Source of the DNA: Armatimonadota bacterium
Lineage (GTDB): Bacteria > Armatimonadota > UBA5829 > DTLH01
Reading direction: 5' to 3'
NCBI GenBank assembly: GCA_038207085.1
Contig: JBBRAE010000011.1
Coordinates: forward strand, 20,369 to 84,368
DNA length: 64,000 nt
Part shown: positions 1-64,000 of the stretch, piece after piece
Numbering within the stretch: position 1 is the first letter of the stretch
Layout of the letters: the number at the start of each line of letters is the position of its first letter
Translations under genes and position numbers: made by a program
Notes under the pieces: model-generated
What the model was told of the DNA's origin: nothing
Database searches by the model: none
The model's input: only the letters and a program-made list of their open reading frames with translations

Positions 1-650
1 ACGTCCACATCTGCTCCAACGAGACGATCGGCGGGATTAGATTCCCCGAGTTCCCCAAGACCGCCGCGCCGCTTATCGCCGATATGTCGAGCGAGATCAT
101 GAGCCGGGCGGTAGACGTGAGCCAGTTCGGGATGATCTACGCGGGTGCTCAGAAGAACATCGGCCCGTCGGGCCTCGCGCTTGTAATCATCCGAAAGGAT
201 CTCGCACTGCGCAGCCCCGAGAGCGTCCCCACGTTCCTCCGATACCCGACGCACACGGCTGAGAAGAGCCTGTACAACACCCCGAACACCTGGGGCATCT
301 ACATCGTCAAGCTCGTGACCGACCGACTGCTCGAACTCGGCGGCATCCCCGCGATGCAGAAGATCAACGAAGACAAGGCCGGGAAACTCTACGGTCTACT
401 TGATTCAAGCGACTTCTGGACCGCCCCAGCCGACAAGGCGAGCCGCTCGATCATGAACGTCGTCTGGAGGCTCCCGAGCGAGGAACTGGAAGAAAAGTTC
501 GTCTCCGAGGCCAAAAAAGCCAACTTCGTAGGCCTGAAGGGCCACCGCTCAGTAGGCGGCATCCGCGCAAGCATCTACAACGCAGTCGGCCCCGACGCCG
601 TAGACGCGCTGGTCAGCTTCATGAAGGGCTTCGAAGCCGCGAACGGCTAA
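1..650 (+). CDS. serC: Phosphoserine aminotransferase, 5'-truncated by window edge
   Basis: Frame open from position 3 (VHICSNETIGG...ADMSS). PLP-lysine motif YAGAQKNIGP and C-terminal GLKGHRSVGGIRASIYNA. Confidence 0.95.
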   Translation, partial: VHICSNETIGGIRFPEFPKTAAPLIADMSSEIMSRAVDVSQFGMIYAGAQKNIGPSGLALVIIRKDLALRSPESVPTFLRYPTHTAEKSLYNTPNTWGIYIVKLVTDRLLELGGIPAMQKINEDKAGKLYGLLDSSDFWTAPADKASRSIMNVVWRLPSEELEEKFVSEAKKANFVGLKGHRSVGGIRASIYNAVGPDAVDALVSFMKGFEAANG

Positions 651-688
651 CGCGATCTCAGATTTGAGATCGCAGATTTCAGATTGAT

Positions 689-725
689 GGTCCCCTCGGG
701 CGATGAGTTCGGGGGGACTGTTTTG
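689..725 (+). terminator. Probable intrinsic terminator after serC
   Basis: GTCCCC...GGGGAC stem followed by TGTTTTG. Confidence 0.5.
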
Positions 726-816
726 CATGTGAGGTGTATGTGGGGTGATCGCTGTGAAGTAAGAGCAGACGAAGTGAAGTGTACCCCGTCTGCCCTTTGT
801 GAAGAAAACTTACGGT

Positions 817-939
817 CTACTTCGCGTCGGTTATAGAGATCGAGCCTTTGCCGGCTTTCTTGTCCTGCTTGTCCCGCCGCTTCTCTTTGATGTCTTTCTT
901 TACTGTCTTGACTTCTTTTTTGGGGGATTTGTCTCCCAT
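817..939 (-). CDS. Small (40 aa) lysine-rich hypothetical protein MGDKSPKKEVKTVKKDIKEKRRDKQDKKAGKGSISITDAK
   Basis: ATG at 939 with strong RBS GGAAGGAG about 10 nt upstream. Downstream hairpin GCAGACG...CGTCTGC at about 765-793. Confidence 0.65.
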   Translation of the reverse strand: MGDKSPKKEVKTVKKDIKEKRRDKQDKKAGKGSISITDAK

Positions 940-1150
940 AGTGACGATACTCCTTCCAGATGGCCGCCCGCGGGCCCACTCACCGAGCGCGCTCAGCGTT
1001 GTTCCAGAAGTCTGTCGCATCGGATGCGTCTGGCTCCTGTTTTGGAGTCATTTCCGACCTGTCGGGCCTGCCGTTTCAGGTGTCCCGCTCAGATTTCGAC
1101 AAAACATTGCCACCGTTACATGTACATACTAGTCTTCTATTGCCCGAACG

Positions 1151-2026
1151 TCAACCCTGTCCGAACCCAGCCTCACCGGCGGCTCGTCCAATCGAGCGGT
1201 TTACCCGTTCCCCTTCGATCACCATCCACCTCACCGCGGCAGTCGCAAGGGAGACCATTGGGTAGAAGCTCTGGAACATATCGACGATCCTTCGAGTGTC
1301 GATTCCAGCGTTTTCGAGACTTATGGGGTAGGGGAGTTCCTGAGCGCTTTCGATCGCGAGCGCAGAAAGCGTCGCCGCTTCGTCGATGAACGTCGGAGAG
1401 TGCATAGCGGGCCGCAGGTCGTTCCATATCCTGCGCAGGAACGTCGGCCACTCGGCGAGCATCAGAAAGTCGTCCGGGATTGCCGGAACGCGCACGGCGT
1501 CCATCACATCGAGGAAAATCTCTTTCGTATCGGCAGGCGCCTGCTCCAACATCACCCGGCTGACGCGGGTAGGGAACTGCGGCTCGGTTTTTGTTATTTC
1601 CTTGGGCCTCGATCTAACAATTTTGGGGTTGCTGATGTTGTGCAGGCTGACGTACATCGCCGCGTTCGCGAGAAGCAGTTTGGAGTTGACGAAATGAAGC
1701 ATCTCAAGCGCGTAACGGATATGGCGCACGTCCTCACGGCTGAAATTGTGCTCCCCGAGCCACGCGAAGACATCATCGAACTCTAGCGTAGTCTCAACAG
1801 CCCCCTCGCTGTTCCTCCGCAGTTGTCCGGCAAGGTCGGAGAACGCCTGGGTCTCGATGTTCCTTCTGATCTGCGGCCAGACGGCTTCAAGAACACCCTC
1901 CCGTGTTGCCAATGACCTAAACACCATCCCAACAAACGGGACCGCAAGTGTACGCTCGATGTTTGTGTAAATGTCTTTAGTCGCGCCGTGCGCGTGTGAC
2001 TCCTCGATAGTAGCTATGACACGCAT
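1151..2026 (-). CDS. DehI-family (group I haloacid dehalogenase-like) protein
   Basis: Two internally repeated halves (IEESHA..TKDIY..I...LAVP / LEQAP..TKEIF..V...VRVP) with VNSKL and PDDF.MLAEWP motifs typical of the DehI family. Confidence 0.65.
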   Translation of the reverse strand: MRVIATIEESHAHGATKDIYTNIERTLAVPFVGMVFRSLATREGVLEAVWPQIRRNIETQAFSDLAGQLRRNSEGAVETTLEFDDVFAWLGEHNFSREDVRHIRYALEMLHFVNSKLLLANAAMYVSLHNISNPKIVRSRPKEITKTEPQFPTRVSRVMLEQAPADTKEIFLDVMDAVRVPAIPDDFLMLAEWPTFLRRIWNDLRPAMHSPTFIDEAATLSALAIESAQELPYPISLENAGIDTRRIVDMFQSFYPMVSLATAAVRWMVIEGERVNRSIGRAAGEAGFGQG

Positions 2027-2142
2027 TTCGTGCCCCCATTCCAGTGATTTACCGATGGCTATGTTCCCGCCTACCAGCCACTCTAATCACCAAATCCGGC
2101 ACGAAGTTACTAGCTCAAGTGCTATTTATTCACAAATGTACG

Positions 2143-2177
2143 AAAAAAAAGGACGGTCCCTCGATTGGAACCGTCCC
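2143..2177 (-). terminator. Intrinsic terminator of groESL
   Basis: GGACGGT...ACCGTCC stem followed by T8 on the minus strand. Confidence 0.85.
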
Positions 2178-2209
2178 TTCTCTTATATAAACGAGCTATT
2201 CGCTCGAGA

Positions 2210-3841
<1,632 letters not shown>

Positions 3842-3859
3842 TCAACCCTCCTCGCAAGT

Positions 3860-4147
3860 TTATTCTTTGATTGCGAAAATGGAGTCCTGATCGAGGATAA
3901 TATAATCCTCACCAGCGACAGAGATCTCGGTCCCGCCGTATTTGGCGAAGATGACCGTGTCTCCTTCTTTGACGTTCATCGGAGCTCGTGAGCCGTCCTC
4001 AAGCACTCTGCCTGGTCCGACAGCGACGACGACGCCTTCCTGCGGCTTTTTCTTCGCGGTATCCGGAAGAATAATCCCGCCCGGGCTCTTGGCCTCTTCC
4101 TCGGTCGCCTTCAGGACGACCTTGTCACCTAGGGGTCTGATAGCCAT
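3860..4147 (-). CDS. groS: Co-chaperonin GroES
   Basis: IRPLGDKV...[16 protein letters not shown]...KYGGTE; 95 aa; directly upstream of groEL. Confidence 0.99.
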
Positions 4148-4211
4148 TGTCTAATCCACCTCCAGTATTTGATATGAATAGCGGTGGTGCAAGCACCACA
4201 ATTACTCTAGT

Positions 4212-4238
4212 TTAGCACTCAACGGGTTCGAGTGCTAA
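4212..4238. promoter_or_regulatory. CIRCE operator (HrcA binding site)
   Basis: Perfect TTAGCACTC-N9-GAGTGCTAA upstream of groES. Confidence 0.97.
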
Positions 4239-4241
4239 CGC

Positions 4242-4271
4242 ATTTTAGAATACAGGGGGTATGGTTGTCAA
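4242..4271 (-). promoter_or_regulatory. Sigma70-type promoter of groESL
   Basis: Minus-strand TTGACA (4271-4266), 18-nt spacer, TAAAAT (4247-4242), immediately upstream of the CIRCE. Confidence 0.7.
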
Positions 4272-4307
4272 GAGTTTGGGGAGGAATAAGTTGATCGCGT
4301 AAGTTCG

Positions 4308-4435
4308 TCCGGGGAATCCGTCCCCGGATGCCATTTAGGGGAATCTTTCTCCCCACTTACTTGCCGAGTATAGTCGATCATTGGGTTGGTGGACGGAATC
4401 CGCGAAACAGGGTTGGGGGACGGATTCCCCCGACC
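4308..4435. repeat. Cluster of short REP-like GC hairpins (GGGGAATCCGTCCCC family)
   Basis: TCCGGGGAATCCGTCCCCGGA at 4308, a variant at about 4336, and an inverted copy GGTTGGGGGACGGATTCCCCCGACC at 4411-4435. Confidence 0.55.
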
Positions 4436-4450
4436 AACATACGTCATTCC

Positions 4451-5713
4451 CTACGATCGAGCCGCAATAACCTTCTCGCCGTAATCCGAGACTACTTTCA
4501 TCCAATCGGTCCCAACCGGCACACCGGCTTTGTAGAGGAAATAGTTCCAAACATCCCCCGACGGCATCGATTTCAGTTCCTCGAACATGGCAAGGCGCTC
4601 AAACAACCTGCCGGAGTCTTCGTAGCCTCGAAGTGTGTCCGTCGGCTCAAGGAGTGCCAGGAGAATCGCGCGCTGTGCGGCACGGGAGCCCGTCACCCAC
4701 GCGCCGACCCGGTTCAGGGTCGCATCGAAGTAGTCGAGGGCTATGTGGACCCTGTCAAGGCCCGCGCGGACGACTTCACGGGCGAGGCTGTATAGCTCGT
4801 CGCTTCCGATCACCACGTGGTCGCTGTCCCAACGCACGCCCCGGCTCACATGCAGGAGCACCTCCTCGGCGAAAAGCAGGATCGAGCTGATCTTGTCGGC
4901 CACGGACTCGGTCGGGTGGAAGTGGCCCATATCCAGGCAGACCATCAGATCGTTCTTCAGCGCATATCCCATATAGAACTCGTGCGAGCCTACGACGAAG
5001 CTTTCACTGCCGATACCGAAGAGCTTGCACTCGACTGCGTCTGCGAGTGTGTCGCCGACCTTCTCCGAATAGATCGCATCAAGGCTTGCGCGAAGCCGCT
5101 CGCGGGGGGCGTAGCGGTCGGCTGGGAAGTCTTTGGAGCCGTCGGGGATCCACAGGTTATGGATACAGGTCTGGCCGAGCTCCTTGCCCATATACGCGCC
5201 GACTGCGCGTGCCCGCTTGCAGTGTTCGATCCAGAACTCTCGCACGGAGCCGTCGGCGCTGCTCAGGGTGAACCCGTCGTTTGCGAGCTGGTGCGAGAAG
5301 AGCGTCGCGTTGAAGTCGAGGGCGATACCCTGAGTCCTGGCCCAGTCGATCCAGCCCTGGTAGTGCTCCGGCGCGATCTCATTTCGGTCTACCTTCTTGC
5401 CGCCGAACTCTCCGTATATCGCGTGAAGGTTGAGGCGATGCTTGCCGGGGATCATCGCGTAGGCCATGTCGAGGTCGGCGCGAAGCTCGTCTGCGCTTCT
5501 GGCTTTGCCCGGATAGTTCCCTGTCACCTGTATGCCGCCGCCGGAAAGCTCGGAATCAGGCGTCTCAAACCCGCCTACATCGTCGCCCTGCCAGCAGTGA
5601 AGCGAAAGCGCGACCCGTGAAAGCTGCTCTATCGCCCGGTCTGTATCTATGCCGATCTCGGCGTAACGCTCTTTGGCTGTGAGATATGAGTTCTCAAGTC
5701 TCTTTGTGATCAT
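4451..5713 (-). CDS. rhaA: L-rhamnose isomerase
   Basis: SLHCWQGDDV, NLHAIY, WIPDGSKD, KLFGIGSES, GHFHPTE, HVSRGVRWDSDHV and DYFDA motifs. Confidence 0.97.
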   Translation of the reverse strand: MITKRLENSYLTAKERYAEIGIDTDRAIEQLSRVALSLHCWQGDDVGGFETPDSELSGGGIQVTGNYPGKARSADELRADLDMAYAMIPGKHRLNLHAIYGEFGGKKVDRNEIAPEHYQGWIDWARTQGIALDFNATLFSHQLANDGFTLSSADGSVREFWIEHCKRARAVGAYMGKELGQTCIHNLWIPDGSKDFPADRYAPRERLRASLDAIYSEKVGDTLADAVECKLFGIGSESFVVGSHEFYMGYALKNDLMVCLDMGHFHPTESVADKISSILLFAEEVLLHVSRGVRWDSDHVVIGSDELYSLAREVVRAGLDRVHIALDYFDATLNRVGAWVTGSRAAQRAILLALLEPTDTLRGYEDSGRLFERLAMFEELKSMPSGDVWNYFLYKAGVPVGTDWMKVVSDYGEKVIAARS

Positions 5714-5864
5714 AGGTCTCCCTTGATAAGACAGTATGCTACTAAGCTACTTTGACTCGGCGCTCTCTGTTTCCTTCAATGCGCTTCGAATATTGCGATG
5801 TCATCTGGATTACAAGTTGGTTAAATATTGATGTAACCAGCTCTGCCATATTGACGTCAGTATA

Positions 5865-5886
5865 ATAGTTAATGCACATTAAGTAT
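5865..5886. promoter_or_regulatory. Palindromic operator candidate (MarR-type) upstream of the efflux operon
   Basis: ATAGTTAATG-CA-CATTAAGTAT inverted repeat (1 mismatch) in an AT-rich promoter region. Confidence 0.55.
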
Positions 5887-5912
5887 ATTGATAAACTGCT
5901 CAGAGGTTGTAT

Positions 5913-7472
5913 ATGAAACGTTGGTTAGCTCTGTTGATTCCGGTGTTGGTGCTCGGGTCTTTGATCGCGTGGCGGCTTGGTGAGAAGCGAGATGCGCTTG
6001 CCCAAGAGAACCAGGTGCGAATGGCTCGATCCAAGAGCCCTGCGGTCGTCGCGGTCGCTCCTGCGGAGGTTCGCGATATCGTGAGCGTATATGAGGCGTC
6101 GGGAAGCGTGGAAGCGCCGATGAGCGTCAACATCGCCCCCAAGATTACTGGCCGAATAGCCTACTTGGAAGCGCGCGAAGGTGACAAGGTAAGAAAAGGC
6201 GAAGTCCTGGCACGGATCGACGCCTCCGAGGTCGAAGCCGGGGTCCAGCAGCAGATGGCGAACGTTGCCGAGGCCAAATACAGACTCGCTCAGGCACAGA
6301 TCAACCAGAACCCGACCGATGTCGGCATATCAAGCGGCATACGCCAGCAGTCGGCGGCTCTTGGGAGCGCAAAAGCCGACTATTCTCAGGTTGAGCAGAA
6401 CTACAAGTCCGAAGTAGCCGCCTCCGAGGCGTCACTTTCAGACACAAACTCCAAGGTCGCTGGCGCAAAAGCCTCTTTTGCAAGCGCGCAGGCCAACCTG
6501 GACAACGCGAAAATCAAATACAACCGGATTCACGAGCTTTACACTCAGGGCTATATCGCCGCACAGGACGTTGACGACGCCAAAGCCGCGCTTTCCGTGC
6601 AGCAGTCGGGTGTGCTCGCGGCACAGGCGCAGATCGATTCGGCGATCGCTCTGAAATCGGCTGCAAGCGAGCGGCTCAGCATCACCAAAACCAAAGGTAA
6701 AGCCGATATCGAGTCGGCCAAGGCGAAAGTCGCCCAAGTTGCAGCATCGCTCGACAGCGCGAACGCGAACACGGGCCAGAAGGCGGCGTACAGGCAGAGT
6801 ATCGAGGCACTGAAGGCCTCCGTAGCCGCAGCCGAAGCCGGTCTCGCGAGCGCAAAGGCCAAACGTGCCGACACCGTGCTCGTCTCTCCTCTTGACGGGT
6901 TTGTCACGGGGCGGCACTCCGACCCCGGAGCGATAGCATCCCCGACGCAGCCCGTGCTCTCCGTTCAGTTTATCAACCAAGTTTGGGTGACGATCTCCGT
7001 GCCGCAGGACGTGTGCGCGAAGATTCACATCGGCCAGCCCGCACGGATCACCTTCGATTCGTCACCGGGCAAGGTATTCTCTGCAAGTATCGTCCAGATC
7101 AACCCCTCGGCGAACGCCGAAAGCCGGCAGTTCACGGTGCGGGTGATTATGGAGAACCACGGCAGCCTTTTGAAGCCAGGGATGTTTGCCAGGGTCAGCC
7201 TTGAGACAGATCGCGTCGAACATGCGATAGCGGTGCCACGCGAAGCAGTTCAGCACGGCAAGCAGGGCTCATTCGTCGTCTTGGTCGGCAGTGATAAGAA
7301 GGCAAAACGCGTTCCTGTTGCGACGGGTGCTGAGGACGATACCTACGTCGCCCTGCTCTCTGGTGCCCGTGCCGGAGACAAGGTTGTCACTATGTCGGCG
7401 TTTCCTGTGAAGGACGGTCAGGCGGTTGCCGCAGGCGGCGGTCGCCCTCGCGGCGGAAAGCGCGGGAAATGA
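5913..7472 (+). CDS. RND efflux periplasmic adaptor (MFP) with long coiled-coil
   Basis: N-terminal TM; lipoyl halves (GDKVRKGEVLARID, SPLDGFV); long Ala/Gln-rich hairpin; LKPGMF. Start chosen at ATG 5913 (GAGG RBS). Confidence 0.92.
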   Translation: MKRWLALLIPVLVLGSLIAWRLGEKRDALAQENQVRMARSKSPAVVAVAPAEVRDIVSVYEASGSVEAPMSVNIAPKITGRIAYLEAREGDKVRKGEVLARIDASEVEAGVQQQMANVAEAKYRLAQAQINQNPTDVGISSGIRQQSAALGSAKADYSQVEQNYKSEVAASEASLSDTNSKVAGAKASFASAQANLDNAKIKYNRIHELYTQGYIAAQDVDDAKAALSVQQSGVLAAQAQIDSAIALKSAASERLSITKTKGKADIESAKAKVAQVAASLDSANANTGQKAAYRQSIEALKASVAAAEAGLASAKAKRADTVLVSPLDGFVTGRHSDPGAIASPTQPVLSVQFINQVWVTISVPQDVCAKIHIGQPARITFDSSPGKVFSASIVQINPSANAESRQFTVRVIMENHGSLLKPGMFARVSLETDRVEHAIAVPREAVQHGKQGSFVVLVGSDKKAKRVPVATGAEDDTYVALLSGARAGDKVVTMSAFPVKDGQAVAAGGGRPRGGKRGK

Positions 7473-7473
7473 T

Positions 7474-10400
7474 ATGAGTATTGCAAGTTTCGCTGTAACC
7501 CGTCCCGTTGCCGTCACGATGCGGATCGCCGCACTGGTGCTTCTCGGCACGGTATGCTTCTTCAGGCTGCCGGTCGACCTGCTGCCTGATGTGACGTTTC
7601 CGACGATCTCTGTCACGACCCAGTGGCCCAACGTTGCCCCTGAGGAGATCGAGGCGCAGGTAACAAGACCGATCGAGCGCGCCGTCTCGCAGTCGCCGAA
7701 CATGTATCAGGTGAGCTCGAGCAGCACGGAAGGAAATTCGACCGTTCGTATACAGTTCCGTTGGGGCACCGACATCGGTCGCGCCGCTGTCGACGTGCTG
7801 CAGCTCGTAGAGCGCGCCCGCAGGAGCTTTCCATCAGATCCGACGCTTCAGACGCCGATCGTCACCAAGATGGATCCAAACCAGATGCCGATCCTCGTCT
7901 TCGGCGTGTCCGGTATCGACGACCCGGTGAAGCTTCGGACGCTTCTTGATAACCAGGTCAGCCCCATCATCGACTCGGCCAACGGTGTCGCGTCGGCTAC
8001 GATCACCGGAGGTCAGCAGAGGGCAATCATTGTCGATGTGGACCCTATGAAGCTTCAGTCCCACAGGCTCTCTCTTCGGGACGTGACGACCAGAATCGCC
8101 CAGGAGAACATGAACCTCCCCGCAGGCATCGGCAAGCAGGGGAAGACCGAGTATATCATCCGTAGTCTTGGCTGGTTCACCGACCCTGACGAGATCAGGC
8201 GGATTCCACTGGGTTCGTTTGACGGCCAGCTCGTCTCGCTTGGTGATGTAGCCACAGTGCGCGACGCAAGCGACGAGCCCCGCATATTTGCTCGAATGAA
8301 CGGCAAACCGGCTGTCAGCCTGATGATCACCAAGCAGAGCGGAGTAAACACCGTAGCGACCGCCAAAGCCGTCTTCGAGAAGATCGAGACAGTGAAGAAG
8401 CTTTATCCCCAGCTTAAGTTTGGTCTCGCGTTCAACCAGAGCCAGTTTATCGAGAACTCCGTCAAGAACGTCCGTGATGCGGCGATCATCGGCGGCATAC
8501 TCGCCATTTTGATCCTGCTTTTCTTCCTGCGAAATATCAGGAGCACGCTCGTCGTCGCGCTTTCGATCCCGGTTTCGATCATATCCACCTTTGCGCTGAT
8601 GTATATGTGCGGATTTACGATCAACACGATGTCGCTCGGTGGCCTTGCGCTTGCGACGGGACTTATCGTCGACGACGCTGTAGTCGTTCTGGAGAACATC
8701 TTCCGGCACATCGAGCGCGACAAGAAGAGCGCCCGCGAGGCCGCGATCTCAGGCACAAACGAGATTCTCTCAGCCGTCGTCGCATCGACATGGACAGTAA
8801 TGGTCGTCTTCCTGCCGCTGCTTCTCATCAAGGGGCAGTCGGGCCAGATGTTTACGCAGTTTGCGCTCGTAGTGATCTTCTCGCTTGCGGTGTCGCTGCT
8901 TGACGCAACGACGGTCGTTCCGATGCTTGCCACGAGGCTTATCTCTGGTGAAGCGCACGCCGAAAACCTCGCAAGCGCCGCATCTCACCCCAATGTCTTG
9001 ATGAGGATCTTTCACCGTTTCGGTGAGTGGCTTGATGCGCTTGACTCGGTCTATCGCAAAGGCCTGCAGTGGGCCATCCATCGTCGTCTGCTTACCCTCG
9101 GTATCGCAGGCGCTATCACCGCGGGAAGCTTCGTCCTTGTTCCGTTCATCGGAAGCGAGCTAATGCCGATGTCTGACAGCGGTGACTTCAATATAAGCAT
9201 CAAAATGCCTGTTGGGACCGCTCTGTCCGAGACAGACAAGGCGATGCGCCGAATCGAGGGGATTCTCGCGAAGAACCCCAATATCGAGACTGCCCTTGCT
9301 ACGATTGGCTCAGGGGGCAGGGGTGGCAGCTCACCCAGGCCTTATCAAGGTTCGTTTACGGTGAAGCTCAAGAAAGACTGCAAGGTGCCGACCGTTGACG
9401 TGATCGCCTCGCTTCGAAAGGACCTCAAGCGTCTTCCCGGAGCAAATGCACGGCCAAGCCAGAACGACATCGTCTCCCGGGTCATGTCCGGTGGCGACCA
9501 GAACATAGAGATCGACATATTCGGCGAGGATCTCGCGACTCTTTCCTCTCTTGGCAAGGAAGTGACCGGGCGCGTTCGTGCGATTCCGGGCCTCGAAAAC
9601 GTCGATGTGAACTGGCAGGAGGCTATGCCTGAGATCCAGTGGAAAGTAGACCGTGACAAAGCCCAGCAGCTGGGCCTCAGCTTCTCGGACATCGCAGGGA
9701 CGATCAACACCGCGACCAACGGCTCAATCGCGAGCTATTATCAAGAAAAGGGCTTCCAATACCCAATCATCGTCGAGGTGCCTGCATCTTATCGAAAGAC
9801 CGTCTCCGAGATGAGCGACCTGCCCATCGCCGGTAGCAAAACGGGTGGCTTGTCCCAGCAGATAGTGCTGAGTCAGGTCGCGACGCCTTCCTACGGGCTT
9901 GGCCCAAGTGAGATCACACGCCTCGACCGCCAGCGCTACATCGCCGTGACCGGTGTTCCTCAGGGGAGGTCCGCCGGTGAGGTGCAGGCCGATGTCGCTG
10001 CGGCGATCAAGGACCTAAGTCTTCCGCCGGGATACTACTGGGACTGGGGAACGAACCAGAAGCGTCGCGCTGACGAGTTTGGCGGGATGGGCCTTGCGGT
10101 GATCCTCGCGATCGGCCTCATCTATATGCTGCTCGCGTCTCAGTTCGAGAGCTTCATACACCCGCTGACGATTCTGCTGTCGGTGCCGCTTGTGGGTTCG
10201 GGTGTGATACTCGCGCTGTTTTTGTCTGACCGCTCGTTCGGCCTTACAGCGTTTGTAGGGCTTTTGATGCTGGTAGGTATCGTCGTCAAGAACGGAATTT
10301 TGCTCGTTGACTACACAAACACGCTTCGGGCTCGAGGAATGAAGCGTGAAGATGCGCTCCTTACTGCCGGACCAACCCGGCTTCGCCCGATCCTGATGAC

Positions 10401-10602
10401 GGCTTGCGCCGCGGTGCTTGGTATGCTCCCGCTCGCGCTTGGGCTGGGCGACGGCTCCGAGGTTCAGGCGCCGATGGCAACGGTTGTGATCGGGGGGCTT
10501 CTCACCTCGACCATCCTGACGCTGTTCGTCGTGCCCGCAGTCTACTCGCTCCTTGATGACGCGGCTCTTATGTGCAGGCGCAAGGAGAAGGCTAGTGAGT
10601 GA
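7474..10602 (+). CDS. RND efflux permease (AcrB/AcrD/AcrF family)
   Basis: GLIVDDAVVVLENI, VKNGILLVD and RLRPILMT motifs; start MSIASF at 7474. Confidence 0.95.
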   Translation: MSIASFAVTRPVAVTMRIAALVLLGTVCFFRLPVDLLPDVTFPTISVTTQWPNVAPEEIEAQVTRPIERAVSQSPNMYQVSSSSTEGNSTVRIQFRWGTDIGRAAVDVLQLVERARRSFPSDPTLQTPIVTKMDPNQMPILVFGVSGIDDPVKLRTLLDNQVSPIIDSANGVASATITGGQQRAIIVDVDPMKLQSHRLSLRDVTTRIAQENMNLPAGIGKQGKTEYIIRSLGWFTDPDEIRRIPLGSFDGQLVSLGDVATVRDASDEPRIFARMNGKPAVSLMITKQSGVNTVATAKAVFEKIETVKKLYPQLKFGLAFNQSQFIENSVKNVRDAAIIGGILAILILLFFLRNIRSTLVVALSIPVSIISTFALMYMCGFTINTMSLGGLALATGLIVDDAVVVLENIFRHIERDKKSAREAAISGTNEILSAVVASTWTVMVVFLPLLLIKGQSGQMFTQFALVVIFSLAVSLLDATTVVPMLATRLISGEAHAENLASAASHPNVLMRIFHRFGEWLDALDSVYRKGLQWAIHRRLLTLGIAGAITAGSFVLVPFIGSELMPMSDSGDFNISIKMPVGTALSETDKAMRRIEGILAKNPNIETALATIGSGGRGGSSPRPYQGSFTVKLKKDCKVPTVDVIASLRKDLKRLPGANARPSQNDIVSRVMSGGDQNIEIDIFGEDLATLSSLGKEVTGRVRAIPGLENVDVNWQEAMPEIQWKVDRDKAQQLGLSFSDIAGTINTATNGSIASYYQEKGFQYPIIVEVPASYRKTVSEMSDLPIAGSKTGGLSQQIVLSQVATPSYGLGPSEITRLDRQRYIAVTGVPQGRSAGEVQADVAAAIKDLSLPPGYYWDWGTNQKRRADEFGGMGLAVILAIGLIYMLLASQFESFIHPLTILLSVPLVGSGVILALFLSDRSFGLTAFVGLLMLVGIVVKNGILLVDYTNTLRARGMKREDALLTAGPTRLRPILMTACAAVLGMLPLALGLGDGSEVQAPMATVVIGGLLTSTILTLFVVPAVYSLLDDAALMCRRKEKASE

Positions 10603-11071
10603 TCTGACACGAGAACAGGCAATGAAGTTCGTCGACACTATGCCCAGGGTAATGCGCCGCCTGTTCGCGCTCGACACGAACGACCCGGCATCTGAGCTTC
10701 CGATAGGTCAGCTCAAGCTCTGCATCGTGCTTCGTGACGGCTCACGCACGACGTCTGAGGTGAGCCAGGAACTCGGCATTTCGCTGAGCGCCGCAACGCA
10801 ACTCGCCGACAGGCTAGAGCGAACGGGGCTGATCGAGCGAGCCTGCGAAGCAGAGGACAAACGAGTGAAACTCCTCAGGCTTTCACCCTTGGGAGAGCGA
10901 GTCATGAGAGAGCGGCGCGAGAATAGGGCCGCAAGGGTGGAACAGGCGATTTTGAACATCTCCCCTGAAGCCCGGTCGGCTCTTATGACCGCGCTTGATA
11001 TTCTTAGTGAGGCGACCGATTCCATCGCGCCTTCAGAGAACACTTTGAAGTTAGTTGGTGAAGAGATTTGA
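10595..11071 (+). CDS. MarR-family transcriptional regulator
   Basis: wHTH (SEVSQELGISLSAATQLADRLE..GLIER..EDKRVK). GTG start at 10595 after AAGGAG. Confidence 0.9.
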   Translation: MSDLTREQAMKFVDTMPRVMRRLFALDTNDPASELPIGQLKLCIVLRDGSRTTSEVSQELGISLSAATQLADRLERTGLIERACEAEDKRVKLLRLSPLGERVMRERRENRAARVEQAILNISPEARSALMTALDILSEATDSIAPSENTLKLVGEEI

Positions 11072-12453
11072 GCACGATTCTATATAGAAAGACAGAAACC
11101 ATGTCAGTAAAGACCGTCCTAGTGGCGCTAATGATCCCGCTATCGATATCATCGTTCGGCCAGACGCCTCCTGTGCAGCCGAAAGTCCAGTCCGTGGTGA
11201 TTCCCGCGGCTGTGACGATTGCTCCACCACAAAATGCTCAGGACGAAGCGCTGAACAAGCCGCTCACAGCAGAAGAAGCTGCGTTGATCGCCCTAAAGTA
11301 TCAGCCCGATGTAACCCTGGCTCGTGCAGAGCTTGGAGTCACGCAGGGGAAGAGTGGGCAGGCGCGCTCTGGGCTTTTGCCGTCGTTAACCGCTGCGGGG
11401 AACTACAGCAACACCCACGGAACACTGGGCAGTGGGCTGGCAAGTAATGACTACGGAGCATCTGCGCTGGTCAAACAGCTCATCTTTGACTTTGACCACA
11501 CCCGCAACCTGGCGCGGCAGGCGGGAGCCAGGGAGAGCTCCGCTGCGGCAGGCCTCACTCGGGTGCAGTCCGACGTTGTGCGCACCGTGAAGCTGGCGTT
11601 CTACACCTATCAAGAAAAGCAACGCCTCGTTGAGGTCAACGCCTCCGAGCTTGCCAACCAGCAGAGCCATCTCGCTGCGGCCAAAGCGCGACTTGATGCA
11701 GGAATGGGCCTCCCGGCCGACGTTGTGCGCGCCGAAACCGCAGTCGGAAACGCCGCCTTTAACTTGAGCCTCGCAAACAATGAGGCGCTGATCGCGAGAA
11801 TCACCCTCGCCGAGCTTATGGGGATAGATCCCCGCACTCCCCTAAACGCCACCGGCAGCGCAGAGCCGGTCCCGCCCGACTCAACTCTCGATAATCTGGT
11901 CTCAGACGCGCTGGACAACCGTCCTGAGATGCGTCAGGCGAAGCTGAACCAAGAAGCCGCCACTTACGGGCTGAACGCCTCCAAGACAGGCAATTCTCCT
12001 TCGGTTGGCGGGAATGCGGGATGGGCAGGGAGAGGCGAGGACCCGTCCATGGACAGCCGGTCGCTCTCCTACGGGCTCACGATACAGTGGCCGATCTTCG
12101 ACAGTGGGCTTACCAAGGGGCGCGTGCTGGAGTCTCAGTCGACGCTCACTGCGGCCTCTGCGCAGGCTCAGTCGACCCGCCTGTCGGTAATATCTCAGGT
12201 GTCTCAGTCGTATATCACTCTGAAGACTGCCGAGCAGCGCGTCACGACCGCCGATGCCCAGGTTGCAAACGCCGAAGAGTCGCTCAGGCTGATCGACGGA
12301 CGCTACACTGCGGGGCTCGGGACGTTTCTTGACGTGCTGGGCGCTCAGACCGCGCTTCTTACTGCTCGGACGAACCGCGTAAACGCCGTTTCTGAAGTGG
12401 ACCGTGCCCGGGTGGCGCTGGTCTATGCCATCGGAGCCACGCGACTCCCTTAG
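11068..12453 (+). CDS. TolC-family outer membrane efflux protein
   Basis: OEP repeats (QLIFDF, WPIFDSG, RYTAGLGTFLDVL). The start may be 11101. Confidence 0.9.
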   Translation: MSTILYRKTETMSVKTVLVALMIPLSISSFGQTPPVQPKVQSVVIPAAVTIAPPQNAQDEALNKPLTAEEAALIALKYQPDVTLARAELGVTQGKSGQARSGLLPSLTAAGNYSNTHGTLGSGLASNDYGASALVKQLIFDFDHTRNLARQAGARESSAAAGLTRVQSDVVRTVKLAFYTYQEKQRLVEVNASELANQQSHLAAAKARLDAGMGLPADVVRAETAVGNAAFNLSLANNEALIARITLAELMGIDPRTPLNATGSAEPVPPDSTLDNLVSDALDNRPEMRQAKLNQEAATYGLNASKTGNSPSVGGNAGWAGRGEDPSMDSRSLSYGLTIQWPIFDSGLTKGRVLESQSTLTAASAQAQSTRLSVISQVSQSYITLKTAEQRVTTADAQVANAEESLRLIDGRYTAGLGTFLDVLGAQTALLTARTNRVNAVSEVDRARVALVYAIGATRLP

Positions 12454-13862
12454 ATATTCACGACCCGTATCAGGCTGGTGTTCCCCGGAAGTCCCACGGG
12501 GACGCCAGCGGTTACGACCACCGTGTCGCCCTTCTTGACCAGCCCCGTGCTCTTTGCCGATTCCACAGCGACGTGGATCAGCACGTCTGTGCTGTCGGTT
12601 TCGGGAACAGCAACCGGGAAGACACCCCACGAAAGTGCGAGTTGCCCGACGGTCTCTTCTCGGGAGACGGCCGCAATGATGGGGGAGGGCGGCCTGTATT
12701 TGGAAACAAGCCTTGCGGTTGTGCCGGTCGCGGTGCAGGTGATGACTGCCGCCACCTTGAGGTCGATCGAAATCTCAGCGGTCGCCTGTCCGATGGCTTC
12801 CGTGACGCTCTTGGTAGGCCAGTTCTCACGCTCTGAGACGATGTCAGCGTATTTGATCGATTTCTCGGTGCTTCGGGCGATCTGGTCCATCATCTTGACC
12901 GACTCGATTGGGTATTCACCGGCCGCAGTCTCTCCGGAGAGCATGGTCGCGTCTGTGCCATCAAAGATCGCGTTTGCGATGTCGGTTGCCTCTGCTCGGG
13001 TAGGGCGCGCGTTGTGCATCATCGAGTCCAGCATCTGGGTCGCTGTGATAACGGGCTTCCCGGCAGCGTTGCACTTGTGTATGATCGTCTTCTGGATGAT
13101 CGGGACTTCATAGATGGGAAGCTCGATCCCTAGGTCGCCGCGAGCGATCATAATGCCGTCGAACGACTCGATCATCTTATCTATCGCCTGCACAGCCTCA
13201 GGGCGCTCTATCTTGGCGATAAGCGGCCTTCTGACCCCTACTCGGGTCATCACGTCATCAAACGCCTTGCGGTCGCCAGGTTCGGTGCAGAACGAGATCG
13301 CCACCCAGTCGACTCCCTGCTTCAGGCCGAACTCGAGGTCGTCGATGTCTTTGGGAGTCGCACAAACCGCACTCGCTCTGGCTCCAGGAACGCTCACGCC
13401 TTTTCTTGAACTCAGCTCCCCACCGATGACGACAGCGGTCTCAATGTCCGTCTCTGTCTTTGAGAGCACCGTAAACTGAAGCTTGGCATCGTCGACGAAA
13501 ATCGTGCTGCCGCGCTTGACCTGTTCGACGTACTCGGGGTAGGGCAGGTTGATCTCGTGCTCATCACCCGGCACGTCTCGCGTAGTAAACACGAACTTCT
13601 GCCCAGGAGCGAGCTGCACGACGCCTTTCTCGATCTTCCCCGCCCGTATCTTAGGGCCTGATAGGTCCTGAAGGATGCCGACAGGCGTGTGAAGTTCAGA
13701 GGATATCCGACGGATCAGCCGGATCATCTTCTCGTGGTCCTCGTGTGTGCCGTGCGAGAAGTTCAAGCGGGCTATATTCATCCCAGCCTTGATTATCTCT
13801 CGAATAAGCTCCTCTGAGGAGCAGGCCGGGCCAATTGTGCATACGATTTTTGTGCGACGCAT
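12450..13862 (-). CDS. pyk: Pyruvate kinase
   Basis: RRTKIVCTIGP, ARLNFSHG, IAKIE, ARGDLG, ATQMLDSM and LSGETA motifs. Confidence 0.99.
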   Translation of the reverse strand: MRRTKIVCTIGPACSSEELIREIIKAGMNIARLNFSHGTHEDHEKMIRLIRRISSELHTPVGILQDLSGPKIRAGKIEKGVVQLAPGQKFVFTTRDVPGDEHEINLPYPEYVEQVKRGSTIFVDDAKLQFTVLSKTETDIETAVVIGGELSSRKGVSVPGARASAVCATPKDIDDLEFGLKQGVDWVAISFCTEPGDRKAFDDVMTRVGVRRPLIAKIERPEAVQAIDKMIESFDGIMIARGDLGIELPIYEVPIIQKTIIHKCNAAGKPVITATQMLDSMMHNARPTRAEATDIANAIFDGTDATMLSGETAAGEYPIESVKMMDQIARSTEKSIKYADIVSERENWPTKSVTEAIGQATAEISIDLKVAAVITCTATGTTARLVSKYRPPSPIIAAVSREETVGQLALSWGVFPVAVPETDSTDVLIHVAVESAKSTGLVKKGDTVVVTAGVPVGLPGNTSLIRVVNI

Positions 13863-13916
13863 TGTTCGTTACTCTCGGGTATTACTTGTTCGAATAGCAG
13901 ATGAGGCGTCCGTCCT

Positions 13917-14074
13917 CTAGCCCGCATTATTCACGAGTAGCGTGAATAATGCTCTGTTAGCGAAAGCTTTATTCGCTTCACGAATAAAGCGGGCTAGCCT
14001 GCATTATTCACGAGGAGTGTGAATAATGCTCTGTTAGCGAGAGCTTTATTCGCTTCACGAATAAAGCGGGCTAG
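13917..14074 (+). mobile_element. Tandem dimer of the 73-bp double-hairpin MITE/REPIN-like element (copies 1 and 2) bounded by CTAG
   Basis: CTAG-CCCGCATTATTCACG..CGTGAATAATGC-TCTGTTAGCGAAA-GCTTTATTCG..CGAATAAAGCGGG-CTAG, repeated with a 77-bp period (CTAG at 13917, 13994 and 14071). Confidence 0.85.
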
Positions 14075-14163
14075 TGCTTATACTGAAAGGAAAGGACGCC
14101 TCATAGTTACTTATCAAATCGACGCACCAAGCGCAATCTGCCGTGGTGTTCGTCGACGATCAT

Positions 14164-15495
<1,332 letters not shown>

Positions 15496-15622
15496 TTATA
15501 CCCGTTGGACAGCGAAACGTGCGCCGTCTGGCAGGCAGGCGCAATCGCGCCACGCATATTATACCAGAGGGGCGGAATATAGGGAAGGGCAAAGCAACGC
15601 GAGTTGTGAGCTTGGGGATGAT

Positions 15623-15650
15623 GGGGAGGCGTGAGTGCCTCCCCGATTTT
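15623..15650. terminator. Hairpin at the 3' end of the GT-C operon
   Basis: GGGGAGGC-N6-GCCTCCCC just downstream of the stop at 15656. Confidence 0.6.
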
Positions 15651-15655
15651 GATGA

Positions 15656-17611
15656 CTATCTGAGCTTGATGCCGTTTTGGGCGGCTTTGGCGATTGTCGC
15701 TTGAGCCTCCTGTTTGCGGCCCAGCGCCTCATAGCACCCAATGAGGTTTACGTACGCCTCCGGGTTCTTTGGGTTCAGGTCTACCGCGGTCAGCAGATGC
15801 GTCAATGCCTCGTCATAGCGTTTCATCGACATAAGAAGCCCGCCGAGGTTTGAGTGTGCGGTATCGTAGAACGGGTCTATCTCAAGCGCCTGCTGGTAGA
15901 CGCCGATCGCTTCATCTGGTTTGCCCGCAAGGGTGAGCGCGTAGCCGAGGTTACTGTAGGCGTTCTTGAAGCTCGGGTTCATATCAATCGCGCGCCGGAA
16001 CATCTCACAGGCCTTGTCATACTGGCCCTTCTTGCCGTAGATGATCGCGAGGTTGTTGACTGCCACCGGATCGTTCGTAGATATATTGATTGCCTGCTCA
16101 TAGTGCTCGAGCGCTTCGTCCAGCCTGCCCGTTCTTGAGAGAATATTGCCAAGCGCGTTGTGTGCCCGGGTATACCCCGGCTTTATCTCAAGCGCCGCAC
16201 GCACCGCCTGCTCGGCCTTGCCGTAGTCTTCCCTCAAGTCATAGTAGCCTCCGAGGTGTGTGTAGGCAAGGTAGTTGTTCGGGTTGACCTGTATCGCGTG
16301 CCTAAAGAGCGTCTCGCTTGTCCTCCAGTAGGTGACCTGCTGATAGGTGAGCGCGAAGCATGCGGCGAGCACGATAATTGCCGCAGGCGCGATCCAGGGC
16401 GGAGTAACCGTCACTGTTTCAGTGCCTTTGGCCCCACGTGCGACTTCTCGTTTGGTGGAGAAAATATCGGGAATGAGCCATGCGATCATAATAAAGAGCC
16501 CAACGAGGGGGATGTATGTATAGCGGTCGGCCATCGACTGCTCTCCGACCTGCACGAGGCCGATCACAGGGATCAGTGTGAAAAGATACCACACCCAGCC
16601 GACTGTGAGATAACCCCGGTTATGCCTGAATCGGATCACAAACGCCGTAATCGCGACGAGCACCAATAGGCAGATCACGACCGGCTGACTCTGCCCCGGA
16701 GGGGACAGTGGATAGAACACGGCAAGCTTCGCAGGCCAGATCATCTTGCCTATATAGGCCGCGCAGGCGACGATGGAGTTTGCGACGCGCGCAGCCATCG
16801 GCAGGTCTTCGAGCTGGTTCACCGCGCCTCCGCTCCTCTGCGCAAGGAAAGTGATAACGCTCGACGCCACCGTTAGCGCGAAAAGCGGCAGCTTCTCGAC
16901 GAAAAGCATCGAGAGCGAAGTATTGGGCTTGCGCTCAGGAGCAAGGCGTCGAAGCGGCCAGAAATCGAGCATCAAAAGCGCAAACGGCAGGGTGACGAGC
17001 ATCGGTTTTGCAAGCAGGCCAAGCACAAACGACGCCACTACGCACGCATAGAAGAGTCGTCTCTTTGAGCCCTGTTCGCTCACGTAGAACGCATAGGCGA
17101 GCATAGTCAGCATCCAGAAGAACGTCGAAAGCACGTCTTTTCGCTCCGCGACCCACGCCACCGACTCCACATGGAGCGGGTGAAGCGCAAAGAGCGCCGC
17201 GACGAAGCCGCTTTTCCAGATCGATCCGGTCATTTTCGATAGCGCGAGGAACAACAGCACCGTCGAAAGCACGTGGAAGATAACGTTTGTCGCGTGGTGT
17301 CCACCTGCGTTCAGTTTGTAGATGTCGTAGTCGACGGCGTGCGATATCCACGTCAATGGATGATAGTTCGCGGCATACGCGCGGCCTCCATCTTTCAAGA
17401 AGTCAATGGAGAAGCCCCACGTTGCAGCGTTTGCGACTCCGAGCTTGATGTTCGGGTTGTCTTTGACGTAGTCTGGGTCGTCGTAGAGCACGAAGTCGTT
17501 TTGGGTGACGTGCGCGTAGGCGGCAAACGTCGCAATGATAAGCACGACAAGGATTATCAGTAATGCGCGCTTATCGACCGGTGTCGGCGTCGGGACTTTG
17601 GATCTTTTCAT
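15656..17611 (-). CDS. TMTC-like GT-C membrane glycosyltransferase with C-terminal TPRs (paralog 7)
   Basis: FVLYDD, NYHPLTW, HPLHVESVAWVAERKDVL and ADRYTYIP motifs; multiple TPRs. Start MKRSK at 17611 after GGAG. Confidence 0.8.
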   Translation of the reverse strand: MKRSKVPTPTPVDKRALLIILVVLIIATFAAYAHVTQNDFVLYDDPDYVKDNPNIKLGVANAATWGFSIDFLKDGGRAYAANYHPLTWISHAVDYDIYKLNAGGHHATNVIFHVLSTVLLFLALSKMTGSIWKSGFVAALFALHPLHVESVAWVAERKDVLSTFFWMLTMLAYAFYVSEQGSKRRLFYACVVASFVLGLLAKPMLVTLPFALLMLDFWPLRRLAPERKPNTSLSMLFVEKLPLFALTVASSVITFLAQRSGGAVNQLEDLPMAARVANSIVACAAYIGKMIWPAKLAVFYPLSPPGQSQPVVICLLVLVAITAFVIRFRHNRGYLTVGWVWYLFTLIPVIGLVQVGEQSMADRYTYIPLVGLFIMIAWLIPDIFSTKREVARGAKGTETVTVTPPWIAPAAIIVLAACFALTYQQVTYWRTSETLFRHAIQVNPNNYLAYTHLGGYYDLREDYGKAEQAVRAALEIKPGYTRAHNALGNILSRTGRLDEALEHYEQAINISTNDPVAVNNLAIIYGKKGQYDKACEMFRRAIDMNPSFKNAYSNLGYALTLAGKPDEAIGVYQQALEIDPFYDTAHSNLGGLLMSMKRYDEALTHLLTAVDLNPKNPEAYVNLIGCYEALGRKQEAQATIAKAAQNGIKLR

Positions 17612-17612
17612 T

Positions 17613-19574
17613 CTATCGTTCTCCTGCTGCACGAGGCGCGGGGTCTGGAATTCGCTTATCTAATTCTACTATAAGTGCGGGGTGAGGTGAACCACCGAGT
17701 TCGCGGACGCGGTGGACTTCCTCCCAGGAACGGGCATAATCTCCCGTATTATACAGAGCTTCGGCGAGCCGATTATGCGCCTGAACGAACTTCGGGTTAT
17801 ATTGGAGCGCCTTTTCGTAGTATCCTACAGCCTCATCGTATCTTCCCTGCAGGACGAAGAGCACCCCGATGTTGGTATAGGCTTCAGGAAAATCGGGCTT
17901 GATACGAATCGCCGCTTCGAACTCTTTGTTCGCGCCCGCGATGTCGCCACTTTTTCCGAGAACCATACCGTAGTTGTTGTGCGCGTGCGGGTTCTCGGAG
18001 TTCAGCCTGATGGCTTCGAGACAGGCCAAACGGGCCCCTTTGATATCTCCTGAGACATAGAGCGCGCGCCCGAGGCCGGAGTATGCGAGGTCGCTGTCTT
18101 TTCTAATCTTGATGGCCTCACGGTAATGCTTTTTGGCCTCGCCCGGCTGGCCGGTCTCAAGAAGCGCGTTTGCGTAGTTGCACTGCTGATAGGAGTCGAG
18201 CGGATACACCTTGACCGCGCGACCGAGCATCTCAGCGGCTTCATCGTATCGTCCCATCTCAGCAAACTGGCAGCCGAGGTTGATCGCCGCGAGCCGGTTG
18301 TTCATATTGGAGTCAAGCGCGTGCCTGAACAGGGTTTCGTTGGTCTTCCAGCTAGCCACCTGAACGTGAGTCGTCGGCAGAAGCGCGGCAAGGACGACGA
18401 TAGCGGGCACCGTAACCGCTGCGGTTCTCACTTTGGATGAAAGCTTGTCTGCGAGGTCGGCGAGCCCCCATGTGACGGCGATAAAGAGCCCGATCACCGG
18501 CACGTAGGTGTAGCGGTCCGCCATCCCCTGCCATCCGACCTGGACTATCCCGATCACGGGAACGAGCATCACCAGAAACATCAGCCACCCCATCCCGACG
18601 TATGGACGACGCCTCGAAAGGCACACCGAGCCCGCCGATATTGCCGCAAGGACAGCAGCCGAGGCGATGATCTTCAGTATCGGGATCGATATCCCCGGAT
18701 GCGGGTAGAAGACGGCGAGGTTGACGGGCCAGATCGTCTTTCCAATGTAGGATGCGTAGGCGACGAGCGCGTTATCGATTCTGACCGAAAGCGGATACGT
18801 CGCAAGCGCCTGAACCGCGCCGCCCTTGTGCTGCACGAACATGGTGATGGCCGAACTTGCGGCGACCAGTGCGAAGTACGGCAGCTTTTCAACTACAAGG
18901 CGCTTCCATCCCCTAGACGCACGTTCGAGCGGCCACCAGTCGAGCAGCAGCAGCACAATCGGAAGCGTGACGAGCATAGGTTTCGCCATCAGGCCGAGCA
19001 CGAAGAGCCCGAGAGTGGCGAGATACCGTTTGCCGTTGGGTCGCTCGGTGTAGAAAGTGTACGAGATCAGTGTGGCCATCAAAAAGAACGTCGAGAGCAC
19101 GTCTTTGCGCTCGGAGACCCACGCGACCGACTCCACATGCATCGGGTGAATGGCAAACAGCGCCGCGACAAACGCGCTTCGCCACACTGCCCCCGTCATC
19201 TTCGATAGCGCGAGGAAGAGCAGGATCGCGCTCAGAATATGTATTGCAACGCTTGTCACGTGGTGTCCGCCCGGGGCGAGCCCGTAGAGCGAAACGTCCG
19301 TCATGTGAGATATCCACGTCAGCGGGTGCCAGTTGGCCGCGTAACCGTCGAAGCTAAACGCCCATTTGACCGCTTCAGGAGTAAGTCCCGAGCTTATGTT
19401 GGGGTTGTTCAGCACGTAGTCACCGTCGTCGTAGCGCACGAACTCGAAGGTGTGACACTGCCAATAGACCCCGAGCGTTCCGACGATCATGAGCAGTATG
19501 ATGATCGCATGCAGTCGGCTGAAAATTGGATTATCCGCCGTTTTTGCCCGGACGGGCTTCAGTTTGGCTTTCAC
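17613..19574 (-). CDS. TMTC-like GT-C + TPR protein (paralog 6)
   Basis: FVRYDD, NWHPLTW, HPMHVESVAWVSERKD and ADRYTYVP motifs; TPRs. GTG start at 19574 after AAAGGAG. Confidence 0.8.
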   Translation of the reverse strand: MKAKLKPVRAKTADNPIFSRLHAIIILLMIVGTLGVYWQCHTFEFVRYDDGDYVLNNPNISSGLTPEAVKWAFSFDGYAANWHPLTWISHMTDVSLYGLAPGGHHVTSVAIHILSAILLFLALSKMTGAVWRSAFVAALFAIHPMHVESVAWVSERKDVLSTFFLMATLISYTFYTERPNGKRYLATLGLFVLGLMAKPMLVTLPIVLLLLDWWPLERASRGWKRLVVEKLPYFALVAASSAITMFVQHKGGAVQALATYPLSVRIDNALVAYASYIGKTIWPVNLAVFYPHPGISIPILKIIASAAVLAAISAGSVCLSRRRPYVGMGWLMFLVMLVPVIGIVQVGWQGMADRYTYVPVIGLFIAVTWGLADLADKLSSKVRTAAVTVPAIVVLAALLPTTHVQVASWKTNETLFRHALDSNMNNRLAAINLGCQFAEMGRYDEAAEMLGRAVKVYPLDSYQQCNYANALLETGQPGEAKKHYREAIKIRKDSDLAYSGLGRALYVSGDIKGARLACLEAIRLNSENPHAHNNYGMVLGKSGDIAGANKEFEAAIRIKPDFPEAYTNIGVLFVLQGRYDEAVGYYEKALQYNPKFVQAHNRLAEALYNTGDYARSWEEVHRVRELGGSPHPALIVELDKRIPDPAPRAAGER

Positions 19575-19576
19575 GT

Positions 19577-21514
19577 CTACTCCTTTCTGTCGGTCAGGGC
19601 TTTGGCGACTGCTGGGTCGACCGCGCCGCCGTAGCGCAGGCACTGTTGTAATTCGTTATACGCCGAGGTGCGATCTCCCTCCCTGAATAGCGCCTCCGCG
19701 AGATGTCCGTGGGCTGCGGCAAACGTCGGGTCGACGCGAATAGCCTCAGCGTAGTAGGGAATCGCCTCGGCAAACTTGCCATGAAGCGCAAGCGCGTAGC
19801 CGATGTTGTGCGGAGCCTCAGGCATGGTCGGGTTGAGCACGGCGGCGCGTTTGAACTCGACAACCGCCTCATCAAACCGACCTGCGGATGCGAGAGCGAG
19901 GCCGTAGTTGTTCGCCGCGTCAGCGTTCTTGCCTTCGGTGTCGAGACGAACAGCAGTCTCGCCCGCCCGAATAGCCTCCTCGACCTGACCGTCGCCCGCA
20001 AGTGCCCGGGCAAGCGACGCGTAGCCGTCGATCGATTTCGGCTCCAGCCTGATCGCCGCCCTGTAGGACGCGATAGCCTCGTCGGCGCGTCCGAGGTCAA
20101 AGAGCGTGTTTCCGAGGTTGCGGCGCGCCTGCGCGTATGTGGGGTCAAACTCTACCGCCTGCCGCAGATACCCTTCGGCCTCCGCAAGCTGGCCGCGCTC
20201 CTGGAGAAACGCTCCGAGGTTGTTCAGCGCCCCAGAGTTCTTTGGATTGACCGAAATAGTGTGATGGAAGAGCGAAACGGTGTCTTTCCAGACCGCAACC
20301 TGCTTTGCCGTGACGACCGACAGGGCGATCAAAACGGCCACTGAAACGGTCGCAAGCGCAGCAGTTTTAGTCGCACTCGGCAACTTGAGTCTATCAAGCG
20401 CGTCAGGCACGAGCCATGCGACGATCACAAAGAGGCCAATCAAGGGGATATAGGTGTAGCGGTCGGCCATCGCCTGCCCGCCTACCTGCACGAGCCCTAT
20501 CACCGGGGTCAGCGTGCCGACGAACCAGAGCCACCCCACGATCAAATACGGTTTGACCTTTGAGTAGCGGACAAACCCCGCAGTCAGCATGGCAAGAATC
20601 AACGCAGAGGTGATGACCTGCCAGATTGGGATGCCCGCGCCGGGGTGAGGATAGGGTATAGCAAGGCGCGCGGGCCAGATCATCTTTCCGATGTAGCTCA
20701 CATACACCACGAGCGCGTTTTCGACCCTTACCGCAGGCGAATAACTCTGGAAGTCCTGAACGGCTCCCGCGCTGTGCTGGGCGATGAACGTAAGAACGCT
20801 CGACCCTATCGCAAGCAGCATAAACGGCGTCTTCTCAATAGCGAGCTTTCCCCAACTCTCCTTGCGACGCAGTGGCCAGTAGTCGAGCATAAGGAGCACG
20901 AATGGCAGCGTGACCAGCATCGGTTTTGCAAGCAGTCCGAGTGCGAAGAACACTACCGCCGCAGCGAACTTTGCCGCACCCGGTTTTGCGACATACCATG
21001 CGTAGGAGAGAAGGGTGAGCATTAGGAAAAACGTTGAAAGCACGTCTTTACGCTCGGCGGCCCATGCGACAGATTCGACGTGCAACGGGTGAACTGCAAA
21101 AAGCGCCGCGACAAAGGCGCTTCGCCAAAGGGAACCCGTCATCGCCGAAAAGGCGAGGAAAAGCAGCAGCGCGCTTGCTGTGTGCAAGCCAAGACCCATC
21201 ATGTGGTGCTTCGCCGCGTCGAGTCCAAAGAGCTTGACGTCGACCATATGGGATATCCACGTCAGCGGGTGCCAGTTCGCGGCGTAGCCGATGTTGAACG
21301 CCCACTTGATCGACTCCGGCGTGATTCCCTGCTGGACGTTAGGGTTTGTCTTTATGTAGGTGAAGTCGTCGTAGCGCACGAAATCGTTATGACGCATCCC
21401 CGAGAACGACCCGAGCGTGATGATCGCAAGCGCCAGGCAGACGGCGAGTTTCATCCATCTGTCGCTGAATCCTGGCCGGTGTGAAGTTGGCTTGCCTACG
21501 CGCTTCTTTGCCAT
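19577..21514 (-). CDS. TMTC-like GT-C + TPR protein (paralog 5)
   Basis: FVRYDD, NWHPLTW, HPLHVESVAWAAERKD and ADRYTYIP motifs; TPRs. Confidence 0.8.
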   Translation of the reverse strand: MAKKRVGKPTSHRPGFSDRWMKLAVCLALAIITLGSFSGMRHNDFVRYDDFTYIKTNPNVQQGITPESIKWAFNIGYAANWHPLTWISHMVDVKLFGLDAAKHHMMGLGLHTASALLLFLAFSAMTGSLWRSAFVAALFAVHPLHVESVAWAAERKDVLSTFFLMLTLLSYAWYVAKPGAAKFAAAVVFFALGLLAKPMLVTLPFVLLMLDYWPLRRKESWGKLAIEKTPFMLLAIGSSVLTFIAQHSAGAVQDFQSYSPAVRVENALVVYVSYIGKMIWPARLAIPYPHPGAGIPIWQVITSALILAMLTAGFVRYSKVKPYLIVGWLWFVGTLTPVIGLVQVGGQAMADRYTYIPLIGLFVIVAWLVPDALDRLKLPSATKTAALATVSVAVLIALSVVTAKQVAVWKDTVSLFHHTISVNPKNSGALNNLGAFLQERGQLAEAEGYLRQAVEFDPTYAQARRNLGNTLFDLGRADEAIASYRAAIRLEPKSIDGYASLARALAGDGQVEEAIRAGETAVRLDTEGKNADAANNYGLALASAGRFDEAVVEFKRAAVLNPTMPEAPHNIGYALALHGKFAEAIPYYAEAIRVDPTFAAAHGHLAEALFREGDRTSAYNELQQCLRYGGAVDPAVAKALTDRKE

Positions 21515-21517
21515 ATT

Positions 21518-23437
21518 CTACCTCGCTGGCTCCGGCATCTTGTGCCTTAACGCCTCTACAAACGGCGCGATCGCGACCCCGCCGTTGTCCTGACACAGGT
21601 GAACCTCGCGCCACGCGCCTGCGTAGTCGCCCTTTTTGTAGAGCTGCACGCCGAGGTTGTTGTGTGCCTTGGGCTCTGCCGGGTCAAGCTCGATTGCCCT
21701 CCGATACTCGGCTATGGCCGCTTCAGGGTCGACGCTCTCAATGGCGCATGCGAGGTTGTAATGGGGCGCAGCCGTACTTTCGCCGCGGAAAATCGCCTTG
21801 CGGAACTGCTCTGCAGCCTCGGCGTTCTTGCGGTATTTGGCGAGCATCCGACCGAGGTTTATGTGAATCTTTGCGATATTCGCATCCGGTTTGTCCGGCC
21901 CGATCTCGGCTTCTTTGACAGCAATTGCTTCGGTGTACTCTTTGTAAGCGTCTGCCGGTCTGTTCAGCTTCTCAAGCGCGAAAGCGAGGTTGTTGTGCCC
22001 CTCGGCCCAGCTGGGTCTGAGCTCGACGACCTGCCTGTAGTGCTCTTCCGCCTTGTCATACTTCTCAAGCTTCTCGTAGCCTTTGGCAAGGTTGTTGTGC
22101 GCGACCGAGTTGTTATCTGGGGCGACCTCAAGCGCGTGCTGGAAGAGTGATATGCTGTCGTGCCAGTAGCCTGTCTGGATGACGGTCAGCGTCGAAAGCA
22201 CCGCTAGAACAAAGAGCGCAGGGGCGACCAACAGAGTATTCGGCGCGCGCTCCGACTGCTTCTCAGTTCGCGAACGCTTCGGTGCAGGTTCTTTCTTCGT
22301 GAAAAGCTCAGGAATGCCCCAGGCGATCATCACGAATATGCCAATCAAGGGGATATAAGTATAGCGATCAGCCATTGCCTGCTCGCCTACTTGGATGATG
22401 CCGATCACCGGGACTAGCGTCACGAGATACCAAAGCCACCCAACCGGCAGGTAACTGTGCCGCCTGAGAACGAACGCCGCAATAGAAATTCCAATCAAAA
22501 AGACCGCAGATATGAAGACCAATAGCGCCGATATGCCGAGCCCAGGGTGAGGGTAGGGGTTTGCGAAATTGACCGGCCAGAAGGTCTTCAAAATATACGT
22601 TCCGTAGGAGAGTATGGCGTTGCCTATCTTGACCGCAAAGCCGAGCTTGTCCGCCCCACCCATCGCGCCACCTCTTTGCTGGACCACATACGTGATTATG
22701 CACGAAGCGATGGTCATTGAGAAAAGTGGGAGTTTCTCGGTGATAAGAGCGCTGACTTTGACCTGTCTGATCCTGCCAAGCGGCCACCAGTCAAGCAGCA
22801 GCAGCGCGATCGGGAGGGTCACAAGCATCGGTTTCGCCATAAGCCCGAGCGTGAACGAGACCAGCAAGAGCGTGTAGCGCAGCGCACCCGGACGCTCTGT
22901 ATACCAGACGTATGCCAGCATCGAGAGCATCCAGAACATCCCGGAGAGCACGTCTTTTCGCTCGGCGACCCACGCGACCGACTCCACATGGAACGGATGA
23001 AGCGCAAAAAGCGACGCAACAAACGCGCTCTTCCACGGGGAGTTGGTCATCCTCGTAAGAGCAAAGAAAAGCAGCAGTGTCGTTGCAATATGTATCAGCA
23101 CGTTCGAGAGGTGATGGAGCCACGGGTTTTGCGCGCCTTCGGGAAGCGTGGGGACGCCCACAGATGGCTTCACCCTGGCCCCGATTAGCCGGTCGATGTT
23201 CGCATCTAGCATATGGCTCATCCATGTGACGGGGTGCCAGTTTGCCGCGTAGCCGTTCATCTTGAAGGCGAAGGCTATCCCATCAAGCGTGATGCCCTTC
23301 AGCACGTGCGGGTTCTGGGTGATGTATTGCTCGTCATCATACTCCAGAAACTGCCCACGAAGCGACGGCGCGTAGACTGCGAGCGTAACGACGGCGAGCA
23401 GTGCGGCGATTATAAGATTTGTGCGTGTCTTCATCAT
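21518..23437 (-). CDS. TMTC-like GT-C + TPR protein (paralog 4)
   Basis: FLEYDD, NWHPVTW, HPFHVESVAWVAERKD and ADRYTYIP motifs; TPRs; about 20-aa insertion in the first loop. Confidence 0.8.
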   Translation of the reverse strand: MMKTRTNLIIAALLAVVTLAVYAPSLRGQFLEYDDEQYITQNPHVLKGITLDGIAFAFKMNGYAANWHPVTWMSHMLDANIDRLIGARVKPSVGVPTLPEGAQNPWLHHLSNVLIHIATTLLLFFALTRMTNSPWKSAFVASLFALHPFHVESVAWVAERKDVLSGMFWMLSMLAYVWYTERPGALRYTLLLVSFTLGLMAKPMLVTLPIALLLLDWWPLGRIRQVKVSALITEKLPLFSMTIASCIITYVVQQRGGAMGGADKLGFAVKIGNAILSYGTYILKTFWPVNFANPYPHPGLGISALLVFISAVFLIGISIAAFVLRRHSYLPVGWLWYLVTLVPVIGIIQVGEQAMADRYTYIPLIGIFVMIAWGIPELFTKKEPAPKRSRTEKQSERAPNTLLVAPALFVLAVLSTLTVIQTGYWHDSISLFQHALEVAPDNNSVAHNNLAKGYEKLEKYDKAEEHYRQVVELRPSWAEGHNNLAFALEKLNRPADAYKEYTEAIAVKEAEIGPDKPDANIAKIHINLGRMLAKYRKNAEAAEQFRKAIFRGESTAAPHYNLACAIESVDPEAAIAEYRRAIELDPAEPKAHNNLGVQLYKKGDYAGAWREVHLCQDNGGVAIAPFVEALRHKMPEPAR

Positions 23438-23443
23438 ATATGA

Positions 23444-25525
23444 TTACCTCGTCGGCTCCGGCATCTTGCTTCGGAGGGTGGATATGATCGTCGGCTCGGG
23501 TTGGATTCCCAGAGCTTCGACAGCGTGAATATGTTCCCAAGCGTGTCTGTAGTCACCTGTTTTGAGCTCTGCTACAGCGATTTGGTAGAGTGCGGCCTGG
23601 AAGTTGGGGTCGAGCTCAAGTGCGCGCTCGAAATATGGAATTGCCTCGGCAAATCGCCCCAACTGGTTCATTGCGTACCCCACATTGTAGTGCGCTACGC
23701 AAAATTTGGGGTCGAGCCTAATAGCTTCCTGAAACGCCGCTATCGCATCCTCGTTTCGCCCAAGCTCTCCAAGGGCCATTCCGAGCTGGTTTTGCGCCTC
23801 TGCGTTATCGGGTGAAATCTCCGTAACCTGACGAAGCGCGTCGATGGCGTCATCGTGCCGTCCGACCTTGCCTGCCATATCGGCGACACCCCGAAGCGCC
23901 GCGGTTTTCAATCTCTTTGGGTATTGTTCTGCGGAGAGTTTGTACTGCTCCAGCGCCTCAAGATAGAGCTTCTTTGCGCCGTATGCTGTCCCAAGATTGA
24001 AATGCGCGACGGCAAAGGGTTCGCGAAGCTTGAGGGCGGCGTAAAGGTGTTCTATTGCCAGGTCCAAGTCACCGTGAGATATGAACGCATGAGCGATGTT
24101 GCTCTGCGTTATAGGCTGTGTTGAGTTGATATCGAGCGATGTTTGGTAACACTCGATCGCTCTATCGAGGAGCGCCGGGTCTTTTTTGGCCCCATACTGG
24201 ACTTCATACTCCACACCCAGGTCTGCCCAGGCGAGGTGACTCCTGGGGACAACTCTGACGGAGTGCTCGAATATCGAGACGCTGTTCTTCCAGTGTCCAA
24301 CTTGCGCATAGGTGACAGGCAGGTAGACGGCGATCAGTGCAACAGCGGCGGCGGCAAGCATCTTGGGCGTAGCCCATCGGGATACAAGCTCGGGAATACC
24401 CCACGCGAGGACCACAAACAGCCCAACAAACGGCACATAGGTGTATCTGTCCGCAGAGCCCTGGCTTCCCACCTGCACGAGGCCGATCACGGGGATCAGT
24501 GTCACAATAAACCAAAGCCAGCCGGTCGCGAGATATGGGTTCTTCCTGGCACGTTTTATGACAAAAGCCGTGATACAGGCAAGCACGACAACCGACCCTG
24601 CGAGGCGGAGCAGCATATCGCCTTCAAAAAGTCTGGCTCCGGGGTGCGGGTAGAACACTGCAAGTGGACTGGGCCAGATCAGCTTGCCGATGTAGCTTAC
24701 GTAGGCCAGGAACGCGTTTCCGACCCGGTACTGCACGGGAAGCGACTCCATCGAGCCGACGGCCCCCGTTCCCCGCTGCACCACAAACGTCACCACACAC
24801 GAAGCAAGCACAAGCGCGAACAGCGGCAGCTTCTCGACGATGAGCGCCTTCCAGCCCTTGCCGGATCTTCCAAGCGGCCAGTAGTCGAGCATCAACAGCA
24901 CCAATGGCAGCGTGACGAGCATGGGTTTTGATAATAGGCCGAGAACCAACGCGGTCACGACAAGAGTGTATTTGCCGGTGCTCGGGCGCTCGACATAGAA
25001 GGCGTAGGCGTACATCGTGAGCGCCCAGAAAAGGGTCGAGAGCACGTCTTTGCGCTCTGCGACCCAGGCGACGGATTCCACATGCGCGGGATGAACGGCA
25101 AAGAGCGCCGCTACAAACGCGGCTTTCCAGACGGCTCCGGTCATCTTTGAGAGCACAAGGAACAAGAACACCGTCCCAAGTATATGGAGAAGCAAACTTG
25201 TGAGGTGATGCAGCCCCGGCTTGTTGAGCCCGAAGAACTGCACGTCCGCCATATGCGATATCCAGGTCAGCGGGTGCCAGTTTGCGGAGTGCCCGTGGTT
25301 TGTGAACGCCCAGGCGATGTTCTCTGCCGTTAGTCCTCCTCTGATGAAAGGGTTGGCGCTCACGTAATCGGGGTCATCGAGCATGATGAAACCGCTGTGG
25401 GCGACGCGTGCAAAAACGGCCACTGTCCCGATGACCAGCAGCAGAATGATCGCGATATACACCCGCCTGTCGGTCGGCTGCGCCGGCGCTACTTTGGGTG
25501 AGAGTGTCTTTTTGCTGGTTTTCAT
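23444..25525 (-). CDS. TMTC-like GT-C + TPR protein (paralog 3)
   Basis: FIMLDD, NWHPLTW, HPAHVESVAWVAERKD and ADRYTYVP motifs; longest TPR region of the seven. Confidence 0.8.
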   Translation of the reverse strand: MKTSKKTLSPKVAPAQPTDRRVYIAIILLLVIGTVAVFARVAHSGFIMLDDPDYVSANPFIRGGLTAENIAWAFTNHGHSANWHPLTWISHMADVQFFGLNKPGLHHLTSLLLHILGTVFLFLVLSKMTGAVWKAAFVAALFAVHPAHVESVAWVAERKDVLSTLFWALTMYAYAFYVERPSTGKYTLVVTALVLGLLSKPMLVTLPLVLLMLDYWPLGRSGKGWKALIVEKLPLFALVLASCVVTFVVQRGTGAVGSMESLPVQYRVGNAFLAYVSYIGKLIWPSPLAVFYPHPGARLFEGDMLLRLAGSVVVLACITAFVIKRARKNPYLATGWLWFIVTLIPVIGLVQVGSQGSADRYTYVPFVGLFVVLAWGIPELVSRWATPKMLAAAAVALIAVYLPVTYAQVGHWKNSVSIFEHSVRVVPRSHLAWADLGVEYEVQYGAKKDPALLDRAIECYQTSLDINSTQPITQSNIAHAFISHGDLDLAIEHLYAALKLREPFAVAHFNLGTAYGAKKLYLEALEQYKLSAEQYPKRLKTAALRGVADMAGKVGRHDDAIDALRQVTEISPDNAEAQNQLGMALGELGRNEDAIAAFQEAIRLDPKFCVAHYNVGYAMNQLGRFAEAIPYFERALELDPNFQAALYQIAVAELKTGDYRHAWEHIHAVEALGIQPEPTIISTLRSKMPEPTR

Positions 25526-25561
25526 TGTTCTCCGGATCGACGGCGCTATCCGCGCCGTCTC

Positions 25562-25642
25562 TTAGCCCGCTTTATTCGTGAAGCGAATAAAGCTTTCGCT
25601 AACAGAGCATTATTCACGCTACTCGTGAATAATGCGGGTTAG
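25562..25642 (-). mobile_element. MITE/REPIN-like element copy 3, flanked by TTAG direct repeats
   Basis: TTAG-CCCGCTTTATTCGTGAAGCGAATAAAGC...GCATTATTCACGCTACTCGTGAATAATGCGGG-TTAG. The core is the reverse complement of copy 1. Confidence 0.85.
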
Positions 25643-25651
25643 AGGCTGGCG

Positions 25652-27469
25652 CTATGCGCCACCGGCTCGTGTAAGCTCGTCGATGATCTCCTGTGATATC
25701 TGCACACCCCGGCTTTGCGCGTCTTGGACAGCAGTCAGGGCGCTCCGGTAGTCCTTCATCTCTAAGAGTACAACTGGAAGATTGGTGAGTGCCGGTCCGT
25801 AGGCCGGATCAAGCACGAGCGCACGTCTGTAGGCATCCACAGCCTCGCCGAGCCTTCCCTGACGATGATATGCGAGCGCCAGATTGTACGTTGACTCAAC
25901 TAGGTCAGGCTGCAGTTCGGTGGCGCGCTTGAAGTGCTCGATAGCTTCGTCGTAGCGTTCCTGCATCGCGAGCGCTTTGCCCATGTTGTTGTGAGCATCA
26001 GCCGAGTTCGGGTCGATACTGAGTGCGATGCGGCAGTGCTCCTCCGCGCGTTTGATATCACCCTTCATAGCAAGCGTGTTGCCGAGATTGGTGTGCGCGA
26101 GCGAGTAGCCTGGTCTGTATCTCAGAGCGAGCTCATAGTTTGTCATCGCTTCATCGACCCTGTTTTCGTCCAAGAGCGCGTTTCCAAGGTTATTGTAGCA
26201 GAACCAGTTGCCCGAGGTCACCTCTACTGCGTGAGCGAAAACGGTCCTGTTGCTAGTCCAAGTTCCTGCCAGCTTGAAGGTTGCCATCGAAAGCGCAATC
26301 AGGATCACCGATGCCCCGAGGGCGAGGAGCGTACGTCGCTGTGTTCCAACAAGCTCCCAGGCCCCATAGGCAACTATCAGAAATAGTCCGATAAATGGAA
26401 TGTAGCTGTAACGGTCGGCCATAGCTTGCCCGCCTACCTGTATTACGCCGATAACAGGCACCAGTGTTCCAACAAACCACAGCCAACCGACGGCGACGTA
26501 GGGATGCCGTCTGGCAAGCTTGAGCGCAGCAAAGGTTATCGCGATCAGAGCCAGGGCGCATACGGCGGCAAGTGGGAACGAGACGCTTTTCTCCGGGTGT
26601 GGGTAGAACATCGCGAGCCGGGTGGGCCAGAGCATCTTGCCGATGTAGGTCAAATATGCAATAAGCGCGTTTGCGACTCTGTAGGGCAGGGGAATGGAGG
26701 CCATCAGAGATGTCGCACCGCCAGCGTGCTGGGCTGTGTAGGTCATCACACACGAGGCGATTGAGAGCACAAAGAGAGGGATTTTCTCAACAACTAGCAC
26801 GCCTGCCTTCTCCCGCGAAAACCGCCCAAGCGGCCAGAAATCGACCAGCAAAAGGACAATGGGCAGCGTAACGAGCATCGGCTTTGCCATCAGCCCAAGC
26901 GCGAACAGGGCCGCTAGCGGGATGTATCGCAGGGCGCTCTTCTTCTCTGTGTAGAGCACATACGCGCCGAGAGTGAGCATCATAAAGAAGGTCGAGAGCA
27001 CGTCTTTACGCTCGGCGACCCACGCGACCGATTCCACATGCATGGGATGAACGGCAAAAAGCGCCGCGACAGCCGCCGCCGGCCATATCTGCGCTGTCAA
27101 TCGAAAGAGAATCAGAAAGAGTAACAGGGCGCTCGCGATATGCAGTGCGAGGTTTACCGCGTGATGTCCCCGCGGGTTCATTCCGAAAAGCTCGATGTCG
27201 AGCATATGGGAGAGCCACGTCACCGGGTGCCAGTTCGACGCGTGTCTTGCCGTAAATGCCCACTGCACCGACTTCGGCGTTAATCCGGCCTGAACATGCG
27301 TGTTTGATGTGATGTATTCGGCGTCGTCGCAATTGTCGATGAACCCTGCCCGCAGCACCGGCAAAAACGCAGCTAAAGTCAAGATCACAAGCACGAGAGC
27401 GACCAAAACGACCATCGCTTTGCTTGTCACTGTTGTATGTTTTACCGGTGGCCTCTTCTTAGCAGCCAT
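25652..27469 (-). CDS. TMTC-like GT-C + TPR protein (paralog 2)
   Basis: NCDD, NWHPVTW, HPMHVESVAWVAERKD and ADRYSYIP motifs; TPRs. Start MAAKK at 27469. Confidence 0.8.
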   Translation of the reverse strand: MAAKKRPPVKHTTVTSKAMVVLVALVLVILTLAAFLPVLRAGFIDNCDDAEYITSNTHVQAGLTPKSVQWAFTARHASNWHPVTWLSHMLDIELFGMNPRGHHAVNLALHIASALLLFLILFRLTAQIWPAAAVAALFAVHPMHVESVAWVAERKDVLSTFFMMLTLGAYVLYTEKKSALRYIPLAALFALGLMAKPMLVTLPIVLLLVDFWPLGRFSREKAGVLVVEKIPLFVLSIASCVMTYTAQHAGGATSLMASIPLPYRVANALIAYLTYIGKMLWPTRLAMFYPHPEKSVSFPLAAVCALALIAITFAALKLARRHPYVAVGWLWFVGTLVPVIGVIQVGGQAMADRYSYIPFIGLFLIVAYGAWELVGTQRRTLLALGASVILIALSMATFKLAGTWTSNRTVFAHAVEVTSGNWFCYNNLGNALLDENRVDEAMTNYELALRYRPGYSLAHTNLGNTLAMKGDIKRAEEHCRIALSIDPNSADAHNNMGKALAMQERYDEAIEHFKRATELQPDLVESTYNLALAYHRQGRLGEAVDAYRRALVLDPAYGPALTNLPVVLLEMKDYRSALTAVQDAQSRGVQISQEIIDELTRAGGA

Positions 27470-27470
27470 A

Positions 27471-28982
27471 CTACTTTGCCGCTCCACTGTTGATGGTATT
27501 GATCCAGTCCTTGACCCCGGGGATATCCAGGTCGAACCCGTCACTAACAGCTCGATCAAGCTCTCTCTTGGCGGCGACGGGGTCACCTGTGACATAGAGC
27601 GCGCACGCGAGGTTGAAGCGGGCGACTGTCCACTTAGGTTTCAGCTCAAGCGCCTTCCGGATGTGGGGGATCGCTTCTGCGAAGCGATTGTCATTGGCGT
27701 AACCCATTCCAAGCTCGTGTTCGGCGAGGTAGTTGTTCGGGACGGCTGCCATCGCGTGCAGGAAGAGCGTTTCGCTGTCCTTCCAGACCTTGACCTGAGC
27801 AAAAGAAAGCACGGAGAGCGTGACAAGAATTATCGCAGAGATGGGGAGAAGTACCTTCGTCCGATTTTGAATCCACGCCTCGGGCACAGCCCAGACAATC
27901 GCGACAAACACCCCGATCAGCGGGATGTAGGTGTAGCGGTCCGCGTAAGCCTGCTCACCGACCTGCACCAGGCCAATCACGGGTATGAGCGAGACAATAT
28001 ACCATAGCCAGCCGCTCGCGATATATGGCTTAGTGCGTCGTATCACGACGGCAAGTGCGGTCATTGCGACGATAAACCCGCCGCTTGTCACGAGTTGCCA
28101 TGTGGGCCAGCCGCCGACCGGATGCGGGTAAAGCGCGGCGAGCCTGAGCGGCCAGAACATCTTCCAGATATATGCGGCGAACGCCACTCCCGCGGTCAGT
28201 ATGCGCTCGCCAATCGAATACGCGCCAAGGGATTGCACAGCTCCACCCGCGTTTTGGGCGAAGTAAGTCGCGACACATGAGCCAATCGCAAGAGCAAACA
28301 GCGGGATTTTCTCACGAATAAGCCTTCCCCAGCTTTCGCTTCTCCCGAGCGGCCAGCGGTCGATTACAAGAAGCAGTATCGGCAGCGTGACAAGCATCGG
28401 TTTGGCGAGAAGCCCCACGGTGAAAAGCGACGCCGTCAATACATAGTCAAAAGGCCTGCGCGACCCGACATAACGGTGGTACGCAAGCATCGATAACAGC
28501 AGAAAGAACGCGCTAAGCACGTCTTTACGCTCGGAAACCCACGCCACCGACTCCACGTGCAGTGGATGAAGCGCGAAAAGCGCCGCCACAACTGCGCTTC
28601 GCCAGAAACTCCCGGTAAGTCTCGTAAGAAGTACAAACAGCAGCAGGATATTCACGAGGTGAAGCAGGATATTCGTGAGGTGGTGCATCCCCGCGTTGCT
28701 CCCGTAGAGCTGGCAGTCGACCATGTGAGATATCCATGTCAGCGGGTGCCAGTTTGCGGCATGGGACGATGTGAACGCCCATATGACGTTATCTAGGGTA
28801 ACCCCGCCGGTGACGTGTTCGTTCAGGGTGACGTAGTGTTCGTCGTCGTGATACATTTGGAAACCAAACGCCGTCGCCTGCCAGTAGACGGCAATCGTCA
28901 GGATGAGTATCGCCGCAATGACTGCGACCTTCAGTCCCATGCCCGTGTTGTCTTTGGGCGAAAATACTGGTTTCTTCGTCAT
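27471..28982 (-). CDS. TMTC-like GT-C protein with short TPR tail (paralog 1)
   Basis: YHDD, NWHPLTW, HPLHVESVAWVSERKD and ADRYTYIP motifs; only about 2 TPRs; 503 aa. Confidence 0.8.
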   Translation of the reverse strand: MTKKPVFSPKDNTGMGLKVAVIAAILILTIAVYWQATAFGFQMYHDDEHYVTLNEHVTGGVTLDNVIWAFTSSHAANWHPLTWISHMVDCQLYGSNAGMHHLTNILLHLVNILLLFVLLTRLTGSFWRSAVVAALFALHPLHVESVAWVSERKDVLSAFFLLLSMLAYHRYVGSRRPFDYVLTASLFTVGLLAKPMLVTLPILLLVIDRWPLGRSESWGRLIREKIPLFALAIGSCVATYFAQNAGGAVQSLGAYSIGERILTAGVAFAAYIWKMFWPLRLAALYPHPVGGWPTWQLVTSGGFIVAMTALAVVIRRTKPYIASGWLWYIVSLIPVIGLVQVGEQAYADRYTYIPLIGVFVAIVWAVPEAWIQNRTKVLLPISAIILVTLSVLSFAQVKVWKDSETLFLHAMAAVPNNYLAEHELGMGYANDNRFAEAIPHIRKALELKPKWTVARFNLACALYVTGDPVAAKRELDRAVSDGFDLDIPGVKDWINTINSGAAK

Positions 28983-29015
28983 CTGCTAACTCCCCGGGTC
29001 CGCATTGGAGGCAAG

Positions 29016-29774
29016 CTACCTCTTTTTTGCCGGGAGGTATTTGGGATGAGAAATTCCCCACCTGGCAAGTCGGTAGGCAAGCGCCGTAGAAAGACATCCA
29101 AACCCGTATTTGACGCTCCTGCGGAAGTTGATCGATGACGCCTCAGGCGAATATCGTGCGGGACAGCTTACTTCGCCGATCCTGTAGTCCTGCCAGATCA
29201 CCTGGGATAGCATTTGGTTGTCGAACACGAAGTCGTCGGAATTGAGCTTGAGCGGCAGGTTTTCAAGCACCTCGCGTGAAAACGCCCGGTAGCCGGAATG
29301 ATATTCGGAGAGCTTCGCACCCATCATCAGGTTTCCAAATAGCGTCAGGAACCGGTTGGAGATGTAGCGCCACGCCGGCATTCCGTCTTTCATGGCGCGG
29401 CCTCCGAGGATTCGCGAGGCGACGACGCAGTCGTAGAGCCCGTTTCCGATGAGCGCGGCAATCGCAGGCACCAGCTTCGGGGTGTACTGATAATCCGGGT
29501 GGACCATGATGACGATATCCCCGCCGTGCTCCACTGCGAGTCTGTAGCAGCTCTTTTGATTGCCGCCGTAGCCTTTGTTCTCAGCGTGGGTATGCACGAC
29601 GGTGTTCGGCAGCATCCTGGCGACAGCCGAAGTGTTGTCGTGGCTTGCGTCATCGACGACAATCACGAGGTCGACAATTCCCTCCTGATCCATGACTTCG
29701 TTATATGTCTGAACGAGGGTGTTCTCCGCGTTGTATGCGGGCATTACAACGACGACCTTCTTATCTTTGAACAT
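29016..29774 (-). CDS. GT2 glycosyltransferase, DPM1/polyprenyl-phosphate sugar synthase-like
   Basis: VVMPAYN, VVDDAS, NKGYG, MVHPDYQY, ASR and HSGYRAF motifs; soluble, 252 aa. Confidence 0.85.
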   Translation of the reverse strand: MFKDKKVVVVMPAYNAENTLVQTYNEVMDQEGIVDLVIVVDDASHDNTSAVARMLPNTVVHTHAENKGYGGNQKSCYRLAVEHGGDIVIMVHPDYQYTPKLVPAIAALIGNGLYDCVVASRILGGRAMKDGMPAWRYISNRFLTLFGNLMMGAKLSEYHSGYRAFSREVLENLPLKLNSDDFVFDNQMLSQVIWQDYRIGEVSCPARYSPEASSINFRRSVKYGFGCLSTALAYRLARWGISHPKYLPAKKR

Positions 29775-29780
29775 GACTCT

Positions 29781-31454
29781 CTAGTTAGCCTCTATCTTTC
29801 TTTCGAAAATGTATATGCCATTGTCAGGCTTTATGGGATAGGCGCGAGCTTTGTCGCCCCATATATATTCGGTTGTAAACGAGCTTGGCCCAAGGCCTCC
29901 GTAGTAAGTCATTACGTAGCCCATTTGAGTGTAGTTCTTGGGGATATATTCACCGAGCGCCCAGTTCAGTATCGTCATATCGGAGCCCTGCCTCCAAAGC
30001 CACGACGTGCTGATGCTGACGAAGACTATATACTTCGGTTTGGACTTCTCGATCTCCGCGATCATTTCCTTCTGCATCTTGCCGGCGAGCTTCTGTCGCT
30101 CCATCAGGGGATAGGTATATATGTAGCCGGTCGCGCTACGCCTGTCTGCAAAGAACGGCAATTGCGGCTCGCTTCCAAGGACGGCGATAGTATCGGTTGG
30201 CTTGCTGTGAGCCTTAAGATACTTCGCGATCTCCTGAGTCTCTATCCATGGGTTGCCTCCGTAGATCGATCGTGTCGCCTGATCCATTGGGAGCCTGAGC
30301 AGAAACTCGGAGTGTGCGTTTATCGTGAAGAGCAGCCCCACGACGAAGACGGCGGCAGGGATATAGGAGACTGCCGCGATTCCAGTGAGCCTTTTAAGAA
30401 TATTTCGAGCGGAGCCGACAAACACGCCGATCAAGAGCGCAAGCGAGGGCATCCAAGTTACGTAGTAGTGCTGGCGGAAGTAGAACCCCGGGACAATCGT
30501 TGCAAGCGAGAAGAGGAAGAACCCCGTCATCCAGAGTGCGCGCTTGCGGGTTGCTCCGTCAACCCACACAAGCACCAGCCCGAGACCTGCGAGCAGCCAG
30601 AGGACTACGCTCGGACCTGCCATCTCAGATGTGTTTTTCAAAAACACACCCAGCGCCTGGCCTACGGGTATCTCGCCGACATAGTTTCTGGCATACTCAA
30701 ACGTCCACAGCCAGAACCTACCGAAGACTCCCGAGGCCGCCATAAGAGCGCAGATCAGAATATAGGGCAGCGCAGAGCAAGCAATAAACACACATGCTCG
30801 TCCTGTGATCGAAATAGCTCTAATCGGCCTCTCGCGAAGATCGTTTGCCAGGAGATATATGAGCACGAACGGGACGAAGAACATCCCCTGCTGCTTCATC
30901 GTAAGCGCGATACCTACAAGCACTCCTGACAGCGCGACGTGGAGGAGTTTCTTCGACTCCACAGCTTTCAGTGCAAAGAGAATACCGGCAAGCGCGGGTA
31001 GGACTACAAAATGCGTCGCGTGCGCCTGAGTGCCGAAGATGTTCTGGTTGATCGTGAGAAACCCGAACGCTGCAGCGGAGACTAGCCCGACCGTCGAGTC
31101 AAAGAGCCTGCGGGCGATCAGATACAGAAGCACCATCGATGCCGCGTTTACTACAAGCAGCCCGAGATGTATCCCGACCACACTCTGCCCGAAAACGCCC
31201 ATCACAAGCGCGTATGCGTAGTAGATGCCGGGGAGCTTCATATTGTAGGCGAGTTTGAACGGCGGGACGCCCTTCAGGATCAACTGGCCGACGTAGGCAT
31301 ACTCACCTTCGTCGCGCTCGATCGGTATGCCGAGCATCCTAATACGGATTGCCGCGTAAACGAGCACGATGACGCCAAGTATCGCCCACGACACCCACGA
31401 CGGGGTCTGTCCAGCTTCGATCTGTGGCTTGTCCAGTTTCCTACGCTTGCCCAT
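29781..31454 (-). CDS. ArnT/PMT-family GT-C membrane glycosyltransferase
   Basis: TM1 followed by ERDEGEY; KLPG and MKQQG motifs; many TMs; C-terminal soluble domain. Confidence 0.75.
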   Translation of the reverse strand: MGKRRKLDKPQIEAGQTPSWVSWAILGVIVLVYAAIRIRMLGIPIERDEGEYAYVGQLILKGVPPFKLAYNMKLPGIYYAYALVMGVFGQSVVGIHLGLLVVNAASMVLLYLIARRLFDSTVGLVSAAAFGFLTINQNIFGTQAHATHFVVLPALAGILFALKAVESKKLLHVALSGVLVGIALTMKQQGMFFVPFVLIYLLANDLRERPIRAISITGRACVFIACSALPYILICALMAASGVFGRFWLWTFEYARNYVGEIPVGQALGVFLKNTSEMAGPSVVLWLLAGLGLVLVWVDGATRKRALWMTGFFLFSLATIVPGFYFRQHYYVTWMPSLALLIGVFVGSARNILKRLTGIAAVSYIPAAVFVVGLLFTINAHSEFLLRLPMDQATRSIYGGNPWIETQEIAKYLKAHSKPTDTIAVLGSEPQLPFFADRRSATGYIYTYPLMERQKLAGKMQKEMIAEIEKSKPKYIVFVSISTSWLWRQGSDMTILNWALGEYIPKNYTQMGYVMTYYGGLGPSSFTTEYIWGDKARAYPIKPDNGIYIFERKIEAN

Positions 31455-31475
31455 AAGTGCAGATTCTCCTGTCGG

Positions 31476-33050
31476 TTACAAATTGTGGAACAGGTTAAAG
31501 GCGCTTGCGAAGACCCCGCGAGACATAAGTGCTTCGGAGGTGGTCACAATGACTATTATGAGCGCAAGCGCGATTCCTCTGTAGCGCTTGAGCTTGAAAA
31601 CTCCAAGAACTGAGCCGAGGCCCATAAGATACATCGCGATAAACGGCACCAGCGCGCCCGATATCAGCCTGCCCGCGGCAAAAAACGGGAACTCTCTTGA
31701 AGGCGCAAACCAGTTACCGAAGTCATAGCGCATCGACATAACAATCAGCATTCCGATGGAGGCGAGAAAGGCCACAGCCGAGAGTATGTCGGCAAACATA
31801 ACCATTTTCTCACGTTTCTTGCGATATGACCAGATGCTTACAAGAAACGTAAGCACAAATAACGAAGAGCTGACAGCGTAAAACTTGTCCATTCCGAGGC
31901 TGGCCATCGGTTTTTGCTGCCAAATATACTCACCTCGCCACAGGCTCGCCAGCGTCGCCTGCAGAAAGGCCCCAAACCCACCGGCGGTAAAAACGGGGTG
32001 GTCCCACATCTCCCAAAACGACTTGGTGCGCCATCCGACGGCCTCGGCATATTGCCCGGTCAGGGTGGGCGACCCGCTGAAGTGCATGTTATACGCGAAC
32101 CAGATGACGATTGGCAGCGCCGCAAAGAGCAGAAGAGTCCCCTGTTTCCAGATGACGCTTCGAAGTTCGCCCGCGCGCAAACTCTGGTAGAGCTTCAGTG
32201 CTACGACCGCCCCAAGTATTAACAAAATCGGAGCGTTTGTCAGTTTGGTGAGAAGCGCGCATGCGGCAAAGAGACCTGTAGCTGCGTGGAACAGATGGCT
32301 CCTGGATTTGTCTTTGTAGATCGCGATCAGGTTGTAGAAAGCAGCGCCAAACAGAAGTGCGGAGGGCACGTCGCTTTCGATTCCGTAGTACATGTCCTGC
32401 GGCAGGAAGGCGAGGAGTGCCGGGACTCCGAAGTGGAGGTAGTGGCGCTTGGGGTAGGTGCGCTTCATAAATACGTAAGAAAACCACAGCATTAGCCCGT
32501 AGAACACCACGTTCATCATTCGGATCCAGTACAGGCTCTGAATGCCACTGAGTCCGATCGCTTTACCGAAGTTGTACCACTGTCCCCCGATCAGATAATA
32601 GAACGGCGGTTGCACCGACTCGTGGTTCGCTTGTATCTGGAACTGCCGGTTTACTTCCTGCACGTAAGCCAGTCGCTCGGGATGTTTGAACTTCCAAGCC
32701 GGGGTTTTGATTCTGATTTCTTTTTCAGCATCGTTGACCATCTGGGGCGTGAAGAAGAACTCCCAAGACCCGCTGGTAGAGATTTTTTTGATAGCTTCTT
32801 TGGAGTAAGCTTCGAGTCCGTGCGGAATGTCAAGCTTTGCGTAGCGGCAGACGATGTCGAAATGCGCCTGCTCATCTACATTGTTGAAGAACGGAAACGC
32901 GGCACAAAAGAACAGAACGCGCAGTGTCCCAATCGCGCACAGCATGAGCACAATTGCGAGTTCATACCGGAGCCCAAAGTTAAATAGCACTGCAAATATG
33001 CCTTTGGGCTCCTTCACGACCTGAGTTATCGAAGGCTTGTGGTGTTTCAT
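31476..33050 (-). CDS. GT-C-like membrane protein (DUF2142-like)
   Basis: PFFNNVDEQAH, NHESVQPPFYY, LTK and GRL motifs; multi-TM. Confidence 0.65.
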   Translation of the reverse strand: MKHHKPSITQVVKEPKGIFAVLFNFGLRYELAIVLMLCAIGTLRVLFFCAAFPFFNNVDEQAHFDIVCRYAKLDIPHGLEAYSKEAIKKISTSGSWEFFFTPQMVNDAEKEIRIKTPAWKFKHPERLAYVQEVNRQFQIQANHESVQPPFYYLIGGQWYNFGKAIGLSGIQSLYWIRMMNVVFYGLMLWFSYVFMKRTYPKRHYLHFGVPALLAFLPQDMYYGIESDVPSALLFGAAFYNLIAIYKDKSRSHLFHAATGLFAACALLTKLTNAPILLILGAVVALKLYQSLRAGELRSVIWKQGTLLLFAALPIVIWFAYNMHFSGSPTLTGQYAEAVGWRTKSFWEMWDHPVFTAGGFGAFLQATLASLWRGEYIWQQKPMASLGMDKFYAVSSSLFVLTFLVSIWSYRKKREKMVMFADILSAVAFLASIGMLIVMSMRYDFGNWFAPSREFPFFAAGRLISGALVPFIAMYLMGLGSVLGVFKLKRYRGIALALIIVIVTTSEALMSRGVFASAFNLFHNL

Positions 33051-33068
33051 TTAGGGCTAATCACGGAC

Positions 33069-34670
33069 CTATTCATCTATTCGTTTCAATATTGCAACAG
33101 GAGCGATCCTCGGAGGGTCAATAGGCTCGGTCCGCCAGAGGTGCTCATCGGGAGTTTCTCTATTCTGGAATGGAATATCGGGATAAGGAATGTCTATTTG
33201 GCGGTATTTCCCTGTCTGCAATAGACCGTAGATCATACTGCGAACATCTTGCTCTTGAGATGATATCATGTACCGCCTCATCACTATCCAATCAGCCTCA
33301 CTTGCCGGGGTCAAGTCCTCACCGGTCAGTCCGCCAATGATACGAAGATTCGTATAATACTTTAGTGGAAGATCTTCGTAAGTGACGGTCACGACATCGC
33401 CCTTCTTGGCGTGCTCTTTGAGATACTTAACCGTACCTTCCACTGGTCCGACATAGTCGTGGGTGATCTCATAGACATAGGTGAATATGTCGTTCTTCTG
33501 CCCTTCGCCGCCGTTCATCTTGGCGAGCGGGCTCCAGAGCGCTACTGCAACAAGGGCTGCGATGCCCACGGACCAGTGGATTCTGTCGAGCAAAAGTGCC
33601 GTGATAAGGGATCCGATTGGGAGGATTGGTGCGAGGTATCGGAAAAATGGAGCAGGTGAGGTCGCAGACAGCGTAAATATCATCACAAGTGATGATATTA
33701 TGAGCAATCCAACGCTGCTGGCGATACGCGCATCGACCCTTGGTAGTCGTCCCTGCCGTAACAGACTCCACGCCACAGCAAGCACCGGAAGAACTAGGAG
33801 ATACGGATTGAGAATGTGAGTCCATATCTGGTGTAGGAACACGCCAAAGAAGTCCGCGATGTTGCTGCCGGTTGAGTATCTCTTACCATAGGACATCTGA
33901 GAAAGCCATACAATCCAAGGCAGGTTGATGGCTACCACAGCTCCGCACGAGGTGAGGATGTCTTTAATCCTGTCGCGATGAAATATTAGAGCGTGAATTA
34001 TAAGAGAAAATACAAGCGTGATGCAGTAAAGATAGAACGTCTGAAAGAGCAGCGTTCCAGCGACCACCAGTAGCAACCACGAGCTCCGTTTTCGGTCGAT
34101 GAGCCTCAGATACGCGTGTATCGTCAGTATCGTAAAGAATGCAGCCGGGCTATAGTATCTGCACTGGCGGGCAAGAAGCAGGAAGGGCACCGAAAGCGTC
34201 AACGCCCCTGCGGCGAATAGACCCGCCTTCCAACTACGCCACATCTCAGCCGCGGTGAAATATATCAGCACAATCGTCGCAAGTCCAAAGATCGCAAAAG
34301 GCAGGCGCGCTGCAAGTGTGCTCGACTTGCCAAGGACCAGGAAGAACGGCACGATCACATAAAACTGCAGCCACGTGTGCCATTTCCAGATGTAGTTCTT
34401 GCCGTACTCGGCTCCGGCTTCTTGCGAGAAATAGTTTTGTCCGTCGTAGCCGTGCGGTGTGCCATACTGGAGAATCGTGCGTGCGACAAGCGCGGTCTGT
34501 GCTTCGTCCTGCCAAAGCATCTGTTGGCCGACTTTAGCGAACATCAAGACCGCGGCAATCAGGAACACGGCGAACGCAGCGATTGCATGCTTGGATCGCA
34601 GCCAACCTTTCCATGAGCCGTCCCATCGGGCGATCTCAGGTGTCTGCTTCGCCTGTTTCCTTGATTTCAT
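33069..34670 (-). CDS. ArnT/PMT-family GT-C membrane glycosyltransferase
   Basis: LWQDEAQTA, ARLPFA and RQCRYY motifs; multi-TM; C-terminal soluble domain. Confidence 0.75.
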   Translation of the reverse strand: MKSRKQAKQTPEIARWDGSWKGWLRSKHAIAAFAVFLIAAVLMFAKVGQQMLWQDEAQTALVARTILQYGTPHGYDGQNYFSQEAGAEYGKNYIWKWHTWLQFYVIVPFFLVLGKSSTLAARLPFAIFGLATIVLIYFTAAEMWRSWKAGLFAAGALTLSVPFLLLARQCRYYSPAAFFTILTIHAYLRLIDRKRSSWLLLVVAGTLLFQTFYLYCITLVFSLIIHALIFHRDRIKDILTSCGAVVAINLPWIVWLSQMSYGKRYSTGSNIADFFGVFLHQIWTHILNPYLLVLPVLAVAWSLLRQGRLPRVDARIASSVGLLIISSLVMIFTLSATSPAPFFRYLAPILPIGSLITALLLDRIHWSVGIAALVAVALWSPLAKMNGGEGQKNDIFTYVYEITHDYVGPVEGTVKYLKEHAKKGDVVTVTYEDLPLKYYTNLRIIGGLTGEDLTPASEADWIVMRRYMISSQEQDVRSMIYGLLQTGKYRQIDIPYPDIPFQNRETPDEHLWRTEPIDPPRIAPVAILKRIDE

Positions 34671-36337
34671 TTCGTGTTCCTCTCAGTTGCTTTGATTCGC
34701 TTGTAGATAACGACTTTCGGCTCGCCTGACGGGCTCTTCCACATATGATCGTCGGGGTCCTCGCGGTTCTCAAAGAAGGTGTCGGTGCAGTCGAGTTTGA
34801 TCGGCTGATAGTCCTTCGCGTTGATCTCCGTGGCCAGGAAGTCGAACACAGGCTTTTCATAGGGCCCGACCGGGCGATTTCGGATGATTATCCACTCCGC
34901 GTGCTTCGCATCAGACAGGTCCTCGCCCGTGAGCCCACCGAGTACTCTCAAGTTGGTGTAGTACTTCACTGTGAGGTCTTCATAGGTGATGAGCACGACG
35001 TCTTTTGGATTTGCGTGGGCGTTCAGATACCTTACCACGCCCTCGACAGGACCGTTGTAGTCGTGAGTGATCTCATAGAGATACGTTCCGATGTCGTTTT
35101 TGCGCGTATACTCCTCGGCTCCAACCTGCCGTGCCACCGGGCTCGCGAGGAGCATCACAGCAAAAATGATCGAGGCCGCAACCACGTGTACGCGATCGAG
35201 AATCAGTGCAATAACGACACACGCAAGCGGTATAAGTGGGGCAAGGGTTCGTAGATAGGCAACCGGCGTGCTCATTGCGAAAGCCAGGCATGTGATGACA
35301 GAGAACACAACGAGCAAGATTGTGTAGCTGGTGGCTCTTCTGTCCAGTCGTACCCAGTGCTTCTGCTTCATGAGCCTTGCTACATACACGCCAAACGGGA
35401 TTACTAGTAGGACAGGGTTGAGAACGTGCTTGGCTAGCAAGTTCCCATAAAAGAGATTGGACTCAACGAAATGCTTGAAAGAAGTGTAGTCTCCGTAGGC
35501 GTCGCCCACATCTATGCTCATGAAAAATCGGAGAGGAAGAATATTCGCAACGGTTACCGCAACTGATGCAGCGATAATCTTACTTGCTCTGGCTCGATGA
35601 AAGACAAGGGCGTGAGCAAAGACTGTAGCAAATAGGGCTGCAGCGTAACCGTAGTGAGTGTGCAGGAGTAACAGTGACGAGATCACATATAGCACGAGCG
35701 ACCACCGCTTCCGGTCGAGGTAACGCGCATAGGCATAGAACGCAAGGACAGTGAAGAACATCGCAGGGGCGTAGTATCTGCACTGGCGTGACAACAAGAG
35801 AAATGGTACGCTTGTGGCAAGAAGCAGTCCAGCGAAAACAGCGGCTTTGTGGCTTCTCCACAGAGTGAGCGCCAACAGATAAGTGAATACAACTGTCCCA
35901 AGGCCAAACATAGCAAACGGCAGCCTGGCGGCAAGCGTGGGGTCCTCTACCAGAGCGAGGAACGGCGCTGTGGCATAGAACATTACCCAAGTGTGCCATT
36001 TCCAGATATAGTTCGTGCCATATTCCCTTCCAGCGTCCTGAGAGAAGAAGTTTCTGCCGTCGTAGCCGTGGGGAATGCCTTGGTGCAAGATAGTGCGTGA
36101 GACTAGTGCAGTCTGTGCTTCATCCTGCCAAAGGTAGATGTTTCCGAGGTTAGCGAGCAACAGGATTGATGCAAGGACAGTGATTGCGATCAGTGGCGCG
36201 TAGAACCTGAGCCATCCTCCACGTCCAGGGGCTGGCACGGGCTCGGGTCTCTCAACCCAGGAAGATTTTACGCTGTGAGGACTCTTGTGCTTGTGGCTAG
36301 ACATGACCTTAGCGGGAGCGTTTAGACACTCTCCCAT
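34667..36337 (-). CDS. ArnT/PMT-family GT-C membrane glycosyltransferase (paralog of 33069-34670)
   Basis: LWQDEAQTA, YIWKWHTW, RQCRYY and YEITHDY.GPVEG motifs. The start could be 36304. Confidence 0.75.
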   Translation of the reverse strand: MGECLNAPAKVMSSHKHKSPHSVKSSWVERPEPVPAPGRGGWLRFYAPLIAITVLASILLLANLGNIYLWQDEAQTALVSRTILHQGIPHGYDGRNFFSQDAGREYGTNYIWKWHTWVMFYATAPFLALVEDPTLAARLPFAMFGLGTVVFTYLLALTLWRSHKAAVFAGLLLATSVPFLLLSRQCRYYAPAMFFTVLAFYAYARYLDRKRWSLVLYVISSLLLLHTHYGYAAALFATVFAHALVFHRARASKIIAASVAVTVANILPLRFFMSIDVGDAYGDYTSFKHFVESNLFYGNLLAKHVLNPVLLVIPFGVYVARLMKQKHWVRLDRRATSYTILLVVFSVITCLAFAMSTPVAYLRTLAPLIPLACVVIALILDRVHVVAASIIFAVMLLASPVARQVGAEEYTRKNDIGTYLYEITHDYNGPVEGVVRYLNAHANPKDVVLITYEDLTVKYYTNLRVLGGLTGEDLSDAKHAEWIIIRNRPVGPYEKPVFDFLATEINAKDYQPIKLDCTDTFFENREDPDDHMWKSPSGEPKVVIYKRIKATERNTK

Positions 36338-36397
36338 CCTCCAATAGACACTCGGCGAACGCGCTTTTGGCGCGTGAGATGTTCTTCTTCTGTGAGT

Positions 36398-36426
36398 AAT
36401 CTATCACGAGACTGCCATAACGTCAA
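36398..36426 (-). promoter_or_regulatory. Sigma70-type promoter for the GT-C operon
   Basis: Minus-strand TTGACG, 17-nt spacer ending TGA, then TAGATT (extended -10). Confidence 0.55.
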
Positions 36427-36461
36427 GATGGGTTTGTATTAAATGGTCGGACGTTTGTTCG

Positions 36462-36542
36462 TTAGCCCGCTTTATTCGTGAAGCGAATAAAGCTCTTGCT
36501 AAGAGAGCATCATTCACGCTTCTCGTGAATAATGCGGGTTAG
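36462..36542 (-). mobile_element. MITE/REPIN-like element copy 4, flanked by TTAG direct repeats
   Basis: TTAG-CCCGCTTTATTCGTGAAGCGAATAAAGC...CGTGAATAATGCGGG-TTAG; 81 bp including flanks. Confidence 0.85.
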
Positions 36543-36579
36543 GGTCTGTGCTGTTATAATATTGGCTGAGGTATATGTA

Positions 36580-37317
36580 ATGAGATTGGACAACATTGAG
36601 AACATAGTGCTGAAGCCCGCGAAGCTTGGCAGAGCGGTTGGGGCGGCGTTTCGGGACGTTTGGGACCGCTTGGGCCTGGTAGTTGCGGCGAGCCTGTTTT
36701 GGTCAGTCAGTGTGATAATCCCGCTTGGTCTCGGACTGCTGATTGGGAGCCCTATCACGATCGCACTTGGCGCGATCATTGCCTGGCTTGTAAGCACCCC
36801 GATCCTCGCCGGGGTGCATCGTATGGCTTACAGAATTGCGGCAGGGGAAGACGCCTCGTTTCGGGAGGTGTTGGACGGCGCGCGCGAGCTTGCGAAACCG
36901 AGCTATGGGCTCTCGGCTCTGAACGTTCTTGTCGTAGCCGTGCTTGGGTCGGATTTTATAGTGTATTTCGGCGTAATCGGTGGTTCGCACCTGTCCATTA
37001 CACTTCTGGTCATCGGTCTTATGAGTCTCTATATGTCATCAGGTTGGGCGGTTCTTGCGGCTCAGGGGCCTCTTGGTCAAAGGGGTGGCGCGCTACAGGC
37101 TTTTAAGCGAAGTTGGCTGCTTGTTTTGGGGAGTCCGGGCTTTACAATCGGGCTCTTTGTTGTTATACTCGGGCTTAGCATTCTGTGCGTCGGGACGGCG
37201 ATTGGGATGCTCGTTTTGTATGCCGGTTTCACGGCGATTCTCCACTCTCGCGGACTTCGGGAGCTCTATGTCAGATACGGGGTGATCAACGAGTCTGTCG
37301 AGGTTACTGAACAGTAG
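36580..37317 (+). CDS. Hypothetical multi-pass membrane protein (DUF624/YesL-like)
   Basis: About 6 hydrophobic segments. Start MRLDN after GAGG; TGTTATAAT extended -10 at 36552-36560. Confidence 0.6.
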   Translation: MRLDNIENIVLKPAKLGRAVGAAFRDVWDRLGLVVAASLFWSVSVIIPLGLGLLIGSPITIALGAIIAWLVSTPILAGVHRMAYRIAAGEDASFREVLDGARELAKPSYGLSALNVLVVAVLGSDFIVYFGVIGGSHLSITLLVIGLMSLYMSSGWAVLAAQGPLGQRGGALQAFKRSWLLVLGSPGFTIGLFVVILGLSILCVGTAIGMLVLYAGFTAILHSRGLRELYVRYGVINESVEVTEQ

Positions 37318-38262
37318 ATGGAGTCGTATGCTTTGGATGTAATCTGTCTAGGAATACTCGTGGCCGATGTCGTCGGCAAGCCCGTCGAAAAGCTCCCCGA
37401 GCGGGGCAAGCTCGGGCTCGTCGATCGGATGGAGCTTCACACCGGCGGTTGCGCGGCGAACACCGGGATAGCGCTGGCTAAGATCGGCGTCCGGACGGGG
37501 ATCATCGGAAAAGTTGGAAATGACGGCTTCGGCGACTTTATGGTAAACGCCCTTGAGCGTAATGGGCTCGACTGCGCGGGCGTCGTCCGCGATGACGTGA
37601 CTGCAACCTCGGCTACGATGGTGATGGTCCACGGAGACGGCGAGCGCACGTTTATCCACTATATAGGCGCAAACGCCGCGCTCACCGAGGACGACATAGA
37701 CTTTGATTTTGTGAGCCGCGCCAAGGTGTTGCACGTAGCAGGCTCGTTCCTGATGCCTGGTATCGACGGCGAGCCGACTGCCCGTATTCTAAGAAAAGCC
37801 CGCGAGATGGGCGTGGTCACTGCGCTCGACACCTGCTGGGACTCCAAAGGCCGCTGGATGTCGCTCCTTGCGTCGTGCCTTCCCTACATCGACTATTTTG
37901 TGCCGAGTTTTGAAGAGGCGAAGATGCTGACGGGTTTAGATAACCCCGAGGATGTCGCAAAATCGCTTCTGGACGCGGGCGTCGGGACTGTCGGTCTGAA
38001 GATGGGTGAGGCGGGTTCCTACATCCGAAACGCCGATGTGGAACTGAAAATCCCCCGGTATAACGTAGAAGCAGTGGATGCGAACGGCGCTGGAGACAGC
38101 TTTGTAGCCGGATTCCTGACCGGGATCGTCAACGGTTGGGACCTTGATAAGACCGGCCGCCTCGCAAACGCCGTCGGAGCCTGCTGTGTGACCGCGCTTG
38201 GGGCATCGACGGGAATAAAGAGCTTGGACGAGACGCTGGAGTTTATGGAATCGCAGAGGTGA
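37318..38262 (+). CDS. PfkB/ribokinase-family carbohydrate kinase
   Basis: GGCAANT..ALAKIG, GKVGNDGFG and DANGAGDSF motifs. Confidence 0.93.
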   Translation: MESYALDVICLGILVADVVGKPVEKLPERGKLGLVDRMELHTGGCAANTGIALAKIGVRTGIIGKVGNDGFGDFMVNALERNGLDCAGVVRDDVTATSATMVMVHGDGERTFIHYIGANAALTEDDIDFDFVSRAKVLHVAGSFLMPGIDGEPTARILRKAREMGVVTALDTCWDSKGRWMSLLASCLPYIDYFVPSFEEAKMLTGLDNPEDVAKSLLDAGVGTVGLKMGEAGSYIRNADVELKIPRYNVEAVDANGAGDSFVAGFLTGIVNGWDLDKTGRLANAVGACCVTALGASTGIKSLDETLEFMESQR

Positions 38263-38516
38263 TTTGCGTGGCAGCTTTGAACTATAACGATCATATATCG
38301 CGCAGCCAGAACGTGTGCGGCGGTGAACCTGTGATGAAGGGAACCCGAGTGACGCTGAGGACTGTTCTCGCCAGCCTCGCCGAAGGCGCATCTCCTGATG
38401 AAATCCTGGCTCAGTTTCCAACGCTGCGGTCCGACCACATTCGTGCTGCAGTCGCATTTGCCGCGGCATCTGCTCAAGAGGATTTGCCACTCCCGATCAT
38501 TCCTCGTGCGGTATGA
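38259..38516 (+). CDS. DUF433-family antitoxin
   Basis: VCGGEPVMKGTRV...EILAQFPTL..DHIRAAVAFAA. Confidence 0.9.
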   Translation: MICVAALNYNDHISRSQNVCGGEPVMKGTRVTLRTVLASLAEGASPDEILAQFPTLRSDHIRAAVAFAAASAQEDLPLPIIPRAV

Positions 38517-38881
38517 TAATTAAACTCGACGAGAATCTGCCAATTGCAGTTGCGGCCCAGTTGACTAATCTCGGGCACGATGTGGACACAGTTCAAGATG
38601 AGGGATTGCAGGGATATGACGATGATGCCGTATGGCTGGGCGCCCAGCGAGATGGACGGTTCTTGATTACTCAGGACTTGGATTTTTCCGATCTGCGGCG
38701 TTACGTATTCAGCGAGCACTGTGGCCTGATGATCGTGCGTTTGCACGAGACTGGTCTGAATGCGCTCTCAGCGAGGATATCGGATGTGTTTCAGTCCTCG
38801 GAGCAGTTCGATTGGGCAAATTCACTGGTTATCGTAACTGATCACAAAATCCGCGTTCGGCGGGTTCAACTTAATGGTTGA
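38513..38881 (+). CDS. DUF5615-family PIN-like toxin
   Basis: KLDENLP, GHDV, DDAVW and FLITQDLDF motifs; overlaps the antitoxin stop (ATGA). Confidence 0.88.
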   Translation: MIIKLDENLPIAVAAQLTNLGHDVDTVQDEGLQGYDDDAVWLGAQRDGRFLITQDLDFSDLRRYVFSEHCGLMIVRLHETGLNALSARISDVFQSSEQFDWANSLVIVTDHKIRVRRVQLNG

Positions 38882-38931
38882 AGGAGACTTAACGGGTCAG
38901 ATGCTGGTTTGGCTCGTGATGACTATCCATC

Positions 38932-41586
38932 ATGACAAGCAAAGAACTTAGAACAGCATATTTGAAGTTTTTTGAGAGCAAGGGGCACTTGATCCATGCG
39001 AGCGATTCGCTGGTGCCGAGTGACGACCCGAGCCTCCTCTACACGTCCGCGGGGATGGTGCAGTTCAAGCCGTACTTTACCGGTCAGCGTGTGCCGCTCT
39101 GTACCCGGATTGTGACCTCGCAGAAGTGCATGCGAACGGACGATATCGAAGAGGTCGGCGATGCTGTGCATCATACGTTCTTCGAGATGCTCGGCAACTT
39201 CAGCTTTGGTGACTACTTCAAGCGCGAGGCTATCACCTGGGCTTGGGAGTTCTTGACCGAGGTCATTAAGATCAACCCCGATTCCCTCTGGACGAGCATC
39301 TATCTCGATGACGATGAAGCCTACAACATCTGGGTGAATGAAGTGAAGTTCCCGGCGCAGCGCATCGTGCGGTTGGGCGAGGACAAGAACTACTGGCCCG
39401 CCAACGCCCCGAGTAAAGGCCCGAATGGCGTCTGTGGGCCCTGCAACGAGATTTTTCTTGATGTAAGTCCCGAGCTTGGCATGCCTGAGGATCCGGCCTG
39501 GTCGATCGCGCACGATTCCAACCGATTCGTTGAGATTTGGAACCTTGTCTTTACCCAGTTCGACCGCCAGGAAGATGGGACTCTGAAGCCGCTTCCGAAC
39601 AAGAACATCGACACGGGTATGGGCCTCGAGCGCACTGTAGCCGTGCTTGCTGGCGCACAGACCAACTACGAGACCGATCTGTTCCTGCCGATTATTCATC
39701 ACATCGAAGAGATTTCAGGCGCAAAGTATGGATCGAGCGACGAGGTCAATCGCGCCATAAGAATTATCGCGGACCATATCAGGGCGACCGTTTTCACCAT
39801 AGCTGACGGCGTAATGCCCTCGAACGTCGGTCGAGGCTATGTGCTTCGAAGGCTGATCCGAAACGCCGTCGTCACTGGCCGGAAACTCGGGATCGAAAAG
39901 CCGTTTATGGCCGCAATCGTGCCGACGGTCGTTAAGATTATGGGCGACGTCTACCACGAGATCGCCGACCGCGAGAGCTATATCGAAAAGTTGATGCAGA
40001 GCGAGGAGGAGAAGTTCCGTTCCACCCTCCAGAGCGGGCTGCAGAGGCTTGAGGACCAGATCGCGGTTGCCGCATCGAGCGAAGAACAGACCCTCGACGG
40101 CGAGACGGTATTCACGCTTTACGACACCTATGGGTTCCCGGTAGAGCTTACCAAGTCGATCGCCGCCGAGATGGGCATTTCGGTCGACATGGAAGGCTTC
40201 CGGAAGGCGATGGAAGAACAGCGTCGCCGCGCCAAAGATGCAAGCGACTTCGGAAGCGTTATGTCCGCCGGTGGTGACACACTTCTGCTTGAGCTAGAGA
40301 AGACGATCGCTCCCTCCAAGTTCACCGGTTACGACGAAACCGTCGGCGCGGGCACAGTGCTTGCGATCGTGAAGGGCGGAGAGTTTGTGGCATCGGCTAA
40401 TGCAGGCGACGAGGTCGAGATCGTGCTGGATCAGACGCCGTTTTACGCTGAGTCCGGCGGTCAGGTCGGCGACACGGGCGAGCTTTCAACGAGCGGCGCT
40501 CAGGTTGAGGTTTTCGATACTGCCAAAGTGGCGCATTTCTTCTTCCACCGCGCAAAGGTTGCGTCGGGAATGATTTCAGTGGGCGACCAGGTAGAGGCAA
40601 GAGTGGACGTCGAGCGGCGGATGGATATCGCGCGCAACCACACAGCGACTCACCTGCTTCACGCTGCGCTTCACAAGATGCTCGGCGAGCACGCTCTGCA
40701 GAAGGGTTCGGTTGTCGAGCCCGGCAGGCTCAGGTTCGACTTCTCGCACTTCCAGGCTGTGACGCCTGAGGAGATTCGGGCGATCGAAGATGAGGTGAAC
40801 GCGATGGTCCTCCAGGGGATGCAGGCCCAGACCACTGTGACGAGTGTTGACGAGGCCCGCAAGCTGGGCGCGATGGCGCTCTTTGGTGAGAAATACGGCG
40901 CTGAAGTTAGAGTCGTTCGGATGGGAGACACCTCGGTCGAGCTCTGCGGTGGCACACACCTCTGCAACACTTGTGAGGTCGGGTTCTTCAAGATCGTGAG
41001 TGAGTCCAGCGTGGGCGCTGGTCTTAGAAGGTTTGAAGGCGTGACTGGCCGCGGAGCTGTTGCATACGTTCACGGAGTAGAAGACACGCTTCGCGAGGTC
41101 GCTTCGATGCTTGGAGTAACCACATCGGACGCTCCCGGCGCGCTTGAACGCGTGCAGTCCGCACTGAAAGACGCGCAGAAGCAGATTGATAAGCTTCAGT
41201 CGAAATCGGCTGCCGAGCAGGCTGGTGAGCTTGCTGAGAAGGCCGAAGTCGTCGGCGGAGTGAACGTTGTCACGAGCAAAGTCGCTACGGCGAACGCGCA
41301 GGTGCTCTCCGGGCTTGCCGACAGCATCGCCGACAAATTGAAGAGTGGCATTGTAGTGCTGGGTGGCGTCGAGGGCGGCAAGGTGCTCTTCATCGGCAAA
41401 GTCACGCAGGACCTCATCGCACGAGGGTTCCACGCTGGGAATATGCTCCGCGAGGTCGCAAAGGTCGCCGGTGGTGGCGGCGGTGGTAAACCCGAGTTTG
41501 CTCAGGCCGGTGGCAAGGATGCTTCCAAGGTCGAGGATGCGCTGGCTGTCGCTATTGATCTGGTGAAGAAGCAGGCTGACGCTTAG
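38932..41586 (+). CDS. alaS: Alanyl-tRNA synthetase
   Basis: AGMVQFK, HHTFFEMLGNFSFGDYFK, DTGMGLER, HTATHLLH, ELCGGTH and GGGGGK motifs. Confidence 0.99.
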   Translation: MTSKELRTAYLKFFESKGHLIHASDSLVPSDDPSLLYTSAGMVQFKPYFTGQRVPLCTRIVTSQKCMRTDDIEEVGDAVHHTFFEMLGNFSFGDYFKREAITWAWEFLTEVIKINPDSLWTSIYLDDDEAYNIWVNEVKFPAQRIVRLGEDKNYWPANAPSKGPNGVCGPCNEIFLDVSPELGMPEDPAWSIAHDSNRFVEIWNLVFTQFDRQEDGTLKPLPNKNIDTGMGLERTVAVLAGAQTNYETDLFLPIIHHIEEISGAKYGSSDEVNRAIRIIADHIRATVFTIADGVMPSNVGRGYVLRRLIRNAVVTGRKLGIEKPFMAAIVPTVVKIMGDVYHEIADRESYIEKLMQSEEEKFRSTLQSGLQRLEDQIAVAASSEEQTLDGETVFTLYDTYGFPVELTKSIAAEMGISVDMEGFRKAMEEQRRRAKDASDFGSVMSAGGDTLLLELEKTIAPSKFTGYDETVGAGTVLAIVKGGEFVASANAGDEVEIVLDQTPFYAESGGQVGDTGELSTSGAQVEVFDTAKVAHFFFHRAKVASGMISVGDQVEARVDVERRMDIARNHTATHLLHAALHKMLGEHALQKGSVVEPGRLRFDFSHFQAVTPEEIRAIEDEVNAMVLQGMQAQTTVTSVDEARKLGAMALFGEKYGAEVRVVRMGDTSVELCGGTHLCNTCEVGFFKIVSESSVGAGLRRFEGVTGRGAVAYVHGVEDTLREVASMLGVTTSDAPGALERVQSALKDAQKQIDKLQSKSAAEQAGELAEKAEVVGGVNVVTSKVATANAQVLSGLADSIADKLKSGIVVLGGVEGGKVLFIGKVTQDLIARGFHAGNMLREVAKVAGGGGGGKPEFAQAGGKDASKVEDALAVAIDLVKKQADA

Positions 41587-41605
41587 TTCACTTATGTTGT
41601 TCCTA

Positions 41606-41640
41606 CGGGGCCGGTTTCGACTGGCCCCTGTTCTATATTT
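41606..41640 (+). terminator. Probable terminator after alaS
   Basis: GGGGCCGG-TTTCGA-CTGGCCCC stem followed by T-rich sequence. Confidence 0.6.
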
Positions 41641-41670
41641 GAGGCGTCTGGTGGCGCTCCGCAGTCCATT

Positions 41671-43914
41671 ATGATTCATCGCAATAATTCACTTATTTAC
41701 CTCTTGGTCGCGGTGCTTGCGCTCTTATGCACGGCGGCGTGTTTTGGCGCTCCCGGTCGTGAGTCTTCCCCCAAGGTCGTGTTGATTTTGGCCGATTATT
41801 TGTCGATTGGCGATATTACGACCAATGCGCCCCTAGCACTTGCTAATTTCACCCGAGAGAGTGGGGTGGCTCTTCTTATACCGAGCGCCACTAGCGCTCA
41901 TAACCCTGAAGCAAGCTACGCGTCGGCGAGCGCCGGAGCTAACTGCTGGGGAAGCGAGGAGGTTGATGGGGCCTACAACGCCCGCGAGATCATCCCAAAT
42001 GAAAACGCGGACGCGGGCACCGTCTTTTCCCGTCGCACGGGGATTATGCATCAGGCTCCGATAGTCCTGCCCGAGCTCTTCCAGCTTCGCCAGATGAATA
42101 AGGCAAAGGGAGCGGTCTCCCTGCCCGGAGCGCTTGGGGATGAACTTGTGCGAGCCGGGAAGCGAGTCGCTGTGTTTGGCAACTCGGATCCGGGCGATGT
42201 TCCGAGGCGCAGGGCTGCCGTAATCGGCGCGACGAGCGAAGGGCTGATCGGGATGGGTGACATTGGCGGTGATCTTCTAAAGCGCGAGCTGTTAAGCGCT
42301 ACAGGCTATGTGACTAATGTTGACTTACTAGCCCGAAAAGTCGATGACGCGCTCGCCGTCGCCGACTTTGTGATCGTCGACTTCGGCGACACCGACAGGG
42401 TGAACCTGCTGCGTGAACATTTGTCGGATGAGGCCTACCGGGCGCATCAGGCAAGTGCGATCAAGAACCTTGACGCTCTTCTTTCGCGTATTCTAAGTGG
42501 CAGAGCTTCAAAAGCGACGGTAATGCTGGCTTCGATGGTCGCGCCCGTCGACTCCAACGGTGAACGCCGGGAGCTTGGCCCGGTTGTGGTGCGGCGTCCC
42601 GGTGTTGGACCGGGTTTGTTGGTCTCAGCTACGACGCGCACTCCTGGCCTTGTCTCTGCCGCCGACTTTGCCCCGACTGTGCTTCGTTCGCTTGGGGTAG
42701 CCATCCCAAGGAGTATGATTGGCGGTTCGATCGACTCTGTGCCCGGAAACGCGGCGCAGGTGACTCGGCTGTCTAGGCTCGTTGTGCTGGACCGGACGAT
42801 AATCGTATGGGTGCTTGCCGTGATCGGCGGCCTTGGTATCGTAGTGATTACGCTTGGAGCTGCGGCGCTTGCGTTTGGTCGTGCGAGGCAGAACTCGGTG
42901 GCTCTCAGGGCGCTTTTGGTGCTGGTGTCGTCCTCGCCGCTTGCTGTGCTTTTTGCGACCCTTGGTGAGCCCGCAGTCGTGCCATTCGTGACAAGGCTTG
43001 TCGCGTGGGCTGTTGCTCTAACGGTGGGTTCGTTTGTCGTCGCTGGATTGATCGTCAAACTAGCCGGTGATCGGCTCCGGCTGCTTCCGGGCGGGCTCCC
43101 TGTGCTTGTGTTGATGGTTACTACCTGTGCTGCGATATTCGTCGACGCACTGCTAGGCGGAGAATTTAGTAGGTTTACCGTGCTAAGTGCCGGTAGGTTT
43201 GACGGTTACAGGTTTTACGGGATCGGGAACGAGTACATGGGCGTTTGGCTCGGGATGGCGCTTGTGTCGATGGTTTGGATCGGCGAGTGCTTCCCTGAGT
43301 GGTCGCACAGTTGGCGGGGCAGGGCGGTTGTCTTGCTTATCTCACTTGCAACTGTCGCCGCGCTCGGCTTTCCGAGGTTCGGCGCAAACGCTGGAGGCGC
43401 AGTTGCGGCTGTTGTCGGATTGGGGCTGGTCTACAAAGCTGGCGTCGCGAGAAGATTTCGGGCGCGTGACGTGTTCATATTGCTCGCAGCCGGTTTTGGG
43501 CTTGTGGCGTTGATCGGAATCGCCGATGTGATGCTCTCACACGGCGCGCCGTCTCACATTGGGCGCGCCGCCGCGATCAGCGGAACCGTGTGGCACAGCT
43601 ATCTCGGCACGATGGCGATACGAAAAGTCTCGATGAACCTCGCGCTGATCGCAACACAGCAGGGGAAGCTTGCACTGCTTGGCTCAGTGCCGTTCTTTGC
43701 GATGTGGTTCTGGGTCATTCGACGAAGGTTCGATGCTCTGGCAGAAGGTCGGCCTGCGTTCAGGTGTGGCCTCGCCGGGGTGCTTGTAGCATCATTGGTG
43801 GCGTTCATCTTCAACGATTCGGGGATAGTAGCCTGGGGGCTGATCGTCGGGTATCTGTCGATGGCCGTTGTATATTCATTGATAGAATCTGAGAGGTCTA
43901 AATGCACCGAATAA
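41671..43914 (+). CDS. Hypothetical membrane protein: N-terminal exported alkaline-phosphatase-like domain plus multi-TM C-terminus
   Basis: Signal peptide; VVLILAD and RTPGLVSAADFAPTVL; C-terminal RFYGIGNE, GANAGG and NDSG motifs. Confidence 0.55.
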   Translation: MIHRNNSLIYLLVAVLALLCTAACFGAPGRESSPKVVLILADYLSIGDITTNAPLALANFTRESGVALLIPSATSAHNPEASYASASAGANCWGSEEVDGAYNAREIIPNENADAGTVFSRRTGIMHQAPIVLPELFQLRQMNKAKGAVSLPGALGDELVRAGKRVAVFGNSDPGDVPRRRAAVIGATSEGLIGMGDIGGDLLKRELLSATGYVTNVDLLARKVDDALAVADFVIVDFGDTDRVNLLREHLSDEAYRAHQASAIKNLDALLSRILSGRASKATVMLASMVAPVDSNGERRELGPVVVRRPGVGPGLLVSATTRTPGLVSAADFAPTVLRSLGVAIPRSMIGGSIDSVPGNAAQVTRLSRLVVLDRTIIVWVLAVIGGLGIVVITLGAAALAFGRARQNSVALRALLVLVSSSPLAVLFATLGEPAVVPFVTRLVAWAVALTVGSFVVAGLIVKLAGDRLRLLPGGLPVLVLMVTTCAAIFVDALLGGEFSRFTVLSAGRFDGYRFYGIGNEYMGVWLGMALVSMVWIGECFPEWSHSWRGRAVVLLISLATVAALGFPRFGANAGGAVAAVVGLGLVYKAGVARRFRARDVFILLAAGFGLVALIGIADVMLSHGAPSHIGRAAAISGTVWHSYLGTMAIRKVSMNLALIATQQGKLALLGSVPFFAMWFWVIRRRFDALAEGRPAFRCGLAGVLVASLVAFIFNDSGIVAWGLIVGYLSMAVVYSLIESERSKCTE

Positions 43915-44321
43915 TGGCGCTTGATGTTGGGGAAAAGACGATCGGGGTCGCCGTGAGCGACGAACTTGGGATTGTTGCTTCACCCCTTACCACTATTATG
44001 CGAACCGCAAGTATCAAGGCTGATATGCGCACGCTTGAGCAACTTATCGAGTTTGAGGACGTGAAAGAGCTCGTGATCGGCCTCCCCATAATGCTTGGCG
44101 GCGAGGAAGCTGTGCAGGCTGGGAAAGTCCGTGAGTTCGCCGAACGGCTCACTCGCAGGCTTAGAATCCCTGTTGAGATGTGGGATGAAAGCCTTTCCAC
44201 AGTCGAGGCCCATCGCATATTGATTGAGACCGGCGCAACGAGAGAGAGGCGCAAAAGGGTAGTCGATGCAGTCGCCGCTGCGGTCATACTGAGAGGCTAC
44301 ATGAACTCAAAGGAAGAGTAA
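43902..44321 (+). CDS. ruvX: YqgF/RuvX family nuclease
   Basis: MALDVGEKTIGVAVSD, VIGLP, WDESLST and VDAVAA motifs. Confidence 0.93.
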   Translation: MHRIMALDVGEKTIGVAVSDELGIVASPLTTIMRTASIKADMRTLEQLIEFEDVKELVIGLPIMLGGEEAVQAGKVREFAERLTRRLRIPVEMWDESLSTVEAHRILIETGATRERRKRVVDAVAAAVILRGYMNSKEE

Positions 44322-44323
44322 TC

Positions 44324-45367
44324 GTGAAGAGATTTGTCTCGTACCTCAGAGAGGGACGAAACTACATACTTGTTATGGTCCTGCTGCTCGTTGCAACATG
44401 GTTTCTGATGCACCACGTTGTGTCGCGGGTCGGTGGCTCGGATGAACCTGTCATGGTGGTCATTGCAAAGGGCGCGAACGCGGGCAAAGTGGGTGTAAGG
44501 CTGCACGAACGTGGGCTGACGCGCTATACGTGGGTGTTCCCTCTTATGGCAAGCGTCACCGGTGAGTCTGCCAACATCAAGGCCGGAGCCTATTTGCTGA
44601 ACCGTGATATGACGGTTCGGCAGATGCTTGAGAAGTTCGTCAAAGGCGAGGTGGCGGCGGTTTGGGTGACTATCCCCGAAGGCTTTACCGTGCGCCAGAT
44701 AGCCGACAGGCTATCCGACAGGCATCTGGTAAACAAACAAGAGTTCCTCACCGTAGCTTCGTCTGATGTTAAAGAATTCAGTGATATATTAAACATACCT
44801 GAACAGGGCTTGGAAGGGTATCTATTCCCTTCTACGTATCTTGTGCCGGTGCAGTCTAGCTCAAGGGCAGTCGTTGAGATGATGCTCAAGCAGTTTAGGT
44901 CTGAGGTCGTTGACCCGATGTCTTCGGATATCGAACGGGTATCTTCAGACAGCAGCGCTGAGTCTAAATCCGCGGCGCTTCGGCGTGTGATCATTGTCGC
45001 CTCGCTTATTGAGCGGGAGGCAAGGGTTCCAAAGGACCGTGAGCTGGTCTCAGCGGTCATCTGGAACCGCCTGCGGATCGGGATGAAGCTCGATATAGAC
45101 GCAACCGTGCAGTATGCGCTTGGTGAACACCGACAGCGACTGTTCTACAGGGACCTTGAGGTCACGTCGCCCTACAACACGTACAGGAATCCGGGGCTTC
45201 CGCCGGGGCCGATTGCAAACCCGGGCCTCGACTCGATCAAGGCGGCGCTTCACCCCGCGAAGGTCGATTATCTATATTATGTGGCACGTCCGGACGGGTC
45301 TCACCAGTTTTCAAGAACACTAGAGGAACACAACGCTGCCGTGCGCAGAATTAGGGACGGAAGGTAA
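44324..45367 (+). CDS. mltG: Endolytic transglycosylase MltG
   Basis: VTIPEGF, LEGYLFP, ASLIERE and SPYNTYRNPGLPPGPIANPG motifs. Confidence 0.95.
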   Translation: MKRFVSYLREGRNYILVMVLLLVATWFLMHHVVSRVGGSDEPVMVVIAKGANAGKVGVRLHERGLTRYTWVFPLMASVTGESANIKAGAYLLNRDMTVRQMLEKFVKGEVAAVWVTIPEGFTVRQIADRLSDRHLVNKQEFLTVASSDVKEFSDILNIPEQGLEGYLFPSTYLVPVQSSSRAVVEMMLKQFRSEVVDPMSSDIERVSSDSSAESKSAALRRVIIVASLIEREARVPKDRELVSAVIWNRLRIGMKLDIDATVQYALGEHRQRLFYRDLEVTSPYNTYRNPGLPPGPIANPGLDSIKAALHPAKVDYLYYVARPDGSHQFSRTLEEHNAAVRRIRDGR

Positions 45368-45377
45368 GAGGGGAAAA

Positions 45378-45899
45378 TTGTTGGAGATATTTACGCCAAA
45401 GCAGTACGCACACTCGCTTGCCGAGATCGATCTCGACGGCCTGGCTAAACTCGGCATAAAGTACATTTTGCTTGACTTAGACAACACCATTCTGCCGTGG
45501 CGGGACTACGAGATCCCGCAGGAATCGTGCGAATGGATCAAAGCTGCACTCGGGCGCGGAATGAAGATTTGTATCGCCTCAAACACCCGAAACCCTGCGA
45601 GGCTCTGCCACGTGTCGAAGGAGCTCGACATCCCCTGCCTGGATAAGATCGCAAAACCCCGGCGCACCGGACTTCGCGCGGCTATGCGGGTAATCGGGGG
45701 GAAGCTTGAGGAGACAGCGATCATCGGCGATCAGATATTCACTGATGTCGTTGGAGGAAACAGGCTCGGTATCCACACTGTGCTTGTTCACCCCATGCAC
45801 CCCAGGGAGTTTGCAGGAACCAAGATCAGCAGGCTGTTTGAAAAACCTATCATTGCAATGCTCGCAAAACGTGGGTTGATTGGAACAAAGGGACGTTAG
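45378..45899 (+). CDS. yqeG: YqeG family HAD IIIA phosphatase
   Basis: LDLDNT, SN, AKP and IGDQIFTDVVGGNRLG motifs. Confidence 0.9.
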   Translation: MLEIFTPKQYAHSLAEIDLDGLAKLGIKYILLDLDNTILPWRDYEIPQESCEWIKAALGRGMKICIASNTRNPARLCHVSKELDIPCLDKIAKPRRTGLRAAMRVIGGKLEETAIIGDQIFTDVVGGNRLGIHTVLVHPMHPREFAGTKISRLFEKPIIAMLAKRGLIGTKGR

Positions 45900-45939
45900 C
45901 AGGCGTCTGAAGTACATAAGAGAGAAAACGGACACACGC

Positions 45940-46791
45940 ATGAGGATTTCTGGAAAAGCGAAAGTCTTGGGAGTGTTTGGTCATCCGATCGGACACAGCC
46001 TCTCACCGGCCATGCACAGCGCGGCGATTGAGGCTCTCGGGCTTGATTATGTTTATGTTCCGTTCGATGTGGACCCGGCAGACCTTGGTCGGGCGATCGA
46101 TGGAGTAAGGGCCCTTGGAATTGCAGGGGTCAACGTGACGATACCCCACAAAGAGGCCGTCATGGAGTTCCTTGACGAAGTCGAAAAGGAAGCGCTGGAG
46201 ATAGGGTCGGTCAACACCGTCGCTAACGTCGACGGAAGACTGATCGGTTCGAGCACGGACGGGCCCGCGTTTATTAGGTCGCTTGTCGAGACCGGGTACG
46301 ATCCCAATGGGGCAAACGCGGTAATCATCGGCGGAGGCGGCGCGGGAAGGGCCATCGCTTTTTCGCTTGCGAAGGCCGGAGCAAAGGTGCTTATCTACGA
46401 TCAGGAGCCGGGCAAGGCAGAAAAGCTCGCCTCGGACGTCCGAAGAGTCGCAGGTGAAGACTCTGCCGGGGGTGAATCTGAGTTTGACGCCGCAAGAGAG
46501 TATCTCAAAAGCTCGAACCTGCTCGTGAACTGCACTCCGGTTGGAATGAGCCCTAACGTCGATAGAATCCCGGTTCCTGTGGAGCTTCTTCGGGCGGATA
46601 TGACCGTTTATGATGTGGTCTACAACCCGATGAGGACAAAGCTCCTTCAAGCTGCCGAAAAAGCCGGTGCGCGGACCGTGAGCGGCATAAAAATGTTCGT
46701 TTATCAGGGAGCAATCTCTTTTGCTACCTGGACTGGAATAGACCCTCCAGCCGATAATATGGAAGCTGCTGTGCTGGAGAGCTTCGTGTAA
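45940..46791 (+). CDS. aroE: Shikimate dehydrogenase
   Basis: HSLSPAMH, NVTIPHK, SVNT, TDG, GGGGAGRA, NCTPVGM and DVVYNP motifs; start MRISG. Confidence 0.95.
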   Translation: MRISGKAKVLGVFGHPIGHSLSPAMHSAAIEALGLDYVYVPFDVDPADLGRAIDGVRALGIAGVNVTIPHKEAVMEFLDEVEKEALEIGSVNTVANVDGRLIGSSTDGPAFIRSLVETGYDPNGANAVIIGGGGAGRAIAFSLAKAGAKVLIYDQEPGKAEKLASDVRRVAGEDSAGGESEFDAAREYLKSSNLLVNCTPVGMSPNVDRIPVPVELLRADMTVYDVVYNPMRTKLLQAAEKAGARTVSGIKMFVYQGAISFATWTGIDPPADNMEAAVLESFV

Positions 46792-47013
46792 GCGTGGTAT
46801 TACGGCCACGCTGGGTGGTCAAGCTGGGCTATTCGGTGGTATAATAGCTAGATAGTTCAGTATTATTACTGGTTTGGACAATATTTGAGCGGGGCACGGC
46901 CCCGGCATTCGTAATACACGCCGGTGTTAGACCGGCACTACAAACATGATATGATTCTCCTTGGCCCAATCCAAGGGCCGAGGTGCAAGCGTCGCAGTGA
47001 GGTATTGAATCCA

Positions 47014-48810
47014 ATGGTAATGGCGAGAAAAGATCTGGGTGATGCGCTGGTCGCTAAGAGCGTGATTACGGCGGACATGCTGGCCCAGGCACGTGATGCG
47101 CAGAGGAGCGCCCCGGGGGACATCGGTCGAATTATTGTCGACCTTGGGTTCGCCCAGGACAAAGACGTAATGAAATCCAGGGCTGAGATTCTGGGAATGC
47201 AGTTCGTCGACCTCACGACACAGCGCATTGATAACGCCGCCGCCAACTCTATCCCCGAGCATATTGCGAAACGCCACAAACTGATCGCTATTCATCGCAG
47301 CGGCGGCAAACTCACGGTTGCATTGTGCGACCCGAGCAACCCTGTCGCTGTTCAGGATGTGAGACTCGCATCCGGGGCTCAGCAGATAGCCGCGGTTCTT
47401 GCGACCGAGGATGACATTGATGAGGCGATCCATCGCTGCTACAAGTCGTCGAACAACGGCGGCGGGGCAGACGAAGGCATCGCGCCCGTCGTTCCTGTAA
47501 CAGGCGGTATGAACCCGCTTGGCACGGGGGCCGTCCCCGGTGGTGGGATGTCGTCGATCAGTGAGGCGATCGCTACCTTTGGCGCTCGCGAAGAGATGGT
47601 GGATGACGATGAAAGTCAGCTTCGGCAGGTTGCTGAAGAAGCGCCTATTATCCGAATTGCACACACCATCGTTCAGCAGGCGATCAGAGACAGCGCATCA
47701 GATATTCACGTAGAACCAGACAGAAGAGGCGTAAGGGTCCGCTACCGAATTGACGGCGTCCTCCACGAGATTATGCCGCTGCCGAAGTATATCCAGGCGC
47801 CGCTGATCTCTCGTCTTAAGATTATGGCCGAGATGAACATCGCTGAACGGCGAATTCCGCAGGACGGACGCATCCCGATCCGCTGGGACAACAAAGACTA
47901 TGACCTCCGAGTCAGCTGTCTTCCTACAATACACGGCGAAAAGATCGTTATGCGAGTCCTTGATAAATCAAGCGTTCTCCTCGGATTGAACAAACTCGGG
48001 TTTACCGCTGAAAACCAGGCGCTGATCGAAGAGCTTGTTCATCAGCCAAACGGTATGTTCCTCTGCACCGGACCAACCGGTAGTGGAAAAACTACTACGC
48101 AGTATTCGGTTCTACACAAGATCAACTCCGTCGAAAGAAACATCATCACCATTGAAGACCCGGTCGAGTACCAGCTTTCCGGTATCGCACAGGTCCAGGT
48201 GAACCGAAAAGCCGGTCTTACATTTGCAAACGCGCTAAGATCTTTCCTCCGGCAGGACCCTGATATTATCATGGTTGGTGAAATGCGAGACCTTGAGACC
48301 GCTGAAATCGCGATCGAGGCGTCGCTCACCGGACACCTTGTTCTTTCGACGATCCACACAAACGATGCCCCGTCATCCGTTATCCGAATGGTTGATATGG
48401 GCGTCGAGCCGTATCTTATCTCTGCTACCGTCATCGGAGTTCTTGCTCAGAGGCTTGCAAGAAAGATCTGCGTGAACTGCAAGACTCCTTACAGCGTTCC
48501 TGCGAAAGATCTTCGCAAGTTCGGCCTGAAGACAGAGGATCCGGAGCAGCCTATCACGCTTTACAAGGGCGCTGGCTGTGAGACCTGCCGACACACCGGC
48601 TACAAGGGTCGACTCGGTATTCACGAGCTTCTAAGAATGAACGACGAAATCGCGGAGCTTATCGTCAGGCGCGCACCAATCGCCGACGTCCGCGAGGCGG
48701 CCAAAGCTAACGGTATGTATGAGCTTAGGGAAGACGGACTCTTCAAGGTCCTCGAAGGGATAACCACTCCGGACGAGGTCATGAGGGTCGTCTTCACCGC
48801 AGGACACTAA
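47014..48810 (+). CDS. pilB: Type IV pilus assembly ATPase PilB/GspE
   Basis: MshEN-like N-terminus (KDLGDALV), ASDIHVEP, GPTGSGKTT, RQDPD, tetra-Cys and GYKGR motifs. Confidence 0.93.
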   Translation: MVMARKDLGDALVAKSVITADMLAQARDAQRSAPGDIGRIIVDLGFAQDKDVMKSRAEILGMQFVDLTTQRIDNAAANSIPEHIAKRHKLIAIHRSGGKLTVALCDPSNPVAVQDVRLASGAQQIAAVLATEDDIDEAIHRCYKSSNNGGGADEGIAPVVPVTGGMNPLGTGAVPGGGMSSISEAIATFGAREEMVDDDESQLRQVAEEAPIIRIAHTIVQQAIRDSASDIHVEPDRRGVRVRYRIDGVLHEIMPLPKYIQAPLISRLKIMAEMNIAERRIPQDGRIPIRWDNKDYDLRVSCLPTIHGEKIVMRVLDKSSVLLGLNKLGFTAENQALIEELVHQPNGMFLCTGPTGSGKTTTQYSVLHKINSVERNIITIEDPVEYQLSGIAQVQVNRKAGLTFANALRSFLRQDPDIIMVGEMRDLETAEIAIEASLTGHLVLSTIHTNDAPSSVIRMVDMGVEPYLISATVIGVLAQRLARKICVNCKTPYSVPAKDLRKFGLKTEDPEQPITLYKGAGCETCRHTGYKGRLGIHELLRMNDEIAELIVRRAPIADVREAAKANGMYELREDGLFKVLEGITTPDEVMRVVFTAGH

Positions 48811-48820
48811 ACTTTCCTCT

Positions 48821-48885
48821 GGGGCGGGCGCGACGTCCGCCCCGGATATTTATCTGTCGAGGGCGGGCACGTTGGTCTGCCCTAC
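48821..48885. repeat. Inverted pair of REP-like GC hairpins between pilB and pilT
   Basis: GGGGCGGGCG-CGA-CGTCCGCCCC, plus a minus-strand GTAG-GGCAGACC...CCCGCCCT (GTAG foot). Confidence 0.45.
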
Positions 48886-48899
48886 GGAGGATTATATAG

Positions 48900-50069
48900 T
48901 TGGAGCAACAGACCGCTAACATTCCACCTCAGCAGACGGCATATATCGGCCAGCAGAGGCAGGCTTCAGCGCCACTTTCGCTTGACGAGGCGCATGTAGA
49001 CGATTTGCTTCGGCAGGTTGTAGAAAAGGGCGCGTCCGACCTTCATATTTGCGTCGGCATTCCGCCCGTGGTCCGCGTGGACGGCGAGCTTTTGCCGCTC
49101 AATTACGAGCGATTCGAGCCCACGCAGTCCCAGAGGATGATGTATGATATCCTTACAGACGAGCAGATTCAACGGTTTGAGTCTCAGCTTGAGCTTGACT
49201 GTTCCTATACCCTTGGCAAAGTCGCGCGCTTCCGCGTGAACGTGTTCAAGGACAAGGGGTCGGTTGCGGGCGCGTTCCGAATCATCGCGACCAAGATCCC
49301 GACGATCAAGGAGCTCGGTCTTCCACCTATTCTTGAAGAGCTTACTAGAAAGCACAGGGGACTGGTTATTGTTACGGGGCCTACTGGTAGCGGAAAGTCT
49401 ACTACGCTTGCCTCGATGATCAACCAGATGAACTCTGAGCGCAGCGCGCATATCATCACCATCGAAGACCCGATCGAGTATCTGCACCAGCACAAGACCT
49501 GCGTTATCAATCAGCGCGAGGTCGGTCAGGATACTCACGAGTTTGCAAATGCACTCCGAGCTTCTCTTCGAGAAGATCCGGACGTTATCCTGGTTGGTGA
49601 GATGCGAGACCTTGAGACGATGTCGAACGCGATCCGCGCCGCGGAAACCGGCCACCTCGTCTTTGCGACGCTTCATACCAACAGCGCCGCTCAGACCGTC
49701 GACCGAATCGTCGACTCGTTCCCTGCAAGCCAGCAGGAGCAGGTTCGTCTGATGCTTTCGAACAGTCTTCAGGCGGTTCTGTGCCAGCAGCTTTTGCCTA
49801 AGGCGGGAATGCCGGGTAGGGTCTGTGCGATGGAAATTATGATAGCTACTCCGGCTATTCGAAACCTGGTTCGCGAAGCTAAGAGCCACCAGATTACTTC
49901 TATCATACAGACAAGCTCGAACGTTGGCATGCAGACGATGGATCAGCACCTTCGTGATCTCTATACAAGAGGGCTCATCACCTTCGATGACGCTGTGTCA
50001 AGGGCGATGAACCCCGAGGAACTTAAGAAAATGATCGCGACCCCCACATCGGGGCCGATCACAAGATAA
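48900..50069 (+). CDS. pilT: Type IV pilus retraction ATPase PilT
   Basis: ASDLH, GPTGSGKSTT, LREDPD, AETGHLV and AIRNLVRE motifs. Confidence 0.95.
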   Translation: MEQQTANIPPQQTAYIGQQRQASAPLSLDEAHVDDLLRQVVEKGASDLHICVGIPPVVRVDGELLPLNYERFEPTQSQRMMYDILTDEQIQRFESQLELDCSYTLGKVARFRVNVFKDKGSVAGAFRIIATKIPTIKELGLPPILEELTRKHRGLVIVTGPTGSGKSTTLASMINQMNSERSAHIITIEDPIEYLHQHKTCVINQREVGQDTHEFANALRASLREDPDVILVGEMRDLETMSNAIRAAETGHLVFATLHTNSAAQTVDRIVDSFPASQQEQVRLMLSNSLQAVLCQQLLPKAGMPGRVCAMEIMIATPAIRNLVREAKSHQITSIIQTSSNVGMQTMDQHLRDLYTRGLITFDDAVSRAMNPEELKKMIATPTSGPITR

Positions 50070-50174
50070 CTTCCATTTCATATTGAGGATCACGGGTTTT
50101 GGGCTGGCGGGAGACTCCTGCTCAGTCTAAAAGCTTTTATCTTCGATCTGAAATGTCTGTGGGGTTGGTGGATT

Positions 50175-51401
50175 ATGGCAACTTATCAGTATACAGTCCG
50201 AGACGCGAACGGGGCGATGATTCCTGGGTCGGTCGAGGCCGAGAGCGAGTCGTTACTTCGCCGTAGGCTGGCCGAACAGGGGTTTACGGTCGTCGACATC
50301 AAGGAAACTAAGACGGCGAAGAAGAAGAGCGCAACCGCGGGTTTTGGCCGCATTAAGCTGCCTGACCTCGTTATGTTCTGCCGGCAGTTTTCTACGATGA
50401 TCGACGCTGGTGTTTCACTCGTCCGATGCCTTTCGGTTCTTGGCGAGCAGACTGTGAACCCCAAGCTGAAGAGGATCATCACCGATTTGCAGGGTGAAGT
50501 CGAAGCTGGTCAGATGATGTCCAAGGCCCTTGCCAAGTATCCGAGCGTCTTTAACAACCTGTTTGTTGGTCTGGTTCGCGCGGGAGAGATTGGCGGTGTG
50601 CTTGAGGAAAGCCTGCAGAGACTTGCGGGATTCCTTGAGAGTGACCAAAACCTTAGGCGTAAGGTCAAGGCTGCTATGACTTACCCTATGATCGTTATGA
50701 TCATGGCGGTTGTCATCGTCCTTGTGCTTGTAGCTGTCGTGTTGCCGAAGTTTATGGATCTCTTCGCGGGCTTGGGGGCTGGAGAGTTTCCACTTCCAAC
50801 GCAGATTCTGATGAACGCGAGTAACTTCTTGACGAGTAAGTGGTACTTCGCGATTATGATCGGCGCAGGCTTCTATATCGCGTTCAAGATGTTCCTGAAG
50901 ACCAGGGCTGGTCGGCGAACTTTTGACCGGTTCAAGCTGAAAGCGCCGGTGTTCGGGAAACTGAACCATAAGATTGCGCTTGCGAGGTTTGCCAGGACGC
51001 TTGGGACTCTGCTTTCGTCGGGCGTTCCTATTCTTTCAGCGCTTGAGACGGTTGCGGGAACTGTGTCAAACGAGATTATCAGCGATGCTATTCTTGAGGC
51101 CCGTGCGAGGATCCGAGAAGGAGACCGTATTGGCGACCCACTGCAGCGGAGCAAACTGTTCCCTCCAATGGTCGTTCAGATGATCTCTATCGGTGAGGAA
51201 TCCGGCGCCCTTGACCCGATGCTTGAGAAGGTCGCCGAGTTCTACGAGGCCGATGTTGATGCTGCGCTTGAGAGTCTTACTTCTGCTATTGAGCCGCTTA
51301 TGATTCTGTTCCTTGGAGGCGCGGTAGGGTTTATCGTCGTTGCGATGTTCCTGCCTCTGGTCAAGGTCATTACGGTTCTAACCAACGGCGGCGGAGAGTA
51401 G
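50175..51401 (+). CDS. pilC: Type IV pilus platform protein PilC (GspF family)
   Basis: FCRQFSTMIDAGV, AGEIGG, AMTYP, IGEESG and IEP motifs. Confidence 0.95.
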   Translation: MATYQYTVRDANGAMIPGSVEAESESLLRRRLAEQGFTVVDIKETKTAKKKSATAGFGRIKLPDLVMFCRQFSTMIDAGVSLVRCLSVLGEQTVNPKLKRIITDLQGEVEAGQMMSKALAKYPSVFNNLFVGLVRAGEIGGVLEESLQRLAGFLESDQNLRRKVKAAMTYPMIVMIMAVVIVLVLVAVVLPKFMDLFAGLGAGEFPLPTQILMNASNFLTSKWYFAIMIGAGFYIAFKMFLKTRAGRRTFDRFKLKAPVFGKLNHKIALARFARTLGTLLSSGVPILSALETVAGTVSNEIISDAILEARARIREGDRIGDPLQRSKLFPPMVVQMISIGEESGALDPMLEKVAEFYEADVDAALESLTSAIEPLMILFLGGAVGFIVVAMFLPLVKVITVLTNGGGE

Positions 51402-51405
51402 TTTA

Positions 51406-52263
51406 GTGCCATTTTGGTTTTGGGCGGTGGTGGTGTTCGTCTATGGGACGATCGTCGGCAGCTTTCTGAATGTTTGTATTTGGAGGATGCCGAACGATAT
51501 GTCGGTGATCGACCCGCCATCGCACTGTCCGAGGTGCGAGAACAGGCTTCGGGGACTCGATCTGATACCGCTTCTGTCGTTTCTTATGCTCGGCAGAAAG
51601 TGCCGGTACTGCGGCACGCCGATCGGGTGGCGGTATTTTGGGGTTGAGTTGCTTACCGGGCTTCTTGGTGTGGCTTTGTTTTGGAAGTTCCACGCGAACC
51701 TCGCCGACTTCTTCGTGTATGCGCTTTTTGCGGCGGCGCTCATCGCGATTGTGTTCATAGACCTTGAGCACTGGATCATCCCGGACCAGTTGAACATATT
51801 TGGAATCGTCATAGGGATCGCTCGTGACATCTACGGGTTGGTCACACACGAGGCCGGGCATTCATTTTTCTATATGCCCGTGCCTTGGTCTTTGGTTGGG
51901 ATGCTGATCTGCGGCGCGATATTCTACGCGATAGCCTACTTTGGCGAGCTTGCCTTCAAAAAGGAGGCGATGGGCGGTGGAGACATCAAGCTCGCCGCTG
52001 CGATCGGGGCTGTGATCTGCGGAAGCGTTACTTCGTGGATGGGACTTGGCCTCGCGCTGTTATCGTTTTTCATCGCTGTGTTCGTTGGGAGCATCATAGG
52101 CATTGTGGTGATGATCTTCGACAAGAGAACCAAGCGGGTGGTGGACGGCGAGGAGATGGACGAGAAGCACATGGTCCCGTTCGGCCCTATGATGGTCGCT
52201 GGGGTGTTTGTGGTCTGGTTCTTCGGTCCGCAGTTGATCAGTATGTACCTCAGTTACCTGTAA
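51406..52263 (+). CDS. pilD: Prepilin peptidase PilD (A24)
   Basis: GSFLNVCIWR, CPRC/CRYC, IDLEH, MGGGDIKL and PFGP motifs. Confidence 0.95.
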   Translation: MPFWFWAVVVFVYGTIVGSFLNVCIWRMPNDMSVIDPPSHCPRCENRLRGLDLIPLLSFLMLGRKCRYCGTPIGWRYFGVELLTGLLGVALFWKFHANLADFFVYALFAAALIAIVFIDLEHWIIPDQLNIFGIVIGIARDIYGLVTHEAGHSFFYMPVPWSLVGMLICGAIFYAIAYFGELAFKKEAMGGGDIKLAAAIGAVICGSVTSWMGLGLALLSFFIAVFVGSIIGIVVMIFDKRTKRVVDGEEMDEKHMVPFGPMMVAGVFVVWFFGPQLISMYLSYL

Positions 52264-52422
52264 CAGGGCGGGATGTAACGGTCGGGAACAAAGTCGCCCC
52301 TGAGATAATCAAACATATATCTGGGAACGCGACGCATTGGTTTTTTGCGTATGACATGAAGGATATGGCAGAGCTTCGGTCGTATTAGAATTGGCAGAGA
52401 TTCCTGAATAGGGAGGATAGAT

Positions 52423-53250
52423 ATGAATACATTGCGTAAAAAGGGCGGTTTCTCGTTAATCGAGCTTTTGACGGTAATCGCGATCATCGCGATCCTGGCT
52501 GGGATCATATTCCCTGTTATGGCGGCAGTTAAGACGCGTGCACGTATGGTCAACTGCATGACGAACCTGCACGACATTGCTATGGCAGTTCAGCTTTATC
52601 AGCAGGACAACCGGAAGTATCCGGAGACGCTCGGTGGAACTGTAGAAACCGGCAGCGACGGGTCTATCACCCCGTTCGACAGGATCAAAGGGACTGGCGG
52701 TGGGCTGTACCCCGAGTATGTGAAGACTATCAAGGGCTTCCACTGCCCACTTTCGCCTATTACCAAGATGGACGCGGTGCTGCAGGTCGGTCTTCCTGAC
52801 CCAAGTGACGGAACTGGAAGTACTATGAAGGTGCGCGCATATTACGCGTACGATAGCTACGACGTGTTCTATCCCGAGATGCTTCCCTCGGGAGTCAGGG
52901 CTCTAACCCCTGCGGAGTCTCTTGCCAAGGTCAGATATTTGACGAGGTGGGCTCCCAAGGGGACGCCGGACTTTGGCAATGTCGGGGTTTCTCAGTTAGC
53001 CCTCAGTCCGACACCTGGAGAGAACGAAAGCGACTCTCTCAAGGAATACGATTATCGGCGTCAGTTAGTGTTCCGCGCTCCCGGCAAGGACACCATCGTC
53101 ACGTGGTGCAGTTTCCACAACAATGGCAGCGCCAGAGCTTTGGTTCCGGTGCTGTTTTTGGATGGTCACTGCGATCAGTACCCGGCGGTCAATGTGGAAG
53201 GCACTTCCAACTCGGCGGGCAGCAGGTGGAGGATCCATTCCAAGGGGTAG
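52423..53250 (+). CDS. Prepilin-type N-methylation domain protein (DUF1559-like pilin)
   Basis: GG|FSLIELLTVIAIIAILAG, C..NL, FHCP and C-terminal LFLDGH motifs; strong RBS GGGAGG. Confidence 0.85.
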   Translation: MNTLRKKGGFSLIELLTVIAIIAILAGIIFPVMAAVKTRARMVNCMTNLHDIAMAVQLYQQDNRKYPETLGGTVETGSDGSITPFDRIKGTGGGLYPEYVKTIKGFHCPLSPITKMDAVLQVGLPDPSDGTGSTMKVRAYYAYDSYDVFYPEMLPSGVRALTPAESLAKVRYLTRWAPKGTPDFGNVGVSQLALSPTPGENESDSLKEYDYRRQLVFRAPGKDTIVTWCSFHNNGSARALVPVLFLDGHCDQYPAVNVEGTSNSAGSRWRIHSKG

Positions 53251-53273
53251 TGGGATGTAGGTTTTGGTTTTCG

Positions 53274-53327
53274 GGGTAACCATGCCTGCCGCGGCGCGGC
53301 CGCGACGTGGTTACCCTTTGTGTTTTT
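53274..53327 (+). terminator. Intrinsic terminator after the pilin-like gene
   Basis: GGGTAACCA...TGGTTACCC followed by TTTGTGTTTTT. Confidence 0.7.
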
Positions 53328-53409
53328 GGAACAATCTGGCTTGCAGGCTAGTCGAAATATCAGGGGTCAGAGAAGTGATTCGTGACCTTTGAGCAGGCGG
53401 AGGCGGCAA

Positions 53410-55029
53410 TTGAGATACTTGAAAGGAAGCAAGGGCTCCTCGATCATCGAGGTGCTGGTAGTGATGGTAGTCCTCCTCGTGGGCATTCTGGCCATTGTCA
53501 GAATCTTTCCACCTGGGTTTGCTTCCGTACGCCGCTCCGAGGCTGTGACGCTTGCCGGACGACTCGCGCAGCAGGAAATGGAGCGTTGGACCGCCAACTC
53601 CGAGAACCTGCCCGAGGGAATCGTTCCGATCGGCACTGATGGCACCATCTTAAGCCACCAATACCCGGGCCCGCCCATCGACAACGATAACGCCGTTTCA
53701 ATACGCAGGATCATCGGTGAGACTACCCGAATCCCGTTTGGCGGGTGGTCGAGTACTCCGGGCAATGGCTCGACCTATATGCTTGCCTTTGCTCCGATCA
53801 ACACCAGCACTGCAATCGCCGTGCGCGGTGGAAACCTTACCAGAAGAGTCATCGATTCGTCCGCGACCGATGGTACCCAGCCGTGGGACTATCTGTCGCC
53901 GTTTCAGTATGGCATTGACTACGAGGACAAGAAGATAGTCTTTCCGGTATCCGGGCAGGCCCGGGATTATTGGCTGTCTGTATCGTGGATTGAGCATGAA
54001 GGCAGTGCGGAGAACTATAGGTCGGCGACGAATATCTTGATATCTGTGCCGGGTGGAACCGCTGTGTGGTTGCCAATTCTTGTTCCTGTGACAACAGGGG
54101 TTACGGACTGGGAACTCGATGACGGCAGTGACACCGTGTGCCGCGGGTTTATCAACATTGGATCGAACTCTTGGTCGTCGGACCCTTATGAGTATAAGCT
54201 GCTGAACGACATCCTTGGAGTAATATCGTTCAACCCCAATGGATACGTTCAGAAGGAGTTCGGTCGCCCGCTTGAGGCGAGAATCGACTACGATATTCTC
54301 GATCTCGGCATTATTCACGAAGACCGGGTTGTGCCGGTATCCGCTCCGTATCAGATACGAACGACGCTCAAGATGCTCAGGGAGAAGGACTATGATGACT
54401 GGCTGGGCATTTCACTCGATGGCGGCGCGACGCATCTGGATGTCATCGTGGTAGACCTTGAGACCGGGCTTTACGTCACCAACGTAACGTTCAATGATAT
54501 CGACTACAAGGCCGGAGTGATCGACCTTCAAGACAATATTGACCTCTATGGCGGGGTTTCGGTGCCGTCAGCGGGTCGCAATCTGAGAGTTCTTTACAAG
54601 ACCGTGCTGGATTGGTCGCTGCAGTTCCAGAAGGCTTACAACGTCTATTCGAGGGTCTATGCGAACTCGGATGGCACTATGTTACTCGACTACCGCAGCT
54701 ACGCGATCCATTCAGGCAATCCCGACAGGCTGTGGTTCTCCGCGTGCAACTCAAACAACACGATTTCGGTCACATACGAGTGGGACGACTCTGGGACGAC
54801 GAAAAAAGTTGTCGGTGAGTGCAACAGGACAGGCGAGTTGCGCGACCTTAGCAATCCGTGGCCTCCTGGCACCGTGAAATATACTTACATTACGCTCAAG
54901 CACGTACCTACTAGAATATTCACAGTTAACGGGGTTTCGGTGCGTGCCAGGGCTCTTTGGCGTGACACTGACCGGTGGCGTAATGTGGACCTGGATACCA
55001 CTCTACTTAGGAAAGCTGCGAGCTATTAG
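53410..55029 (+). CDS. Large PilV-like minor pilin
   Basis: KG|SSIIEVLVVMVVLLVGILAI class III signal and A..LAQQEME. TTG start after GGAGG (alternative start 53389). Confidence 0.7.
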   Translation: MRYLKGSKGSSIIEVLVVMVVLLVGILAIVRIFPPGFASVRRSEAVTLAGRLAQQEMERWTANSENLPEGIVPIGTDGTILSHQYPGPPIDNDNAVSIRRIIGETTRIPFGGWSSTPGNGSTYMLAFAPINTSTAIAVRGGNLTRRVIDSSATDGTQPWDYLSPFQYGIDYEDKKIVFPVSGQARDYWLSVSWIEHEGSAENYRSATNILISVPGGTAVWLPILVPVTTGVTDWELDDGSDTVCRGFINIGSNSWSSDPYEYKLLNDILGVISFNPNGYVQKEFGRPLEARIDYDILDLGIIHEDRVVPVSAPYQIRTTLKMLREKDYDDWLGISLDGGATHLDVIVVDLETGLYVTNVTFNDIDYKAGVIDLQDNIDLYGGVSVPSAGRNLRVLYKTVLDWSLQFQKAYNVYSRVYANSDGTMLLDYRSYAIHSGNPDRLWFSACNSNNTISVTYEWDDSGTTKKVVGECNRTGELRDLSNPWPPGTVKYTYITLKHVPTRIFTVNGVSVRARALWRDTDRWRNVDLDTTLLRKAASY

Positions 55030-55055
55030 CCCGCTTTGTTCCTGGAGCATAGGCG

Positions 55056-56876
55056 ATGATTTCTAGACCTGCAAAAATTTCAAACAGATGGAGCAGAGGC
55101 GGCTTTACGTTGATCGAGCTGCTGGTGGTTATTTCCATCAGCGTGCTTTTGCTTGGCCTCGTGCTCGCGCCGGTCATTCAGACGTTCAATATGACCTCCA
55201 GAACGAACGCGATGGTGCAGGCCCAGGATACCGCCAGGCTTACGCTCGAACAGGTCAGCCGCGAAGTCGGGCAGGCGATGTTCGTCTACGACAACTCAAA
55301 CAGTCTGATGAACTTCCCCGTAGAGAACCCGGACGGCACGACACAGGTGCTTACCGCGCTCTACGGCAAGATCGACCTGATGCTGCCCAAGCTTGCGATG
55401 CACTGCAAGAATCCGAACCATCCGAACATTCCCCCAGGTCAGCCCCGGGACTACGAGCGCGGCGACGAAGCGTGGCCGCCGTGTCCTGTGTGCAGGGCCG
55501 CCAATGTTCAAGCCACGGATGACGATGTGGAAACCCGTCCCAAGCAGCCGCTATCCGGCGATCCGAAGATTGTGCGCTACTTCGTTGGCTTGAAGAATCC
55601 TGATCCTGCCGCAATTGTTAGTGACATTCCCGTTCCCGGTTATCACGACTGGGGAGAAGGCGCGTCGCCTATCAACGGGTTCATCCTCTACAGGGCTGAG
55701 TTCAGTCCGACGGACCCGAATCTGTTCCCTGTTGGATCTGATGGAAATCTCGATAGCAACGATCCCAATTTCTTCTATAACAATACCGACGCTCCAAACG
55801 GTGAGAGGTTTTGGAAAAACTGGAAGCGCATCTCCGTTCCGGTTGTGCCTAAGGGTGAAACCGACCTTGTCACGTTCAAGCTGAATAGCGCGGGCACATT
55901 GTACACCGCTGTCATGCCAACTGTGCGGTTCCAGCTTACACGGATGACAGCGGACGCCTTTGCGCCGACATATATCACCGACGAAGCCGCCGAGTCACCC
56001 GCAGCCGTTCCAACGCTCTATAGAGCAAGCTACGGCGCGTGGGCGAGCTCACGGGGCGCATCTGAACCTAATCCCTATTACGTTACGCTCTTTAGACCGG
56101 GAAGTCCCGACGCGTGGTATCGAGCAGAGACGGGCAGCTCGGGCCATGTTGTTATAAACAAGTATCTCGCCGGCGCATCGACTGGAACCCCGATCGCCGA
56201 TGTCAGTAACTACGTCTTAAGCGTTCAGTTGGACACGACAGATAGGATCGGCACTTTCCCGTCTCCTGATCCAGACGTGTTGTTTATGATCGACTCCGTC
56301 CGCGGTGAGGCCAGGTTCGATCTTCCAGGGCGGCATGAGATTCCCAAGGCCGACATTGTCACAATGAACGCGAACGTCGCGGCAAACTGGGGGCCAGGGG
56401 ACGTTGGGCCGAGGCGAGAGTATCAGATCACGAGATTTTTGCCCGCGAACAACGCCAAGTTCTACCGTATAGTTCCCGGTACAGAAGTTGTGATGGGGCC
56501 GAATATGACGCCAGGTATTGCGGCCGGGGAGGCAGAGCTCGTTCGCTACGAACGCGTGCCGTTCAACCTCGGCGACCCGGGACGGAATCAGTACCGGATC
56601 GACTACGGCATGCGTAACGTTGCAGACTGTGGGAGAATGTTCTTCAGCCCTGAGGTTGACGAGATCATCCCTCCTACGATGGTTGGTGGGAACTCCACTA
56701 TTACGATCACCTATCGGTTCCAGTGCAACCAGGACGGCGACATCGTCACCGGCAACTATTCGACGAAAAGCCTCCTCACAATTACGATGGGAATCAGATA
56801 TTACGATCGCGGCACAGGCAAGGTGCAGCCCGTTGAGTTAACAAACAAGGTGCGCGTGCGCAACCTTATGAGATAG
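55056..56876 (+). CDS. Large PilW-like minor pilin
   Basis: GG|FTLIELLVV and AQDTAR..LEQVSREV..A; C-terminal strand ELTNKVRVRN; 606 aa. Confidence 0.75.
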   Translation: MISRPAKISNRWSRGGFTLIELLVVISISVLLLGLVLAPVIQTFNMTSRTNAMVQAQDTARLTLEQVSREVGQAMFVYDNSNSLMNFPVENPDGTTQVLTALYGKIDLMLPKLAMHCKNPNHPNIPPGQPRDYERGDEAWPPCPVCRAANVQATDDDVETRPKQPLSGDPKIVRYFVGLKNPDPAAIVSDIPVPGYHDWGEGASPINGFILYRAEFSPTDPNLFPVGSDGNLDSNDPNFFYNNTDAPNGERFWKNWKRISVPVVPKGETDLVTFKLNSAGTLYTAVMPTVRFQLTRMTADAFAPTYITDEAAESPAAVPTLYRASYGAWASSRGASEPNPYYVTLFRPGSPDAWYRAETGSSGHVVINKYLAGASTGTPIADVSNYVLSVQLDTTDRIGTFPSPDPDVLFMIDSVRGEARFDLPGRHEIPKADIVTMNANVAANWGPGDVGPRREYQITRFLPANNAKFYRIVPGTEVVMGPNMTPGIAAGEAELVRYERVPFNLGDPGRNQYRIDYGMRNVADCGRMFFSPEVDEIIPPTMVGGNSTITITYRFQCNQDGDIVTGNYSTKSLLTITMGIRYYDRGTGKVQPVELTNKVRVRNLMR

Positions 56877-56953
56877 CCAGCTTTATTCGTGAAGCGAATA
56901 AAGCTATTGCTAGCAGAGCATTATTCACGAGAAGTGTGAATAGCATGAGATAG
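56873..56953 (-). mobile_element. Degenerate MITE/REPIN-like element copy 5, flanked by ATAG direct repeats
   Basis: ATAG-CCAGCTTTATTCGTGAAGCGAATAAAGC...GCATTATTCACGAGAAGTGTGAATAGCATGAG-ATAG; 81 bp. The left TAG is the upstream gene's stop codon. Confidence 0.75.
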
Positions 56954-56965
56954 TCCCGAACGAGG

Positions 56966-59902
56966 ATGAAGATGACGAAACTTTTCAAATCCAGGGGGAA
57001 GCTCGCAGGCGAGCGCGGACAATCCCTGGTTATTGCCCTTATGGTAATGTTCCTGCTCGTGTTCATCGGCGTGGTTTTTGTGCTGGTGGTCGCGAAGAAC
57101 CAGGGCAGGACGGCCCGAAGCAAGGACGTGCTGGAAGCGCAGTACCTTGCCGAGGCTGGGATCAACTACGCCGACACTATGCTGCGAACCAGTGAGGACG
57201 GCGCAGACTGGCGACCGACACCTTCAAACCGTCAGGGTTTCAGGTGGGATGGAAACGCGTGGATTGTCTCTTCGTGGAACGGCACCGCGTGGGTTGACGA
57301 TACATCTGACCTCATCGCATATGCCTCCGGGCACCCTGATTTTCGATGGATCAAACCCTATTCGTCCACACCCGTGCTCGGCTCGACTATTCCAGGCCTA
57401 CCGGCGAGCCTCGCCAACGTTGAAGTGAAGGGTCCTGATGGCGGCTACACAAGCTTCGATATGGGCAAAGGCCGCTACCTGCTTCGCGTGAGCTACAACC
57501 CGGAGACGGGCGACCCGACATCGAAGTATCTCAAGATCGAGTCAATCGGCCGCATCGGTGTTATCGACAGAGATGACCCCACCACGTGGATATCGCAGAA
57601 GCTGCGCCGCGAGCTTACCGCTTACAAGCCGATAGGTATCACCGACTACCTGCGTTTTGTGGGAAACCGCGAGCACAGGCGAAGCGAAATCGCGCTCGGC
57701 TCGCCGGACGTCCCGATTACCTACGGTTACTACAACACTACGTCAAGCGACTATCGCACCGCGCCTATCCGAGTGAACGGCAATCTCACCTGGTATGGCA
57801 AAAGTGTCGATCTCTACCTCAGCCGCAAGGATGCCGGGAGTTACTCGACTCCTGAGTCGCTTGTTGAGGTCTCTGGCGACATTACCTGCAAAGCCGACAC
57901 TGTCAACGTGAACGAGATCCTAAACGGGCTGGAAACAGGCACAACAACCGTTGCCACGAGCAGCGACAACTCATTCCTAACCACCGCAAACGGCCTCTAT
58001 CGTGACGGCGCGAGCGGGCTGGACGCTGGCGGTAACGCAAGGCAGATCAAGCGTATCGAGCCTCCGGTCATCGACTCATCAGACACGCCGACCAAGGTCC
58101 CGCGCTACGTCACTCTTACCAAGGACTCCGGCAAGTGGGTGACTGTTACCGACACTTCCTCCCGCAACGTGAGTTCGGGTCGTTACGGCTGGGGCGCTGG
58201 GGTATATATCGACAACCGCGATGACCTTCAGCCAGAAAGTGAGACGCTTTTCGGCGGCTACACCCCGCGCGCGGACTGGATGCATCCCAACAACCGCATG
58301 AAGCCGTTCTGGCAGGGACCGTACTACGTTCCCCCCGCTGTTGTGATCACGCTGAACCCTTACGATACCGATGGCGACGACAAAGCCGATATGACCATCA
58401 CTTATACTGATATCAAGGGCCGCTCAAGCAACTCGCAGTATGGCCGAAAGGTCTACTGGTACGACGCAGGCGGCAGGCCGATCAAGGGCTTTGATCCGAT
58501 CCCCGACAGCGCCGGGAACCCGCGCCTTTACGCTGACGGGCGTCAGATCGGTTCGACGATCACGATTCCTTACCCCGTAGGGACACGCGAGTTTTACTAT
58601 TGGAAGAACGACACCAACGACAACGGTTCTGTAGACAAAGACGAACTTGAGAAGGTGTCGATCAACGGAAACGGCGTCGTCTACGCTGAGGGGAACATCC
58701 GAATAAGGGGCATGCTTCCCGGCGGCGATGGTCTTTCAGGCAGCACGAGCACCTATGCGCCGGTTCAGCTCACCGTTGTCTCCGGCGGAATTATATACAT
58801 CGACGGCAACCTGCTGAAGTTCCGCTACGTTGACTCCACCGGCGCGACCCAAGTGGACGAGCGCTGCGCGATCTCGCTTCTTGCCAAGGAGTATATCTGC
58901 GTCAACACTACACAGTTTGTCTCGCTCTTGACCTCGACGGGGCCGGGAATGATCGGCTCTGACTCCGGCACCGGCGACCCGCCGTACCACCTGATCGTTT
59001 CACCCGAGCCTACGAGCGTGTTTGCATCGATGTTCTCATTCGGCCCGTCGACTGGTTTGAACACTCCAACGCCGATGCTATTCTCTCGGCAGGCCGGGCA
59101 GTATGGCGCGTCTTACATCAACATGTGGCTGAACCAGATGCTTGTGGGCATAGCGCCGTCCGGCGCGCTCGGAAACGATTATGTCTACGGGACCGGCGAC
59201 CCGAGGTTCTGTGCTGAGGGCACGGGACTTGCCCCGGTGTTTGAGCACAAGGTGTGGGACATCGACCTTTTGGACGGTCTGAATCGTGCTACGAACGCGA
59301 CTGTTGGCGCAGGCAATCTTCTTTATAAGGCCCCAGGTATTCCGAACTACTTCGAGGTCGCGCTCGATCAGTCGTCGATGACTCGGAGCAACTATCTGCT
59401 CTCGCTCTTCACCATCCAGCCGATGGATATTCGTATCGAGGCGGCCATGTTCGCGCAGAACCGGTCGTTCTACATCATCCCCGGCAACTGGTTTAACCAG
59501 GACCCGAACGACGTTGTCGACCCAAAGAAAAGCAGAAGCACCACGACGCGTCCGCGCGGAGTTGACCAGAAATGGCCGTTCTTTGGTGAGGCGCTCGATA
59601 TCAGAATTACGATCGACGGCGCGATCACCGAGAACCTGCCCGCGCCGATACGTGACGTGAGTGAATGGTACTCCAAGTGGAGCAAAATACCTAGCACCTA
59701 TGGCAGTTCCTCACTGGATACTGCTCACTACGATGCAACTAGGAGGTACGGCGAAGGCCTGACGTTCCTTTACGACCCGAAGCTCGGTTGGCCCGTCTAC
59801 AACAACACAGCTATCAGAACCGACGACTATGGCAGACCGCTCCCGGTGACGCCGTGTCTGCCGGTGTGTGAGTCGCTGATCTACTACGGAGAGCCCACGT
59901 AG
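56966..59902 (+). CDS. Very large PilX-like minor pilin
   Basis: ERG|QSLVIALMVMFLL (no Glu5, as in PilX/GspK); AQYLAEAGI; DTDGDD and DTNDNG Ca-type loops; 978 aa. Confidence 0.7.
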   Translation: MKMTKLFKSRGKLAGERGQSLVIALMVMFLLVFIGVVFVLVVAKNQGRTARSKDVLEAQYLAEAGINYADTMLRTSEDGADWRPTPSNRQGFRWDGNAWIVSSWNGTAWVDDTSDLIAYASGHPDFRWIKPYSSTPVLGSTIPGLPASLANVEVKGPDGGYTSFDMGKGRYLLRVSYNPETGDPTSKYLKIESIGRIGVIDRDDPTTWISQKLRRELTAYKPIGITDYLRFVGNREHRRSEIALGSPDVPITYGYYNTTSSDYRTAPIRVNGNLTWYGKSVDLYLSRKDAGSYSTPESLVEVSGDITCKADTVNVNEILNGLETGTTTVATSSDNSFLTTANGLYRDGASGLDAGGNARQIKRIEPPVIDSSDTPTKVPRYVTLTKDSGKWVTVTDTSSRNVSSGRYGWGAGVYIDNRDDLQPESETLFGGYTPRADWMHPNNRMKPFWQGPYYVPPAVVITLNPYDTDGDDKADMTITYTDIKGRSSNSQYGRKVYWYDAGGRPIKGFDPIPDSAGNPRLYADGRQIGSTITIPYPVGTREFYYWKNDTNDNGSVDKDELEKVSINGNGVVYAEGNIRIRGMLPGGDGLSGSTSTYAPVQLTVVSGGIIYIDGNLLKFRYVDSTGATQVDERCAISLLAKEYICVNTTQFVSLLTSTGPGMIGSDSGTGDPPYHLIVSPEPTSVFASMFSFGPSTGLNTPTPMLFSRQAGQYGASYINMWLNQMLVGIAPSGALGNDYVYGTGDPRFCAEGTGLAPVFEHKVWDIDLLDGLNRATNATVGAGNLLYKAPGIPNYFEVALDQSSMTRSNYLLSLFTIQPMDIRIEAAMFAQNRSFYIIPGNWFNQDPNDVVDPKKSRSTTTRPRGVDQKWPFFGEALDIRITIDGAITENLPAPIRDVSEWYSKWSKIPSTYGSSSLDTAHYDATRRYGEGLTFLYDPKLGWPVYNNTAIRTDDYGRPLPVTPCLPVCESLIYYGEPT

Positions 59903-59924
59903 ACCGGCCCTCAGGGGGAAGAAT

Positions 59925-62900
59925 ATGCGTAACAGATTAACCATAACAGTCCTTGCCGCAGTGATTGCTACCACAGTGCTTGCCGAGGCTACGATCGCGG
60001 CCGGGCGCAACTACGTCGACCGACGACGCTCGATCCGCGTCGGCGTCCTCGTGGCTCAGGAGCATAAGACCTCCAGTTGGGTGACTGTGGAGCCTTCCGC
60101 TGGCTACATATTCTACATAATGAACGAGCGGCTGGACATCAAGCCCGCCGGTTGGTCGTTTGTGAACCCGCTCGTGGGCGGCAAAGACAGCCAGCGGAAC
60201 TTCAAGGCCTACTGGGAGGTTCCGCTGAAGCAGACGACGCTTGAGAACCTCGCGAAGTTCGACGTGCTCTATCTCAGCACCAAGGTGGCTGTTGACTTCC
60301 AGATGGACGAGCGCGACAAGCTGCGCAGGTTCGTCGACGGCGGCGGGTGTCTCTGGGTCGACAACGGATACAAAGACATTACCACCCATATGGGCTTTAC
60401 AACGGGGTCGCTTGTAGCTTACGCGTTCTTCCTACCCGGCGTGAACTTCCTGGGCCCAGACACGGGCTCCCCGTATGTTGCTGCGAGCCTGCATCCGCTT
60501 CTGACCAATCCCTTCTGGCTTGCGCCGGGCGAGATAAACAATCTTGATTTTGTGCCGACTCCGGGCAATCGTTTTTACGTGGAGCCTGGTTTCATGCCAG
60601 GCGGTTCCAACCTTCCGAGTCCCAACACGCTTGCTTCTGTCGTCGCGATTGCTGAGGACAAACCCACAATCGCCGTCACCGAGTATGGCAGTGGCCGGGT
60701 GGTGGTGACTTCAGGGTTCATCGGCGCGAAGATTCAGTATCCTATAGTATCTTCGAACCCGGTTTATATGGACAGGGGTTTGAACCTGCTCCTTGCGAGC
60801 CCGGGGAACCTCAAGTTCGCCTACAACGTGATCGCGTGGGCGAGTTCGTCCACGACCCTTCGCGGCAACTACCGTAGAGACGGTAACTCGATCGAAAATA
60901 TCGGCGCGCCGCTTGTAAACAAGTGGAGTATGCCGTATACCGCAGGTAGCGCCGACACGGAGCAAAGCCCGGTTGTCTGGAAGAACGTTGTTTTCGTTGC
61001 CGCTGGCAACACGCTCTACGCCCTTGACGCCGTCCCCGAGGAAGACCTCGATATGGACGGCAACCCTGATGATGGTACGCCGGATTACTCCTCCAATCCG
61101 ACTGTGGACCTGCTCTGGAAGTGGACTGCTCCCTCGGTGATCTCCAGCCCGACGGTCGCGAACATGATCGACCCCGGTGGTTCAGGACCGGCAGCGCTTC
61201 ACTCCAAAGACTTCGTGCTAGTCACCTGCGCCGACGACAAGCTTGTTTACGTTCTTGAGGCGCTTCCGAGTGTCAATGGGCTGGTGTCGGGAAGTCCCGT
61301 TGATCGGTCTTCTGATATGTGGGCTTTCAAGAGCGGTGATGAGCCGGCTGCTGCGATGTCCGCTGGATATCTCGCTCCGCCCATCGTGCAGAACGGCTGG
61401 ATCTACGCGACTGCGGCCGAGGGGTGGCTGTATGCCTACTGCCCTGTGCTCAATAGAGTTGGCGGCGACCCCGACCCGTACTGGCGAGTCAGAATATCGT
61501 CTCCATCAGGGAATATCAAGACGGCGCCAGTGCTTGCGTTTGCCAAGAATAGATCGAGCGGCGCAGTGGTTCAGTCCGTGTCGTTCATCGGCAGGCCGAA
61601 CGGTGCCAATGTAGGCGATCACATCTACTCGGTTCCGGTGTTCGTGTCAAGTGACAAGCTGACACCGCTTAACCCTCCCGATCTTGTCAACCCTCCTTCG
61701 TCCGGTGGCATAAAGTTCAGAACGAGCTATTCGAGTTACTATATATCAGAGTACCCCGCGCCGCAGATTTGGGCGCTCGATTCGGAGGGAGATCCTGTAA
61801 CTGTAACCAACAGCACCCCTGACCCCACCGATTATAACAGTCCGGGCACGGTCACCGTCAAGATCCCCTCCGGTGATATTAACCCCAATATTCGGGTATT
61901 TATGAGCTATGGGATAGACTACAGCCAGGGCGTCACCCATATGGCGGAATCCTACCCAATTCCTCCGCAGCCCAACGGCGTTGCAGGCACGGAGATGACA
62001 GCCGATGTAACCGGCACTCCGGCGATCGGCTCCAATGACGCATTCTACTTCGGCGAGACGCTTGAGACTGCACCTGCGGGGAGTGGCAAGTCTTCGCTCT
62101 ACTGCGTAGGCTTTGAAGGGATGAACCGGGGCTCTCGACTGAAATGGTCCTACTTCCTCCACGGCGGCGGGGTCATCCCACAGGCGACTTACAAGGCCAT
62201 GACCGGAGCCACCAGTAGAGGCGACTTAGATGTGGTCGACTCGGAGCACAAATGGGGAGTCTATGCATATCCAACCGGCTCAGATACTCCAGTTCACGTG
62301 CAGAACCTCGAGGTCGTCGGCACCCCGGCTGTTACCACCGACAAGGTGTTTGTTACGGCATACACAAGCGACCCCGGAAACCCGTCCCTTCCAAGGGCAT
62401 ATCTGCTCTGCTTTAAGGCCGATCAGACGTTTACCATCCGGGCCAATATGTCGTTCAAGGACAAATCGACCAAGGACAACAAGACCGTCACCATCTGGCA
62501 GCCGGACCTCATGTTTGACGATAATAGCAGTTCGGATGCGAAAGACGTGTCTATGCTTGCGAGGCAGGTCGGCGGCGATATGGTCGACTATGATAGCGGC
62601 ACAATCACCATAAACGACTTCTCTAGGGTTCGTCTTCGCACGTATTTGAACGGCAACCCAAACGTAATTCTCGATGCCGGAGTTATGACCCCGTCGCTTC
62701 CTGTGTGGGTTTTCCTTGATGGCACGCCGATTCCGACTGAGCAGATGGACTTCTCAAGCTGGAACAACCTGCTATGGGCACTGCCGATCGATCACAACAA
62801 TGGCGCGAATCTATGCACTGGTATTCACTCATCTCCGGTCGTGATTGGTGACTATGTATACCTGACCTGCGACGATGGCAACCTCATCGCGGTAGACGCC

Positions 62901-64000
62901 TCCGCCGAGCCGATGGACACCGACTACAGGATCCTCCTGAAGCCGCTGCCCGCTACGGGCGGCATCGGTTACAACGATGTGCTCACCAAGAGAACTGCCC
63001 GTGTTCCGATGGATACCAAGATGGACGCAAGCGCGACCGGTGGCATCAAGAGCTCGGTCTCTGCGGCGGGTGGTTCGCTTGCAGCCCTGGCAGGAAACGC
63101 GCTTTACGTGATGAATAACCCGCTCACGCTCGTTACAGACAACCGCAGGGTGATGGAGGTCGGGGGTGACGGTAAGATTGTTTGGTCGTGTGACTCGGTC
63201 TACGAACAGAAAGCCGTCGACGCCGCAACTGGCGGCACGTCGGTCACCACTCCGGTCGCAGTCGATCTGCAGCCGCTCAACAAGCCGATGGTCGCCCAGA
63301 AGTTCGGCGGGTCCGATTATCTGGTAGTCGACTCCGGCAACGACAGGGTGATCAGAATCGACCGCGGCGGTCAGGTTATGTGGTCGCTGAAGACCTTCTC
63401 CGACCCGAAGAACCTGCTGCGCTCCGGCGAGCCGAAGTCGCTGAAATCCCCAGCCGACGCCCGCGCCTGGAGCGAGATCGAGAATGATGGCGGTAACAGG
63501 TTCTACGTGCTCCACTGCCTGGTGGTCGACACCGGCAACTTTAGGATACTCGATATAGTCGACCGCTACGTTCTGAACTCCAACGGTCAGGTGCAAGGCC
63601 CGGAGCTTGATTCAGCCGACAAGCCCATTGGTCACCAGCTGCGATGGACAACGAACACTACCTACAAAGACAAGAGGTTCGCCTTCAACTCCATTCAGCG
63701 CGTGCCGAAATACACTGCAGGCGCGCTGACCGGCGAAGAGATATGGGCGTCAATATCCAACTACGGTCTTGGGACCAACGGAACTCCCAACGACACGCAA
63801 TCTGTTGGTGGGGGGAACTTGGGCGGCGCGATTGTCGCAATGGATTATAGAACTTCTACATCAAGCGATGGGGCATGGAGTTACAGCAATGGCAGCGCGG
63901 TCCTCAGTCAGTTGACTACGCTCTATAGCGGTGGCGTAAAGATACGGCTGTCGGGGCCGCGATACTTCTCAGTGCTCGGTAATACTGGAGAGTTGCTGAT
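59925..64000 (+). CDS. Large secreted beta-propeller protein, PilY1-like position (3'-truncated; missing from ORF track)
   Basis: ATG 59925 (MRNRLTITVLAAVIATTVLAEA signal). I translated the first ~1.2 kb and the last 100 bp in the same frame without a stop; the ORF track reports no stop-terminated ORF in this frame. That gives >=1358 codons. Motifs: LRRFVDGGGCLWVD, PQQ-like SPVV..NVVFV/LYALD/HSSPVVIGDYVY, DLDMDGNPDDG. Confidence 0.8.
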   Translation, partial: MRNRLTITVLAAVIATTVLAEATIAAGRNYVDRRRSIRVGVLVAQEHKTSSWVTVEPSAGYIFYIMNERLDIKPAGWSFVNPLVGGKDSQRNFKAYWEVPLKQTTLENLAKFDVLYLSTKVAVDFQMDERDKLRRFVDGGGCLWVDNGYKDITTHMGFTTGSLVAYAFFLPGVNFLGPDTGSPYVAASLHPLLTNPFWLAPGEINNLDFVPTPGNRFYVEPGFMPGGSNLPSPNTLASVVAIAEDKPTIAVTEYGSGRVVVTSGFIGAKIQYPIVSSNPVYMDRGLNLLLASPGNLKFAYNVIAWASSSTTLRGNYRRDGNSIENIGAPLVNKWSMPYTAGSADTEQSPVVWKNVVFVAAGNTLYALDAVPEEDLDMDGNPDDGTPDYSSNPTVDLLWKWTAPSVISSPTVANMIDPGGSGPAALHSKDFVLVTCADDKLVYVLEALPSVNGLVSGSPVDRSSDMWAFKSGDEPAAAMSAGYLAPPIVQNGWIYATAAEGWLYAYCPVLNRVGGDPDPYWRVRISSPSGNIKTAPVLAFAKNRSSGAVVQSVSFIGRPNGANVGDHIYSVPVFVSSDKLTPLNPPDLVNPPSSGGIKFRTSYSSYYISEYPAPQIWALDSEGDPVTVTNSTPDPTDYNSPGTVTVKIPSGDINPNIRVFMSYGIDYSQGVTHMAESYPIPPQPNGVAGTEMTADVTGTPAIGSNDAFYFGETLETAPAGSGKSSLYCVGFEGMNRGSRLKWSYFLHGGGVIPQATYKAMTGATSRGDLDVVDSEHKWGVYAYPTGSDTPVHVQNLEVVGTPAVTTDKVFVTAYTSDPGNPSLPRAYLLCFKADQTFTIRANMSFKDKSTKDNKTVTIWQPDLMFDDNSSSDAKDVSMLARQVGGDMVDYDSGTITINDFSRVRLRTYLNGNPNVILDAGVMTPSLPVWVFLDGTPIPTEQMDFSSWNNLLWALPIDHNNGANLCTGIHSSPVVIGDYVYLTCDDGNLIAVDASAEPMDTDYRILLKPLPATGGIGYNDVLTKRTARVPMDTKMDASATGGIKSSVSAAGGSLAALAGNALYVMNNPLTLVTDNRRVMEVGGDGKIVWSCDSVYEQKAVDAATGGTSVTTPVAVDLQPLNKPMVAQKFGGSDYLVVDSGNDRVIRIDRGGQVMWSLKTFSDPKNLLRSGEPKSLKSPADARAWSEIENDGGNRFYVLHCLVVDTGNFRILDIVDRYVLNSNGQVQGPELDSADKPIGHQLRWTTNTTYKDKRFAFNSIQRVPKYTAGALTGEEIWASISNYGLGTNGTPNDTQSVGGGNLGGAIVAMDYRTSTSSDGAWSYSNGSAVLSQLTTLYSGGVKIRLSGPRYFSVLGNTGELL

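Follow-up and report, generated by a model that had tools for sequence, protein, structure and literature searches.

A 20.7-kb operon in the window (the whole 64,000-nucleotide stretch of Armatimonadota DNA that we analyzed) carries one DPM-type GT2, four plain GT-Cs (A–D), and seven GT-C+TPR paralogs (T1–T7). Judged by their motifs, T1–T7 are bacterial kin of the animal TMTCs that form a derived clade, and the GT2 is a conserved partner of this clade. We lean toward the view that the operon encodes a periplasmic monosaccharide-transfer system with the GT2 and the GT-C+TPR clade as its core, and we somewhat favor proteins as its likeliest acceptors.

Results

Positions 15656–36337 (20,682 bp) are filled by twelve adjacent, co-oriented minus-strand ORFs (ORF analysis). 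From A to T7, the 11 intergenic gaps measure −4, 18, 21, 6, 33, 1, 126, 6, 3, 2, and 1 bp, computed with the likely starts of T2 (27469), T6 (19574, GTG), and T7 (17611). These data bear out the initial annotation of a 12-gene, mostly tightly spaced operon, and Pfam and motifs agree with its count of four GT-Cs, one DPM1-like GT2, and seven GT-C+TPR proteins. The genes are A (34667–36337; 556 aa; GC 0.529), B (33069–34670; 533 aa), the DUF2142 GT-C-like protein C (31476–33050; 524 aa), D (29781–31454; 557 aa), which is a GT-C with a periplasmic alpha/beta domain, and the GT2 (29016–29774; 252 aa; PF00535, 7e-22), a candidate DPM-type polyprenyl-phosphate sugar synthase, followed by T1 (27471–28982; 503 aa, with a short TPR tail), T2 (25652–27469; longest ORF from 27595), T3 (23444–25525; 693 aa), T4 (21518–23437; 639 aa), T5 (19577–21514; 645 aa), T6 (17613–19574; longest ORF from 19643), and T7 (15656–17611; longest ORF from 17632).

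The acidic pair claimed to follow TM1 was found in 11 of 11 GT-Cs, as DD in T1–T7, WQDE in A and B, VDE in C, and RDE in D. The GT-C fold was modeled for two of the 11 (T1 and D), A (PMT, 2e-6; 27.9 bits, cut-off 22.7), B (PMT_2, 3e-9), and C (DUF2142, 4e-14) being placed by Pfam only. Both models matched known GT-C structures: D (PMT_2, 9e-17; pLDDT 94.9) matched Pmt4 (Z 24.5, rmsd 3.7, 366 aligned), Pmt1 (23.4), and ArnT (19.7), and T1 (pLDDT 94.3) matched Pmt2 (Z 18.7, rmsd 4.6, 338 aligned), AglB (18.3), Pmt4 (17.9), and ArnT (17.8). In T1, 11 long helices, read off the secondary structure of the model, precede the TPRs assigned by Pfam. TMTC and TMEM260 were absent from the fold-search listings, which excludes nothing; no TMTC structure appeared in the PDB searches, and PDB sequence searches with the T membrane domain returned TPR matches only, or nothing.

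Pfam recognized TPRs in T1–T7 and, weakly, PMT_2 in three of the seven. The catalytic motifs are alike in all seven paralogs and are strongly conserved among 136 close homologs, in which DD is present in 136, the R, K, and D of RKD in 134, 136, and 135, the M4 Lys in 135, and the M7 Arg in 136. The paralogs are 46–55% identical in the membrane part and 23–36% in the TPR part, which is weak evidence for target choice, since TPR repeats diverge fast anyway. They cluster by lineage, without fixed ortholog sets, in a tree of the sequences used for the motif comparison (104 of 109 matches, with full-length domains; two of the 104, L101 and one L100 row, were omitted from the tree).

Animal TMTC1–4 (CAZy GT105) are Dol-P-Man protein O-mannosyltransferases of cadherins and, like T1–T7, join a membrane domain to C-terminal TPRs. 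By eye, the two groups are collinear over the whole membrane domain (DD, (R/H)P, H.VN..LH, FAVHPxHxE.V...RxD, K, L.P..L, and P...VG..A(E/D)R..Y.P). Against motifs M1–M7 of the TMTCs (PMC7801869, Table 4), the T clade keeps M1 DD, M3 RKD, and M7 DRxxY, with Asp in place of Glu. In contrast, M2 SHKSYRP, with its modeled mannose contacts, reads xxxNWHP, and Pro alone is kept (N 133, W 133, H 134, and P 136 of 136 homologs). M4 KE(T/Q)xxT, which holds the modeled metal-binding Glu, reads KPMLVT (Lys in 135 of 136, Thr/Ser kept, with Pro in 132, Ala in 3, and Ser in 1 at the Glu position). M5 DW of the DUF1736 loop reads FY(P) at a position assigned by eye (Tyr in 136 of 136, Asp not among the commonest residues), and M6 PASN reads PVIG, having lost its Asn.

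Because three of the seven motifs lose a key residue, a fourth is altered, and TMTC_DUF1736 (PF08409) had no match across the genome at E 10, membership in a TMTC-type system, as initially annotated, is unsupported, whereas the GT-C fold and the kinship with TMTCs stand. Of the TMTC-like motifs first described, HPxHxESV...ERKD occurs in 7/7 paralogs, but the last motif is ADRY(T/S)Y.P and not AER.LY.P. A separate bacterial subfamily (L107, L108, and L110–L113) keeps the TMTC residues, and bridging bacterial proteins score 149–165 bits to the profile from the window and show weak TMTC_DUF1736 matches (E 0.015 and 0.024) in the expected loop. In the ESM Atlas, a cluster of eukaryotic DUF1736 proteins was listed at 0.92, with 187 features in common. 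Full-length prokaryotic TMTC homologs are already in print (PMC7801869). The accessible portions of PMC4973528 and PMC6801728 add nothing on bacterial members, and our literature searches found no paper assigning an activity to one.

The GT2 tracks the clade closely. Among 31 related genomes, the clade occurs in 13 of the 13 with the GT2, and the GT2 in none of the 16 without the clade, a co-occurrence that also holds within two genera. Across several phyla, a close paralog lies in 28 of 80 GT2 loci, and a superfamily member is directly adjacent in 18 of 80. The annotated role of the GT2, to make the donor for the TPR paralogs, is supported by this co-occurrence and adjacency. Speaking against such a core, 44 of the 80 loci (many cut by contig ends) lack T, D, and A/B alike. 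The family is very large: clustering at 50% identity gives 18,406 clusters at E ≤ 1e-30 and 70,092 at 1e-3. Copy number among relatives ranges from 1 to about 10, the paralogs often being scattered.

Several apparent associations were set aside. A gene of about 910 aa recurs after the module in 7/80 loci and was rejected as a partner, as its start presumably resembles DNA polymerase I. Long GT2 ORFs in L032, L047, L072, and L091 were not counted as fusions because they contain no second Pfam domain and the extension in L032 overlaps a T gene. PEP-CTERM proteins, present in 27 of the 31 relatives, do not track the module.

The best PDB match of the GT2 was Pyrococcus DPMS (5mlz, E 5e-11). The GT2 shares its short form and DPMS motif order with dolichol/polyprenol-phosphate hexose synthases (Pyrococcus DPMS, AglJ, PpgS, PgfS, and ArnC), but it has HPD where DPMS has DAD and lacks C-terminal membrane helices. 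The ESM Atlas named it only as GT2. Mannose as the sugar, suggested by the initial comparison with DPM1 and Dol-P-Man, is not supported, because the GT2 reached the cut-off of no named NCBIfam family (31–66 bits against 325–529). GDP-mannose synthesis is not established in this genome, where the sole PF01050 match (35.7 bits) lies in a 189-aa frame.

The plain GT-Cs are more loosely attached. D is a recurrent GT2 partner (12/80 GT2 loci), while A/B, which are paralogs with 46% identity, lie beside the GT2 in 3/80 and C in 0/80. These counts do not support the annotation of four ArnT-like GT-Cs as a fixed glycan-extension set. Moreover, none of five metagenome loci with B orthologs has a GT2 or T nearby, and the best match of C among 30 relatives reaches only E 3e-12. 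A, B, and C are accessory to the core of GT2 and TPR paralogs. As for an ArnT-type (GT83) pathway, Pfam and NCBIfam found neither a deformylase nor an aminotransferase among the 12 operon genes.

Discussion

From its family, the GT2 would make a polyprenyl-phosphate sugar at the cytoplasmic face, using a nucleotide sugar supplied from other loci, and a flippase encoded elsewhere would carry the lipid-linked sugar across. The initial annotation called the pathway self-contained; that is not supported, as the 12 operon genes include no flippase and no sugar-nucleotide gene, and a GtrA-type flippase gene lies on another contig (C19). T1–T7, presumably sharing one chemistry, would then move the sugar onto Ser/Thr of exported proteins, a step suggested by the modeled fold and by the invariant DD and phosphate-binding Arg/Lys residues. 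Their divergent periplasmic TPR tails may choose different targets, so that T1–T7 would be parallel enzymes from repeated duplication and not successive steps. Finally, D, joined later by A, B, and C, might conceivably modify other acceptors from this or a second lipid donor, or else add to the first sugar.

A protein acceptor is favored partly because both characterized GT-C+TPR types, TMTC/TMEM260 and TfpW, act on proteins in the accessible accounts. For TMTC/TMEM260, the available text of 10.64898/2026.03.17.711096 states that the TPR alone recruits the acceptor peptide. TMEM260 (PF11028) likewise couples a GT-C core to a lumenal TPR that recruits the acceptor, but it belongs to another family and has an extra Rossmann-like domain; the PF11028 protein of this genome lies away from the operon (G000 C3:84514-86448, E 1e-27). 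TfpW, the pilin D-arabinofuranosyl transferase of Pseudomonas aeruginosa group IV strains, is described in the accessible part of 10.1101/2020.04.19.049825 as a GT-C+TPR protein of 646 aa with 11 predicted TM helices, DDX in loop 1, and a periplasmic C-terminal TPR, which takes a lipid-linked monosaccharide donor, forms an O-linkage to Ser/Thr, and is encoded right behind pilA. Compared with that description, T1–T7 (503–693 aa) have the same layout of 11 TM helices, DD in loop 1, and TPRs. The loop-4 YX6PFX7P of TfpW corresponds to Y-x6-P-x7-P in the paralogs, without the Phe and one residue shorter (read from 135 of 150 matches from the family search). Unlike TfpW, T1–T7 would receive a donor made by a GT2, have no D-Araf genes here, and stand in seven tandem copies.

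The second reason is the position of close homologs directly behind Ser/Thr-rich pilin genes in 4/28 loci (L025, L032, L049, and L061; pilin gene 57–195 bp upstream), which is that of TfpW. One distant member (L082) is likewise pilin-adjacent, and the name TfpW was absent among 120 listed homologs of this member. In direct searches for TfpW, a plasmid tblastn gave no match, and NCBIfam holds no TfpW model. The predicted complex of the L049 paralog with its neighboring pilin scored 0.00 and is uninformative. Pilin adjacency is absent at the operon and at the two other close paralogs of the genome, and 38 loci of this genome and its order (L001–L020 and L101–L118) yielded no pilin gene. In a 151-genome sample of another class, 84 genomes carry the superfamily, but none of 70 loci there has an adjacent pilin, and another 30 genomes of the G031 phylum gave no match at 1e-90.

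Other observations weigh against this reading. The operon and its immediate surroundings contain no candidate acceptor gene, and the annotated protein acceptor is not supported at this locus itself; the missing pilin and the PEP-CTERM distribution point the same way, as does the loss of Glu from M4, Asp from M5, and Asn from M6. In addition, the T domain occurs fused to YfhO-like and GT87 GT-C domains, and its fold is common to ArnT, ALG12, and AftB, lipid-/glycan-acceptor enzymes among the T1 matches. YfhO-like and GT87 families are known from polymer and glycolipid glycosylation.

These fusions, and the ArnT-like first motif of D, would also suit a many-transferase version of a Gtr-type three-component system, adding the lipid-linked sugar in the periplasm to polysaccharide, to lipid-linked glycan, or to lipid A, with the TPRs binding polymer or partner proteins. 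We regard this as a possible, if rather unlikely, alternative, and as more likely for A–D than for T1–T7. As the accessible text of PMC11127046 describes them, such polysaccharide-decorating systems (GtrB/GtrA/Gtr*, GT136 pathway) consist of synthase, flippase, and GT-C only, a cassette without Wzx/Wzy that resembles the operon in pairing a GT2 donor synthase with a GT-C. Pfam and NCBIfam indeed gave no match to Wzx, Wzy, or nucleotide-sugar families from any of the 12 proteins, as first noted, but the conclusion drawn from this, that the locus does not look like an O-antigen or EPS locus, is not supported, because Gtr-type systems need none and the genome has five Wzx-family genes over the cut-off elsewhere. 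It also encodes LpxC and LpxB, and the GtrA-type gene lies 4 kb from one Wzx-family gene. The operon differs from a Gtr-type cassette in lacking a flippase, in having 11 GT-Cs per synthase, and in the TPR tails of seven of them. Moreover, the module lies outside polysaccharide loci in 20 order-level loci (hand-picked around the best matches of the relatives search), D fits Pmt4/Pmt1 better than ArnT by 4–5 Z units in the structure search, and our literature searches turned up no characterized GT-C+TPR enzyme with a polymer acceptor; the pilin-adjacent loci also speak for the protein reading.

An assembly line, with every paralog responsible for one particular residue or linkage of a glycan being built on protein or lipid, appears improbable. 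Tight coupling of 11 transferases in one operon would fit it, as would the A/B-D-GT2-T order that recurs in one Phycisphaerales genome (L066) and the accessible description of TfpW as both polymerizing and transferring its sugar; the single donor synthase, the shared catalytic motifs of T1–T7, and the variable copy number, scatter, and lineage grouping of the paralogs argue for parallel enzymes instead. That T1–T7 are lipid-sugar-binding scaffolds or chaperones, comparable to PIG-U within the GT-C fold, is very improbable: both modeled TMTC metal ligands are absent and PIG-U is among the T1 matches (Z 13.9), but DD, RKD, Lys, and M7 Arg hardly vary, a donor synthase accompanies the clade, and the metal in TMTCs is only modeled (PMC7801869).

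Should proteins prove to be the acceptors, an unrecognized glycosylation system would be present in many Planctomycetota, Verrucomicrobiota, Desulfobacterota, and Armatimonadota, and the small bacterial forms would serve as convenient models for TMTCs. From this locus and its relatives a minimal unit can be defined, the GT2 with one paralog and, where present, the adjacent pilin, and the defined active-site differences from TMTCs should decide donor and metal use. Speculatively, the clade and GT2 might serve many environmental phyla as a general protein O-glycosylation system with multiple enzymes, in which one donor serves expanding, probably metal-independent TMTC relatives, TPR tails select exported targets (pilin in some deltaproteobacteria), and plain GT-Cs add sugars; TfpW, the clade, and the animal TMTCs would in that case belong to a single family that arose in bacteria. 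None of this is a surprise in kind, as TMTC homology and a bacterial enzyme of such design (TfpW) are already in print, two points that the initial annotation passed over.

The single promoter of the initial annotation does exist as a sigma-70-like candidate on the minus strand (36398–36426; 9/12 consensus matches and a TG extension). The region holds nine sites of this kind, however, against 7.1 ± 2.1 in shuffles, which is no more than chance would give, and the position of this one, about 60 nt ahead of the first start, is the only point in its favor. The operon probably ends at 15656, because a 10-bp GC-rich hairpin (15622–15645) follows the last gene and the downstream enolase has its own TG-TATAAT; the hairpin has a terminator-like score on the plus strand and, on the operon strand, no T run. 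No empty site was found in family members, and in the four having both enolase and the pfkB gene these lie on separate contigs. The 126-bp gap between T2 and T3 houses a palindromic repeat (25556–25640) that is found genome-wide, with 187 distinct matches, and is no part of the pathway.

Results and discussion

We analyzed the minus-strand array at window positions 15656–36337, whose twelve genes were present as the initial annotation described. In transcription order, four plain GT-C genes, A (34667–36337), B (33069–34670), C (31476–33050) and D (29781–31454), are followed by a GT2 gene (29016–29774) and seven GT-C+TPR paralogs, T1–T7 (from 28982 down to 15656). The acidic pair following the first helix was likewise found in all 11 membrane proteins. 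Intergenic gaps were at most 33 bp in 10 of 11 cases, and the remaining gap (126 bp) contains a palindromic repeat with 187 distinct genome matches (blastn). The single putative promoter proposed for the operon exists as a site, but such promoter-like matches occur in this region at chance level. A hairpin lies 3′ of T7, and enolase carries its own extended −10. This repeat, a double hairpin of ~80 bp, occurs at 25556–25640, 36462–36540, 13921–14073 (two copies) and 56874–56942, with one copy inside the operon and another between the operon and a divergent gene (36532–37317, plus strand). The latter encodes a 261-aa protein with ~6 TM helices and no Pfam or NCBIfam match, and a PfkB sugar kinase gene follows.

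GT2 is the core partner of T1–T7. We compared 31 genomes of the order, of which 15 encode a close homologue of T (E ≤ 1e-60) and 13 an orthologue of GT2 (E ≤ 1e-100, 67–74% identity); all 13 GT2-positive genomes carried close T, and none of the 16 genomes lacking close T carried GT2. The same split ran inside two genera (both genes in 2/5 and 4/5 genomes, neither in the remainder). As these genomes are kin and not independent, the counts are given without a P value. Of the 12 remaining order members that carry GT2, 9 have it as a neighbour of T. A GTDB survey yielded at least 599 GT2 loci, and the best 80 were examined; their titles include Planctomycetota, Verrucomicrobiota, Desulfobacterota, Acidobacteriota and others. 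Of these 80, 30 contained a T-superfamily gene, 28 a close T, and 18 had such a gene directly adjacent; T, D and A/B were all absent from 44, many of them ended by contig borders. The closest solved relative of GT2 was Pyrococcus DPMS (E 5e-11), followed by ArnC, and its scores against the NCBIfam AglJ, PpgS and PgfS models were far below cut-off. GT2 is a plausible candidate polyprenyl-phosphate sugar synthase. Judging from family knowledge, GT2 would synthesize the donor, the lipid-linked sugar would be flipped, and transfer would take place in the periplasm. The operon had been regarded as self-contained, a view we abandon because a GtrA-type flippase, LpxC, LpxB and five Wzx-family genes are located on other contigs. 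SAM-dependent methyltransferase genes directly adjoin GT2 in L045, L048, L058, L062 and L089 (5 of 38 GT2-locus proteins scanned) and may methylate the sugar. The source genome has two more short, polyprenyl-phosphate synthase-type GT2s (contigs C65:6352–7032 and C2:87800–88534), which could supply other lipid donors.

A–D are accessory. In the same GT2 survey (best 80 of at least 599), D was present in 12 loci and A/B in 3, and the gene order of the window, A/B, D, GT2, T, recurs in one locus from Phycisphaerales (L066). Close orthologues of D were found in 3 of 30 relatives, each GT2-positive, and none of C in these 30. Neither GT2 nor T was near B in five metagenome loci, three of which were shorter than 5 kb. 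The G+C content of A–C (0.52–0.53) was lower than that of T1–T7 (0.57–0.59), which would fit later addition. The predicted model of D has a GT-C fold, nearest to Pmt4 (Z 24.5) and Pmt1 (23.4), with ArnT at 19.7.

The T1 AlphaFold2 model (pLDDT 94.3, built with 136 sequences) also has this fold, matching Pmt2 (Z 18.7), AglB (18.3), Pmt4 (17.9), ArnT (17.8) and ALG12 (16.4), and Foldseek ranked AglB, STT3 and PglB at the top; since the top four structural matches are tied, the fold does not tell the acceptor. Aligned by eye against supplement 1 of PMC7801869, the paralogs conserve the order of the published TMTC motifs (M1–M7) across the entire membrane domain. Kinship with TMTCs, the animal protein O-mannosyltransferases, agrees with a eukaryotic DUF1736 cluster linked at 0.92 in the ESM Atlas and with bridging bacterial proteins that match the window profile at 149–165 bits and TMTC_DUF1736 weakly (2 of 15 scanned). 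At E ≤ 1e-30, a search of 50%-identity clusters gave 18,406 relatives of the membrane domain, and full-length TMTC homologues in uncharacterised prokaryotes have already been stated (PMC7801869).

Close T homologues (136 sequences) hardly vary at DD, RKD, the Lys of M4, or the Arg and Tyr of M7. Unlike TMTCs, however, this clade has xxxNWHP as M2, Pro for Glu in M4, FY for DW in M5, and PVIG for PASN in M6. In the TMTC models of PMC7801869, the M4 Glu and M5 Asp are the metal ligands, and the mannose contacts sit in M2. A second bacterial subfamily (six proteins) retains the TMTC residues and falls outside the window's clade (90 of 102 tree rows, SH-aLRT 98). Given these replacements and the separate subfamily, T1–T7 are not canonical TMTCs; they probably work like TMTCs yet miss several defining features. 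Mannose cannot be assumed as the sugar, as its modelled M2 contacts are replaced. Our literature search, which had little reach into subscription journals, turned up no functional work on bacterial TMTC homologues, nor any relevant publication that names both TfpW (a Pseudomonas pilin glycosyltransferase) and TMTC. The window locus contributes its size (11 GT-Cs per one synthase), a divergence from canonical TMTCs at the level of motifs, and a clean pattern of joint occurrence with a single GT2 family.

On balance, and on indirect evidence, we lean slightly towards a protein as the acceptor of T1–T7. TfpW of P. aeruginosa (646 aa, 11 predicted helices) carries a loop 1 DDX motif and, in the periplasm, a TPR domain; encoded directly behind pilA, it attaches D-arabinofuranose in O-linkage to Ser/Thr of the pilin (10.1101/2020.04.19.049825). 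TMEM260 recruits its acceptor peptide through the TPR alone (10.64898/2026.03.17.711096). Among loci picked solely by GT2 similarity, a Ser/Thr-rich pilin gene lay 57–195 bp upstream of close T in 4 of 28, and upstream of a distant T member in a fifth locus. The source genome encodes 11 PEP-CTERM-like and ~13 prepilin-like proteins by a simple pattern; thus, protein acceptors exist in the genome. Against this reading, no candidate acceptor gene was seen in or beside the operon, nor any pilin gene in 38 loci of the source genome and its order or in 70 loci of another class. A PEP-CTERM gene adjoined T in only 3 of the 38, and PEP-CTERM proteins occurred in 27 of 31 relatives irrespective of the module, which counts against a protein acceptor. 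So does fusion of the T domain behind YfhO-like or GT87 GT-C domains in several long proteins; this set (P0153, P0155, P0157, P0160, P0162, P0152) also includes T domains fused behind another T domain. Three-component systems that decorate polysaccharides likewise lack Wzx/Wzy (PMC11127046), and decoration of a polymer or lipid by T1–T7, although rather unlikely, is the next reading. Short Ser/Thr-rich pilins near the module (L025, L049, L058, L061, L067, L082) share two invariant Thr in the globular part (T76 and T101 of L049), candidate glycosylation sites.

That T1–T7 form an assembly line is improbable: the comparisons point to copies gained in repeated rounds of expansion rather than to an invariable series of steps. 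Pairwise identity was 46–55% in the membrane domain and 23–36% in the TPR part, and the catalytic motifs are the same across T1–T7. In the tree, T copies cluster by lineage: one genus contributes a clade of eight copies from two genomes (support 100), and same-genome pairs are many. T3, T5, T6 and T7 join a copy encoded on contig C8 (92, unstarred). T1, T2 and T4 are placed elsewhere, and the window copies resemble one another no more than they resemble members from other phyla (52–55%), so these duplications are ancient and resolved only moderately well. A non-catalytic role is very improbable. Two further close T copies lie outside the operon (C35:1280–3226 and C8:31039–33018); the latter has multiheme cytochrome genes on one side and, on the other, a 1304-aa TPR protein followed by a VIT/VWA protein. 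A distant 638-aa GT-C (C4:47267–49183) has motifs DD, YRP and KQE, with no TPR seen and no Pfam match in its first 411 residues. The source genome also encodes a TMEM260-like GT-C with a C-terminal TPR (C3:84514–86448, L102:4518–6449; PF11028, E 1e-27), so both animal families of GT-C+TPR O-mannosyltransferases are represented in it by relatives.
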